DNA from: Pachysolen tannophilus NRRL Y-2460
Lineage: Eukaryota
Length of the DNA: 64,000 bases
Assembly (NCBI GenBank): GCA_001661245.1
Contig: KV454011.1
Location: 286,108-350,107, forward strand
Direction: 5' to 3'
The notes beneath the pieces are model-generated. The model did not search any database. It saw only the letters and a list, made by a program, of their open reading frames with translations, and was not told the DNA's origin. This document shows positions 1-64,000 of this stretch, piece by piece (position 1 is the first letter of the stretch; every line of letters begins with the position of its first letter). The translations under genes were made by a program, and so were the position numbers.

Positions 1-219
1 AANAAANAAAAAAAAAAAAAAAAAAAGCTATTTGGATTGAGTTTTAGTACTCATCATTTTATCATTTAACTAATATTATTATTATAACTTAATATAAACA
101 ATTTTTTTGTGTTTCAACTGCTTGCTTGATTTTGATTTGTTTTTTTTTTTTTATTTATTTTTTTGTTTTTTCTTTATTTTTACTTTTTCATTTGATTCGC
201 TTTTTGCAACAATCATCAG

Positions 220-2619
220 ATGGATTCAAATGCATTAGGTTTCGAAAACCAATACATAACGCCAGTTCAACAAAGTCATTATGCTGAAGAAAGTTCGAGT
301 ATTCTAACAACAACTGCAGATACAGTGGTTTCAGATTCTAATACATCTGAAGATCAAGAAGAAGAAAGCAAAGTGGTAGGACCTGATAATGATAAAAATA
401 TTGAAAATCAAACTGAAAGCTTAGATCCTCCTCCTCCTTCCTCTCCGGAAGAGGAAGAGGTAGAAGAAGAAGTAGAAGAAGAAGAAGAAGATGATGATGA
501 AGATGAAGAAGAAGAGGAAGAAGAAGAAGAAGTAAGTATAGGCACAACGATGTATCCTCAAGCTTACATATATGCTCCACCACCTCCACGGCCATTACAT
601 TCGGTTTCACCTCTTAATGAACCAGTATACCCAGTTACAATATATAATTTACCACAGGATACAAATTCTAGAAAATTAAGAGAATTGATTGTTCCGATAA
701 TTGGAGGTGAATATTATAGATCTTCAATTTCCAAGATCCAATTCTTGAAGCATGAGAAAAATAACAACATCAATAACGATATAAGTAGAACAGCAATTGT
801 TCACATTATCGGATATGAGGTGGCCGTTCGATGCTATAACGCTTTGAATGGATTTTCTCACATGGGTAGAATCTTAAGTTCAAGTATTTCACAACCACCA
901 CCACAAGCACATCCGCCAATATATTACCCGATGGCTCCTGGAAGTTCTCCGATAAATCGATCATTATCGGGTTCAAACTCAGCGATTGCCTCCTCATATG
1001 CGGGTTCACCTCCATATCAACCAATTCCAATCTTATCACCTCCGATACTGCTGCCACCTTCTCAGCTCCCGCAAACACTGCTGTCAATTCATGATCCTCA
1101 GAATTTGCATATGAGGCTGCAGCCAATGTTGCTGCAACCAACATCTGCAGGTGTTCCAGCAGGTGCATCAACAACTCCCGTTGCTCCTCTTCCTCCTGCT
1201 ACTGCCCCTGCTGCTGTTCCAGAGCCACCATTCACACCAGCGCCAGTAGACTACTATAATAGGGCAGCAACTGCAGCTGCATATTCAAATCCATATGCAT
1301 CTTTCCAATATTTTCCGACTTTTAATCGATTCCCGTTTCCAGTTCAAGGTCAGTATATGCCAACTCAATCACCTCCTAGAAAAATTTCTCCTGTCAATAG
1401 TGATTTGATGATGAGTTCTCAACAACAACAACAGCAACAGCAACAGCAACAACAACAACAATTTCCTTATCAAAGACAGCATAATCGGAGTATGTCATCG
1501 TCTGCATCAAATCTTAGTCTTCCACCTCCATTACCATTTATTGCTTCACCTCAACAAATTCCGCAATCAGCACTTTATACAGGAAGTCCCCCAATACCAC
1601 AACAAATTCCTCTGATACCACCACTGCCTCCTTCAGGCTATTATGGATATCCGCTGGGTCCAATTGCACCAAATATGTATCAGCCAATGTTACCAGCAAC
1701 TGTGAGTCCTTACAGAAAAAGCCATTCTAGATCAAGGTCGTTACCAGTAAACTCATACCAAAACTATCCATGGTTAAAGACACCCTTTCAACATCAACAG
1801 CAACATCAACAGCAGCTGCAGCTGCAATTGCATTTGCAGCAGCAAATGCAAAAGCAACAACAACAACAGCAGCAGCAACAGCAGCAACAACAACAACAAC
1901 CGCAGCATCATCAACATCAGCAGTCTCAACAACAACAACAACAACAGCACCGTTTCTTCTATTCCCAGCACAGGAAGAACAATAATGGGAATAACAGCAT
2001 TAACAATAAATATTCAACAATTTTAGACGTCAGTGAAGAAGAAGAAGATGATAACGATTATGATAATATTGACGTTCCTTTTGAGGAGAAACCACATACA
2101 GATTTTTCAGATCGTGAAAATATTGATCGCTGTAGACTCTTCATCGGTAATATACCTTTTTCTGCTCATTGGCAAGAATTAAGAGAGTTTTTGATATCCC
2201 AGATTGCTGGAATCATACGAGTTGAGATTCCAACCCAATTGAATGGTATTAGTAAAGGATTTGCTATAGTAACTTTCAACAACCCGGATGATGCATTAAA
2301 CTGCATAGAAATTTTTGATGGTAAAAATTTTCAAGGTAGGCCATTAACAGTTAGATATGATCGACATTTGAAATTTATCAGAAAATATAACGATTTGAAT
2401 GCATTGATAAAATCAAACGGTGGCAAACTTCCACCTAAAGTTTTGTCAAAAATCGATGAAAATACTGTTTACAGCAACAGCGATCAAGATAAGAAATTTA
2501 ATTTAAGTTCGACCAGCCTTAATTCCGCATCAAAGAAGGAAAATAAGTTAAGTGAGGAGGATGAAAAGCAAGAAGAAGAAGTTGCAAGGGAGCTAATGAG
2601 TAGTTTAAAAATAAAATAA
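220..2619 (+). CDS. RNA-binding protein with two RRM-like domains and long Pro/Ala/Tyr-rich and poly-Gln low-complexity regions
   Basis: 799-aa ORF. C-terminal RRM: RLFIGNIPF (RNP2), SKGFAIVTF (RNP1), FDGKNFQGRPLTVRYD. Degenerate N-terminal RRM: VTIYNLP...ALNGFSHMGRIL. Acidic N-terminus. Confidence 0.8.
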   Translation: MDSNALGFENQYITPVQQSHYAEESSSILTTTADTVVSDSNTSEDQEEESKVVGPDNDKNIENQTESLDPPPPSSPEEEEVEEEVEEEEEDDDEDEEEEEEEEEVSIGTTMYPQAYIYAPPPPRPLHSVSPLNEPVYPVTIYNLPQDTNSRKLRELIVPIIGGEYYRSSISKIQFLKHEKNNNINNDISRTAIVHIIGYEVAVRCYNALNGFSHMGRILSSSISQPPPQAHPPIYYPMAPGSSPINRSLSGSNSAIASSYAGSPPYQPIPILSPPILLPPSQLPQTLLSIHDPQNLHMRLQPMLLQPTSAGVPAGASTTPVAPLPPATAPAAVPEPPFTPAPVDYYNRAATAAAYSNPYASFQYFPTFNRFPFPVQGQYMPTQSPPRKISPVNSDLMMSSQQQQQQQQQQQQQQFPYQRQHNRSMSSSASNLSLPPPLPFIASPQQIPQSALYTGSPPIPQQIPLIPPLPPSGYYGYPLGPIAPNMYQPMLPATVSPYRKSHSRSRSLPVNSYQNYPWLKTPFQHQQQHQQQLQLQLHLQQQMQKQQQQQQQQQQQQQQQPQHHQHQQSQQQQQQQHRFFYSQHRKNNNGNNSINNKYSTILDVSEEEEDDNDYDNIDVPFEEKPHTDFSDRENIDRCRLFIGNIPFSAHWQELREFLISQIAGIIRVEIPTQLNGISKGFAIVTFNNPDDALNCIEIFDGKNFQGRPLTVRYDRHLKFIRKYNDLNALIKSNGGKLPPKVLSKIDENTVYSNSDQDKKFNLSSTSLNSASKKENKLSEEDEKQEEEVARELMSSLKIK

Positions 2620-3382
2620 GCATCGATAAGTGATTTTGTTTTTTGAATAAAAAAGAAAAAATTAGAAAATGAATTCGTTTTTCATTATGCATATTGGTCA
2701 TCGTTCGAAAATTGGTTTGTTATGACATTTCGCATATTTACCAGGTTTTCGTTTTTTTTGCTGACATTTAAAAATATCAGAGAATAGTCATTTTTCGTTA
2801 ATAAATAAGGAATTTTTAATAGTGGAGTTCATGTTTTATTGTTAGATCATTGGTTTCGTTCAGATTGTTTTTTTTTTTTTTTAATTTTTTTAATTTTTAA
2901 TTTTTAATCTTTAATTTTTAATTTTTTTATATTTTTATTTTTATTATTATTAATTAACATCTTTAAACGATTTTAATAATGTCTAATCTTGTTTGAATTT
3001 TTTTTTTTTTTTTTTTCTTTTACTTTTACTTTTATTACCTTACCGATAAAAAGATGTTACTTATAGGTCTTTCTTTTTTGTTATTCATATCCGTTTTAAT
3101 AATTTTTCATTTTCCAGTTTGTGGATGATATCATCTAATTGCGTCTTTTTATGTTAATCTTTTAGAAGTGTCATTCTCCATTTTAATATTATATACAATT
3201 ACCGTATCTTTTAATTCAATCTAATATATAGTTAACGAGGTTGAAATATTACTAATAGCTTGAACAAAAAAAAAAATAGTCATTTCACATAAACTACAAG
3301 GTTACTTAATCTATCGTTTTTTTTAAATAAAAATACAAAAACCAAAAAAAATCAAAACACCATTTTAGAAATATTTATTAGC

Positions 3383-5127
3383 TCAATTTTCATTAAGATT
3401 TTCCAGATTTTTATTCGAATTACCTTCATCGTCCTCATCATCTGTAATTTCATTTTCAGTTTCAGTTTTCTTGACATCTTCACCTTTATCATAAAGCGAC
3501 CCCTCTTCGTCATTATCAGGTTTCTTATCTTGCAGGTTTTCTTGCAGTTGTTGTTGCTGACTATTCTCAGCGTTATTGTCATTATTGTCATTATTGTTTT
3601 CCGGATTATTATTCTGCTGTTCATCCTGCAGGGGTTGTTGGTCGGCATTATTGTTTTCTTTAGATTGTTCATCCTGAACTGATTCTTGTTGTTGTTGCTG
3701 TTGTTGTTGTTGTTGTTCTTGCTGCTGTTGAGTTTCTCTATTTTTATCAGACTCTTTAGAATCAGATTCAGGAGGTGCGAAATCGGCAGCTTTGTCATTA
3801 TTAACTTTACTAGATGTGACACCTGGAGGTAATTGTAATTCTTGAGCGCTGAAAAATTTTCTAGCACAGCTATTTTCTGTGAAAAGGGAATCTTTAGTTG
3901 GATTACAATAACAAAAATGTTCTAATCTTGTATTTAAATCTCTAGGACAAGAAACATCATGCAGATTAGAGTATCCAAAATCGTCAAAGATTTTGACTTT
4001 ATTCTTTGGTAATAAAAGTGAAACACCCAAAGAGTGAACGTCTGAATCAGACCATCTTTCATAAAACCATCCACTTTCCTTATCTAAGTAATTGAATAAT
4101 TTCCTATATGCATCACTTCTGAAAAATTCTAAATCTGCGATTTCAAAAGCCGTTGACATTGTACATAAGTTGTAAGATTCACCGCCAGTATCACTAATAA
4201 AATCCAACAAGTTATCCCGAGCTAAAATAGAATTATCTGAATCCACCAAGTCTCTAGTATGATCCCATAAAGTTGAGACAGCAAAATCGCTATCACGCGG
4301 AGCAGTTATGAAACCATAAGTTAACTTATTTTGTTCCATATATTTCAAAAAATCATAATTAACATCACATTGAAACTCTACATCAGGATCAATTTTACAA
4401 TAATACTTGTAGTCAGCCAATACACGCATATCTTGGAAAAATCCTGATTGAAATCTTGCCTTAATTCGAACATATTCTGATTTCCCATTTGGATCTCTAT
4501 GGGTAATAGATTTTCTTCTCAGTTGAGCAGCTCTTTTACGATCAACCCATTCTGGAATTAAAAAATTTTCAGTTGGAATTTTATAAAAAATAGCTTTTCC
4601 TGATACCAATTTTGAAATCATTTGCATCAGCTCTGTTTTTAATGTCTTTTGATAAACAATAACCCAATCATATTTATATTTATGATTGAAACGGGCCTCC
4701 ACAGATTGTATTGAACTCAATAGTCTAGGTAAATCCGTATTTCTCACAATAGAGTAAAAAGTCGCGTTTGCACGTTCATAACCACTTTCAAAAATAGTAT
4801 TCAAAGTTTGATCACCAAGTTGATCTTGAGTCTTTGTAGCAACAGGTGGATTATGAATATCATTACCCCTATTCTCGTCTTTATTATTATTTTGCATCAA
4901 AGGTTTTTCAAAAGAATTATAATATGGATTATCCTTGAAAACCTCTTTCACTATCTCCCAAGTAGACTTCACTGGTGTATCGTGTGTACCATCATCTTTA
5001 TTCTGAATAATTATATTACTCGGAGTATCATCAATATTTTTTTTTTTAAAGAAAATGCTAATATAGATAATAATATAGCCAGCACCAAAATTAATTTCTT
5101 CTTTTTAAAAACAAATATCCTCGACAT
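3383..5127 (-). CDS. KRE2/MNT1/KTR-family (GT15) Golgi mannosyltransferase-like protein; apparent 1-nt frameshift at an A11 run near the 5' end
   Basis: GT15 motifs RANATFYSIVRN, RFNHKYKYDWV, RFQSGFF, YNLC...FEI, YERW. ATG at 5127 gives MSRIFVFKKKK plus a hydrophobic type II anchor, one frame off from the catalytic ORF across the T11 run at 5037-5047. Confidence 0.8.
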
Positions 5128-5505
5128 CCTATTCTAATATCTCTGGATTCTACACTTCTAACACCTACTAACCTTGGACCCTTGATCTTTCATATAGAAC
5201 AAAAAATAACAAAATATTGAATTGGTGATGATGGTGAACATTTATAAGCCTTTAAAAATGTAAGCATCGCCTCCAAATTGATATGTTGCAAACTACCTCT
5301 TTATCTCAATTCAAAACTGACGATTTGAGTGTTATAAATATTGATTAATTTTATTAGAGAAAGTACCATGAAGAAAGCAAAGGAATGCCCTATAAGTGTA
5401 GATAGATAGGCAAAGAAAGCCAAAAAGCAAAAAATAACAACGTAAAAGTTATATATAAACATTAAAATAAGCAAAGAAAAAAAGCAAAAAAAAAAAAAAA
5501 AAAAG

Positions 5506-7741
5506 TCATTCGTCATCTTCATTTATCATCTTATTAATCAACTCCATATTATCATGAAACACAGCAGCTCCATTAGCTTTACCAAAGTCCACTTTTATCA
5601 AATCCTCGGTTTCATCGTAGTTACCCAATATCCAATCATCCAAAGTTTTTTTCATATTATTCGTTCCGTAAAATTCAATTTGTTTCTTCTTGTACAAAAA
5701 TTCATAAGGTAAATTATATTCCAATTCGATCATGTTCAGTAAAGAATCTGTCTGGTCTAAAGAGTTTAACAGCTTGCTCCTTTGCAAAGCACCGTATTTA
5801 GATGGGCATACCTCAGTACTAATATCTGATAATAGATTGTGAAAGGCTGGTTTCTTAATAGTAGGGTTCCCCAGCTTACCATGATCATTAAGTTTGTTAC
5901 TTTCATCTTTCGGAAGTAAATACCGTGGAAGTAGTGTTAAAGGAACGGGAGAAGTTGGTAATTCGTACTTGCAATGAATTAAACCTTCCATCAACGAGAT
6001 TACTTTCAAATTATTCTTGTTATCTATAGCAAATAAGCATGACTTTGTTAATTTTTCTTTTAAATCTTGTATATTTTTTAAAAATTCTGATCTACTATCA
6101 TCTAGAACAGAAGAAGGTGAAGAAGCATTCAATTGGGCAACTTCATAACCAGTAGTAATTTTTTTCAATCCACAATTAGATAAAACCCAGCTTCCATCTC
6201 TACTGTTACCAATATCACTGTCCAATCCTTCAAAATCTGTTTTAAACAAATGTAAGCTGCCTGATAATCTACTAATTACACCAACAGCTTTATTTTTTTC
6301 ACACCAAAAAACTTGATCAACTATTCCTGGCGTATTCCCACGTTTAAATTTGTCAACAAGTACAATTTGCTTGTTGAATTTAGTATAATTCCAAATAAAT
6401 ATATCGTCCCCCCTCAAAGTAGTTGTAGACAATAACAAGTCGTAAGGAGATAATGAAACGTGAGAACAACCACCTGGAGGTGAAAACACAAATAGAGGTT
6501 TTCCAATTTCCAAAGAAACCAAAATCAAAAATTGTCTTGATGATGTACCATTTAATGGGTTTAAAATTCTTGTTATTGTCTCTTTCAAATTTGTTGATGA
6601 TGTTGCATATAATTTGCCATCATTTTGCTGCAGCAGATGAATTTGTTGTTGTTGTGAAGTATTTAGATACTGTTTCAATCTTGATTGAGAAACTTCAGTG
6701 AATTTGAAAACACCATCAATTGCAGTACTGGACAAGTTTTTCAATAATCTATTTAATAAAGGTCCTGGTTTAGGTAAATTCAACGGCGTGATTTTCAAAT
6801 GTTCCGGAATCCCATTATGGATACGATTATCTGCATTATTTTCTTCTTTATGACCTAGATAATCATTTGAGATAATTTGCTGATAATTCCCATCAATTGT
6901 GCTTGGACTATATACTAACCAATTTTCTTGAACATCATATACTGGATTGTTGTTTATAACTTTACAATTCAATTCTAAATGTGTTAATGGTGAATAATCC
7001 TTCAAGTTGAAAATGGATAATGAACCTTCTGATGTGGAAATGACAAAATAATCTTCCAATACTTTACAGGTGTAAGGCCCAGAACCAATAGTTGAAGGTA
7101 ATAAAGACAAATTACGTTTGGTCAGGGGTTTATTTTGTGTAAAATCTATTATCTGGAAATAATCTTCGTTTTTTTTCACATACCCAACCAAGGAAGTATA
7201 ATTACTCCTTTTTCTATTTGCCTTCAATAGACAAAGAGTTGAAACTATCCCATCAATGCCATTCACAGAAGCAACTAAATATAATGTACCGCCGGAATCA
7301 GTTAAACGGGTTGTATCATCAAGAGGAGAAGGAAACCAATCCCAAATCTCCACGTTATTTCCATAACTTATAATGACTTCTCCATTAGGACCAAACTCGA
7401 TCACGGTATTAGGTGTCACTGAAGATAAAGCTGAAGCGCTAGAGTTTGGCGGAGACATCCCATAGCTATTACCGCCATTGTTCAGTGATTGACCCGTTGC
7501 AGTTGTTGCGGTTGTTGTTGTCGTCGTCATCTTAGAAGTAGCAGCAAAAGCCGAATTCGACGCCGTAGTCTTGACTTTAGACCATATATTATTTGAAACC
7601 CTAGAGGCCTTTATGGGGGCTATTGGACTATTTATAAAAAATTATAATGGTTAGTAATCCAAATAACCACAATTCACTGATTAAAATTCATAAATATACT
7701 CACGTCTTGATAATTCTGGTACGGTCATATCCAGAGGGCAT
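5506..7741 (-). CDS. WD40/beta-propeller protein resembling BCAS3/Atg18-like (PROPPIN-related) proteins; one predicted 5' intron
   Basis: 674-aa ORF stays open upstream to about 7627. Predicted exon1 7741-7704, intron 7703-7628 (GTGAGT...TACTAAC...TAG), exon2 7627-5506. Segment SPYDLLLSTTTLRGDDIFIW...FKRGNTPGIVDQVFW...GSLHLF resembles the BCAS3 propeller. Confidence 0.6.
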
Positions 7742-8125
7742 AATAAATACGTAAAATAACAATAATAATAAATTAAAAATACTTCAATTAAATAGCGCTT
7801 CAATATTAAAAAAGCCTAATAACCGAACGATCAACTAATTAAACCTATTACTCACTCAATCAATTAATGTCTATTACTTGTCCTATTAAATTATACAAGA
7901 ATAAATATAAATTAAATTATCTATAGAAATTAAGTTATCTTTAAAAGATAACGCAAACAAAAACACCATCTCAAAACAGCCCCAGTTCTCAAAATCATCG
8001 TTTTAGATTTAGAACGATTTGGAGCAATTGGTGAACAATTGGTGAACAATCGGCGAGCGAAGAGCGACGAGAAGCAATCCAAGAGTATCCACGAGTATCC
8101 ACTAGTGGCCAAAGTGGGAGTGTGT

Positions 8126-10648
8126 CTAACGCTTATTTTTGCGTAACTTCTTTTCTCTTTCGTAGTCATTCTTCTCAGCACCTTCGATGGTAGAGATGGA
8201 ATTAACAATACGTGCCATTCTAGCGTGATAATCTTTGTATTCTTGTTTCTTTTCTTTAATTTGTTGTCTTGCTTCGAATTTGTTATCTTTCCGGATTTCT
8301 TTCAATGCCAATTTTCTTTCCTTCTTGACGCTAGCCTTCAATTTACCAATCTCTTGTCTTGTCAAATCTGGATCATATGATTTTTTATCAGGATTGAAGT
8401 TTTCTTCGAATTTAGGTGCAAATGTAGCAATGGCCACTGGCTTGTGGTCTTGGAGTTGTAATGGTTTATGGAGGTTATTGGCATGTAGTTTAACCAATTT
8501 TTCCAATAATTCAGGAATGGTAGTATATTGGGCTTGGTACTTGACTAAATGTCTCAATACGGCAATAAATGGTGTTGTGATTTCTATGAATGCAGATTGT
8601 TCTTTCCATATCGATATAAAATTTCCCAATATATCTAGCGCCTTGACTAACAAAGCTGATTTTATCTCCAAATTCTTCAAATTTTCATGATCTAAATTGA
8701 TATCTGATATTTTTAAATTATATGTACCAGTTATTTTGTCATTTTTATTTAAATTTAAACCATTTTTAGCGTAATGTTTAGTAGAAAATACTGTTGATAA
8801 TTTTTCCAGATTTAACTTGTTCACCTCAGGCACAAGAGTTAAAAATGCTTCTTCCAAAAAATAAGCAATTTCAGGAACATATCTTTTAGAAATTCTTTGA
8901 TATTTCAACATTAAATCCGAAATAAATAAACCACTAATTAGATTTTTCAAATTTTTATTCGGCTTCAAAGATTCCAATGATTGTCCCATTAATATTAACG
9001 TTGGCGTAACAACTAAATGATACAAATCTGAAGTAGAATAAAGCATACCGACAATAGAGTAAAAAATTAAATCAGAAACTTCTGGATAATTTTGATTTTC
9101 ATTTATTCTCTCTTGAATTTCTACTATTTTCATTCTAAAAGTTTCACATAAAGATTCATTGTATTTTTCAGCCATCATTTTTAATTGATGTATTAATTTT
9201 TCTTCAACATCGATGAATTCTTGTTTATTTTCATGATCCCCATTTGATAAATGCAAAATATGATTTAATAAAATTGAAGAAAAAACTGCCAATTTTTCTT
9301 TATTTCCAGCAGCAAGTCTTGGCTGATAAGTATTTAAGATTTTAGAAACCACTTCAGGAGTCTCACAAAACTCATATTTTGATAACAAGTCCAAGAATTC
9401 TTTATGTGTTTCAGGACATTTAACAACATTTAAAGAAGTTGTACTTTTAATAATTTTATTACCAATTTTGATAACATTTGGTGTTGGTTCACTTATAGAA
9501 TTCTCCTTTCCTGTTTCAGTTTCAACTTCATCTTCATCTTCATCTTCGCTTTCCTTGATAGTGAAACCATCTTCTTCATTCTCAGATGCATTTCCCCAGA
9601 AATCATCGTCTAAATCATCAGCACCAACTGCATCTTTATCTTTCTGCTCTTCAATATCTAATCCTTCCATTCTACGTAATCTATCCTGTTCTAATTTCTT
9701 TAATTTTTCCAGTCTTTCTTTCTCTAACTCTTCATCAGTTTTTGATCTATCACTCGGTACAGCTCTTCTATCTAATGCCAATTCTCTTAATTTGGTATCG
9801 TACAGTATATCTTGTTCAGATTTTTTATCAAAAAACTGTTTTTTGTTTTGAACAGCAGCTTCTTGTAAAGAACTCATAACATCTTCAAAATTATCATCCA
9901 AATCCAATATTTCATTTTCAGTTTGTTGTTGTTGTAATTGCCTTTGATGCTTATAAAATTTTGATTTGGCAATAACTTCTTTCATAACTTCAGCTTTTGT
10001 CTTCTTTCTTTGCACCGGTACTTCATCTTCCCCTTCATCTTCGTCTTCAACCTGATAAGATCTTTTTCTATTACTTGAAATCAGTTCAGGTAATCCTAAA
10101 TCTCCTTGATCAAAGTCGTCCTGCAAAGATAACGATTTCCCATAATGGGTTAATACATTGTTATCATCATCACCACCATCATAATAATTATTATTATCAT
10201 CATCATCATCTTCTAAATTAAACAAACTCCGCTTAGAACTTTGTAATTGTCTTTCCCTAGTGAAACGCTCTAACATTTTATCTTCAGGATTCAAATTTGG
10301 ATTATTTTCACCAAATCTACGATCGACAACTCCTCCAACTTTATTCTTCAATTTCTTATTAGCCTCATACGCATTCTTCCTCTGCTCTTCCCCAATCTGT
10401 TTAGAGATCCCAGGCCTCCCAACAACAACTTTAGATTTCCTTGCTTCATTAATATCTCTTTTATTCCTATTCATTTTTACTTCAAACGGATTAAACTCTT
10501 CTCTTATTGCATTTATAACCAGCTTCCTATCATCTCTTCTAGTCTCTGAAGGTGCATTCTTTTTCCCCTTTCTTTTAACATTCGTCTGTCCAGTAAGTCC
10601 AGCTGCCTTCAAGGACTCCTTGAGCTTCTTCAACTGAGATCCAGCCAT
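8126..10648 (-). CDS. NOP14: Nucleolar 40S biogenesis protein Nop14
   Basis: N-terminus MAGSQLKKLKESLKAAGLTGQTN; motifs DRRFGE, LERFTRERQ, KTKAEVMKEVIAKSK, PKFEENFNPDKKSYD. Confidence 0.97.
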   Translation of the reverse strand: MAGSQLKKLKESLKAAGLTGQTNVKRKGKKNAPSETRRDDRKLVINAIREEFNPFEVKMNRNKRDINEARKSKVVVGRPGISKQIGEEQRKNAYEANKKLKNKVGGVVDRRFGENNPNLNPEDKMLERFTRERQLQSSKRSLFNLEDDDDDNNNYYDGGDDDNNVLTHYGKSLSLQDDFDQGDLGLPELISSNRKRSYQVEDEDEGEDEVPVQRKKTKAEVMKEVIAKSKFYKHQRQLQQQQTENEILDLDDNFEDVMSSLQEAAVQNKKQFFDKKSEQDILYDTKLRELALDRRAVPSDRSKTDEELEKERLEKLKKLEQDRLRRMEGLDIEEQKDKDAVGADDLDDDFWGNASENEEDGFTIKESEDEDEDEVETETGKENSISEPTPNVIKIGNKIIKSTTSLNVVKCPETHKEFLDLLSKYEFCETPEVVSKILNTYQPRLAAGNKEKLAVFSSILLNHILHLSNGDHENKQEFIDVEEKLIHQLKMMAEKYNESLCETFRMKIVEIQERINENQNYPEVSDLIFYSIVGMLYSTSDLYHLVVTPTLILMGQSLESLKPNKNLKNLISGLFISDLMLKYQRISKRYVPEIAYFLEEAFLTLVPEVNKLNLEKLSTVFSTKHYAKNGLNLNKNDKITGTYNLKISDINLDHENLKNLEIKSALLVKALDILGNFISIWKEQSAFIEITTPFIAVLRHLVKYQAQYTTIPELLEKLVKLHANNLHKPLQLQDHKPVAIATFAPKFEENFNPDKKSYDPDLTRQEIGKLKASVKKERKLALKEIRKDNKFEARQQIKEKKQEYKDYHARMARIVNSISTIEGAEKNDYEREKKLRKNKR

Positions 10649-10710
10649 CTTTCAACACTTGCTAATTCACAAACTTTTATAATCATCTAAACAGTATTCG
10701 TTTTATATTT

Positions 10711-10720
10711 TGAAAATTTT
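10711..10720 (+). promoter_or_regulatory. RRPE-like element (TGAAAATTTT) upstream of NOP14
   Basis: Motif about 60 bp upstream of a ribosome-biogenesis gene in the NOP14/CEM1 divergent spacer. AT-rich background weakens the call. Confidence 0.5.
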
Positions 10721-10924
10721 TTTTTCTTTTTTTTTTTAAACTGATGCAAAAAAATAATTTCCTGAAATGGAAATTGTGTCACATAAACACGACCATAATT
10801 TTTCACTTTTATAAAAATGGGTATTAAAGATGGGAAGAACTACGACGACAACGACGACAACGACGACAACGACAAGAAAGATAGTTCTGTAAGTGTTTGT
10901 GTTGAGGAGTATTTTATTTTAGAG

Positions 10925-12268
10925 ATGTCTGGAAGGAGGATTGTAATTACTGGTGTTGGTCTTGTAACTCCTCTTGGAGTTGGTGTGAAGAATTCGTGGA
11001 CGAATTTGGTGAAGGGAAAATCGGGTTTAGTATCCACCAAGATATTAGATGAGTATGATAGGTATTACAAAGATATACCGAGTCAAGTTGTCGGTAAAGT
11101 TCCCGAATTGAAGGATGGTAATGTGAACGGTTTGGTTTTCCATGGTGGTGAAAGTAGTGGGTATTGGGATCCGACTAGTTTTCTACAGAATGGTGAAGTT
11201 AGGAAACTCCCCAGATTTGCACAATATGCTTTATGTGCTACTAAAGAAGCTTTATCCGATGCAAATTGGTTTCCTACACAAGAAGATGATTTAAATGATA
11301 CTGGTGTTTGTATCGGATCAGGAATTGGAAGTATTGAAGATTCTTTTAACAATTCGGTAAATTTCCATGAAAAGGGTTATAGGAAAATTCAACCTTTATT
11401 TGTACCTAAACTATTGGCTAATATGGCTTCAGGAAATGTATCTATAACTTATGGATTTAAAGGTCCAAATCATTCTGTATCTACAGCTTGTGCCACAGGT
11501 GTACATGCAATAGGAGATGCTGCTAGGTTTATAAAAGATGGATATTGTAATGTGATGGTTGCAGGAGCAACAGAAGCTACAATTCATCCTTTAGCCTTGG
11601 CTGGATTTGCTCGTGCAAAATCTGTAGTGACAAATTTTAATGATGACCCAACAGCTGCTTCAAGACCTTTTGATAAGGATAGAAACGGATTTGTATTAAG
11701 TGAAGGTTGTGGAATATTGATTTTAGAAAATTTAGATCATGCTTTACAAAGAGGTGTCAGTAATATTTATGGTGAAGTTGTTGGATATGGATTATCTGGA
11801 GATGGATATCACATAACATCACCTTCTCCAAAAGGCTTGGGGGCTCTGAGGGCAATGGAATTTGCATTAAAACAAGCAAATGTATTACCGAATGCTATTG
11901 ATTATGTAAATGCTCATGCCACATCAACATTATTAGGAGATAGAGCTGAAAATCAAGCAATTCAAACAATATTTGGCAATAACAATAAGGAATTAGCAGT
12001 TTCAAGCTCAAAAGGATCAATAGGTCATCTTTTAGGTGCTGCTGGTTCTGTAGAACTGATATTTGCCATATTAGCTATGCATAATAACGTTTTACCTCCA
12101 ACTTTGAATTGTGATTCTCCTGGAGGCGCTGAAGGTGATGATAAAGATAATTTTATTTTCAATTATGTTCAAAATAAAGCTCAAGATAAAGAGATCAATT
12201 ACTCTATGAGTAATAGTTTTGGATTCGGTGGTACTAATGCCTCCATTTGTTTTAAAAAAATTAAATAA
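10925..12268 (+). CDS. CEM1: Mitochondrial beta-ketoacyl-ACP synthase (FabF/OXSM type)
   Basis: Motifs RRIVITGVGLVTPLG, STACATG (catalytic Cys), VNAHATST, GHLLGAAG, SNSFGFGGTN. Homology begins at ATG 10925; an in-frame ATG at 10817 adds an acidic repeat. Confidence 0.95.
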   Translation: MSGRRIVITGVGLVTPLGVGVKNSWTNLVKGKSGLVSTKILDEYDRYYKDIPSQVVGKVPELKDGNVNGLVFHGGESSGYWDPTSFLQNGEVRKLPRFAQYALCATKEALSDANWFPTQEDDLNDTGVCIGSGIGSIEDSFNNSVNFHEKGYRKIQPLFVPKLLANMASGNVSITYGFKGPNHSVSTACATGVHAIGDAARFIKDGYCNVMVAGATEATIHPLALAGFARAKSVVTNFNDDPTAASRPFDKDRNGFVLSEGCGILILENLDHALQRGVSNIYGEVVGYGLSGDGYHITSPSPKGLGALRAMEFALKQANVLPNAIDYVNAHATSTLLGDRAENQAIQTIFGNNNKELAVSSSKGSIGHLLGAAGSVELIFAILAMHNNVLPPTLNCDSPGGAEGDDKDNFIFNYVQNKAQDKEINYSMSNSFGFGGTNASICFKKIK

Positions 12269-12363
12269 TGAAATCATAGTTATGAAATCTAATGAAGTTG
12301 TATAAATATCTATATCTATATCTATAACGAAAACAAACAAACAAAACATGCAATAACATTTAT

Positions 12364-13293
12364 CTAGTAAACTAATGGTATAATTCTATATCTAACAGTG
12401 TATTTTTTACCTTGTTCTTTACTTTTCTTTTGATAGAATTTAAAAGTTTCATTTGAAGAGACACTTAGGTTAACTAAAACCCATACAAGTATTACGAAAG
12501 CAGTTCTATCAGTCATCAATATAATGAATTCTGAAAGATATAAAAGAATCTCATCAAAATAGTGAGCACAACAGCATAATTTGAATAGTCCAAATCTTGG
12601 GATGCTATATTTAACTAACTTGGATAGATGAACATGATTTATATGTTGATCAATTGATGCAATAATAAACAATAAAATTGAGAAAATAATCCTCAAGTTA
12701 AATAAAGTTTTTGAATTGATTTTCTTTTCAATAATTGATGATTCATCTATAAAGTTAGGAATAGTTTTAATCAAGATATTCACATTGATTGCAAAATAAA
12801 AGAAAATTCCTACTACGTAATGTGAAACATTGATTTTAGAAAATTTGTTCGGTTTGAAATTGAAATAACACTCATAAAGTCTTCTTGATGCTTGAATTAA
12901 ATTCAAGAATAGCACTAATAACGATATATCATACGGTAAAGGGGTTTGAATTGAATTTGGTGATATTATAAATTTTTGTAAAAAATCCAAGGTTTCATCA
13001 CCAAGAACCAAAGATTTATTCTTTAAACTTATTAAAAAAATTATGAACAAACTTGAACATATAAACGATATTACATAAAAATGAATAAACCAGCTCTTTG
13101 GTAGTTGTAATTTCAAAAGAAAGGAAACTATTTTGTCTAGTTTAAATTTGCTTTTTCCCAGCTCTTTATTGGTGGATGTCTTGCCATATTTTAAAAATTC
13201 TGAAGATAGTGAAAATAAAGTTGCTAAAAGAACTAAACTTGTAAAATTAATCAACACTATATCAATCAAATGGCCTAAATAACTATAGACCAT
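12364..13293 (-). CDS. DFG10: Polyprenol/polyprenal reductase (steroid 5-alpha reductase family)
   Basis: Motifs FLKYGKT, PKSWFIHFY, RRLYEC, HYVVGIFFY, CAHYFDEILLY, IIPLVY; several TM segments. Confidence 0.88.
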   Translation of the reverse strand: MVYSYLGHLIDIVLINFTSLVLLATLFSLSSEFLKYGKTSTNKELGKSKFKLDKIVSFLLKLQLPKSWFIHFYVISFICSSLFIIFLISLKNKSLVLGDETLDFLQKFIISPNSIQTPLPYDISLLVLFLNLIQASRRLYECYFNFKPNKFSKINVSHYVVGIFFYFAINVNILIKTIPNFIDESSIIEKKINSKTLFNLRIIFSILLFIIASIDQHINHVHLSKLVKYSIPRFGLFKLCCCAHYFDEILLYLSEFIILMTDRTAFVILVWVLVNLSVSSNETFKFYQKKSKEQGKKYTVRYRIIPLVY

Positions 13294-13545
13294 ACTTGAA
13301 TTTATAACACCTTTTTCAACAAGGGCTTAGTAGAAGGAAAGAATCAAGCTAAAATAAATCATTTGATAAAGGGAAGATATATGTATTAAAAAAAAAATAA
13401 GTTAAAAGGGTTAATATATTTGCGTAAGCTTTTTTTATATGAAATAATATCTATAAGAGCAGTTATAGAAAAAATAGTTGAAAAAAAAAACAACAAAAAA
13501 AAAAGACCCGAAAACTATCTACGAAGCACTTAATATGCCTTTGGT

Positions 13546-16223
13546 TTAGTGACCGACTTCCTTGTGTTTATAAAATTGATTGACAAATCTTAAGACACCT
13601 CCATTATCGTCATCATCCTCATCGTAGTCGTCATCGTTACCTTCTTCGTTGACATCCGACATATCCTCATCCTTTCTTTTTTTCCTCCTATTCGGAACGC
13701 CATAGTACTCTTCATTCAAATGCGGTAAATTAGTTTGGAATGACTCTCCCAAGATGAAACTATTGTTCAAATTAGAGATATTGCTGCTATCGTTGTTGAT
13801 TGTATGTGGTTGCTGTCTTTGCGTTAATTTAGATGTATAATATGCAGAAGATGACGGATCTAACAACCCAGAATACATTGGATTCTGTAGCTTACTATTG
13901 CCGTTGAATCCGTTTTGTTGCGATGGAACATATCTTCTTGAATGCGACAAGGCATAAATACTATTATTGATATTACTGGCCATGTTTGCCTGACCAAAAG
14001 AAGTTGGAGTCTTGGTATCGTACATGGAATTGTACATTACTGATCTTTGTAGACTTGGATTGTACTTCATATTACCGTAGTTGTTTGCAGTACCACTACT
14101 GCTGTTGCTTGATGCAAAGTTACTATTAGCAACACCACCATAACTTTCTAGGAAATACATATACGACTTGATCATCTTGTCATCATTAGATGAGTAATAC
14201 TCATCTCTTAGCTTGTCTTTATGATTATTTCTATGCTTGACGTAACCATCACTATTTTTATGATTATTATTATTATGGTTGTTGTTGTTATTGTTATTAT
14301 CACCTGCACCATGAACAACAACACCATTGCCTTTAGTATTTTTGATGTTTTTATTCTCATCGAAATTAAACATCGCAAAAGTGCAAACATATCCGAGTCC
14401 ATCCACATGTACACTGAATTCCCTAAAGAAATCAATTATTCTATTACTTGATTTTGGAAGTGAAATACAAAGAATAAATGGTAATAAAATCAAACTCATT
14501 AATTCTTTGAGAATTATAATAAGTTTTAAATTGTAAAATTTTAAAAACTCATTTTTAACTTCTTCTGAATGGAGTTTTCCTTCCCATTCTCCTGGTAAGT
14601 AATGTGTAAATTGAGCAACATACCTTAAACTTGCTTCAGGATCAAAAACCAAAGTTTCATCTTGGATTGAATTTTTACATATTGTATAAACTGCTCCTAA
14701 AGATGAAATATAAAACAATACAGTCTTGTGATAAAAAATTTCAAAATTTAAGAAATTTTCCGGATCTAATATCGTTAATACTACTAATATAGATAGTAAT
14801 GATTCAGCTAAAAATGCTAAAAATTTTAAAACCAAATCAATTTTCTTCTTGGGGAATTGATTTATATATTTTGTTGCTGCTTCATTAGATAAATTCAATC
14901 TTTTCTTGAAAATATGATATAATTCATTAAACTCTCTTAATTTCCACATAGCTAATGGTGTATATTCTCTATTTCCAATCAAATTTGGATTTGTTCTGAA
15001 TTCATAGAAAAAAGTTAAGAAGTAGTATAATATGAAATAACTTACTAAGAATGGAGCCAATATAATGTTTAAAATACCGGCAATTATAAACCTTTTCCTT
15101 AGTTCTTCTGATAATTTCAATCTGTTGGATTCTTTTAAAAATTTTGGATTCAATTGACCATTTTCCTGCTGAAAGACAAAGTCAAATATGCATAAATTTA
15201 AATTCCATTCTAATGTCTTTGTTAAAAATAGTTCATTATTTGAAGATTTGAAAAAAGGTAACGATAAATTTAAAATATTTTTATTGAACAATGCGATAAC
15301 GTAATTTTCTTTTCTCATAATTCTATTAGCAATATCATGTGCATTTAGTCTTTTTTTAGATTTCAAATCATTGCTAATAACGTTATGATAATTATCTGAA
15401 ACCATAGCATTAGTATTTTGATCTCTTAAAATCATAATTTTTTGAACAATTAAACTCCAACTAATGGTTTGTAATTCTTCATCTTTTATTCCTAAAAGAT
15501 GATTATAAAAATTTTGAATATCTCTCAATTTTTTGTAATCTTCAAGTATAAATGATTTAATTTTAATTACTAAAAGTACCTCAACAACATAAAGGAAAAA
15601 CTTTTGCTTTAAAGGTATCTTAGAATAACATTGTGGAATCTTAACTTCACTATAATTAGTTACATGATTATTTTGTGAAAGTAATAAACCAAAATCAATA
15701 CAATTGCTCATAAACAAAGTTAAAAAGATAATGAAACATAGAGTTAACCAATCAATAACTTTGCTTATAATAATACATTGTAATCCATTACCAATGAAAT
15801 AAGCATAAACATCTGTAAGAAATTTATCCAAATTAGAAACGTTTGCCCATACCCATAACGATCTTTCTAAAGGAGTCAAGATTCCCAAATTTTTTCTTAA
15901 AAGTTTTTCCTGACTATTATCACCGTTGTTACCGTTACGTTGATCTTGACGACTAGTTCCTGACAGTCTCCTATTACTACTATATATATATTGAGGTGGA
16001 GGTGGCAATTTGTTATTGTTATTGTCGCCCCCATCATTAGTAGTATGATGATTTTTATTGACATCGTTTCTGTTATTTAAATTAAAAGATATATTCTTTG
16101 GCAATTTGTTCAAGGTCTTATTGGTTAAAACTCTTGCTCTTTGAGATATTCCACCTCCATTACCCAAATTGGTATTGGGATTATTACTATGACCAGATAG
16201 TAATATACCAGCATTATTATTAA

Positions 16224-16262
<39 letters not shown>

Positions 16263-16710
16263 GTTGATTATCGTCCTTCTTTATTGTATCGTCAATTAAA
16301 TTATTGTTTTCAACCATCAAACTCTCAGGCACTATGCCTTCACCTTCATCTTCAGACTCCGAGTCTTGTAATAAAGCATCATGACTCCCATCACTATCTT
16401 CATCTTCATCTTCATCTTCCTCCTCGTCATCTTCACTTTCTGAACTTATTGCATTATTATTACCCATACTCCTTATACGGCCACTTCTACCATTATTCTT
16501 TCCCCCAAAAACACGCTTCCCACCACTGCTATCTCCATGATCACTACCATGATTATCGTCATATTCCTGGTTTTGAGTCTTATAAAGAGATAACTCAGTC
16601 TCGTTATCATCGGTTAACAATGGCGTATCGCCATTGGGATAACTCGAACTTATTCCAAACACCCGAGACAAAAACGTATTGTTATTATTTATATCATTCG
16701 GACTCGCCAT
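13546..16710 (-). CDS. ATG9: Autophagy lipid scramblase Atg9
   Basis: Motifs WVWANVSNLDKFL, AHDIANRIMRKENY, WKLREFNELYH, THYLP, IIDFFREFSVHVDGLGYVC; Asn-rich disordered termini. Confidence 0.97.
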
Positions 16711-17099
16711 TTTTCCTCCCTACTATTCTATTCACTTTCTTAATTGATCTATATGATTACTTTAAACACGTATACTTCCATTTGTATCTATTAATTATAT
16801 ATATATATATATATATAAATATATTCATCTTTTGTTATTAAGGTACAGACTTGCCATCTTATCGTTTGTTAAAGAATTTAGTAAGAGAAATGAAAACAGT
16901 CGTGCTCAATCGCACAAATATACAAAAACGGAAATATTTTTATTTCCCCCAAAAAAGTTAGGATTACATAATACAAACTTTAATTACCCCCTTTTGTATT
17001 TCTATATTCTAGTTTCAAGAGCAATTGGTTAAAAGAACAAGTTTGTGTGTTTATATAAGTGTGTATTAGTTGGTTTTATTGATCTATAAATGAAAATCA

Positions 17100-19493
17100 C
17101 TATAACTTTTTCGATTGTCCAATAAAATTAATGGCACTTCCTGCTTTGAAGAAGCCAATTTGGTCTTTTGACATTGTATGTTTGCATCTGATGTCAAAAG
17201 TTTCTCCATTTGGTTTTTTCACTTGGAGTACTAATATGCCTCCGTTATTACCTTCTTTTTCAACCATTTCAATCAATCCTTTGGTGGTGATTTCATCATG
17301 GGAGCCTATTTTATCATAATCAGCTTCATTTTCGAAAACTAATGGTAACATTCCTTGTTTTTTCAAGTTAGTTTCATGGATTCTTGCAAATGATTTAACC
17401 AATATGATACAACCATTTAAAAATCTTGGTTGTAAAGCAGCATGTTCTCTTGCAGAACCTTCTCCATAATTGTGCTCTGCAACAACGATCCAAGGTCTTT
17501 TTTCTTCTTTCCATTTAAACATCAATTCAGGAATTTGGTAAGGTTTACCATCAAGATCATATGCAGTATTAACTTCACCTGTTTCTTTATTTTGAGCACC
17601 AATCAAAGTATTATAAGCAATGTTTTCTAAATGACCTTTATATTTAAGCCATGCACCTGCTGCAGAAATATGATCCGTAGTACATTTACCTTCAACTTTT
17701 AATATAACTGTAGCTTTTAATTCTTTACCATCCCAAGGTTTAAAAGGTTCCAATAATTGTAATCTTTCTGATTTTGGTGATACACTTACAGGAACATCAG
17801 CTTTTGGTTTTGGAGCCAATTCAGGGTAAAAACGATCTCTTCCTGGAATAAACCCTTTACCTGGTAATTCTTCACCAACAGGTGGATCAAATTTAAAATC
17901 TTGACCATTTTCCAATTTTATAGATTGGGTTAATGGATTAAAATTCATATCACCTGAATAAATCATTGCTGTAACAATATCTGGAGATGTTAAAAAATTC
18001 ATTGTATTTCTATTCCCATCATTTCTTGCTCTGAAATTTCTATTGAATGAAGTTAATATTACATTTGTTTCTTTTTTATCAAAATCTTTACCACGATCCC
18101 ATTGGCCAATACATGGACCACATGCATTTGCCAACACTACAGCTCCATTTCTTTCAAATACATCGATTAAACCATCACGTTCAATAGTTGCTCTAATTTG
18201 TTCTGATCCTGGGGTAACAAAAAATGGAATCTTAGGTTTCAATCCAGCTTTTTCAGCTTGCTTGATAATCGATGCAGCTCTAGACATATCCTGATACGAA
18301 GAATTAGTACAACTTCCAATCAAACCAGCAGATATAGTTTCTGGCCACTTATTTTCCTTTGTAGTTTCCAGTAATTTAGAAATCGGTGTTGATAAATCTG
18401 GAGTAAAGGGACCATTAACAGATGGTTCTAAAGTATTCAAATCCAACTCAATAATTTGATCATATTCTGCCCCTTCATCAGCTTGTAAAAATTTAAAATT
18501 ACGATTAACACTTTCTGCAGCTTTTGCAATTGGTTCTCTATTTGTAGAGACCAAATATCTATAATGAGCATCTTGCATTGGGAAAGTTGAAGTTGTAGCT
18601 CCAATTTCAGCACCCATATTACAAATTGTAGCCATACCTGTACAACTCAACGATTCAACACCATCACCAAAATATTCAACAATAAAACCTGTACCTCCAC
18701 GAACAGTTAACATACCAGCTAATTTGGTGATGATATCCTTTGGTGAAACCCATCCACTTAAATGACCTGTTAACTTAACACCAAGAATTTTAGGTGCCTT
18801 TAATTCCCATGGTGTCCCAGTTAACGCATCAACAGCATCTGCACCTCCAACACCAATGGCAATAGCTCCTAACCCACCAGCGTTTGGAGTATGCGAATCT
18901 GTTCCTAACATCATCAACCCAGGAACAGAGAAATTTTCAAGAACAATTTGATGAATTATACCAGAACCTGGACCCCAAAATTGAATTCCATATCTTTCAC
19001 CACATGATTTCAAGAAATCAAAAACTTCTTGATTTGTTGAAATTGAAGCTTTTAAATCAGATTCTGCACCTTTTTCAGAACCAACAATTAAATGATCACA
19101 ATGAATAGAAGCAGGAACAGCAGTCTCAGGTAAACCACAAGTCATAAATTGTAATAAAGCCATCTGTGCAGAAGCATCTTGCATGGCAACTCTATCTGGA
19201 TTCAATTTTAAATATTCTTTACCACGAATATCATGAACATTATGAAATCCAGATATTTCTTCAGGTTCTACCAAATGAGAATACAAGATTTTTTCAGCCA
19301 ACGTTAAAGGTTGATTATTCAATATTCTTTGAACCTTACTAAGATTATTAATAAGTTTTTCATACGGTGGTGTTCTTGATTTGAAAATCTCTGGGACATG
19401 ATGAAAAGCATCAGAAGACGAAGTTATCGTAGCTAATGATCTCTGTATCAATCTAGCTGATATATTTTTCAAAGGTTTCCTCACACTTAACAT
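17100..19493 (-). CDS. ACO2: Mitochondrial aconitase-family protein, Aco2 type (probable homocitrate dehydratase)
   Basis: Motifs DRVAMQDASAQMALLQF, HCDHLI, GSCTNSSY, ANACGPCIGQW, NYGEGSAREHAALQPR. QDASAQ and GEGSARE are Aco2-type variants. Confidence 0.9.
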   Translation of the reverse strand: MLSVRKPLKNISARLIQRSLATITSSSDAFHHVPEIFKSRTPPYEKLINNLSKVQRILNNQPLTLAEKILYSHLVEPEEISGFHNVHDIRGKEYLKLNPDRVAMQDASAQMALLQFMTCGLPETAVPASIHCDHLIVGSEKGAESDLKASISTNQEVFDFLKSCGERYGIQFWGPGSGIIHQIVLENFSVPGLMMLGTDSHTPNAGGLGAIAIGVGGADAVDALTGTPWELKAPKILGVKLTGHLSGWVSPKDIITKLAGMLTVRGGTGFIVEYFGDGVESLSCTGMATICNMGAEIGATTSTFPMQDAHYRYLVSTNREPIAKAAESVNRNFKFLQADEGAEYDQIIELDLNTLEPSVNGPFTPDLSTPISKLLETTKENKWPETISAGLIGSCTNSSYQDMSRAASIIKQAEKAGLKPKIPFFVTPGSEQIRATIERDGLIDVFERNGAVVLANACGPCIGQWDRGKDFDKKETNVILTSFNRNFRARNDGNRNTMNFLTSPDIVTAMIYSGDMNFNPLTQSIKLENGQDFKFDPPVGEELPGKGFIPGRDRFYPELAPKPKADVPVSVSPKSERLQLLEPFKPWDGKELKATVILKVEGKCTTDHISAAGAWLKYKGHLENIAYNTLIGAQNKETGEVNTAYDLDGKPYQIPELMFKWKEEKRPWIVVAEHNYGEGSAREHAALQPRFLNGCIILVKSFARIHETNLKKQGMLPLVFENEADYDKIGSHDEITTKGLIEMVEKEGNNGGILVLQVKKPNGETFDIRCKHTMSKDQIGFFKAGSAINFIGQSKKL

Positions 19494-20260
19494 TTCGGCT
19501 GGGCCAAAAAAAAAAATTAAACTAAACTAAACTAGTTTATCTAACTACTGAGGAAAACTTTTATTCTTCAATAAATAAATAAAAAAAAATAAAATAAATG
19601 AAAGAAACAAAGGTATTAAAGAATTCAAATGTAAATAAATTATAATATTCTCCAAAATATTTGTCCAATCATTTATCAAAAATTGATAATGACTAAAAGA
19701 ATTTTTGAAAAATAAATTTTTCACCGAAGTCGCTATGCAAGATGATCCTGTAAAGGACTGAAAAATAAAATAATACATAAACTTTAACACAGAACAGTAA
19801 AAATACGATTTGTGTATTATACAATTTATAAACCATAAAAATAGTTTTCTCTTTTATTCTATATTATTTATTTTCTTTTTTAGTTTATCTAATTCATTTT
19901 TTTTTGAAAAAGCAAAAAACAAAACTCAACTTCTATATTATGAAATTATTAGTTAGTTAAATTGAAAATCATCTGTTTTTTTTTCCTATGCACAAAAAAA
20001 AAAAAAAAAAAAAAGTACCACACTGCAAAACCATAAATATAATAGATGATAGAGAATTTATAACAGTGAAGTCAAGAAAAAAAGAAACCGTCTAAACTGA
20101 AAAGCAAATGAAAGGGATCCACAAAAAAATCAAAAAAAAAAAAAAAAAAAGCCGGTATGAAAAGATGATATTTAAGAGAATAAAATATTGTTATGAAGGT
20201 TCCGAAAACAACAACAAAAAAAATTATTAGAAAAGTAAATGATAATAATGAAAAAAAAAA

Positions 20261-20729
20261 NNNNNNNNNNNNNNNNNNNNNNNNNNNNNNNNNNNNNNNN
20301 NNNNNNNNNNNNNNNNNNNNNNNNNNNNNNNNNNNNNNNNNNNNNNNNNNNNNNNNNNNNNNNNNNNNNNNNNNNNNNNNNNNNNNNNNNNNNNNNNNNN
20401 NNNNNNNNNNNNNNNNNNNNNNNNNNNNNNNNNNNNNNNNNNNNNNNNNNNNNNNNNNNNNNNNNNNNNNNNNNNNNNNNNNNNNNNNNNNNNNNNNNNN
20501 NNNNNNNNNNNNNNNNNNNNNNNNNNNNNNNNNNNNNNNNNNNNNNNNNNNNNNNNNNNNNNNNNNNNNNNNNNNNNNNNNNNNNNNNNNNNNNNNNNNN
20601 NNNNNNNNNNNNNNNNNNNNNNNNNNNNNNNNNNNNNNNNNNNNNNNNNNNNNNNNNNNNNNNNNNNNNNNNNNNNNNNNNNNNNNNNNNNNNNNNNNNN
20701 NNNNNNNNNNNNNNNNNNNNNNNNNNNNN
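20261..20729. other. Assembly gap (469 N)
   Basis: Run of N flanked on both sides by AATG plus poly-A. Confidence 0.99.
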
Positions 20730-20774
20730 AAATGAAAAAAANAAAAAAAAAAAAAAAAAAAAAAAGATAAAAAA

Positions 20775-22868
20775 TCAGCAACCTACTAACTTATTACCTG
20801 GAATGGTGTAACCAGCGCCAGTCCATGTTGTCTTATTGTAATCCTCATAAGCATCTGGATGAGCTTCAATGTAGTCGTAGGTTGGATAATCATCAGGATC
20901 ACATGTGAGTGAAATAGAATCATTTGGTTGATAGATTCTAACATAGTCAACACTAAGAGTGACTGGGAAAGCAATAGAAGGCCAATCGATATATGCCCAA
21001 TTATTGGAAATACCTAAATTCATGATAATTGACATTGGTTCTTTTGAAATTCTTCTAAAATCAATATTACCATTTGGTGACAATGCATAAGATCTAACGG
21101 TAAAAGTTGGATCATCACCAACAAACCATCTAACATAACCATCGTCATCATCATTTAAATATTCATAAGCATATTTCTGATAATCATGAACACCAGATGA
21201 ACCCAACTCATACCATGTAGTATTCAAAGTAGTTGTTGCAGAAACAGCTTGTTGATTAGGTCCACCAGTATATGTATTCATTGTAGTGATTGAAAAATTA
21301 TAAATTTCAGTAAAATTATAATCAGGATAATACCAAATATCCATTGGGGCGATTTGTAAAGATTGTGAAGCAACACCTACACCAACGGTAGTATCCATTT
21401 CACCTTCAATAATATCAATTTCTGGAGCTCCTCTACCAGTACCTGGATTTGGATGTTCATCACCTTCACAAGTACATGAATTTAATCTTTGACCTGGTAA
21501 ATAAGAAATACCATCTGGAGAAGATTGATTTGGTGTTATACCAACATCACATGCTTCATAAGAATATGGCCATACACCATAAGTAGTGGCCATATAACCT
21601 GGTCTACCCAAGTTTCCCATTGACCAAAGACCTGGCCATAATCCAGTAACGTTACCATAATTAGGAAATCTAGCTGAAATTTCCAATACTCCTTGAGTAA
21701 AACATAATCTATTCCAAGAATGTAACATACCAGATCTATAGAATAAATCATGATTTTTAAAAGCATCCATTCTCATTTTCACTGTACCATTTCCTGTTGT
21801 TACTGCATCGGGATCATACCATTCTAAATCTTCAGTAGCAGCATAATTTAAATCTGCAGCATACCAAAATTGATCATCACCATCATAAAAAGTTCTTCCT
21901 TCAGCATTGAATTCATCACTGAAAACTAAAGTCCATTCAGAACCATCCAAAGCTGTTCTTGAATAAACATCATCTGGAGTATCAGGATCAACTAATGATG
22001 TTCTTATCAGTGAAAGTTGAGGATATGTATAATCAGTCAAAACGGTATATTCTGATTCAACCACAGTACTTGTATCTGCTATACCTGTATATGTTAATAA
22101 TGGAAGTATTACAAACACCAGGATAGCTCCTGCAATCATAAATAAAAATCCAAAAACACCACCAGCAGATCTTTTATCCATTGATTTTAAATCATATAAA
22201 AATCTATTTTTATCATATTGAGCATCCAGTATTGGATCTGGGTTATGCAAATAATCATCTGGTTCTTTATCTTCAATATGTAAAGGGAAAGAAGAAGCTG
22301 GATAACCACCAAAGGGAGAAAAATCTGCATCTATTAATAATGGATTTGTTGACCTATCACTTAATGAAGAATCATCTCTATTTAAATGTTGTAATAAACT
22401 TGATCTTGAACCCAGAGAAGCATATGACAAGACCCTTGATGAATTTATAGCAGAAGGATACCTATCAAATTCAGGAGGTGTCAATCCATTTGTATGACCT
22501 GATGCATTCAAGAAATTAGCAGCGGTAAAATCATTTGGAGTTGTTGGATTAAAGATCTGAGATTCTGTGGCACTATTTCTTATACCATCACCCCCTCTTC
22601 CTCCAAGTGCAGCAGCGCCAACACCTGTCCCAGCAGCAGCGGCGGCAGCACCAGTAGCAGCACCAGCAGCACCAGCACCACCACCGGCGGCAGCATCCAG
22701 ATTCGTCAATGAAGTGGTTGAATCATAACCTTCATCAAAAGTCATGCTGTTTGCATGTTGTGCTCTCTGATAATCATCTTCAGTAGTGAAAGGATTCTCC
22801 AACGAATCATCAGAATTATCGTTTGCATTCCCAAGGGTTGGTGTTCCTGTTAAATTCCTTGTACTCAT
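20775..22868 (-). CDS. KRE6: Beta-1,6-glucan synthesis protein, Kre6/Skn1 family (GH16-like, type II membrane)
   Basis: Motifs DFSPFGGYPASSFPL, EPDDYLHNPDP, one TM helix, LVFSDEFNAEGRTFY, GRGAPEIDIIE. KRE6 and SKN1 cannot be distinguished. Confidence 0.92.
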   Translation of the reverse strand: MSTRNLTGTPTLGNANDNSDDSLENPFTTEDDYQRAQHANSMTFDEGYDSTTSLTNLDAAAGGGAGAAGAATGAAAAAAGTGVGAAALGGRGGDGIRNSATESQIFNPTTPNDFTAANFLNASGHTNGLTPPEFDRYPSAINSSRVLSYASLGSRSSLLQHLNRDDSSLSDRSTNPLLIDADFSPFGGYPASSFPLHIEDKEPDDYLHNPDPILDAQYDKNRFLYDLKSMDKRSAGGVFGFLFMIAGAILVFVILPLLTYTGIADTSTVVESEYTVLTDYTYPQLSLIRTSLVDPDTPDDVYSRTALDGSEWTLVFSDEFNAEGRTFYDGDDQFWYAADLNYAATEDLEWYDPDAVTTGNGTVKMRMDAFKNHDLFYRSGMLHSWNRLCFTQGVLEISARFPNYGNVTGLWPGLWSMGNLGRPGYMATTYGVWPYSYEACDVGITPNQSSPDGISYLPGQRLNSCTCEGDEHPNPGTGRGAPEIDIIEGEMDTTVGVGVASQSLQIAPMDIWYYPDYNFTEIYNFSITTMNTYTGGPNQQAVSATTTLNTTWYELGSSGVHDYQKYAYEYLNDDDDGYVRWFVGDDPTFTVRSYALSPNGNIDFRRISKEPMSIIMNLGISNNWAYIDWPSIAFPVTLSVDYVRIYQPNDSISLTCDPDDYPTYDYIEAHPDAYEDYNKTTWTGAGYTIPGNKLVGC

Positions 22869-23736
22869 GCTGTGCCTATTAATATTAATATTATATTATT
22901 CTTATTCTTATTCTTAATGTTGTTATATATATACACAATTCGACCAAAAGTATTCCAAAACTACTTTCCTTTTGATCTTAATTACTTTTTTTTAATTAAC
23001 CGCCGATAGAAAGAATGAATATCAGAAGGCAACAAAAAATAATAGAAATAAATAAATTATATTTTTTTTTTATAAAAAAAAAAGGATGCCTATTAAATCT
23101 TTAATCGTATTTGAAAACTCATTCACCTAATAATAAAAAGATCAAACTTTTAAAAAGGGTCTTGGAATCTCTTGTCAGAATTTATGCTAATTTTATGATT
23201 TATTCTATTATATTTTTGTTTACTATTTAAAAAAAGAAAGAAAAAAAATTTTTTTATGACATATATATATATTTATATATATATATATATATTATAAAGG
23301 AATGTTACTATATATATTAATTTCTTTATATATAGTGAAAGCCACCTTCACATATTATGTCTGAGATCAAACAGAAAACAAAGAAAAAAAAAATTTTTTT
23401 TTTTTTTTTGTTTCATACATTTTTACAGCGCCAAAAAAAAAAAAAAACGCCTAAAAAAGCGTTAAAAAGTAAAAAAAAGCAAAAAAAAGTATTAATTCGC
23501 GAAATTTTTTGGAGCTAAGCCTTTTGTAAGAGCCAGTAGTAGAGGAGGATGGTATCCTTCTTTGATCCCTAGTGTTTGCCCATAGAAGAAGGGGCAATAA
23601 TGAAAAGTTTTTGGTGGCTCTGTGATTTAAAACTTTTTATTTTTTTTTTAAGTTAAAAAATCTGATGAATGTATATATATATATTTTGGGGGTTAATAGT
23701 TTTTTTTACCAAGGAGGATATAGAATGTGCGTGTCA

Positions 23737-25242
23737 TTAGTGGGATGGGTTTTGTGTGTGGAAAGTTTTTAACCTGTGATAAATTTCCTCTTTTGTGAAG
23801 GGGAAATATTTTTGTATTAGTTTTTCCGTCACCGTGGACACTGCAGAAATTGTAGACGTTGTTGGCAGCACTGGAAGCACTGGCAGCGGTGCTACCGTTG
23901 ACTGCGATAACTTTTTTGAATGGGTTAGGTGCAGTGTCCGCTCATGCTCCGCAGATTCAACGGATTGTGGTGGTGCAAGCTGCGTTGAGTTCTGCGTTGG
24001 CTGCGCCAGCCCTAAATTAGCTTTATTTAAATCCTTTGAATTCAAATTTAAAGAATTTCCAGAATTTTTTCCGCAGCAGGAATAATATAAAATTGTATAT
24101 TCTCTGTAAAAATTCTCCTTCTCCTTGTCGGATAAGTCTATGTGTGAGAATTCTGATTTAAATTTTCTCCTGAATTCTATATAGTATAATTTTTTTTTCA
24201 ACTTGGGTATCTTGGAGTTAAGATATTCAATATACTGTAGAATGGGGTTATTGGCTAAGAATTCGTTGTAATCCTCCTCTTGGTGCTGTTCCAACGGCAG
24301 CAGCTGGGACTGCAGCAGCAGCAGAGTGAGCAGTAATTTTTCTTTGCACCATTCATCAAATATAGCTTTCCTCTGTTTGTTATTATCAACTACTAAAAAC
24401 CGTGGTTGCTCGATAAGTTTATCAATTTCTAAATCAAACGAACTATATGGATTTATACCAAGATCATCTAGTAATGACTTGAACTCATCTCTTGATGTAG
24501 AGTCTATATCGGTTTCAAAATCAGAAAAATTAATTCCCTCGTTGTCTGAAGAAACACTATCACTATCTATATCCAGAGTTTCCTCCAAACTATCTTCTTC
24601 TTCTTTTTCTTCTTTTTCTTCTTCTTCTTCTGAATCCTCTTCGCTTGATGATCCGTACCCTAATACCAACGGTTCAGTTGTAAAAAATTTTTCCTCTTTC
24701 AAATTTTTTTTCGAATCCGATCCTGACTCTATTCCAGATTCATCACACTTTGATGATGATGATGATGATGACACCAGTACCGCTACCGGCTTTGTTTCCG
24801 TTTCCTTGACCAAATATTTTTGCGATAAATAATTTTCATCTTTAACTTGTAATCGAAGTCCTCTTGCTTTTGCAATTAATAACAACATATCCAGTTTATC
24901 TAAATCTTGAATCTTGGCTCGTAACTCTTCATCTTGTTCAATTTCATCATAAATAACCCACTTAGAAACCAGTGTAACCTTATTATGATAAAATTTTCCA
25001 CCTCTAGAAGTTATAACCATTACCCAGTTGTTAACTAACCCAATCTCATATAATGGATCTCCATAATCATTTATATTAACTTGATTAAATTTACCATCTC
25101 TTTTACGAAATTTCTCACTTCGTACTACTGGTCTTTCATTATTCATCTTCGATTTTAATTGAACATTTTCAATATTATCATAATACAGGTCTAGAATACC
25201 AGTCCCGTGTTCTAACCAACTCGATTTAGTTTCTTCCGTCAT
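23737..25242 (-). CDS. URN1: WW/FF-domain splicing-associated protein (Urn1/TCERG1-like)
   Basis: WW-like WVMVITSRGGKFYHNKVTLVSKW; LGYGSSSEE; FF domain FKSLLDDLGINPYSSF...RKAIFDEWC. Neighbouring genes match the URN1 region of S. cerevisiae. Confidence 0.72.
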   Translation of the reverse strand: MTEETKSSWLEHGTGILDLYYDNIENVQLKSKMNNERPVVRSEKFRKRDGKFNQVNINDYGDPLYEIGLVNNWVMVITSRGGKFYHNKVTLVSKWVIYDEIEQDEELRAKIQDLDKLDMLLLIAKARGLRLQVKDENYLSQKYLVKETETKPVAVLVSSSSSSSKCDESGIESGSDSKKNLKEEKFFTTEPLVLGYGSSSEEDSEEEEEKEEKEEEDSLEETLDIDSDSVSSDNEGINFSDFETDIDSTSRDEFKSLLDDLGINPYSSFDLEIDKLIEQPRFLVVDNNKQRKAIFDEWCKEKLLLTLLLLQSQLLPLEQHQEEDYNEFLANNPILQYIEYLNSKIPKLKKKLYYIEFRRKFKSEFSHIDLSDKEKENFYREYTILYYSCCGKNSGNSLNLNSKDLNKANLGLAQPTQNSTQLAPPQSVESAEHERTLHLTHSKKLSQSTVAPLPVLPVLPTTSTISAVSTVTEKLIQKYFPFTKEEIYHRLKTFHTQNPSH

Positions 25243-25363
25243 AATGTTTTTAAATCGTATTTCGTATTAAATAACTACTTAACAAACTACGCACTACTTA
25301 AAATTGGAAAAAAATAACTGAAAAGTAAAATAAATCAAATTTATATATAATAAATATATATAA

Positions 25364-26394
<1,031 letters not shown>

Positions 26395-26660
26395 TCATAT
26401 ATACTACTTATTTTTTTTTATTTCTATTATCTCTTTCCATTCTTATTATATCTTTTAGAATGAATGAATGCTCTTCTCTTAAATTAGTTAAATTTATCGT
26501 CGTGTTCAATTGTAACAAAATTGTTTGTTCTTTTTACCAAAAAAAAAAAGTAAAAATTGAAGAAAACAACTAAAAAAATGAGTTGCCACTAATAAAACCC
26601 ATATAAAATAAATAGATTATTTAATTTAAATATATTAAGAATTGATAATAATCTTTAGGA

Positions 26661-27639
26661 ATGTCAAGACCAGTGGAATTTCTATCTAGTATGTAAGAAT
26701 TTTGATATAATTTATTTTGAAAGTTTTTTGTTTTTTTTTTTTTTTTTTTTTTAGAAAAAGAGAATGTGTTAAACTAACTAACTAACTTTAATTTTTTACT
26801 TTTTTTTTTTTTTAGGAATCGCAATTCCAGCAGGAATAGCTATTACAGCTGCTCAATATAGTATGTACGATGTTAAAGGTGGTTCAAGAGCAGTTATTTT
26901 TGATAGATTTGAAGGTGTGAAGCAACTGGTTATTGGTGAGGGTACACATTTCTTGGTTCCATGGCTTCAAAAAGCTATTGTTTTTGATGTTAGAACTAGA
27001 CCAAGAAATATTACTACTGTTACTGGATCAAAAGATTTACAACAAGTTTCACTTACTCTTAGAGTTTTGCATAGACCAGATATAGGAAATTTGCCAAATA
27101 TTTATCAACATTTGGGTCTTGATTATGATGAAAGAGTTCTACCATCTATTGGTAATGAAGTTTTGAAAAGTATTGTTGCTCAATTTGATGCTGCAGAATT
27201 AATTACTCAACGTGAAATTGTTTCACAAAGAATTCGTCAAGAATTATCGACAAGAGCAAAAGAGTTTAATATTAAATTAGAAGATGTATCAATTACTCAT
27301 TTGACATTTGGTAGAGAATTTACAAAAGCTGTTGAAAGAAAACAAATTGCACAACAAGATGCTGAAAGACTGAAATTTCTTGTTGAAAAAGCTGAACAAA
27401 CAAGACAGGCTTCGGTTATTAGAGCAGAAGGTGAAGCAGAAGCAGCAGATCATATTTCAAAAGCTTTGGCCAAAAATGGTGATGGGTTATTGTTAATTAG
27501 AAGAATTGAAGCATCAAAAGAGATTGCAGCAACCTTAGCAAACTCTCCAAATGTTACATACTTGCCAGGTAAGACTACTGGTGGTAGTGGTGGTGATGGT
27601 GGTAATAACAATTCTTTATTGCTTAATATTGGACGTTAA
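26661..27639 (+). CDS. PHB1: Prohibitin 1, one intron
   Basis: Exon1 26661-26688, intron 26689-26815 (GTATGT...ACTAAC x3...TAG), exon2 26816-27639, 283 aa. Motifs [37 protein letters not shown]. Confidence 0.96.
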
Positions 27640-28847
27640 AAAAAGAAAAGAACTTTTTATTAGTTTTTTTTTTTTTTTTTTTTTTTTGCCAATTTTTGCC
27701 AGAGTTTTCAAGATTTAAACTAATTCAATAATATTTTTTTATTTGGTTTTAAACTGATTTTTTGTATATAGCTTTTATTTTATTATATTTTCATTTTTTT
27801 ATTTAATATTTCACTCTTAACATTTAACTTAATATAGTAAAGAAATTATTCAATGGTTTAGTCAAACTTATATAAAAGAATTTCCTCTTTTGGAATAAGG
27901 TTTGGGTGCGCTGTACGGTGTATTAAAAAAAGAACAAAAAACTTTCAAAATTCAATTCAACTTAAGAAGATTGGTTCTTTTTGAGCAGTTTAAATTGGAA
28001 AGTATAAGTTATAGAGATAATTCTTAGGAAAGAAATTGAATTAAAATAATTTCCCAAAATGTATGTTTACATCTTCAATAAAAAAAAACCTTGTGAATTG
28101 CTGTTCAATAATAATATCACCGTTGAAAATAAAAGCGAATGCGAATTAAATAAAATATAATAGTAAAATTACAAATAAATTTATTAAAAATAATTAATTA
28201 CACACTAATGTCACCTAGTATAATAGTCAACTAAAAGAATAGTGAAAAGATTAAAATGGTGACATTCTCAATTTTTTCATTATTAAAAAAAAATTCAATA
28301 AAAGATAAAACAAGTAAAAAAGAATCACTCTTGGAAAGAAAAAAAAAAACAAAAAAAAAAAACAGCATTTGTTTAAAAAATTGTCAATCTCCTTTTCTTT
28401 CTTTTTTTCCGGAGTTTTTGATTGTTCATCTTTCTTTCCCTCTCTCTCTTTTCCCCGTGGTATATAAACGCAATTCCTTAAAGCTCCATTAATTGATGTA
28501 CTTTCTTTTTTCCTTTTTGGTATGTAAATTAAATTGTAGGAAGGGAGAAATTGCTGAAAGAAGAAGAAGAAGAAGAATAAGAAAAAAAAAAAAATTAAAA
28601 TAAAAGGAAAGGATAACTCATCAAAAATAAAAATAAAAATAAAATAAAATAAAATGAATTTAGAATATGAAAAGCAAATTCACCAAATTCTGGTCAAAAT
28701 GTTATGATAAAATTAACAACAAAATAAAATAAAAAATTAACGAAAAGTAGTTATTGAATTTCATAAAACGCTTAGTAATTTATCTTTAAAAGAACAATAT
28801 CAAAAAAAAAAAAATAAAAAATAAAACGAGTTTCTTTTTTAATTCTC

Positions 28848-29369
28848 TTAAACTTGAGTCATTGTTGGGACACCTGTACTTGGAGCTCTTTTTGTTGAAG
28901 TTCTGAAACCAAAAGCACCATTTTTAATTAATGAAATGATTTGGAAAATCAATGAAATTAAAAAGACAAAGAAACTGAAATACAAAAATGCAACAGTTGC
29001 TTGTGCTTTTCTACATCTATCTGTTGAACCTTGTGCAACCTTGTTACTACTCAAATAAGAGCTGTTTGTACATGAATGGCATCTAATTGCCGCAGCCAAA
29101 GCACATCCACCTGCAAATGTGAATACAGTGTTCAAGAAATCCAATGTAACCAACAAAGCTGGCCAAGCTAAAATCTCAATAAAATAAGCCAACAACCCAT
29201 AAATTGAAGAAAATAATATACCAAACGCACCTGCAAAAATTACATAGTTAACTTGAGGATTATGTTGACTAATCGTTGTAGCAGCCAATGAACCAGATAA
29301 ACCAATAATAATAACCAAGAATGCAAAGTTTATGCCTCTCAATACAACATCACCAATTGAAAGTGCCAT
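28848..29369 (-). CDS. NCE102: MARVEL-domain eisosome tetraspan protein Nce102/Fhn1
   Basis: Four TM segments; LRGINFAFLVI, HNPQVNY, RCHSCTNSSYL, RCRKAQA, C-terminal GVPTMTQV. Confidence 0.93.
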   Translation of the reverse strand: MALSIGDVVLRGINFAFLVIIIGLSGSLAATTISQHNPQVNYVIFAGAFGILFSSIYGLLAYFIEILAWPALLVTLDFLNTVFTFAGGCALAAAIRCHSCTNSSYLSSNKVAQGSTDRCRKAQATVAFLYFSFFVFLISLIFQIISLIKNGAFGFRTSTKRAPSTGVPTMTQV

Positions 29370-31877
29370 TTTTCAAAATCTATACTTTTTATTTTAATTA
29401 TTTTTCTTTTTTTTTTTCTAATACAAATAAATAAAAAATACCTTCAATTTATTTATACTTATATTATTAAATTTTAAAAATTGTCTCTACTGCAATTCTT
29501 AACTTCTTTTTTTGTATTTTTAGTTTTTTTTTCTTTCTTATTATTAAGAAAATCTAGCAATATAATTAAATGTATTTAAACAGTTTTAAACAGTGAGAGT
29601 TAAAAAGAGAATTAATTGATTCTTCTTTTTTTTTTTTTGAAAAACAAATTTATAATTAATTGTTATATTTTTTAAAAAATATAAAATAAAATAAATTAAA
29701 AAAATTTTAAAATAATATATTACAAAATGATTAATGGCAAATTGCCTAGTTTATATTATGTTCTGTAGTTATATAGAATTTCAAGCAACTTAAAAATAAT
29801 TTAATAATAATATGCTTTTTCTTTTAACTAAAAAGCGGGAAACTTGTACTATCCGAAAAGAGGACAATGTCATGCAAGTTGGTATGGAAACATAATAGGC
29901 GTATTGCATGGGTTCCTTTTTAAAGAGGTGTAAAAAAAAAAAATATATATCCCAAGAGAGAAAAGAAAAGAAAAGAAAAGAAAACTATTTAATTAGTTAA
30001 GTTAGATGGAATGATGAATTAGCCATTCATTATTTATTGAAAATTAATAGTTTATACTATCTATGGTGGTGTATGTAAGTTAATAAATGAATGATAAATG
30101 ATAAAATAATAAATTTTAGTTTTTCGTAATTCACCACCACCCCAATGTAAGAAGAGAATTGTCTGGAAGTAAAGTTTTTTTTTTTCCCTTGTATTACCGA
30201 TCTTAGCTGCACGGTATATTATTTTTATATTGTTGCTATGATGACCTTAAAATGTTTTGATAATAGTGGAATAGTCCCCCCCCCTTTATTATTATTATTT
30301 TTTTTTTTAACATCTTACTTCTTAAGATAGAAAAGAAAAAAATGACAGTTTTTACGTGCGTACCAGGCGTGTGCTCCACCTATTACTAGTATTACTAGTA
30401 TTTAATTAATAATATTTATTCATCAATTTATTATCTATTATCAAGATGATATGCGAAATAGTGACCGCGGAGTTTAGTTAACTTGCTCTCAATGATTTTC
30501 AAATTTGCAACCAATTTTGTGAATAGAAAGAAGTTTAATTTTTGAACACTGTTAAATCACGTACATATGGATCATCGAATGTAAAATAATAAAAATAGCA
30601 AGAACATGGGCGTCATTTTTTTCGTAAAAGTGTAATGGTTGGTTGGTTGGTTGGTTAATTGGTTAGTTTCAGTAGGTTAAAACCTATATAGTAGGTAGTA
30701 ATACTAAAGTAATAGTAGTGGTTGTTGAATTTCTGCAGCATTTCTCTTCTGGGATAGCACGCTGGAACTCAAGGCAAAGACAAAGACAAAGACCATAGGT
30801 TGTTGTTCTTTGTTTAAGACGGACTACATGTCAAATTTCCTATTCCAGAACTACACTTAAGTCCCAAAGAGGAAATTTGTATATATATTTTTTTATTCTT
30901 CTTTCGGATAATGACACCTTTCTTTACAGGAGAAGTAATGATGTTTACAATTTGCCATAAAGGGTAAAGTGATAACACTTTAACTACCGGCAACTAAAAA
31001 AAAAAAAATAAAAAAATTAAACTTCCTTCCTTATTCTTTTCTAGAAAGAATAAAAGGAAAAAAAAAAAATTCTTGTTTTCACCATCAACAAGAAAGTTTT
31101 TTTTTTTTTTTTTTTTAGTCCTGCTTAAAAAGCTTAATCTTAATGAAAAGAAACTTGTGAAGTTTAATTTCGATAAAGAAGAAATTTTTGTATTGTCATG
31201 TGTAAACCAAAAGAGAATTGAATTTTTGACCCAAACGTTTAAAAACTAATCTCTTTTTTTTTTTTTTTATAGTTCCATCGCCATAAAACCAATACCATAA
31301 TAACTTATTTTCTTTTTCTTTTGCGCCATTCACGTGATGACGGCTGTTGGTGGTTTTCATAATCCATCACTTACTTACTATACTGACCAACACCAATCTA
31401 CCTCATCGAATGTTTGTACATATATGTATGTAAGTATGTGTATCATCGGCATCTTTTTCGGCAATCGGAACAAAATAGAAAAAAAAAAAAAAAAAAAATA
31501 GTTAACACCAGCCACAACTAGTCAGTGCCTGTTTCATCTAGTTTAATAGAGTAAGTGTGGCTTTACTTTTTTTTACTTTACTTTACTTTACTTTACATTT
31601 TTTGTTTTTTTCCAAGTAAGTTTCCTGTTGTGGTACTTTGTGGCTATGCGCGCACTTTCTTTCTTACTTTCTAGTAATAAAACGTTAATTGCGGTCCGTC
31701 AGTTAGTCCGTAAGTCAAGTAAATCAGTTAAGTGTTTTAACAATTTTTCTTTTATCTTAGATTTAAAATTTTATTTAAATCAATAAATTATTGAAAAAGA
31801 AATTTATTGATTGTGTTGATATTTTTACAGGTTACTTTTTTTTTCTTTTTTTGATTTTTGGTTTTAATTTGATAAAC

Positions 31878-32630
31878 ATGTCAAAGGCATCAATCAACCG
31901 TTCATTGGCCACTGTTCGAACAGAACTTGAGTTTCTTCAAGATTCTGATGTTATTACTCCAAAATTATATGAATTTATTTTGAAAAAATTACCACAACAT
32001 TATACCGATGGTATGAGTCCCTATGATTTAGAATCTGAGAATTCTATTAATCAAGGAAATGTTTCCGAGAAATTATCTTCATTGAGTGTTGATGATGAAA
32101 AACAAGATCATTCTTCATTGCCACCACCTCCACTGTATCCTCCACAACAACAACAACAACAACATTCTCAAGTACTTGGTTACGCAGAAGCATTATACGA
32201 TTTTCAAAAACAAGAACCAACAGATTTGGAATTACATAAAGGCGATAAAATTACAATTTATGAAAAACCTTCTGCTGATTGGTGGAAAGGTACTATTGGT
32301 AATGCAAGTGGTATGTTCCCATCAAACTATGTTAGAGTCTTTGATGGTAACCCTCAAACTTACCCTTATGAAAAACAATCTTATAATAATAGTAATACAA
32401 GTCAACCACAATATCCACCACCACAAGGTTCACCTTCTGGTTATTATCCTCCTCCACAGCCAATTGTTCAACAACCACCCCAACAACAGCCAGTTGTAGT
32501 TCAGCAGCAACTGCAACAAAGCCAAAGTAATCATTCTGGCTTTAAAAGATTTGGTAAACAGTTGAAAGATGCAGCTGTGTTTGGTGCTGGTGCTACTATT
32601 GGTTCCGATATTGTTAATAGTATTCTTTAA
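31878..32630 (+). CDS. PIN3: SH3-domain, Q/P-rich Las17-binding protein Pin3/Lsb1
   Basis: N-terminus MSKASINRSLATVRTELEFL; SH3 AEALYDF...WWKG...GMFPSNYV; C-terminus FGAGATIGSDIVNSIL. First ATG is at 31878. Confidence 0.92.
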   Translation: MSKASINRSLATVRTELEFLQDSDVITPKLYEFILKKLPQHYTDGMSPYDLESENSINQGNVSEKLSSLSVDDEKQDHSSLPPPPLYPPQQQQQQHSQVLGYAEALYDFQKQEPTDLELHKGDKITIYEKPSADWWKGTIGNASGMFPSNYVRVFDGNPQTYPYEKQSYNNSNTSQPQYPPPQGSPSGYYPPPQPIVQQPPQQQPVVVQQQLQQSQSNHSGFKRFGKQLKDAAVFGAGATIGSDIVNSIL

Positions 32631-32979
32631 ATGTGAACTGTGAACTTAATTTTTTTTTATTTTTCTCGTTCTTTAAAATCATTTTGTTTTTTTTTTTTTG
32701 TTTTTGTTTGGTTACCTTGTGTGTCTTGGATATCATTAGGAGATTCCTAGGACTGGTTTAAGTGGTTAATTTACTTATCTACATAATATAGATATATATA
32801 TATATATATGAATAAATACAACATATATTTGTCTTTTTGTTCTATTAAAGTTGTTAAATTGTTGAGTTACAATGTTTTCAGAGGAGATAATTATGTAAAA
32901 ATACTTTTCAATTCAAGAGTTTTTTCAATTTTTCTTATTTAACTATACAAAAATACAGTATATATTAAAACTAAAACCA

Positions 32980-35133
32980 CTAATCAAGATAAGATCCATA
33001 AACATTCCAGATCCTATTAACTGTATTTAGTCTTGATTCCAAACTTAAATTTTTATCGTTTAAATCGTTCAAATCCCTTATCCAATCATCTCTCATTCCA
33101 ATCGGTAAAACATTCAAACCTTTATATCTAAGACTAACAGTCTCTAATAACAACATACCTTCTTCAAAATAAACATTTCTTTCATCCGTATCATCACTGT
33201 CATCGTTGCTATTCATTGACAAATTGATTAATCTTTCAACGTGGTTCAAACTAGTTCTAATTTCTAATTTTAAACCAACAGAAAATTTACTGATATAACC
33301 ATTCTTGAGGTAATTTTTAAAATTTGCTAAAGCATAATATAAAACTAATAATGATGGTGATGCAGCAACAACACCGAAAACTAGTTCCTGAGATTTCAAT
33401 AATTTATCAATTCCAGACATTGCAATTGCACCATCTACTTTAAGTTTTTGAATTTGAATCAATAACGTTCTTAATAATTCACCTTTAATTAAATTCCTAA
33501 TAGGATTTTTTAATTCAGTTTCATAGTTTTTCATAATAGGTGTCAAATCACCTTGTGCAATTAAATCTTCTAATGCTTTAATGTCCAGTTGACTAAGTGA
33601 ACTTCTGTTTTGGTCGATGGTAAAATCAATAACCATTCTTTCTAAAGATTGTAAATCGGAATTAAGAGATTGTTGAGACATGATTGCAATTTGAGAATTT
33701 GAATCATGCTTAACTGTAGCTAAAATATTTTGAAAAGGTTTTAATAACCAATTTTTATAAAAACCAACAACCGTACCAATTAAATTTTCTCTTATCCAAT
33801 TTTTAATTTTATCATGATTAACTATGAAATAAGAAGAAATAGATGGTAAATAAGCAATTGAAAGTAATAAGATAAACCAATATTTAATTAAAAATCTAGG
33901 TTCACCATTTTCTAATTGAATTTTTTCAATTGATATTTTCTGAGAGGGTAAAGATTCATAAGCAATCTTAAACAATTTTTGAAATGATTCATTTAAATTA
34001 ATTGCTTCTGTTTTAACATTAAGTTTATTAATATCAAATTGGATATTAATATCGTTATTCGCTCCTTCAAAAACAATATACATCTTATTAATAATTTCAG
34101 AAGCTTTTTCAAAAGTCTTTTCATTTTCAACATTTTCTATAGTACCAAATGACAGCAGATTATTATAATCAAATTTTTTATAAGTAGGTAATTCATTAAT
34201 TAAAAATCCCAATTTTTCCAGATTTTTTTTCTGTAAATTGATTAAATTTTTACGTTTATTTAAAATTTCTTCTCTTATTGAATATAAAGGAGTTCCTAAA
34301 ATTGTAACCAAATAATTTTTAAAAATTGAATATGTCTTTTTAGTAGTATTACTAGTATGATTTTTAATATCAATTAAAAACAAATTTGGAGAAACAATTT
34401 TTTTAAAATTTTTATAAATTGCACTTAGTAAGATTTCTTTAAATTGAATTAATTTATAGTATAAATAATGATAATTATTTGATAACCATCTTGGAGGTTG
34501 AGAAACAGCTGTACCTGCACCAGTGGCAATTGCTCTAGTACCTACCACTGAAGTATTAATCAAATCGGTATAAATATTTTTGGTGAATGAAAACAAATTA
34601 ACTGGAAGATTTTGTAATAAAAATATACCAAATGAAACATTTGAATTAATTAAATTATTATAATATTGTAAATCTGAATCTAATGGTATAGTCGATTTCA
34701 ACAATTGAAATGAACTTACCAAATAAATTAACAATAAAGAATATAAGATAATCAATTTTTCTAAATTTGTAGAAACAAATTTAACTTGTTTCTGTAAATC
34801 ATTATCCAAAGTATCAAGATTTGGCTTTATCTTTGATTCATAAATTGAACCTTTATTAAAAGGCTTTAAAATATCAACAATTAACGAAATCTTCAATTTT
34901 TTAGGTTGACCACTATCATCTTTATTTAATAATCCATTAGAAAGAGAATAAATTTTATAAAAAGCAGATTGAATCTCCAATAAATTTTCTCCCAAACCTT
35001 TATTACCAGCAACAATTTGAGAATTGCTATTAATATCTAGCTCATTAATCTTTGAAAGTAACGTATGAGAATAATTATCCAACAAGTACAAATTTGACTT
35101 GATATTATGATTGATAATACTATTCATACTCAT
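32980..35133 (-). CDS. NCA2: Nuclear control of ATPase protein Nca2
   Basis: Motifs GFYKNWLLKP, SLNSDLQSLERMVIDF, GDLTPIMKNYE, LIQIQKLKVDGAIAMSGIDKLLKSQELVFGVVAASP. Confidence 0.92.
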   Translation of the reverse strand: MSMNSIINHNIKSNLYLLDNYSHTLLSKINELDINSNSQIVAGNKGLGENLLEIQSAFYKIYSLSNGLLNKDDSGQPKKLKISLIVDILKPFNKGSIYESKIKPNLDTLDNDLQKQVKFVSTNLEKLIILYSLLLIYLVSSFQLLKSTIPLDSDLQYYNNLINSNVSFGIFLLQNLPVNLFSFTKNIYTDLINTSVVGTRAIATGAGTAVSQPPRWLSNNYHYLYYKLIQFKEILLSAIYKNFKKIVSPNLFLIDIKNHTSNTTKKTYSIFKNYLVTILGTPLYSIREEILNKRKNLINLQKKNLEKLGFLINELPTYKKFDYNNLLSFGTIENVENEKTFEKASEIINKMYIVFEGANNDINIQFDINKLNVKTEAINLNESFQKLFKIAYESLPSQKISIEKIQLENGEPRFLIKYWFILLLSIAYLPSISSYFIVNHDKIKNWIRENLIGTVVGFYKNWLLKPFQNILATVKHDSNSQIAIMSQQSLNSDLQSLERMVIDFTIDQNRSSLSQLDIKALEDLIAQGDLTPIMKNYETELKNPIRNLIKGELLRTLLIQIQKLKVDGAIAMSGIDKLLKSQELVFGVVAASPSLLVLYYALANFKNYLKNGYISKFSVGLKLEIRTSLNHVERLINLSMNSNDDSDDTDERNVYFEEGMLLLETVSLRYKGLNVLPIGMRDDWIRDLNDLNDKNLSLESRLNTVNRIWNVYGSYLD

Positions 35134-35546
35134 CTACCACTCTATAGTTACCATTACTCTCTTCTCAACACACCCAATTGAAATACAATTCAAATTATAA
35201 CTATTACTATTACTACTACTCCCAACTGATTGCTCTTTATATATATAACGATGAAAATTATCACCAAAGATCATCACTTCCCAATAAGGAAATAAATATT
35301 AATTTCCTAATTTGGGTTTTTTGCTATTTTTTTTTTTGTTTTTTTTTTTGTTTTAATTTGATTTGAGCGGTAAAGGTACAAAACAAAAACATATAACCAC
35401 AAAACATATTATAAATAAAGAGAACTGGGTTTAATAAAAAAAAAATTGAGATTTATCTACAGAAAGTTTGTATTTTGCTAATCTGTCATCAGAGATTATC
35501 AGCGGTTACTTGAGATTATTGGGGGAATCTAAATTTTGGTGGCGAT

Positions 35547-35649
35547 ATGGATAAGGAAAATATAATAATACCAAGAACGCCAACGCGGTTTGATGAGAGA
35601 CAACATAGAAAGATAAAGAAACTTGTGACTACTCCACCAGTCAAGAAAG

Positions 35650-35702
<53 letters not shown>

Positions 35703-36791
35703 CGGAGAATTCCATTAGGTGGCAAGGATGATAATAAGAAGACTCAAAACCAGAATCAGAATGTTGGAGCAAACAGCAATTTAAACAATATCAATGTTAA
35801 GAAACTGCAGAAAGTCTTGGTTAAGAAAGATTTGAAACCAACGCCTCCTCCGAAACAACGCCACGGCGGTGACGCATACATTGGCAATGGCAATGGCAAT
35901 GGTAATGGTAATAATAATAATAATAGTAATAGTAATAGTAATAGTAATATAAGTTCTTCTTCTAAGAGAAGGATAAAGCTTAGGTCACAGACCCCAGTTT
36001 TGAAAAAATCACAACCAGCAAAGGTGAATATCTTGAAAGATTATGCAGATGGTAAAGTAAGCAATAAATTGACTCAGCAGTTGAAGAGTTTATCCGATGA
36101 AACTACTGGGTTACATAAGATGTCTTTTGCTTCTTTGTCTCATGAAGAAGAAGAAGAAGAAAAAAAAAGAGAAGATGATGATGAGTTGGAAGTAGAGACC
36201 ATTCCAGCAAAAGAATGTCCTATGGATGAAAAACCTGATGATGATTATATTCCATTTGATGAAATAGATTTATTTGGAATTTATCAGAAGCCACATCATG
36301 TACCTGAAACAATAGAAAGCAACGATACAAATTTGCTTTTTAAATCTTTAGAAGTTGATTTACCCAATAATGAATATGAGTTGGATCTTGAACTGCCAAT
36401 TGGTCAGTATTACCATACTCCAATTCCAAATCCAACTGTGGGAAACACATCCACATCTGCGTCAACATCTACATCAACAGCATCAAAATCGGTTTTAAGA
36501 CATCTCAAAAAAATGGATATTAACGCTAAATCTCCATCTATAACGAAAAATACTATAAAGAAGCGGTTCATGCATGATACTACAACTTCAAGAAATAAAG
36601 TAAATATCAATAGATCATCTTCGGTTTCTCAAATAGATAAAATAGATAAAATAGATAAAATAGATAAGATCATCATTGACCATAAAGATCCAAGACCAAA
36701 ATCCTTACCCCCATTAGTTGACAAAAATTTAGAAAATTCATCGAATTATGGACAAGTTACCTCACATCAATTACGTCAAATGTTAGATTAA
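35547..36791 (+). CDS. PDS1: Securin (Pds1-like), largely disordered
   Basis: KEN box (MDKEN) followed by TP sites; D box RIPLGGKDDN (Sc Pds1 RLPLAAKDNN); separase-binding-like EVETIP...DDYIPFDE. Confidence 0.72.
35652..35702 (+). repeat. (AAT)17 coding microsatellite (poly-Asn)
   Basis: Perfect AAT run directly before the D box. Confidence 0.95.
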
Positions 36792-38111
36792 GATAGATAT
36801 ACAAACTAACATAGTAACAACATAGTAACATATAAATATATATATAATATAATGTTAGTTTAGTGCCGCACTTTTTTTATTTACTTTTATTTACTTCTAT
36901 ACTTGAGCCCTTCTGTAATCCGTAGACCCTAGTGCACCGGATGTTACCCTCCACAAACTGGACCAAATTAAGCGCTAATTTTTTTTTTTTTTTTTTTCTT
37001 TTTTCTTTTTTGGCACGCGCCAAACTACAGATCTGTCAGTAATAATGGGAATTTTTAGGAAAAAAAACAAAGATCTGCGGCAAGTGTGTGCGAGCAAGCG
37101 TGGGTGTAAGCAATGGGCGGCTTCTTCTTATGGCGGCTTTACTTTATAGGTAGGTAAAGTAAGTTGTCAGACAGTTAGTTAGCCAGTCGTGTAGAAACCT
37201 CAATCGCTTTTCCAATTCCGCGCGCGAAGGATGGAACTGGGAAATCGTGGACATGGGGTCAATACATTATCTGTTGTTCCACTTAAGATTTGGTTGCTAG
37301 TAGCACTACTTAACCTACTTTAGATATCATACTATTACATATTTAGAGAGCCGAATCTTTAATCAATCTTAAAATTTCGAAATTTTGAAACTTAACTGGA
37401 TAGGGAACGGCTGCTAAGTGGTGTGAGGTTAAAAGTAAGCCTAATCTCTATAATATAATAATATAAAAATTAATTTAAAAAATAAATAATAAAAAGAAGG
37501 ATAAGGTCAACAGATTTACTAGATTAGGTACGATTTTTTTTTTTTTACTGTTTTAATAAAAATTGATATGTAGTTTTTATTTTATTGCCTATGCTGATAC
37601 TGCTAATCAAATCAATTTCAACAACTGATTACTGCGTAAAGAAAAAAAAAATTTTGGCTTTTTTTTTTCTTATTGTTTTTTTAGGGCAATCGCCTAATTC
37701 TGCTTTAAACCGTTCGGTAGGTACCAGCTTCCGTTTTCGGGGTAGCGCAAAAAATGTATCTAAAATAATAAAATAGAGTGGTTAGTGAATAGAGGATATA
37801 GTGTGATGCCACTAGTCTTTTGTTTTTCTGTTTTTGTAGGAGAGCCGCCATCGTTGAAACCGGACTGGTATCCATGCAAAAAGAAAAAAAAAAAAAAAAA
37901 TATCAATCTTGGTGCGGTTGTGGTAAACTATATAGATTCATATATATATATATATATATATAATATATATAATTATATATGATTATTGTTTAGGCTAAGA
38001 TTTGCGAGCCTATAAAGCTTTTATTTGCTGACTAGGTTCTCTTAATTAGAGTTTTCTCTTGAAAATTTGTCTTTTAATGGCATCCGCCGTATAATTAAAG
38101 AAAACTCATAA

Positions 38112-38156
<45 letters not shown>

Positions 38157-38184
38157 AAATTATTTCATATATTATACATAATTA

Positions 38185-39228
38185 ATGTCATCAGCTACGG
38201 TTATAGCGACAGAACCAAACCCCCAACAACAAACACACGATCCTTCTCATCCACAGTCGCTGTATTCAAATAGGCAGGTACCATCATCATTGCAATTACA
38301 AGATATTGAAACTCGGGATGTTTCACAACTGATGGATTTCAATACAACTCAATATTATTTAAAATGCGCGGTCGGAGGGTCATTAGCAGGAGCTTTAACA
38401 AATACTTTAGTTTGTCCCTTAGATGTTGTAAAAGTACGTAAACAAGTTTACCCAAACATTTATAAAAATACTTTCCAGTCAATAGGTGTTGTATGGAAAA
38501 ATGAAGGTTTTAGAGGTTTATTTTCAAGTGCAACTTCTGTTATGCTAGGTTATGGAATTCAAGGTGGTGCTAAATATGGATTTTATGAATTCTTCAAGTT
38601 TCGTTATACAGATTTGTTAGGACCTGATCTGAGTGGGAAATATCAATCATTAATATATCTTTCAGCTGGAGCAAGTGCAGAATTAATAGCAGATGTTTTA
38701 TATTGCCCAGTTGAATCAGTAAAGATAAGAATGCAAACAACAATACCAACTTTTGCATCGGGTCCAATTGATGGATTGAGGAAAATAATCAAATCTGAAG
38801 GTTTTGGAGCCTTATATAAAGGTTTAATACCTTTATGGTCAAGACAATTACCTTTTACAATGACAAAATTTACACTTTTCGAAAATGTAGTTTCTGCAAT
38901 TTATAAAAAATTACCAAGGGAAAAAGAAGATTATAATCATTTACAACAAACAGGAATTTCATTTCTTGCTGGTTATATAGCTGGTATTGCTTGTGCTTTA
39001 GTTAGTCATCCACCTGATGTGATGTTTAGTAAAATGAATGCAATGAAAAAAGCTCCAGGTGACACTACAAATAAATTATTAACGAAAATATATAAAGAAA
39101 TTGGATTTAGAGGTTTATGGAATGGTTTACCAGTTCGTATATTCATGATTGGAACTTTGACTGGTTTACAATGGTTAGTTTATGACTCATTCAAAGTTAT
39201 GACAGGTTTACCAACAACTGGTAAATGA
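38185..39228 (+). CDS. PIC2: Mitochondrial phosphate/copper carrier (Pic2/SLC25A3-like)
   Basis: Carrier signatures PLDVVKVRKQ, PVESVKIRMQ, HPPDVM; GYGIQGGAKYGFYEFFK; RIFMIGTLTGLQWLVYDSFK. Confidence 0.82.
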   Translation: MSSATVIATEPNPQQQTHDPSHPQSLYSNRQVPSSLQLQDIETRDVSQLMDFNTTQYYLKCAVGGSLAGALTNTLVCPLDVVKVRKQVYPNIYKNTFQSIGVVWKNEGFRGLFSSATSVMLGYGIQGGAKYGFYEFFKFRYTDLLGPDLSGKYQSLIYLSAGASAELIADVLYCPVESVKIRMQTTIPTFASGPIDGLRKIIKSEGFGALYKGLIPLWSRQLPFTMTKFTLFENVVSAIYKKLPREKEDYNHLQQTGISFLAGYIAGIACALVSHPPDVMFSKMNAMKKAPGDTTNKLLTKIYKEIGFRGLWNGLPVRIFMIGTLTGLQWLVYDSFKVMTGLPTTGK

Positions 39229-39892
39229 GCCAAACAAATAAACAAACAAACAAACAAAAAAGAAAAGAAAAGAAATGTCTTCCTCTTCTACAACACATTT
39301 CAAATTACATACATACATACATAAAATTCATAAAAATGTTTTATTTCGTTTTTGGTTTCTCTTTGGTGCTTTTATAATTAATTTGTCCGTTCTTGCTTTT
39401 CCTTTTTTTCAGTGATTCTATAGATCGAAAATAAACTGCTGAATCATTCAGTGCTTTAACCCTTCAAAAAAAGAACTACCGAGATCTCATCGACGAGATC
39501 TCATTAGCCAGAGCTCGTCAGCTAGCTCTTATCGGCTAGCCCAGTTCAAAACAATAAACTCAAAGTTCTTATATTAGTGGAAAAATCAAAGGTCGTGTAC
39601 CATACTCAGGTTTTATCCGTTTACAGTAAGAGCATGAGACCCCATACTTTATAAAAGAAAAGAAAGAAAAAAAAAAAAAAATTTTACATTTTATATCAGA
39701 TCTCAGATAAATAGATTTTAACAAAGAACCTGGATTTTTAAGTCAACGGCGCCTAGTATAAAGATAGAGATAGGTGGATGGAAACTAGATCCAAATATAG
39801 AGAACATTTTTTTTTTCACAATTATGAAAGAAATAAGAATTGAAATCTCGTCAAATAAAGACTAAGAAAACAACAAGTTATACACACACATA

Positions 39893-39928
<36 letters not shown>

Positions 39929-39938
39929 CTCGCTGTGA

Positions 39939-42900
39939 ATGTCTGCTACTGAGGATCCTATCACAGGGCAGCAAAAGAGGAAAAAGACATTTAGTGGGTG
40001 CTGGACCTGCCGCTCGAGGAAAGTGAAATGTGATACTCGTAAGCCGAGCTGTCTTCGGTGCGAGAAATCGGGTTTTACTTGCGGCGGTTATGAAATAAAA
40101 TTACGGTGGTCGAACCCTGTTAAATTTGACAAGTATGGGAATCAACTTTCCACTCCTCATAGTGGAGATGAAAGTTTAGCTAATAATGATCAACATTTCC
40201 AAAGAAGAACTATTGATTTTGTTCGGTTCCCGCTGAATAGTTTGTATGAAACATATGAAGATATAGATCGCCATTTGGCTCATTTACATAATTCCAATTT
40301 AGAAAAAGATGAAATTAAGAAATTAGGACCATTTTCCGTTTTTCTGACCCATGAAGCTGATTTGTTAAGGAGAAATAAAATGCTAAAGAAAAGAAAGTTA
40401 AAGAGCGATAATAGTTTTAGCGATGAAACTAGGAGAGCAATTTCACAACCACTGCCTTCACCACCAACCACAGTAGCTGGGGATACTATTAGTAGGACTC
40501 AAAACTCAACACCTTCTCTGGAGAAGACGATAAAATCAACATTGCCATCTGCTCAAGTATCGATCAGTAATAGGAATTTAAATCCTTCAGATGCTGATTT
40601 GAATTTTTTCGGTGCTTTACCAAATTCTGCTCAAGGAAATGAATGGTTAAGTAATGAACTTATCAATGATGCTTTATTGACAGTTTCAGCGTTAAATGGT
40701 GACACTCATTTTTTGGATTTTTTCAATATAAATGATATGTCCAATGGAAATAATAATAATAACAACCGTAGTTTTTTTTCGTCAAATAACAGCGGTGGTG
40801 GTATGATTAATCAGAACAATGATTCACATCAATTGTATTATCCACAGCGTCAGCAACAACAAGATCAGCATCAGCAGAATCAACATCAACAACAGATATC
40901 TCAAAATTCAAATTCAAACCAAGTTCAAAATCAAAACCAGCAACAATTGGCAAACCAAGATGAAATGTTCAATTTATTGTTTCATAGAAAGGAACAGAAT
41001 TATCATTCAGATAAAAATTTCAAAGTTATTAGGGATAACGAAATCCAACCAACTACTGCAATATCTTTATCAACACCTCCAGATTCGGGAGGAACAGCTG
41101 TATCAGCGGTACTGGGAAATAAAACAGCTCAGTCTAAGAATAATAAAAATACAATGAATAGCATTATGTTACATGCACCTGATGGAACATCGAAAATGCC
41201 ATCTACTATTATGGAAATTATTGATACTACTCCGTTACCTGCATCACTTGCAATAGATAAATTTTGTATTCCAGCCACCGCATTACAAGTCAATCCTATG
41301 ACAAGATATTTATTGAATTATTATATTGAAGAAGTTGCAGATATGATGACTGTGATTCCACTTCCTAAAAACCCTTGGAAGTTTATTTACTTTCCAAGAG
41401 CATTGATGGCAGTTGGAGAATTGGGTTCAATTGGAAAGACATCTCACGCTAAAAACTGTTTATTAAATGCATTATTAGCTGTCAGTGCTTTTAATTTACA
41501 AAGTAAATTCACTAGAAACAGTGATGAAATGAAAGTATATCTTAACTTGGGTATTCAGTTGAGACAACAGGCAACTATTTTTTTGAAGCATTGTCTCCTA
41601 GAAGATGTTTTAAACCAGAAGTATAAAGATGTACTAGTTGCTGTCTTATCAATGGTCACTATAGATATTGTTTGGGGAACAATGTCAGATTGTAAATTGC
41701 ATTTAGATATTTGCGAGAAATTGATTGCGAAGAAGATGAAAATTAAAAAGAAATTATCTTCAAAAGCTAAAATTTTACATCGTATTTTTAGTAATTTGAA
41801 ATTGATTCAGGATTCTACAAGTTTGGATAAAATTGGTAAGGATGAAATTTTTTTGAACGATTCTAATTACAAATATTTTATAATGGATCATGGTTTAAGT
41901 AATGATAATGTTGGTAGTAATTCCGACAACAAAAATCAGCAAATGTTTTCTAATCATAACACTAGCAATAATCTTAACGATAGCAATTACAATTATATCA
42001 CTTCAGGTGTTAATAATAAAAATAATAGTAACAATGGAAGTCCTTCAACATCTCATAAAAGAGGTGTATTTCATGAGAAAATGAATGATCAAGGAAGGAT
42101 TAGAATAGAATATATCGTTAACAATGAAAATGAAGGTGATTTGAATGGGAATAACATAAATAAAAAGGTAGAAGACTCTAGTGGAATAGATGGAGATCAT
42201 CTGCCCAAGATTTCTTCTGATATTCCTGATTTTATAGATATTACCAGATCAAGTTTTATGCCAGATAAGTTAAAGGATAATATGATCTCAAGTGATGCAA
42301 TTTATGGATTACCAAACTCATTAATTTTATTATTTTCAGAAATCGTTCACTTGGTAAGATTTAAAAGATATCATGATGACGAAAATTTGAAAATCCCCGA
42401 GTTTTTTTATAAATTGGCGAAAGAATTAGAGTTTAAATTGTCTAATTGGAAACTAGAGTGGAAACTATATGATACAAATAATGAAACTTCCAATACTACT
42501 GTTTCTGAAGATCCTCAGAACTTAGAAAATAAAAAGTTTTTATCCAAGAGACACGAAGGAATTTATCACCATGTGCTCTCTTTTTACCATGGACTTATTA
42601 TATATTTTCATCGTATGGTGAATAATGTAAATCCAATGTATTTACAGGAGCACGTCGAGAAGGTCTTGATACACTTGAACCTTATTCAGGCAATAGTTGA
42701 AAATAAACCAGCAAACGATAAAAATTTATTGATAATTCCGTTGTTTTGGCAAGGTTTTATAGCTGGAAGTGAACTGATGACTGTCTTCTTACAAAATGGG
42801 TTTAAAAATTGGGGTACACAAATTAGTAAAACGGGTATTGGTAGTTACTGGGTTGCGAGACAAATTATGTTGGAAGTTTGGAGAAGGAAAAATTTTAATG

Positions 42901-42962
42901 AAAAAAGGAATTCTTGGTGTAACGTTATTAAAGATTGGGAAATGAACGTAATGTTGGGTTAA
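39939..42962 (+). CDS. ARG81: Zn(II)2Cys6 transcription factor Arg81/ArgRII
   Basis: Motifs KTFSGCWTCRSRKVKCD...CGGYEIKLRWS, FQRRTIDFV, VADMMTVIP..NPWK, NALLAVSAFNLQSK. Confidence 0.9.
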   Translation: MSATEDPITGQQKRKKTFSGCWTCRSRKVKCDTRKPSCLRCEKSGFTCGGYEIKLRWSNPVKFDKYGNQLSTPHSGDESLANNDQHFQRRTIDFVRFPLNSLYETYEDIDRHLAHLHNSNLEKDEIKKLGPFSVFLTHEADLLRRNKMLKKRKLKSDNSFSDETRRAISQPLPSPPTTVAGDTISRTQNSTPSLEKTIKSTLPSAQVSISNRNLNPSDADLNFFGALPNSAQGNEWLSNELINDALLTVSALNGDTHFLDFFNINDMSNGNNNNNNRSFFSSNNSGGGMINQNNDSHQLYYPQRQQQQDQHQQNQHQQQISQNSNSNQVQNQNQQQLANQDEMFNLLFHRKEQNYHSDKNFKVIRDNEIQPTTAISLSTPPDSGGTAVSAVLGNKTAQSKNNKNTMNSIMLHAPDGTSKMPSTIMEIIDTTPLPASLAIDKFCIPATALQVNPMTRYLLNYYIEEVADMMTVIPLPKNPWKFIYFPRALMAVGELGSIGKTSHAKNCLLNALLAVSAFNLQSKFTRNSDEMKVYLNLGIQLRQQATIFLKHCLLEDVLNQKYKDVLVAVLSMVTIDIVWGTMSDCKLHLDICEKLIAKKMKIKKKLSSKAKILHRIFSNLKLIQDSTSLDKIGKDEIFLNDSNYKYFIMDHGLSNDNVGSNSDNKNQQMFSNHNTSNNLNDSNYNYITSGVNNKNNSNNGSPSTSHKRGVFHEKMNDQGRIRIEYIVNNENEGDLNGNNINKKVEDSSGIDGDHLPKISSDIPDFIDITRSSFMPDKLKDNMISSDAIYGLPNSLILLFSEIVHLVRFKRYHDDENLKIPEFFYKLAKELEFKLSNWKLEWKLYDTNNETSNTTVSEDPQNLENKKFLSKRHEGIYHHVLSFYHGLIIYFHRMVNNVNPMYLQEHVEKVLIHLNLIQAIVENKPANDKNLLIIPLFWQGFIAGSELMTVFLQNGFKNWGTQISKTGIGSYWVARQIMLEVWRRKNFNEKRNSWCNVIKDWEMNVMLG

Positions 42963-43135
42963 CTTTTTACGATTGGTTTTCTTTTATTATAATTAATTTT
43001 GATTTTATAGATTCATTTAACGTTTTGTATTTGTAATATATATATATATCTATATACTGTAATTAATATTTTTTTTTAATTTGCAATTTTCATTTAAGAA
43101 AACCACAAAAAACTGTTCAATACAACGAGAAAGTA

Positions 43136-44545
43136 TCAATTCGTACCAACCAGTTGATACGATGCTTCACAGGTTTGATCTTTTTTAAAATAACGAAAAA
43201 CCGACCAACAAAAAGTATTCACTGTGAATATTACAAAACACACAAAAGGGAAAAAACGTAACCCTTCACCATTCTTGCTTATAAAACCAATCAAATATGG
43301 CAAAACTGCAGCACCACTGCCTCCCACTGCTACAAGTAATCCTACTCCTGAAATTTGCATATTTTCTGGAAGGTAACTTAATGCAATAATAACTGTTGTT
43401 GGAAACATTGGGCCAATAGAGAAACCAACTAAGAGAACTGAAATAATTTGTAAGACAACTGATACCTTATCAAAGAGAGTGAAACCTAGAGTTGAAAGCG
43501 AAATGATAAAACACAAAATCAATAAAAACCTCATTTCATTATTTTCATGCCATCTACCCATGACTAGACCGGAAATAATTCTACCTAGTGTCATACAAAG
43601 CCAATACAGACTCGTGATATATGAACTTATAGAAGGTGTTTGATGCTTTATTGTTATGAAATAATTATAAATCCACGATCCAAAGGCCAATTCACCTCCA
43701 ACATGAATAAACAAGACAAACGAAAAAAACCAAACCAATTTATTTGTAAAAACACTCAGCAAACTGGGGTTTGCATTCAAAGATGGATTTTGAATCTCTG
43801 CTTGTTTCAATTGATATAAATATTTCCATTTTGACTCTTTACTAAAGAAACAGAAAATCAAGATACATGTAAGACCTGACATTCCGAATAAGAACAGATA
43901 ATAATTGTTCCATGAAATTTGCATTTCAAGCAAATAAATGATTAAAATTGGTGAAATCATACAACCCAAACCATAATTGGAATGTGTAATCCCCATAATT
44001 TGATTATGATAGCTTAAGTTACCGATCCAAACATTGGTACATGCATCAATAGAACCTAGACCCAACCCATTTAACATATAAACCATAACCATTACCCAGA
44101 ACGGTGGTTCAAAAAAGCAAACAAAGTAGCATAAGAAACAGTTCAACTCTGCCAAGAGTAATGTTCCATAAAACCCACTAACCCTATGAGAGTACTCATT
44201 GCACACAGAAGCTATGGTATATCCAACAAATTGACTAGCAAATAGATAGGACGCAATAGAGTTATTAATTTCATAGTGCTTTGTTATAGAAGGAATAATC
44301 GTCCCTACCGTGGCATCCGATAACCCAAATACTAAATAAACCAAATTTATAATTATCACTTGTATTTTAACTTCCCTTGAATCTCTAAAATCCCCAGAAT
44401 TCAATATTACTTCATGGCCCTCATACAAAATCTTACATGGATACCCTATTGGAACTTGGTCTTCCTCCAGTACCTCTTCATCATTTTGCTCCTCATCAGG
44501 CTTATCAATGGTTTCCAAGGGAATAAACTCCCCGTTCGTTGTCAT
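43136..44545 (-). CDS. MFS transporter, Bsc6/FucP-like
   Basis: About 12 TM segments; FGLSDATVGTIIP, MGITHSNYGLGCMISP, HVGGELAFGSW, GPMFPT. Confidence 0.8.
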   Translation of the reverse strand: MTTNGEFIPLETIDKPDEEQNDEEVLEEDQVPIGYPCKILYEGHEVILNSGDFRDSREVKIQVIIINLVYLVFGLSDATVGTIIPSITKHYEINNSIASYLFASQFVGYTIASVCNEYSHRVSGFYGTLLLAELNCFLCYFVCFFEPPFWVMVMVYMLNGLGLGSIDACTNVWIGNLSYHNQIMGITHSNYGLGCMISPILIIYLLEMQISWNNYYLFLFGMSGLTCILIFCFFSKESKWKYLYQLKQAEIQNPSLNANPSLLSVFTNKLVWFFSFVLFIHVGGELAFGSWIYNYFITIKHQTPSISSYITSLYWLCMTLGRIISGLVMGRWHENNEMRFLLILCFIISLSTLGFTLFDKVSVVLQIISVLLVGFSIGPMFPTTVIIALSYLPENMQISGVGLLVAVGGSGAAVLPYLIGFISKNGEGLRFFPFVCFVIFTVNTFCWSVFRYFKKDQTCEASYQLVGTN

Positions 44546-44715
44546 CTTGATAACAATTTGTATTTTGATTTAATTTGGGCCTAATTTTAAGTATTTTTTT
44601 GTAGTTATTTTTTTTTTTTTTCAAGCATTTTACTTATTATTTAATTTTTATAAATGATAATATATTGAACACTTAAATTTGATATTTAATTTGTTTATGA
44701 AATAACCGTTATCTG

Positions 44716-47274
44716 ATGTTTAAAGTATTCAAGACTTCAGGCATTGAATCCAATTATTCGATATCTTCGAATCCGATTTTTAATTGTGATCCTTGGTCGG
44801 TTTATCCTGCGAAGCATAAAGTGACAAAGAAACAATGTTCGATATTTAAATTTGATAAGAAGAAGTTTGAGACGCTGCTTACAAGGCAAGGTCTAGTGAC
44901 TAAATCTAACAAGTCATTTATCTTTGAAGATTGCTATAAGATATTGAGGGCATATGTTTCGAATTTAATTAAATTTAAGCATCCTTCAATTTTACAAGTA
45001 TTGGAGCCCTTAGAAGATCATAAATCGAGAGCAATGTTTGTAACTGAATATGTTTTCAATAATTTGAGTACGATTGGTAAGCAAGAATTGGATGAGATTA
45101 TAATAACAAAAGGTTTATTACAGATTGCCAATGGTGTTAAGTTTTTACAAGAAAGTACTCACTCGGTTCATTTGAATATTCAGCCAAGTACCATTTTCAT
45201 AAATGAGAACTTTGATTGGAAATTATCGGGATTTAATTTTATGAGACAAGTTGATGAAGTTAATAATTCTGAATTTTTTTTAGATACATTTGATCCAAGA
45301 ATGCCAGAATTCTTGAGTCTTGATTATAGATTTTCCTCGCCGGATTTGATTTTAAATCATAGATTAGATTATTATGATGATTTATTTTCCATTGGATGTT
45401 TGATATACTATTTGTTTAACTCAAAATCTGAATACGGTTCTCTGAATTATTTACTTAATTGTGAGTCGAATAATTTATCCGAGTATGGTAGAGATGCTAA
45501 AAAATTGGATCGTATTTTAGAATTGGCAAATAATGCTCCTGCTTTCAAGAATATCCCTGAAAACTATTTAAGTCCGTTGTTATCTTTGTTAAACTATAAA
45601 CATAAGCCTTGGGATATAAATCAGTTTATTTCAAGTAGAATCTTTAATAATGATTTGATTAGGATTTTGAATTTATTTGATGAATTACCAACAATGGAAT
45701 TACAAGAAAAGATTAATTTCTTGAGTAAATTGAAAAATTATTTATTGAAATTCCCTAAAAATTTATTGGTAAATAAATTTTTGTCTGTATTAGCGGATAT
45801 ACTAGTCAGCTATACAAAAGATAAAAAAATTGATTCAGAAGAAGAATTGTTGATATCATTAACATTGGAAAACATGTTAATTATAAGTAAGACTTTATCA
45901 CAATTAACTTTTTTAGAAAAAGTTTTCAAAAATTTGAATTATATTGTTGCTTCAAACAATTTGATAAGTTGTAAACTTATTATAATGAACAACTTAAAAT
46001 CAATTCAATCAAGTTTAAAAATCAAGGATACTGATTCATTAATTGAAAATAAACATGCTGAAAGTTTTTCAAAATTTTTGTTGACTTTATTTGAAAAATC
46101 GTTTAAAGATAATGCAAATGATCAACAATCTTTAATGTTACAAGAGAAAATTTTATTGAATTTAGAAGTTGTAGTAACATTTCAAACTTATTCCACAATA
46201 AGCAGCGTCATTTTCCCTAAAATTTGTGATATTTTTTCAAAGACTACTTCCTTAAGAATTAAAAATTTAACAATCCAATCATTTTTCCTTCTTCTAACAA
46301 ATAAAAATGAATCTTTGGATAATTTTATAATAGTGGAAAAATTGTTACCGATAATAGGTAAGACTTCCTCAAAGAATTTTAAAAATTCGGAATTTTTAAC
46401 AAATTTGGTAAAATTATATGAAGCGATTTTTGATAAGATGTCATTATCGCTGTTCCAGGTCGTTTCAAAAGATTCCACTAATCTTGATATAATAACTGAA
46501 CAAATTTTTTTCCATTTATGGAGAATGTTGAAGTTTATTAATAACACCAAAAATTTCAATTTTTTGGTTACCATTTTAAATAAAATTGAAAAATTCTTGA
46601 TAGAGAAGAGCGGAGAAGCAGTAAGCAAAGTTGAAAAAGCAGATGTTAATAACAATTTATCAGTGATTCCAAGCATTACTTCTAGTTGGAACCCAACTCT
46701 GGAACACAATGATGATGAAGATTTTGGTGATTTTGATAATGTCATTGGTTCAACGCAAATAAACAATAATTCTTTCTCGTCACCACCTTTAAGATCTTCA
46801 AATTTATCACCAGCTAATTTTCAACAAAAATCATCTACTCATAAAATAGAACCTCTTTCACTACAATCGAGCCTGTCAGGTTTATCATTTGGTTCCACAA
46901 ATACTCATAATACAACAAATTTGGTTAGCAATTTATCGTTGAATAACAATAATAGTGTGCTAAGACCTACTGCAAGAAATGAATTTGCAACAAACACAAC
47001 AAACACAACAAACATGGGAAACAATTTTAGCAATAACGGCATTGATTGGTCAGTTGAAACAAATAAAAAACAATCCATGAATCACCTACTTAATCAAAAA
47101 GCTCAATCTTCGGTAATGACCCCACTCTCTACTCCATCCAATTTTCCTCCCGGATTTTCTGCCAGCATTATTCAACCAGTGCTGAAACCAAGAGTCAATA
47201 ATAATTTTCAAAATAATATCAATAACAATAAAAACAATAAAAATGCATTCGATTTTGGTGATAGTTTGATATAA
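44716..47274 (+). CDS. SCY1: SCY1-like pseudokinase with HEAT repeats
   Basis: Motifs FKHPSILQVLEPLEDHK, VHLNIQPSTIFINENFDWKLSGF; helical middle region; Asn/Ser-rich tail. Confidence 0.9.
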   Translation: MFKVFKTSGIESNYSISSNPIFNCDPWSVYPAKHKVTKKQCSIFKFDKKKFETLLTRQGLVTKSNKSFIFEDCYKILRAYVSNLIKFKHPSILQVLEPLEDHKSRAMFVTEYVFNNLSTIGKQELDEIIITKGLLQIANGVKFLQESTHSVHLNIQPSTIFINENFDWKLSGFNFMRQVDEVNNSEFFLDTFDPRMPEFLSLDYRFSSPDLILNHRLDYYDDLFSIGCLIYYLFNSKSEYGSLNYLLNCESNNLSEYGRDAKKLDRILELANNAPAFKNIPENYLSPLLSLLNYKHKPWDINQFISSRIFNNDLIRILNLFDELPTMELQEKINFLSKLKNYLLKFPKNLLVNKFLSVLADILVSYTKDKKIDSEEELLISLTLENMLIISKTLSQLTFLEKVFKNLNYIVASNNLISCKLIIMNNLKSIQSSLKIKDTDSLIENKHAESFSKFLLTLFEKSFKDNANDQQSLMLQEKILLNLEVVVTFQTYSTISSVIFPKICDIFSKTTSLRIKNLTIQSFFLLLTNKNESLDNFIIVEKLLPIIGKTSSKNFKNSEFLTNLVKLYEAIFDKMSLSLFQVVSKDSTNLDIITEQIFFHLWRMLKFINNTKNFNFLVTILNKIEKFLIEKSGEAVSKVEKADVNNNLSVIPSITSSWNPTLEHNDDEDFGDFDNVIGSTQINNNSFSSPPLRSSNLSPANFQQKSSTHKIEPLSLQSSLSGLSFGSTNTHNTTNLVSNLSLNNNNSVLRPTARNEFATNTTNTTNMGNNFSNNGIDWSVETNKKQSMNHLLNQKAQSSVMTPLSTPSNFPPGFSASIIQPVLKPRVNNNFQNNINNNKNNKNAFDFGDSLI

Positions 47275-47787
47275 AGAAAAGAATGATCTTTTTTAATTTT
47301 TTTTTTTTTTTTGTTTTTTTTATTACTTTCTTCTTCTTTTTTGAGTATATGATCATCAACTGTTTATTGGAAACAAAATTCGTCCAGCTATTAGAACACT
47401 TACATTATTACATTTTACTTTCACATCTTTTCAGTTTCCTGTAGACATCTAAATTTTTTAAATAGGAACTAACTTTTGGATTGAAGGGTAGGTCTTCAAA
47501 ACAAGGAAAATTAGGCAAGATCTAGAGGTGAATCTCGGGTTTAAATTACTTTCAAGGCTCTCAATTCAAGCTGATTATCTTAAAAATCGTTCTCTTCAGG
47601 CCTGAATCATTAAACTTGTAAATGATAAAATGAAGAACTTCCTTGTAATAAATATGGCGTACATTCTCTTACTGTTATTATGACCGAAAAAGTGAAAAAC
47701 TTGAAAACCGAGCGATAACATATTTTCAACCACTTTTAATTAATGTGAAAGAAAGCTGATGTTAAGATAGATATATAGATGAAATAG

Positions 47788-48852
47788 ATGAAGTCAGTAG
47801 CGATTAATCTCTCGCACCTTCAGCCAGTAACTGCATTATATCGACAACTAACTAAACATATAAATAATTTACCATTTGATGTTAGAACTATAAACTTATT
47901 GCAGAACTATAAAAAAAAGACATTTCGTTCAAGGAAAAATACAAATGAAATATATCACTACAAGTTGATTCACTATTACTTGAATTTAACTTCTTCTATA
48001 AGTGAAAAGGTGAACAATTTTCAAGCCATTGAGGAGTTGTTGGATTTTGCTTATTTACAAGGGGTACAATTGAATAAGAGAGCGCCAAATTGGTTTAAAT
48101 CGTTTTTGCTGTTAAAGAAAGATGATTACGATTTAATAATTTCCCATGGTATATGGCCACATGAACATGCAATTTATTCATTTATAAAGAACAAGAATTA
48201 TAATAAGGAAGTTGATGATAATGAGGCCATCAAGTTTTTAAGCAAGTACGATAATTATTTATCTAACCAGAAGAATGTCAAGAATGGAGATATTAGGATA
48301 ACAGATTTGATACCTGTCACTATAGGTACACCTGATGATATCAAATTAAACATCAGTTATGGGGTAGGGGATAACTCGAAATCCATAGATGATCAAAAAA
48401 AATTACAGGACAAGATAATTCAAATGAAAAGACTTATAGAGAATTTACAAAAGTTTGTTTCTACAACTGAAAAGAAAATGTCATCGAAAAAAGATATGGT
48501 AACTTTGAAAGATTTTAAAGTTGAATATCTCCCCAACAGCTTGGGTTTACCATTAAGTAAGAAAAGATCCAAGAATTTAATTTTACGGAAAATCAAATAT
48601 TTTAAAACTGCATTATTGCAGGATTTCAACCCATTATCATTTGAAGATTTTAATTACTTAGAGAAAATGGTTGAAGATAATGACAATAAAAATTTTAACG
48701 ATAAAAAGAATAAGATAACGATAATGAAGTATAAAAAAATTGTAAAGAATTACTTGTTTAAAAATTTTTGTTTTGAGAATTTACATGAGGATAATACTCA
48801 GATTAAGATTTCCAAATTACCAAAAATTAGAGCAATTAATTATACTTTATAG
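47788..48852 (+). CDS. Probable mitochondrial protein, Gep5/Rrg5-like
   Basis: LYR-like N-terminus ALYRQLTKHINNLPFD; IWPHE; PNSLGLPLSKKRSKNL. Lies next to APC4, consistent with the ancestral neighbourhood. Similarity is weak and from memory. Confidence 0.5.
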   Translation: MKSVAINLSHLQPVTALYRQLTKHINNLPFDVRTINLLQNYKKKTFRSRKNTNEIYHYKLIHYYLNLTSSISEKVNNFQAIEELLDFAYLQGVQLNKRAPNWFKSFLLLKKDDYDLIISHGIWPHEHAIYSFIKNKNYNKEVDDNEAIKFLSKYDNYLSNQKNVKNGDIRITDLIPVTIGTPDDIKLNISYGVGDNSKSIDDQKKLQDKIIQMKRLIENLQKFVSTTEKKMSSKKDMVTLKDFKVEYLPNSLGLPLSKKRSKNLILRKIKYFKTALLQDFNPLSFEDFNYLEKMVEDNDNKNFNDKKNKITIMKYKKIVKNYLFKNFCFENLHEDNTQIKISKLPKIRAINYTL

Positions 48853-48909
48853 ATAAATTTGTACATAAATATACTTAGCAACGATATTGAGGAAGTTCAG
48901 TGTAGTTTA

Positions 48910-51054
48910 TTAACCAATAGACATAGCATCGGTGTTTCGATCCACTTCTCCATTTTCTATAATTTCTTCTTCTTCTTCTTCGTCCTGTTCTTCGTCCAAG
49001 TCGAATAGCATGAAAGTATTCATGTTTCTACCAACTAAAAATCCAATTCGTCTATTAGTATTCCCGTTACATGTCATATCAACTGGTATAAAATCACCAT
49101 CATTGAAACTTCTGGATTTTAAAACAGCAGTTATATTTGTTTCTCCTTCTTGTTCATCTAAACAATCTAGAGAAGTATAGTCGATTGATAACACTATTGA
49201 ATTCAAAGTTTGCTGCAGTTCCTTATCATAGTTTGTTATCAAAATTATTAACTCCTTGTTGTCTATTATTTCAAATTTTTTAATTGTTCCATACTTGGAA
49301 AACAATTGGTTAAAATTTAATTTCAATTTTTTAACTTTTTGTAAAGATGAGCCAATGTTGAACCTGAATAAATTTAAATGCAATTTTTCATTTTTATTAT
49401 GGGTAATGATATATCCTAAATTGTCATTACCTAATTTCAAAATACTCTGGTCAATTTCTTTGTTATCTTTTAATTGATCTATTATTAGTGTATTCTTGTC
49501 ATTGATTTTTATTTTCTGTTTCAATTGTTTTTTCAAATTAATTATTTTGTAGTTGACAAGTTGTTCAACATCATTCAACTTAGCATTTAAATCCTTTTGT
49601 TTGCTCAATATACAACTATTTTTAAAATTTGAATTCAAAAAATTTGAAATTTTTTCAATATTGATATTATTATTTAACTTTTTCTCTATTTCAAAAAATT
49701 CGTCATCATTGTCATCATCATTGTTGTTTAACAACATGATTTTTTTCAATAATAAAGAAAGCCAATTATTGAAGTTTTTAAAATTTAAGAATTCCAAATT
49801 TAAATCATTTAAGAAAATGTATAAATTTCTTAAAATTTTTTTCAAAACCAGAATTATTTCATCTGATTCAAAATTTTTTTCATTTGGTTCTTGTTTAGAA
49901 AGGTTAACAAAATTGTTATATATGAGCAAAAGTCTTTCGATTATTGGTATCAAAAAATGGAAGACTAATTTTTTATTATTTTCGTAACATTGAGACGCTA
50001 ATTGATACCATCTTTTCAAACCTCTATCACCAAGATAATCTTCCAACCATTGTTTTATACTTTCTGTAATCATACCAGTCAATAGTAAATCGTACAACTC
50101 ATCTATAGAGGAGACATTGGCCTTCTCGCTATTTTTATCAATTTCTTCTTGTAATAAATTGACAATTTTAAAATCATAATCCAAAAAAATATTGGAATCT
50201 TTTAAATTTTTTGTAATTAATTTTTTAAATAAATTCAAGTAATTTAAAAAATTAGAAATTAATATCATTTTTTTCGATATTTGAATTTTATCGTTATTAT
50301 TTTCATATCCTAAAAATCCTAATTCTAAATTCTTTATTACCAAATTATTTTCAGTATCTATTGCTAAGAAAAATTGACTTGAAATATTATTTTTATTGTA
50401 ATCATGACTTAATATTCGACTTGCAAAATTTGTATTGTTATATTCCAAAATATTTTCAATATTAAACAACCCAAATACCAAGAGATTAACAATTCCCTTA
50501 TTCCCATAAATTATGAAATTTGATGTATTATCCTCTTTATAACTTTCAATTAATTTTTCTACATTCCCATTACCGGTGATATTACTATCCACAGGTGGGA
50601 TCTTTGGTAATGAATCTTCAATATACTCGTATAAATTACCAATTCCAGTGTCATTTTGGTTATCCTCATTTCCTTCTAAACACCAACTTATAAACTCAAT
50701 TGTATTATCTTGGAAATTATTATCAAAACTACTAATTAATTTACCATTATTCGTATCATAAATTTTTAAAGTTTTTGAATCTACCGCCAAAAAAAATTTC
50801 CCATCATCCTTATACAATATCACAAAGTCCTGACCACTATCATCAGCCAAGTTGCTACCGCCTTTACTACTATTACCCAAGTTCAAATTATATATCCTCT
50901 CACCATCAATTCTATAACTGCTCAACGAATGATTCCCATTCAGTACAGTTATTATATCCATTGTTGGACACCATCTGCACGCTATAGAAGTTGATAACGA
51001 AAGCGAAGCACCTAATTGCTTAGTCAATATCGTCAGAAAGAACTTCCCTTCCAT
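48910..51054 (-). CDS. APC4: Anaphase-promoting complex subunit Apc4
   Basis: Motifs WCPTMDII, YRIDGERI, YKDDGKFFLA, LYDLLLTG...WLEDYLGDRGLKRW. First ATG is at 51054. Confidence 0.85.
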   Translation of the reverse strand: MEGKFFLTILTKQLGASLSLSTSIACRWCPTMDIITVLNGNHSLSSYRIDGERIYNLNLGNSSKGGSNLADDSGQDFVILYKDDGKFFLAVDSKTLKIYDTNNGKLISSFDNNFQDNTIEFISWCLEGNEDNQNDTGIGNLYEYIEDSLPKIPPVDSNITGNGNVEKLIESYKEDNTSNFIIYGNKGIVNLLVFGLFNIENILEYNNTNFASRILSHDYNKNNISSQFFLAIDTENNLVIKNLELGFLGYENNNDKIQISKKMILISNFLNYLNLFKKLITKNLKDSNIFLDYDFKIVNLLQEEIDKNSEKANVSSIDELYDLLLTGMITESIKQWLEDYLGDRGLKRWYQLASQCYENNKKLVFHFLIPIIERLLLIYNNFVNLSKQEPNEKNFESDEIILVLKKILRNLYIFLNDLNLEFLNFKNFNNWLSLLLKKIMLLNNNDDDNDDEFFEIEKKLNNNINIEKISNFLNSNFKNSCILSKQKDLNAKLNDVEQLVNYKIINLKKQLKQKIKINDKNTLIIDQLKDNKEIDQSILKLGNDNLGYIITHNKNEKLHLNLFRFNIGSSLQKVKKLKLNFNQLFSKYGTIKKFEIIDNKELIILITNYDKELQQTLNSIVLSIDYTSLDCLDEQEGETNITAVLKSRSFNDGDFIPVDMTCNGNTNRRIGFLVGRNMNTFMLFDLDEEQDEEEEEEIIENGEVDRNTDAMSIG

Positions 51055-51521
51055 TTCTAAAAATATCAATAAGACAATATAAGCCAAATATTGGATTTCA
51101 AACCAAAGACGTCTTTTAAATTATTGTTCTTGTTCTTGTTCTTTATGATGATGATCATCTATTTTTGTTTTTGTTTTTGTTTTTTGATTTTTGATATTTT
51201 TTATTTTTAGGCGCGAACGAAGAAATTTCTGCCGGCAAAAATTGGCGGTAAAATTGGGCGGATGGGCCGCCCAGGTTTCCGCGGAAGTTGTTCTGCCTAA
51301 AATTTTCCATGAGGGAAGTTGGGCCAAAAGAAAGGTTGATTGATTTTATTGAAGTTGAGTCAGTTATTAATGAGTTCAGTTGAGCTTACAGTTTTCATTA
51401 TTCGCAACAAGGATTATATTAGCAAATGGAAAGCAAGATTGAAAACAACACTATTGAAAATACAGTCAAAAAAAAAAAAAAATAATAATAAAAAGATAAT
51501 GAAATTATACAAATTGAATAT

Positions 51522-53357
51522 TTAAAAATCAATAACTTCTTCTAATGATTCTTCATCAGATAAGAGTGATTCTAGCATTCCACTTGAAGCAGCAATCAAA
51601 CCTAAGAATGGTCTTGAAGGATCTAATACTTTTGATAAATATTCTGGATGGTATTGTGTAGCAACATAGTATAAATGATTTTTCAATTCAAAAATTTCCA
51701 TACGTTGTTGATTTTCATCTTTTCCAATAAAAATCAATCCATGTTCTTCAATTTTAGAAACTAATTTAGGATTGACTTCATACCTATGTCTATGTCTTTC
51801 CAAGACTTGATCTTTATTACCATAAAGTTTTCTTAATACTGACCATTCTGTTCCTTCTTGGAAAACAGTTGGTCTTAAACCTAATCTCATTGTACCTCCA
51901 AGTTTTTCTTTATCAATTTCAGGCATATATACAACAGATGCAAGATCATCACTTAAATCTGGAATGAATTCAGTTGAGTTTGAACTTTGAATACCAATAA
52001 CATTTCTAACAAATTCAATAACAGCGATTTGTAAACCAAGACATACTCCAAGGTATGGAATATTATTTTCTCTTGCCCATTTAGCAGCAGCCATCATTCC
52101 TTCTGTACCACGTTGACCAAATCCACCTGGAACCAATATTCCATCAGCGCAGCAAACAGAGTGCCAAGCTTTATGGAAGTTTACTTTATCCTTTGTCTGT
52201 TGTTCAACTTCTAAATCTGTTGATTCAACCCAAATGATTTCCAATTTTTTTTTACATCTCATAGCAGCATGTTCTAAAGATTTAACCACTGAAAGGTATG
52301 AATCCTTTAAATGTGTATATTTACCAACTAATGCAATACTAACTTTTTCAAAAGATTGATCAACATTTGTTGTTAATTGAGTCCACCTTTTCAATAAATC
52401 TGCACCTTTTAATAACATATCTTGAGAAACATTTAATGCATCTAATTGTAATCTTTGAGTTAAAAATTGCAATTCTTTTTGTTTTCTCAAAAGTAATGGT
52501 ACATGATATGTTGAATTAACATCATGAACCGCCAATACTTGTTCTTTACCAACATGACAAAACATTGCAATTTTATCAATTGTTGGTTGATCTAATTCTG
52601 AAGAACATCTACAAGCAATCATATCTGGCATCAACCCTAATGATCTAAGATCTTTAACTGCTGCTTGAGTAGGTTTTGTCTTTTGTTCCCCATGGATAAC
52701 AGGAACTAAAGAAACATGAAGTAAGGCAAAATTTTCATGACCAACTCTAAATTGAAATTGTCTTAATGCTTCAACAAAAGGTGCACTTTCAATATCACCA
52801 ACTGTTCCTCCCAATTCAATAATACAAACTTCTGGCTCTAACCCAGTATTATCAACAGGAATCCTACTGACACGTTCAATCCATTCTTGAATTGCATTAG
52901 TGATATGAGGAACAACTTGAACAGTCTTACCTAAATAATCACCTTTTCTTTCTCTTGAAATAACCTGAGAATAAATCTTACCAGTGGTAATATTATGATC
53001 TTTAGTCAACGTGATATTCAAATATCTTTCATAATTTCCTAAATCCAAATCAACCTCTCCACCATCGTTCAATACAAAACATTCACCATGCTCTAATGGA
53101 GACATTGTACCAGCATCTATATTCATATAAGGATCAATTTTAATCGAGGTAACCCGAAGACCTAAAGTCTTCAAAAGTAACCCCGTACTTGATGCCAATA
53201 CACCTTTACCAATACCAGAAATAACACCTAAAAACAACAAAAAAAACACAAAAAAACTTTAGTTAGTCGATGACATGGTAATTTAGATGAGAAACTCGAA
53301 AAAAAAATTTTTTGATTATATCCTCTACATACCACCGGAGACAACAACGTATTTCAT
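51522..53357 (-). CDS. URA7: CTP synthase, one intron
   Basis: Exon1 53357-53333 (MKYVVVSG), intron 53332-53228 (GTATGT...GACTAAC...TAG), exon2 53227-51522 (GVISGIGKG). Motifs GVCLGLQ, RHRHRYE, QYHPE. Confidence 0.97.
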
Positions 53358-53958
53358 TTTCTATAGACTCTTTTAATTTTAAAGTTTTTTCTTTCTCCAA
53401 ACTGATTACTATACTTTAAAGAGAGGTAACTTAAGAAGATACCCGTAGAGTAATACAAGAACTCAAACGGGAAGAGAAGAAGAAGAAGAAGAAGAAGAGA
53501 GAGAAAGAAGAATTAAGAAAATAAAGGTATAAAAGATTTTTCTAAAGTACTATATAACTTTACTACTGTTACATCGCAGTTGAAAAAAAAAAAAAAAAAA
53601 AAAAATTTTTTTTTTAAAAAAAAAAAAAAACAGAAATTTCCAAAACGCGTAATTAGAAAGAAATTACTCAATTCGGAACTCCAAAATTTTTTATTTCTTT
53701 ATACGGATTTTTGTTACTTAATTGGGGTAGACTTCCCAATTAGGGAATTGTAAAGTTTTTTTTTGTGGGTGTTTTCTTGTGTTTCCTAAAATGGAAATTT
53801 GTAACCAAATTTGGAGTTTCCTGTTTGGGAATGGTTTAGGTAATGAGTTTTTCAAGTGCATCTATCTGATGGATTTTGATTTTAAACAAGGTTTCCAAAT
53901 TATTCATTTGTTTAATGAATTTATAATCTAATTGGCGGTCTGTTGTTGAGACGGAAAG

Positions 53959-55776
53959 ATGTTTAGAAAGGATATTAGGGTGAAGAATTTTAGTAATGTT
54001 AAAAACTCAGAGAGGAAGCATCTTTTCCGAGACTTGAATTTAGAAGTTCTGCCTGTTATTAAGAAAAGTGTTTTCAATACTAGTTTAACAAAGAATGGAT
54101 TGATTTATGCTGATAATGATATAAAACCAATTTTCTTTACGTTGGATGAATACCCGAATTATTTGATTCCTTCGATATATTTTTTGTGGGAACACCCTTT
54201 CTTCTTACCAAAAGTTAAAACTCATGATGTTGTTATTAAAGGTCATTTATTAAATGGTGCATCTTTGATGTTACCAGGTACTATACCGCCATTTGATGAT
54301 GATAGGTTGGTGAAGGGGCAATTGGTTAGTGTTGTTAGTAAGGAGAACGATTTGGCGCTGGTTTGTGTTGGTGTGTTGGAGATGGATTTGAAAAATGTAG
54401 AGAAAGTTTATGGAACAACAGGTGTTGCTGTAAAGATTTTACATTATTATAATGACGAATTGTTTAGGTTATACGATAAGGAGATTGTGAAGATTCCGAA
54501 AAGAGAAGAGTTGGCTGAGAAGTTGGAAGCAGAAAGGGTAATGAAGGAACAGCAGGAACAGCAACAACTGTTGCAACAGGAACAAGAGAAGCATGAAGTT
54601 GAAGTTGAACCTGAAAATCTTGAAGTTCCAGTTCTTGAAGAACATCATGAAGATCAGGAACCTGAGGAAATTGAGGAAATTGAGGAACCTAAAGATCATG
54701 ACACCCATGAGGAATCGATTGAAGAAGTTGCAGAAACTTTGACAAAACTTTCGGTTACAGATATTGATTATTTCTTTCACAGATCTCTTTTATATACGCT
54801 TACTCAGGAATCAAATTTGAAACCTCCAATTTCGTCATCAAATTTCATGTCAAATTATATTTATAAAAATTTACCAATTGCTAATGTCACCATAAAAAAT
54901 TCCAGTTTCAAGAAAACTTCAAAATGGTTAAAAAATTTAGAGAAAAAACAATATTTAAAATTAAAAGGTAAAGATGAAGATTTAACAATAATTGAAATAT
55001 TGAAAAATAAAGAAAAAGATGATGAATTGAAAAACTTTGTTCCTTACAAGATCAACAAGAACAATATTCCTCGTGCATCAGGCAGCAACAACGGCAGCAA
55101 CAACAACAACAACAGCAGCAGCAGCAGCAACGGCAACAGTAACAACAGTTTGTGTGCTGTTTATTATTTTAGACCTCAGGCAAAGACAAGACTTTTCTTC
55201 GAATCACTTGAATTATCACCAACTCAATATTATCTTCAACCTGAATTGAAAAAATTTTTAGAATTTTATATCAAGAAAAATAATTTAACTTCACCAAAAT
55301 CACCAAAGCAAGTAATATTGGATGATATCTTATCATCAATGATTAAATCACAAAATTCAACAATTGCAAGAGATCAAATTTTTACCATTTTTTTGAAAAA
55401 TTTCTCACGTTTTTATAAAATAGTTGATTCAAACGCAAAACAAAACGATATAGATGAAGAAGAAGGTTTTTACAAAGGTGAAATCCCAAAAATTAAAATT
55501 ATTACAGAACCTTCAGTTGGAAATAAAACAACCACTAAAATTCAACATGTCAATTTCGAAATATTCAAGATAAACATTAAAGAATTTTCTAAAAATTTAA
55601 AAGTCAAACTGTCTTCATCAACTACACTAACAACTTTGGATAAAGGTATAACCGAATTAATGGTTTTAGGTTCACACGAAAAGATAATTCTAGATATGCT
55701 AACGAAAAACTACGGCCTAAACAGCTCTTGGATCGAATGTCAGAATAAAATTAAGAACAAAAGGAGAAAGAAATAA
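53959..55776 (+). CDS. TMA64: eIF2D/Tma64 (PUA, SWIB and SUI1 domains)
   Basis: N-terminus MFRKDIRVKNFSNVKNSERK; HLLNGASLMLPGTIPPF; IKNSSFKKTSKWLK; C-terminal SUI1 GNKTTTKI...ELMVLGSH. Confidence 0.9.
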   Translation: MFRKDIRVKNFSNVKNSERKHLFRDLNLEVLPVIKKSVFNTSLTKNGLIYADNDIKPIFFTLDEYPNYLIPSIYFLWEHPFFLPKVKTHDVVIKGHLLNGASLMLPGTIPPFDDDRLVKGQLVSVVSKENDLALVCVGVLEMDLKNVEKVYGTTGVAVKILHYYNDELFRLYDKEIVKIPKREELAEKLEAERVMKEQQEQQQLLQQEQEKHEVEVEPENLEVPVLEEHHEDQEPEEIEEIEEPKDHDTHEESIEEVAETLTKLSVTDIDYFFHRSLLYTLTQESNLKPPISSSNFMSNYIYKNLPIANVTIKNSSFKKTSKWLKNLEKKQYLKLKGKDEDLTIIEILKNKEKDDELKNFVPYKINKNNIPRASGSNNGSNNNNNSSSSSNGNSNNSLCAVYYFRPQAKTRLFFESLELSPTQYYLQPELKKFLEFYIKKNNLTSPKSPKQVILDDILSSMIKSQNSTIARDQIFTIFLKNFSRFYKIVDSNAKQNDIDEEEGFYKGEIPKIKIITEPSVGNKTTTKIQHVNFEIFKINIKEFSKNLKVKLSSSTTLTTLDKGITELMVLGSHEKIILDMLTKNYGLNSSWIECQNKIKNKRRKK

Positions 55777-56053
55777 ATAACTCGACCCACCATCTTTTCT
55801 AGTCACTTCTACTCTTGTCGGTTTCCATTCTGATAAAACTAAACAGCCTTTTCCTATAAGTAGTGTATATATAGTAGTGTATAGAACAACCAAAAAATAT
55901 CATTTTTAAAAATTTTCCAAAAATTGACGATGAATATCATTTTTAGCATGGGCGCTTAATAAACAATTATATTTATATATATATATTATATATTATATAT
56001 ATTAAATATATAGTTAAAATAGGGGTTTCCACTGTTAAATTGTGATTATATCG

Positions 56054-56881
56054 ATGTTGCTGTCATTTATAAGGCCAGTAAGAATAAAACAGTATGGGTG
56101 TTTGCCTTTAGCTCGTTCTTTCTCGAGTTGTGGGTTGAAACTTGCTCCTCCAAAAAAATCTTCAGTTGACGATAATAAAAAATTGCAACAAAAGAAAGTA
56201 TCTGCGCAGAGAGTTAGGGCAAAACAATCTCCATCGAAATCTCCATTATATATGGATATACCAACGGCGTTGAGATATATTAGGGCGTCAGAAGTTGGTA
56301 GGTCGGCTACTGAGGCGGTAATTACGATTACTAGTAGAGTTGTTGCTGAAAGAGGTACTCAACCAATATCTGGATCAATACAATTACCTAAACCATTAAA
56401 AGAATCAACGATTTTAATTTTCACCAGTTCTAAGGAAAAACAAGAAAAATGTTATGGTAATGGGGCAAAGTTATGTGGTGGCCAAGAGTTGATTGAAAAG
56501 ATAAAGGAAAATGAGATTGATTTATCAAAATTTGATAAAGCATTTGCTACTCCGGAAATGGCTTCATCATTGGCATCGATAGCTAGAACTTTAGGTCCTA
56601 AAGGTCTTATGCCAACTGCTAAGAAAGGTACAGTGGTAGAGAAAGTTGAAGATGCAGTATCAGAAGCAATTGGAAGTCTCCCATATAGACAAAGAGCAGA
56701 ATTGTTAAGTCTTCCTATTGGAAGATGCGATTTTACAGATGAAGCTATTATTAAAAATATTATTAGTTGCTCCAATTCTATTAAAAACGTGGCTTCCACA
56801 ATAAAGTCAAAAAAACCAGTGTTGATTGGTGAAACTACTTTGACTTCTACTCACGGACCTGGCATTGTAATTGATTTCTAA
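56054..56881 (+). CDS. MRPL1: Mitochondrial ribosomal protein uL1m
   Basis: Presequence-like N-terminus; SPLYMDIPTALRYIRASEVG, ARTLGPKGLMPTAKKGTV, LTSTHGPGIVIDF. Confidence 0.93.
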   Translation: MLLSFIRPVRIKQYGCLPLARSFSSCGLKLAPPKKSSVDDNKKLQQKKVSAQRVRAKQSPSKSPLYMDIPTALRYIRASEVGRSATEAVITITSRVVAERGTQPISGSIQLPKPLKESTILIFTSSKEKQEKCYGNGAKLCGGQELIEKIKENEIDLSKFDKAFATPEMASSLASIARTLGPKGLMPTAKKGTVVEKVEDAVSEAIGSLPYRQRAELLSLPIGRCDFTDEAIIKNIISCSNSIKNVASTIKSKKPVLIGETTLTSTHGPGIVIDF

Positions 56882-57269
56882 AAAAACTTGTATATATATT
56901 AAAAAAAAAAAAGTTAACAGAATCACATTTTTTATATTAAGCTTGTAGATACAAAAGATTCATTCACACACAGACTAGACTTGGTCTCAAGTATCATGTA
57001 TTAAAAATATTTCACTATTACTATAATTATCACGTACTCAACACTTTATTGGAGATCATATTTTAATATGTACCATATGTACGAATATGTACAGTGAAAC
57101 CAAAACTTCCCCTATCTAAACTTTTGGATTTATTCAAAATATCATAAATTCAACTCATTATTTCCTTTCACTTATATATAAGTGCAATTGGAGATTGGTT
57201 TCTATCTCTGAATATCTACCATTTTCAATTTTCTATTTTCCTTTTTGCTTTTTGCTTTTTTGGTTAACA

Positions 57270-58301
57270 ATGGTAGAAGCTAAGTATGGTGGGAACCCAT
57301 TTTATATGTTGAACAGGCCTTGCGTATTGGGGGAAGCTCCAATTTATAGAGAATCTGATAGCACTCTACATTACGTTGATGTTTTCCATGATCCTCCACA
57401 ATTGCACATTTTATCACTTGACCCAACCACGGGGGATGCCTTATATCCTAATGATGAACCTGATATTTCTAAAGCTATATCTTTACAAAAAGATAATGTT
57501 AGTATTCCTGGATTAAGAGTTTTGAATTTAAAAGAAAGCATCACAGTACAATGTTTCCGTAAAGGCATAGAAAATTCTTATATATGTGCATATCATCAAG
57601 GAGTTGGTTTTTTAGATGAAAAAACTGGTGAAATGGAAGTCGCAAAAGAACTTATTCCTTTAAATGAAAAGCATTTAAAAAGGTTTAATGATGGTGCAGT
57701 TGATTGTAAAGGAAGATTTTGGTTAGCTGAAATTGATTTTAATCTTAAAAATTTTAGTGGGAAATATTCTGAATATCTGCCCTCCAAACATGGGAAACTG
57801 ACTGGGAAATTGTGGAGATACGATCCAAATGGTGATCTGACCACAATGGACGAAGGTATAATCTGTGGTAATGGTCTTGGTTGGAGCCCCGATAATAAGA
57901 TTTTTTACATGAATGACTCGATCCCACAACTTGTCTATGCTTATGATTTTGATTCAGAGACGGGAAATATCTCAAATAAAAGAGTCTTTGTTGATCGGAA
58001 ATTAGAAGGAGGAGGTGAACCAGACGGTATGGTGGTTGATATAGATGGGAACTTGTGGATCTCAATGTTTGGTATTTCATCAGTAGCAGTTTACAACCCC
58101 AATGGTGAATTGATCAAGACACTCAAGTTTGGGGCAAAGAAGTTGACATGTCCTACATGGGGAGGAAAAGATCATAATATCATGTATGTGGTAAGCTCCT
58201 ATGATACCGATGAGAATAAAGATGAAAACGATTATGGTGGACAATTGTTTAAGTATCATACCGATACCACAGGTCTTAGAAAAAATGAGTTTGCTGGTTG
58301 A
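57270..58301 (+). CDS. SMP-30/gluconolactonase/regucalcin-family six-bladed propeller lactonase
   Basis: Motifs LGEAPIY, RFNDGAVDCKGRFW, GNGLGWSPD, PDGMVVDIDGNLW, TCPTWGG. First ATG is at 57270. Confidence 0.9.
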   Translation: MVEAKYGGNPFYMLNRPCVLGEAPIYRESDSTLHYVDVFHDPPQLHILSLDPTTGDALYPNDEPDISKAISLQKDNVSIPGLRVLNLKESITVQCFRKGIENSYICAYHQGVGFLDEKTGEMEVAKELIPLNEKHLKRFNDGAVDCKGRFWLAEIDFNLKNFSGKYSEYLPSKHGKLTGKLWRYDPNGDLTTMDEGIICGNGLGWSPDNKIFYMNDSIPQLVYAYDFDSETGNISNKRVFVDRKLEGGGEPDGMVVDIDGNLWISMFGISSVAVYNPNGELIKTLKFGAKKLTCPTWGGKDHNIMYVVSSYDTDENKDENDYGGQLFKYHTDTTGLRKNEFAG

Positions 58302-58758
58302 AGAACATTTAGATGTCATCCACAAAATAACTTCAATATCCCTTAAATCAGTTTCGTTAACATTATCAATTTATTTAATAAAAAAAAAAACAAGATAGAA
58401 GTTGAACTCTACATAGACACTTGAATACAAGACAATATATACGTTACAAAAATTTGGAAATCCAATCTATCTTTATCAAACCTAGATCTACACATTTTTT
58501 CCCTCTACATATTGGGTCTCCTAATATACTTGATTCCAGTTTTGTATTGGTGTATATTTATTTAATTTTTGTTCTTTATTTGTAGTATGTTTTGAATTTA
58601 ATACTGTTTAAAAAATGTAAATGAAAATGAAAATAAAAATAAAAAAATCGATTTTTTTTATCAATTTTATTAATTTATTGTTGTTATAAATACAACTTGA
58701 TATTATTAATCTTTTCTATAGATAGGATTATTCTCTAATGGATCTAGTCTAGGTGATA

Positions 58759-60345
58759 ATGCCAGAATCATATCCTGAGTTTTTGAAAAGGATTAAGGTT
58801 TTTTCCATATTCTTTTTTTATTCGATACTAATTGGAATACCGATATGGTTAAATACAACATCAATTGAAAAGAGGGAATTACCAGTGAATAAATTACAAG
58901 AATTAGAAGAAGCATTTAAGATAGATTTTGATATTCCGATTATTCTAAGTTTTATGGGAACTGATTTTGATGAGAGTTTAATTAATGAGACCCAAGTTTT
59001 AATAGATGAAGAATTGGGAAAATTTAATAATGGAGGATTGATTAGTTATCATTTACAATTGAAAACCGCAGATGCTACGTTGGAGGAGGATTTGCAAACA
59101 GATGAACATCATTGTGAATTATATTTAGAGAAATCAGAAGATGAGGATAGAGTATTTGTTTCACCTTTTACGAAAAAAATGAATCTTTATGTATCGGAGC
59201 TGACTAGAGTTAATGGCAATACAAGTAAATTTATTTCAAATTTTTTGATACATGATTTATTTAAGGATGAAATTGATACGCTTTTAAAATCTGAAAAAAA
59301 TTTTGAAGCTAATAAGGAAGAAGAAAATTTTACTAGAAGTGGAAGTGCAAGTGAAAGTGGAAGTGGTACAGAAATAGATGATTTGTTAACTATATCTTAT
59401 TCACCTCATTATAAATTAGTATTTAATCTCATCAATGAAGATGGTGTTAAGATTGGATGGGATATTGAACATTCTGTCGAGAAATATTTTAAGAATTTAG
59501 TTGCACAATTGGATCGTTATGCAGATTTTTCAATTGATACTAATATACAATATTATTGTGATTTGAATATAGATGAGTCAGGGTTGACTCCTAGTGATAA
59601 TGAAGCTGGTTTTTTATTAACAAATAAAGAATTATCAACTTTTATCAATTATAACGATTGGAATTTAAACAATAATGGCTTTAACGATTATAGTCAAGTA
59701 ATCAATTTCATAGTATATATTCCAAGAGGTGATAGACCATTATTTATTGAAAATTCTAAATCAAATAGTTTTATAATACCAAAATGGGGAAGTATTCAAT
59801 TATTAAATTTAAATAAATTAAAGAAAGATTTCTTGGATGAAGTTGACTTATTACCAATTTTAGAAAATTTTTCATCAGAATTATTTTCATTATTAGGTAT
59901 ACCTGTGAAATCAGCAAGTAAAAATTTATCAATAAATATTGAATTTAAGATGAGATCAATAATTGTATCTAATTTATTAAATACTTTTAAAAATTTATCA
60001 AATTTAGTGAAATTAACCAAGAATTTGAAAAATATATCAATACCAATGGAAACTTTGGTAAATTTTGAAAAATCTTTAAAATATTATGAAACTACAATTG
60101 AATTTTTAAATGATTCTAAATTTAATAAAGCTTTAAAAGCATCTTCTTTAGCTTTATATAATTCTGATCAAGCATTTTTTGATAAAAATATGATTCAACA
60201 AGTTTATTTCCCAGATGAACATAAATTAGCAGTATATACTCCATTGATAGGTCCAATTTTAACCACTATGGCATTAAGTTTGATTAAATGTTTAAAAGAT
60301 TTTAGAAAAATCAAACAAGATATACATGATAAAAAAAAGAAATAA
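58759..60345 (+). CDS. GPI17: GPI transamidase subunit PIG-S/Gpi17
   Basis: N-terminal TM plus GIPIWLNTTSIEKRELP; SFIIPKWGSI; AFFDKNMIQQVYFPDEHKLAVYTPLIGP plus C-terminal TM. Confidence 0.92.
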   Translation: MPESYPEFLKRIKVFSIFFFYSILIGIPIWLNTTSIEKRELPVNKLQELEEAFKIDFDIPIILSFMGTDFDESLINETQVLIDEELGKFNNGGLISYHLQLKTADATLEEDLQTDEHHCELYLEKSEDEDRVFVSPFTKKMNLYVSELTRVNGNTSKFISNFLIHDLFKDEIDTLLKSEKNFEANKEEENFTRSGSASESGSGTEIDDLLTISYSPHYKLVFNLINEDGVKIGWDIEHSVEKYFKNLVAQLDRYADFSIDTNIQYYCDLNIDESGLTPSDNEAGFLLTNKELSTFINYNDWNLNNNGFNDYSQVINFIVYIPRGDRPLFIENSKSNSFIIPKWGSIQLLNLNKLKKDFLDEVDLLPILENFSSELFSLLGIPVKSASKNLSINIEFKMRSIIVSNLLNTFKNLSNLVKLTKNLKNISIPMETLVNFEKSLKYYETTIEFLNDSKFNKALKASSLALYNSDQAFFDKNMIQQVYFPDEHKLAVYTPLIGPILTTMALSLIKCLKDFRKIKQDIHDKKKK

Positions 60346-60469
60346 ATAAATAAATAATTCAAGTAATTTATAATAATAATAATAATAATAATAATAAAAT
60401 ATTTATTTTATTTTTTTTTTTCTGTTCTTAAAATATTGATTAAAACTATTTACAAATATAAAAGATTTC

Positions 60470-60862
60470 TTAATGTGATAAGTACCATCTACCTTTTAAT
60501 GATCTTCTTTTAATAATTTTTCTACCAGTTAAACTTTTCATTCTAGCTAAAAACCCTAATCTTCTCTTTCTCTTTAAAGTACTTGGCTGATAAGTATTAC
60601 CTCTATTTCCTCCTCTACCACCACCTCTTATAAACCTCTTTTGCTGTTGTTGTTGTAATAATGATAATATTGGCGATACCCTTGGATATATTTGGTTTTG
60701 AAAATTGTTAACCAGTAACAAAATCGAAACCGGTCTTGTTGTAGGATGAAGATGAAGAACAGATGAAGAAACAAAAGAATTTGAAGAAAATGATCCCAAC
60801 ATCCTATATTGAACAGCCACCAGAGGCCTCATAAGAGCCGACTTTATGATTGATGGAAACAT
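60470..60862 (-). CDS. MRX14: Mitochondrial ribosomal protein bL34m
   Basis: C-terminal [22 protein letters not shown]...GRWYLSH after a long presequence. Confidence 0.92.
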
Positions 60863-61092
60863 TACCCAGAATTAAAAAAAAAAAATTATTAATTTTTTAA
60901 TTAAATAATTAATTATATTTGATGTTTTTTCTCTTATTTTTCTTATTATTTTTTCATTTTGATATTTTTCACTGGTTCTCTTTCTCATGTTGAAAAAAGT
61001 GAAAAAAAATTTTTTTCACTTTTTTTTTTAATATTTCAATTTTTTTGAAATATTTGAAAATTTATATAGTTAATAGAGATTAGATTTCTATC

Positions 61093-61557
61093 ATGTCGTT
61101 TCGTCCTCAACCGGCCAGAGTGTGGCAGAATGCAATCAATACCCCAACCAAGATTAACGTTTTATCATCCGAGTCAATAGATAACGAAGAAGTACTTTTG
61201 TTACTAGATAATTATTTATCATCCGCAACTTCTTTAGATAATAACAGTATAAATAATGCCACTACAGCCACAACACTTTCGCAGTTGAAAAGGTGTCAGA
61301 GAGAATTAAGAGGGTTTCTGCCGATGTTGATGGACGATATGAGAGTTCAAAATAGTGGCAATGGTGGGAAAACACATATAAAAGATTTTAATACAACTGG
61401 ATCTAATACTAAGATAATATTTGATACTGAAGAGCTTGGACTGCAACTGGAACATACAAAGATAGATAAAGAAGAAAGAAAGAGGTTGAAGAAAGAACGT
61501 AGAAAGCAAGAGAAACTTGAAAAACTCAACAAGACTGAAGTTGAACTGGATGCTTAA
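61093..61557 (+). CDS. RPA14: RNA polymerase I subunit A14
   Basis: NTP...EEVLLLLDNYL...LSQLKRCQRELRG matches the Rpa14 pattern (NTP...DEVLQFLESFI...SQLKRIQRDFKG). Lys/Glu-rich tail; adjacent to HOM2. Confidence 0.78.
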   Translation: MSFRPQPARVWQNAINTPTKINVLSSESIDNEEVLLLLDNYLSSATSLDNNSINNATTATTLSQLKRCQRELRGFLPMLMDDMRVQNSGNGGKTHIKDFNTTGSNTKIIFDTEELGLQLEHTKIDKEERKRLKKERRKQEKLEKLNKTEVELDA

Positions 61558-62003
61558 TTTTTTTTAAAGTCAACCAAACACATCAAAGAGATATAGGTAA
61601 ATTTAAAGTGAATTAAAATTGTTACTGTTTTAAGAATAATTAATTAGGTCGTGCATAGTTGGTGATAATCTGATATGCAATCCAGCGCGCATATTGCGTA
61701 CTGTCTGCTAATATGCGTTGCGCTTATGCGTACAGCATGAAGCGTGCACATTGTTTGCGCTTTTCTCTTTTTTTTTTTGGTTCCAGCGCACGCTGTTTTA
61801 CTAATAATGCGCAACACATTGCGCGCGCAGAATACCTTAGTATAGCGCATGATATTGTAGTGTATAACATTCCAATTATTCTGTTCTTTTAAAAAAATTT
61901 TTGCTGTTTTTTGTTTGTTATTTTTTTGGAACTTCCCGATGTAGTAATTATTTCTGGATTCGTACACTATAATTTTTGTTTTTTTTACTCTTTTTGTCTG
62001 TTT

Positions 62004-62010
62004 TTACCCG
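62004..62010 (+). promoter_or_regulatory. Reb1-like site TTACCCG upstream of HOM2
   Basis: Exact match to the Reb1 consensus, about 155 bp upstream of the ATG and next to poly-T. Confidence 0.45.
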
Positions 62011-62164
62011 ATTTGGTAGCAATGACTAACTAACAAAAGTTTGTTGTGATCATATTGGAAAACTTTTCATTATAATGAGTGTTCTTACTAATATAATACT
62101 GATTGATTGATAAACTTAATTCTTTGGAATATTAAAGAGAGTGTATTATTGTTGTTGTTTCGAT

Positions 62165-63244
62165 ATGGTTAAGAAGGCTGGTGTTTTAGGTGCAACAGGT
62201 TCTGTTGGTCAGCGTTTTATCTTATTATTGTCGGAGCACCCAGATTTTGAATTATCGGTATTAGGTGCATCATCTAGATCTTGTGGTAAGAAATATAAAG
62301 ATGCAGTTACTTGGAAGCAAACTTCATTATTACCTGATGCAGCTGGTGAGATTGTAGTTCATGAGTGTGAGTATGAGAAATTTAAAGATTGTGATATTGT
62401 CTTTTCAGGTCTTGATGCAGATTTTGCTGGTCCTATTGAAAAACAATTTGTTGAAAATGGATTAGTTGTTGTTTCCAATGCTAAAAATTATAGAAGAGAA
62501 ACAGATGTACCATTGATTGTTCCTATAGTTAATGTTGAACATTTAGCAGTTATTGATGAAAAAATCAAATTATCTGAAAAAAATGGAATTAAAAAACCAG
62601 GTTTTATAGTATGTATTTCAAATTGTTCTACTGCTGGGTTAGTGGCACCTTTGAAACCTTTGATTGATTCATTTGGTCCATTAGATTTGATTACAACAAC
62701 AACACTTCAAGCTATTTCAGGTGCAGGATTTAGTCCAGGTGTTCCTGGAATTGATATCTTGGATAATATAGTACCTTATATTTCAGGAGAAGAAGAAAAA
62801 ATTGAATGGGAAACAAAAAAAATTCTTGGAAATTTCCAAGGTCAAGAATTTAAACCAGATTTCAATATAAAAGTTAGTGCTCAATGTAATAGAGTAGCTG
62901 TTTCAGATGGTCATACAGAATGTATTTCTTTTAAATTTGCAAATAGACCTGCTCCTTCTTTAGAACAAGTTAAACAATGTTTGAAAAATTATGTTTGTGA
63001 TGCATATAAATTAGGTTGTCATTCTGCTCCAAAACAAACCATCCATGTCTTGGAACAAAATGATAGACCACAACCAAGATTAGATAGAGAAAGAGATAAT
63101 GGGTATGGTGTAAGTGTTGGAAGAATTAGAGAAGATCCTATATTGGATTTCAAAATGGTTGTATTATCTCATAATACAGTTATTGGAGCTGCCGGTGCTG
63201 GTATTTTGATTGGAGAAATCTTGATTAAAAAGAACTTGATCTAA
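62165..63244 (+). CDS. HOM2: Aspartate-semialdehyde dehydrogenase
   Basis: Motifs AGVLGATGSVGQRF, ISNCSTAG, LQAISGAG, SAQCNRVAVSDGHTEC, LSHNTVIGAAG. Confidence 0.97.
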   Translation: MVKKAGVLGATGSVGQRFILLLSEHPDFELSVLGASSRSCGKKYKDAVTWKQTSLLPDAAGEIVVHECEYEKFKDCDIVFSGLDADFAGPIEKQFVENGLVVVSNAKNYRRETDVPLIVPIVNVEHLAVIDEKIKLSEKNGIKKPGFIVCISNCSTAGLVAPLKPLIDSFGPLDLITTTTLQAISGAGFSPGVPGIDILDNIVPYISGEEEKIEWETKKILGNFQGQEFKPDFNIKVSAQCNRVAVSDGHTECISFKFANRPAPSLEQVKQCLKNYVCDAYKLGCHSAPKQTIHVLEQNDRPQPRLDRERDNGYGVSVGRIREDPILDFKMVVLSHNTVIGAAGAGILIGEILIKKNLI

Positions 63245-63484
63245 AAAAATAGTTATATATCTATATATCTATATATCTATATACATATATATATCTTAGT
63301 TAGTACGTTATCGCAATTATGTATTTCTTATCGTTATTTATTTATGTAGTTGTAAAAAGGTCAAAAAAAAAAAAAAGATTTGAAATGAGATGAGATTTAA
63401 TTTAAAAAGAAAAAACATAGCCATTTGTAAGATATATAATTCAATTTAAAAATAATTTTTTTTTTAATAAGAGGAAGGCGGAAG

Positions 63485-64000
63485 ATGATACCATCGGACA
63501 ATTTGGATAAGATATCGTTCAAGACAAAGACCATTAGTTGGAATGGAAATAATTCGGTGAATAATATATTACTTCAAAATGAAAACGGACCATGTTTCTT
63601 GATATCATTAGTAAATTCATTAATTTTATCTAGAGAATTAAAATCTTATGATTCTAATGGATTCCCAGCTTTAAATTCAAGTAATGAAGATGATGAATTG
63701 GTTCCATTAAAATCATTACTCACAGCTAAAAATGTGAAACTTGTTGATTTATTGAATGAACTTTCATTATTATTACTACAATTAAATAATGATGATGGCG
63801 GTAATGAAATCTTGGATATATCTTCCATATTAAATCGATTGCAATATCTTCATACTGGAATTAATATAAATCCATCAGTGAATGATCCAATTGTTAATCT
63901 TGCCAATGATGAAGTATTGAAAATATGCAACCATCTTGGGTTAAAAGTTATACATGGATGGTTAATCGATCAAGATAATAATGCTAATGAAGATGATATC
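63485..64000 (+). CDS. MINDY-family deubiquitinase (Miy1/Miy2-like), truncated by the window end
   Basis: Manual translation MIPSDNLDKISFKTKTISWNG...ILLQNENGPCFLISLVNSLIL...LHTGININPS...VIHGWLID, open to the window end. QNENGPC and HGW are MINDY signatures. Confidence 0.88.
   Translation, partial: MIPSDNLDKISFKTKTISWNGNNSVNNILLQNENGPCFLISLVNSLILSRELKSYDSNGFPALNSSNEDDELVPLKSLLTAKNVKLVDLLNELSLLLLQLNNDDGGNEILDISSILNRLQYLHTGININPSVNDPIVNLANDEVLKICNHLGLKVIHGWLIDQDNNANEDDI

Follow-up and report, generated by a model that had tools for sequence, protein, structure and literature searches.

The 64,000-nucleotide stretch of DNA analysed here, referred to as the window, is almost certainly nuclear DNA of a budding yeast, Pachysolen tannophilus NRRL Y-2460, in which the codon CUG is translated as alanine, following NCBI code 26. 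The CTG columns of its proteins were observed to behave as alanine columns and not as leucine columns, and table 26 is the translation table found in the public annotation. This reassignment is real but is already known, having been published for P. tannophilus in 2016 (Mühlhausen et al. 2016, PMC4937558), and the sequence-only reading was therefore right to call it rare rather than undescribed. That reading had also assigned the window to the CUG-Ala group with P. tannophilus as a plausible source; the source is this very strain, and its lineage is Alaninales, which places it within the Pachysolen/Nakazawaea/Peterozyma group as code 26 requires.

The window is about 30% GC and the 29 genes analysed in it contain 105 in-frame CTG codons out of 15,191 codons, or around 3.6 per gene. 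When the 32 open reading frames of at least 150 amino acids in the window are counted, CTG forms 106 of the 15,746 codons or 6.7 per 1000. Within the 64-kb window no tRNA genes were found by ARAGORN and no Rfam family was detected at the gathering score.

The amino acid that best fits CTG was determined from four deep ortholog alignments in which columns with no more than 30% gaps were kept, giving 2267 alignable columns. Among these columns the standard amino acid was returned for 60 of the 61 sense codons and CTG was the sole exception, while the same codon-by-column likelihood assigned CTA (n=8), CTC (n=6) and CTT (n=18) to leucine. The likelihood scores for the 12 alignable CTG columns are +7.8 bits for Ala, -13.7 for Glu, -16.1 for Ser and -25.3 for Leu, which bears out the earlier claim that CUG stands for alanine and not for leucine or serine. 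A tally of ortholog residues at CTG columns had been proposed as a check on that claim and, for the four genes, alanine was the best-fitting residue with neither leucine nor serine dominant.

The mean composition of the columns follows the same pattern. CTG columns contain 26.4% Ala, 6.7% Leu and 5.1% Ser (n=12), and GCN columns contain 42.0% Ala and 3.9% Leu (n=115). Under the standard code CTG columns should resemble those of the other leucine codons, but the latter contain 50.9% Leu and 2.5% Ala (n=216), and none of 100,000 random 12-column sets drawn from them was as Leu-poor or as Ala-rich as the CTG set. Under code 12 the CTG codons should fall at serine columns; true serine-codon columns have a mean Ser content of 41.3%. 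We noticed that alanine is the majority residue in only five of the 12 CTG columns. The remaining columns are led by E (two columns), K, R and P, together with a Leu column (KRE6 residue 152) and a Phe column (KTR residue 90). Over the whole set CTG aligns with alanine over leucine or serine, as expected of code 26, and the last two columns are counter-examples. The earlier observation that CTG is rare in the conserved parts of genes also stands, as 12 of the 24 CTG codons in the four genes were alignable and the figure for all remaining codons was 2255 of 3024 (Fisher p = 0.009).

The individual sites are collected in Table 1. The five CTG codons quoted by the sequence-only reading, in PHB1, CEM1 (two), a Zn(2)Cys6 transcription factor and NOP14, are all in frame at the positions it had given. 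Its proposal that all five fall in alanine columns was borne out for PHB1 170, CEM1 414 and residue 946 of the Zn(2)Cys6 factor but not for CEM1 344, where the human enzyme has Leu, nor for NOP14 313, where alanine is not the main residue and yet leucine is rare (3 of 102). The Zn(2)Cys6 factor, which had been putatively named ARG81, carries the Pfam domains Zn_clus and Fungal_trans_2, and the score of the latter domain is 265.6 bits with Ala at the CTG codon, 264.2 with Ser and 263.4 with Leu. Three further genes were each aligned with a single, distantly related PDB homolog: the residue is G at the CTG-encoded position 375 of aconitase, P, T and C at the CTG sites of TMA64, and A, H and V at those of SMP30. 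These homologs are too remote, or the sites too few, to carry much information. The quoted low-complexity runs are likewise present: TLLLLQSQLL of URN1, where CTG occupies codons 307-310 and 314-315 and the stretch listed in Table 1 becomes AAAAQSQAA under table 26; QLQLQ of the RRM protein, with CTG at codons 533 and 535; and PPPPLY of PIN3, with CTG at codon 86.

Table 1. Positions of CTG codons in the window and the residues found at the corresponding alignment columns (X marks the CTG-encoded residue).
Gene and site	Coordinates	Strand	Column or content
PHB1 residue 170	27370..27372	+	Invariant Ala column; Ala in 5/5 prohibitin chains among matches listed
CEM1 residue 414, GSVE-X-IF	12056..12058	+	Mostly Ala; A, F, A, A, A among ketoacyl synthase chains listed
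CEM1 residue 344, GLGA-X-RAM	11846..11848	+	Variable; V, Y, Q, L, L among chains listed
Zn(2)Cys6 transcription factor residue 946, FIAGSE-X	42774..42776	+	Ala in 99/150 homologs, 10 gaps, Leu 4
NOP14 residue 313, EKER-X-EKLKK	9710..9712	-	Hydrophilic, variable; E 44, D 19, A 13, K 11, T 4, L 3 (n=102)
KRE6 residue 287, YPQLS-X-IRTSL	22008..22010	-	Strongest Ala column found; Ala in 104/109 non-redundant homologs
KRE6 residue 214	22227..22229	-	Ala-majority; A 55, E 30 (n=109)
KRE6 residue 250, transmembrane stretch	22119..22121	-	Ala-plurality; A 49, V 23, L 5 (n=109)
KRE6 residue 152	22413..22415	-	Counter-example, Leu-majority (~60%); L 64, S 20, I 8 (n=109)
KTR mannosyltransferase residue 90	4628..4630	-	Counter-example, Phe column; F in 23/24 homologs (96%)
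URN1 low-complexity stretch, CTGCTGCTGCTG CAG TCC CAG CTGCTG	24298..24324	-	Six CTG in nine codons

Ser/Leu ambiguous decoding of CUG has been reported for Ascoidea asiatica. The two counter-example columns might accordingly be read as signs that CUG is decoded mostly as alanine with a substantial leucine fraction, and the sequence data taken by themselves are compatible with such a mixture. Two such columns out of 12 are no more than would be expected if new codons had been placed at random. Furthermore, the mass spectrometry (LC-MS/MS) portion of Mühlhausen et al. (2016, PMC4937558) gives alanine at 97.2% of the 907 CUG positions that had full support, with residual differences that resemble those at the unambiguous codon AUG. 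We therefore consider ambiguous decoding very improbable in P. tannophilus.

Bit scores of Pfam families under tables 1, 12 and 26 were added up manually for 31 family rows. The total for table 26 exceeds that for table 1 by 15.5 bits and that for table 12 by 10.6 bits. Relative to Leu, Ala at CTG gave a better score in 15 rows, a worse one in six and the same in 10. The six rows favouring leucine are RNA_polI_A14 (2.0 bits), MFS_1 (1.0), SUI1 (0.8), Band_7 (0.3), ketoacyl-synt (0.2) and PK_Tyr_Ser-Thr (0.1). The comparison points in the right direction but is weak. The majority of CTG codons are found in variable columns or in regions not covered by a domain.

The public annotation was compared with the open reading frames of the window. 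For NOP14 and aconitase the table-26 translations are identical to NCBI/UniRef entries whereas the table-1 translations have no exact entry there, in agreement with the earlier statement that the window needs table 26. The deposited self-proteins have alanine at all 17 CTG sites compared (5/5 in NOP14, 5/5 in KRE6 and 7/7 in KTR). The translations of CEM1, KRE6 and KTR have no exact database entry under either code. The deposited models of KRE6 and KTR differ in length from the frames beginning at the first ATG (656 versus 697 and 546 versus 504 amino acids, respectively), and the exact look-up says nothing on the code for any of the three genes. Apart from the self-matches, the nearest homologs of NOP14 are 52-53% identical and those of KRE6 are 72% identical, and both sets are named from other orders.

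These results bear on whether the standard code could apply, with CUG read as leucine and the preference for alanine arising from a rare codon that occurs in variable positions rich in small residues. The Leu-majority column of KRE6, the Phe column of KTR (where leucine would be a conservative substitute), the human counterpart of CEM1 344 and the six slightly better Pfam rows could all be accommodated in this way. Against them stand the likelihood scores of Leu and Ala, obtained by a procedure that returns leucine for CTA, CTC and CTT, as well as the resampling result and the absence of the table-1 translations of NOP14 and aconitase from the public databases where the table-26 ones are present. 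A leucine reading is also contradicted by the published LC-MS/MS section cited above (Mühlhausen et al. 2016, PMC4937558), and we regard it as extremely unlikely. The probability that CUG is instead read as serine (table 12), as in Candida (Serinales) or Ascoidea/Saccharomycopsis, is close to negligible, since the gain of table 12 over table 1 (4.9 Pfam bits) and the marginally best scores of Band_7, Pkinase, ANAPC4 and PIG-S with Ser are set against the likelihood score and low content of Ser in the CTG columns, the higher Pfam sum of table 26 and the position of the organism in Alaninales, not Serinales.

Alanine is thus retained as the meaning of CUG in the window. From published work, the codon would be decoded by a tRNA with a CAG anticodon that is otherwise an alanine tRNA; the tRNA section of Mühlhausen et al. 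(2016, PMC4937558) describes the tRNA-CAG of P. tannophilus as an alanine tRNA. This tRNA would bear the G3:U70 pair and A73 and would be devoid of the long variable arm of leucine and serine tRNAs. Given these identity elements and the short variable arm, it should be charged by alanyl-tRNA synthetase, and CUG would therefore be read as alanine.

The contexts in which CTG occurs form a separate observation. In the window CTG favours hydrophilic, Gln-rich and poorly alignable segments and tandem runs, and by its context it is unlike a typical GCN codon. As an example, a glutamine codon is the neighbour of 21 of the 105 CTG codons in the window genes but of only 46 of the 647 GCN codons (p = 1e-4), and eight adjacent CTG-CTG pairs were observed where 0.7 would be expected. 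In the four aligned genes, 12 of 24 CTG codons were alignable as opposed to 115 of 156 GCN codons (p = 0.03). The flanks of CTG are also more hydrophilic than those of ordinary alanine codons (mean KD -0.84 versus -0.19, p = 4e-7), and they differ from the flanks of leucine codons as well, though less sharply (p = 0.003). Since CTG flanks differ from those of leucine codons but even more from those of alanine codons, hydropathy does not identify the amino acid. A literature search on CTG codons and disorder found nothing on point.

Within the known CUG-Ala code, CTG might represent a distinct population of alanine codons, a tentative and rather doubtful proposal drawn from the sequence of one 64-kb window. 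It would fit such a proposal if many CUG-Ala codons had arisen after the reassignment, through CAG-to-CTG changes or slippage of CWG repeats in disordered regions. An origin of this kind would contrast with the replacement of GCN by CTG at conserved alanine sites.

Very few sense codons have been reassigned in the nuclear genomes of eukaryotes. The change from CUG-Leu to CUG-Ala is one of these cases and bears on how the genetic code changes, in particular on capture driven by tRNA loss. For the window the practical consequence is that table 1 would introduce 105 wrong residues across the 29 genes analysed and table 26 is required. The CUG-Ala code is already present in the NCBI code tables and in public annotation, and the order Alaninales takes its name from this code. 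The present finding adds only that the code can be recovered from raw sequence by a reader.

The closest known system is P. tannophilus itself with table 26 (Mühlhausen et al. 2016, PMC4937558), which is the same organism and strain, and the best fit of CTG to alanine shows no difference in kind from the code published there. The density of CTG in the window, per 1000 codons and per gene, also agrees with the figure of 16,824 CUG codons in 5288 P. tannophilus proteins given in that paper. A difference is seen in placement: the section of the paper on motor and cytoskeletal proteins finds CUG "mainly at conserved alanine positions", whereas in the window fewer than half of the alignable CTG columns have an alanine majority and half of the CTG codons of the four genes are in segments that could not be aligned. 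The Alaninales as a group share the same reassignment. Passages of Krassowski et al. (2018, PMC5951914) give the alanine clade as Pachysolen, Nakazawaea and Peterozyma, and the diagnosis of the order in Groenewald et al. (2023, PMC11182611) includes CUG-Ala; the window belongs to the type species of this group and is not a new member. In the CUG-Ser codes of Candida/Serinales and of Ascoidea/Saccharomycopsis, CUG was likewise captured from leucine by a non-leucine tRNA(CAG), but these codes have serine as their target, and in the window serine fits 24 bits worse than alanine.

CTG behaves as an alanine-type codon in the window, a statistically solid result on both the column likelihoods and the resampling of leucine columns described here. 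Homologs were collected for NOP14, KRE6, a KTR-type mannosyltransferase (KTR) and a Zn(2)Cys6 factor (the Zn-cluster factor, labelled ARG81 in the sequence-only reading) with CTG translated as X, to avoid prejudging the residue. For NOP14, 102 of the 120 matches listed were kept after the self entry and sequences more than 90% alike were removed; 109 of 120 listed were kept for KRE6, 24 of 26 for KTR, and 150 for the Zn-cluster factor. Together the four genes contain 24 CTG codons, of which 12 lie in columns with at most 30% gaps, counted as alignable; the remaining 12, in unalignable and mostly low-complexity segments, were left out of the tally. Ala was the majority residue in five columns and Glu in two, and the remaining five each had a different one: Lys, Arg, Pro, Leu or Phe. 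On average Leu made up 6.7% and Ala 26.4% of these columns, against 50.9% and 2.5% in columns where the same genes use one of the five remaining Leu codons.

Codetta-style log-odds over the 2267 alignable columns assigned 60 of the 61 sense codons to their standard amino acid, including rare codons represented by about as few columns as CTG (CTA, n=8; CTC, n=6; GCG, n=6). CTG was the sole exception, scoring Ala +7.8, Glu -13.7, Ser -16.1 and Leu -25.3 bits over its 12 columns. When 12 ordinary Leu columns were drawn at random 100,000 times, no set contained as little Leu or as much Ala as the CTG set. As 4.5% of random sets of 12 GCN (ordinary Ala codon) columns were as Ala-poor, conservation at the CTG columns is a little below that of a typical Ala column. 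In a cruder test, Pfam bit scores hand-summed over 31 family rows under NCBI tables 1 (Leu), 12 (Ser) and 26 (Ala) favoured Ala over Leu by 15.5 bits and over Ser by 10.6 bits, with six of the rows slightly favouring Leu.

A script listing every in-frame CTG found 105 across 29 genes, and among ORFs of 150 aa or more the frequency per 1000 codons is 6.7 for CTG, 48 for TTA and 31 for TTG. Every CTG quoted in the sequence-only reading lies in frame and in the context described, and its disordered-region examples in URN1, the RRM protein and PIN3 were located where it had placed them. Among its five illustrative codons, PHB1 170, CEM1 414 and Zn-cluster factor 946 are true Ala columns, but CEM1 344 and NOP14 313 are not. 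The best single Ala column, KRE6 287 (Ala in 104/109), was absent from those examples. Two columns, both conserved and hydrophobic, run contrary: under table 26, KRE6 152 becomes a Leu-to-Ala and KTR 90 a Phe-to-Ala change relative to relatives. In comparisons with single distant solved structures only, the residues aligned to CTG were A/H/V in SMP30, G in aconitase and P/T/C in TMA64.

Coordinates of CTG sites, gene models and masked positions
Feature	Positions	Strand	Observation
PHB1 residue 170	27370-27372		Ala in 5/5 prohibitin chains listed
CEM1 residue 414	12056-12058		A, F, A, A, A among five chains listed
Zn-cluster factor residue 946	42774-42776		Ala in 99/150 homologs
CEM1 residue 344	11846-11848		V, Y, Q, L, L among five chains listed
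NOP14 residue 313	9712-9710		mostly Glu/Asp; Ala third, 13/102
KRE6 residue 152	22413-22415	-	Leu 64/109
KTR residue 90	4628-4630	-	Phe 23/24
URN1 CTG/Gln stretch	24298-24324	-	CTGCTGCTGCTGCAGTCCCAGCTGCTG
CTG/Gln cluster	1816-1824	+	
CTG/Gln cluster	3533-3547	-	
KTR	3383-4897	-	deposited model 546 aa, first-ATG ORF 504 aa
KRE6	20775-22868	-	deposited model 656 aa, first-ATG ORF 697 aa
ORF	5506-7530	-	674 aa
ORF	35547-36791	+	414 aa
Proteasome subunit	25400-26394	+	exon 1 from 25400; GTAAGT 25460, 25723; TACTAAC 25554, 25797
Prohibitin	26600-27639	+	short peptide, then GTATGT at 26689; exon 2 in frame upstream of the ORF's ATG
CTP synthase	53120-53400	-	MKYVVVSGG, then GTATGT at 53332
Masked run, 469 N	20261-20729		between KRE6 stop (20775, minus strand) and next gene
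Single N	3, 7, 20742		
Two spurious ORFs	20193-20811		artefacts of the 469-N run

In this one window, CTG codons differ in behaviour from ordinary GCN codons. A Gln codon (CAA or CAG) adjoins 21/105 CTG against 46/647 GCN codons, such neighbours being found for about 7% of Ala or Leu codons. Eight adjacent CTG-CTG pairs were observed against 0.7 expected, the flanking residues are more hydrophilic than those beside GCN, and CTG codons are less often alignable. Together these features hint that many CTG codons in the window are of secondary origin, in low-complexity CAG/CTG-type tracts.

The gene content of the window (about 30% GC), from ORFs and Pfam, is that of an ordinary budding yeast: RRM protein, KTR-type mannosyltransferase, NOP14, CEM1, ATG9, aconitase, KRE6/SKN1, FF-domain protein (URN1-like), proteasome subunit, prohibitin, PIN3-like SH3 protein, NCA2, mitochondrial carrier, Zn(2)Cys6 factor, MFS transporter, SCY1-like kinase, GEP5, APC4, CTP synthase, eIF2D/TMA64, MRPL1, SMP-30 protein, GPI17, RPA14 and HOM2. 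These names are labels from the sequence-only reading or from Pfam families, not established S. cerevisiae orthologues. ARAGORN and Rfam each found zero tRNA genes in the 64 kb. Two further ORFs, of 674 and 414 aa, matched no Pfam family at E <= 1e-5 and abound in low-complexity Asn/Gln/Ser stretches. Judging from splice-like motifs, short 5' exons and introns seem to be missed by the first-ATG ORFs of the proteasome subunit, prohibitin and CTP synthase. This fits both the prohibitin alignment, which begins at homolog residue 20, and Pfam matches whose first profile positions are 46 and 42. Deposited and ORF lengths differ for KRE6 and KTR, so their start codons or exon structure are uncertain.

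Exact-sequence look-up recovered the table-26 translations of NOP14 and aconitase as entries in NCBI, UniRef and nr, and no entry for their table-1 translations in the searched protein collection; CEM1, KRE6 and KTR ORF translations had no exact entry under either code, the deposited KRE6 and KTR models being of other lengths than these ORFs. Deposited P. tannophilus proteins carry Ala at every CTG site checked (NOP14 5/5, KRE6 5/5, KTR 7/7), the KTR protein being PACTADRAFT_31067 (hypothetical protein, P. tannophilus NRRL Y-2460), 99% identical to that of the window. The nearest non-self homologs among the matches listed, from Babjeviella, Candida arabinofermentans, Ogataea and Kuraishia, reach 52-53% identity for NOP14 and 72% for KRE6, a distance consistent with an isolated lineage next to Pichiales.

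Substantially ambiguous decoding of CUG is compatible with the DNA evidence taken alone, but is contradicted by published mass spectrometry, in which Ala accounted for 97.2% of the 907 CUG positions that LC-MS/MS covered with complete fragment evidence (Mühlhausen et al. 2016, PMC4937558). Three lines of evidence exclude a serine reading: the statistics of the alignment columns, the annotation of the public proteins and the same proteomics. The standard leucine reading is excluded on the same three grounds. The sequence-only reading, which took CUG as Ala and P. tannophilus as a plausible source, was right.

CUG as alanine here is a textbook-level case, already known in exactly this species. 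Its tRNA with anticodon CAG is described as clustering with alanine tRNAs and as having G3:U70, A73 and the G1-C4 acceptor sequence; an extended variable loop, such as Leu and Ser tRNAs have, is missing from it (Mühlhausen et al. 2016, PMC4937558). The same paper gives 16,824 CUG positions in 5288 predicted proteins, with which the CTG density of the window is consistent. The reassignment is also reported in Nakazawaea and Peterozyma (Krassowski et al. 2018, PMC5951914). NCBI taxonomy places P. tannophilus in the family Pachysolenaceae of the order Alaninales, whose diagnosis includes 'CUG translated into alanine' (Groenewald et al. 2023, PMC11182611).
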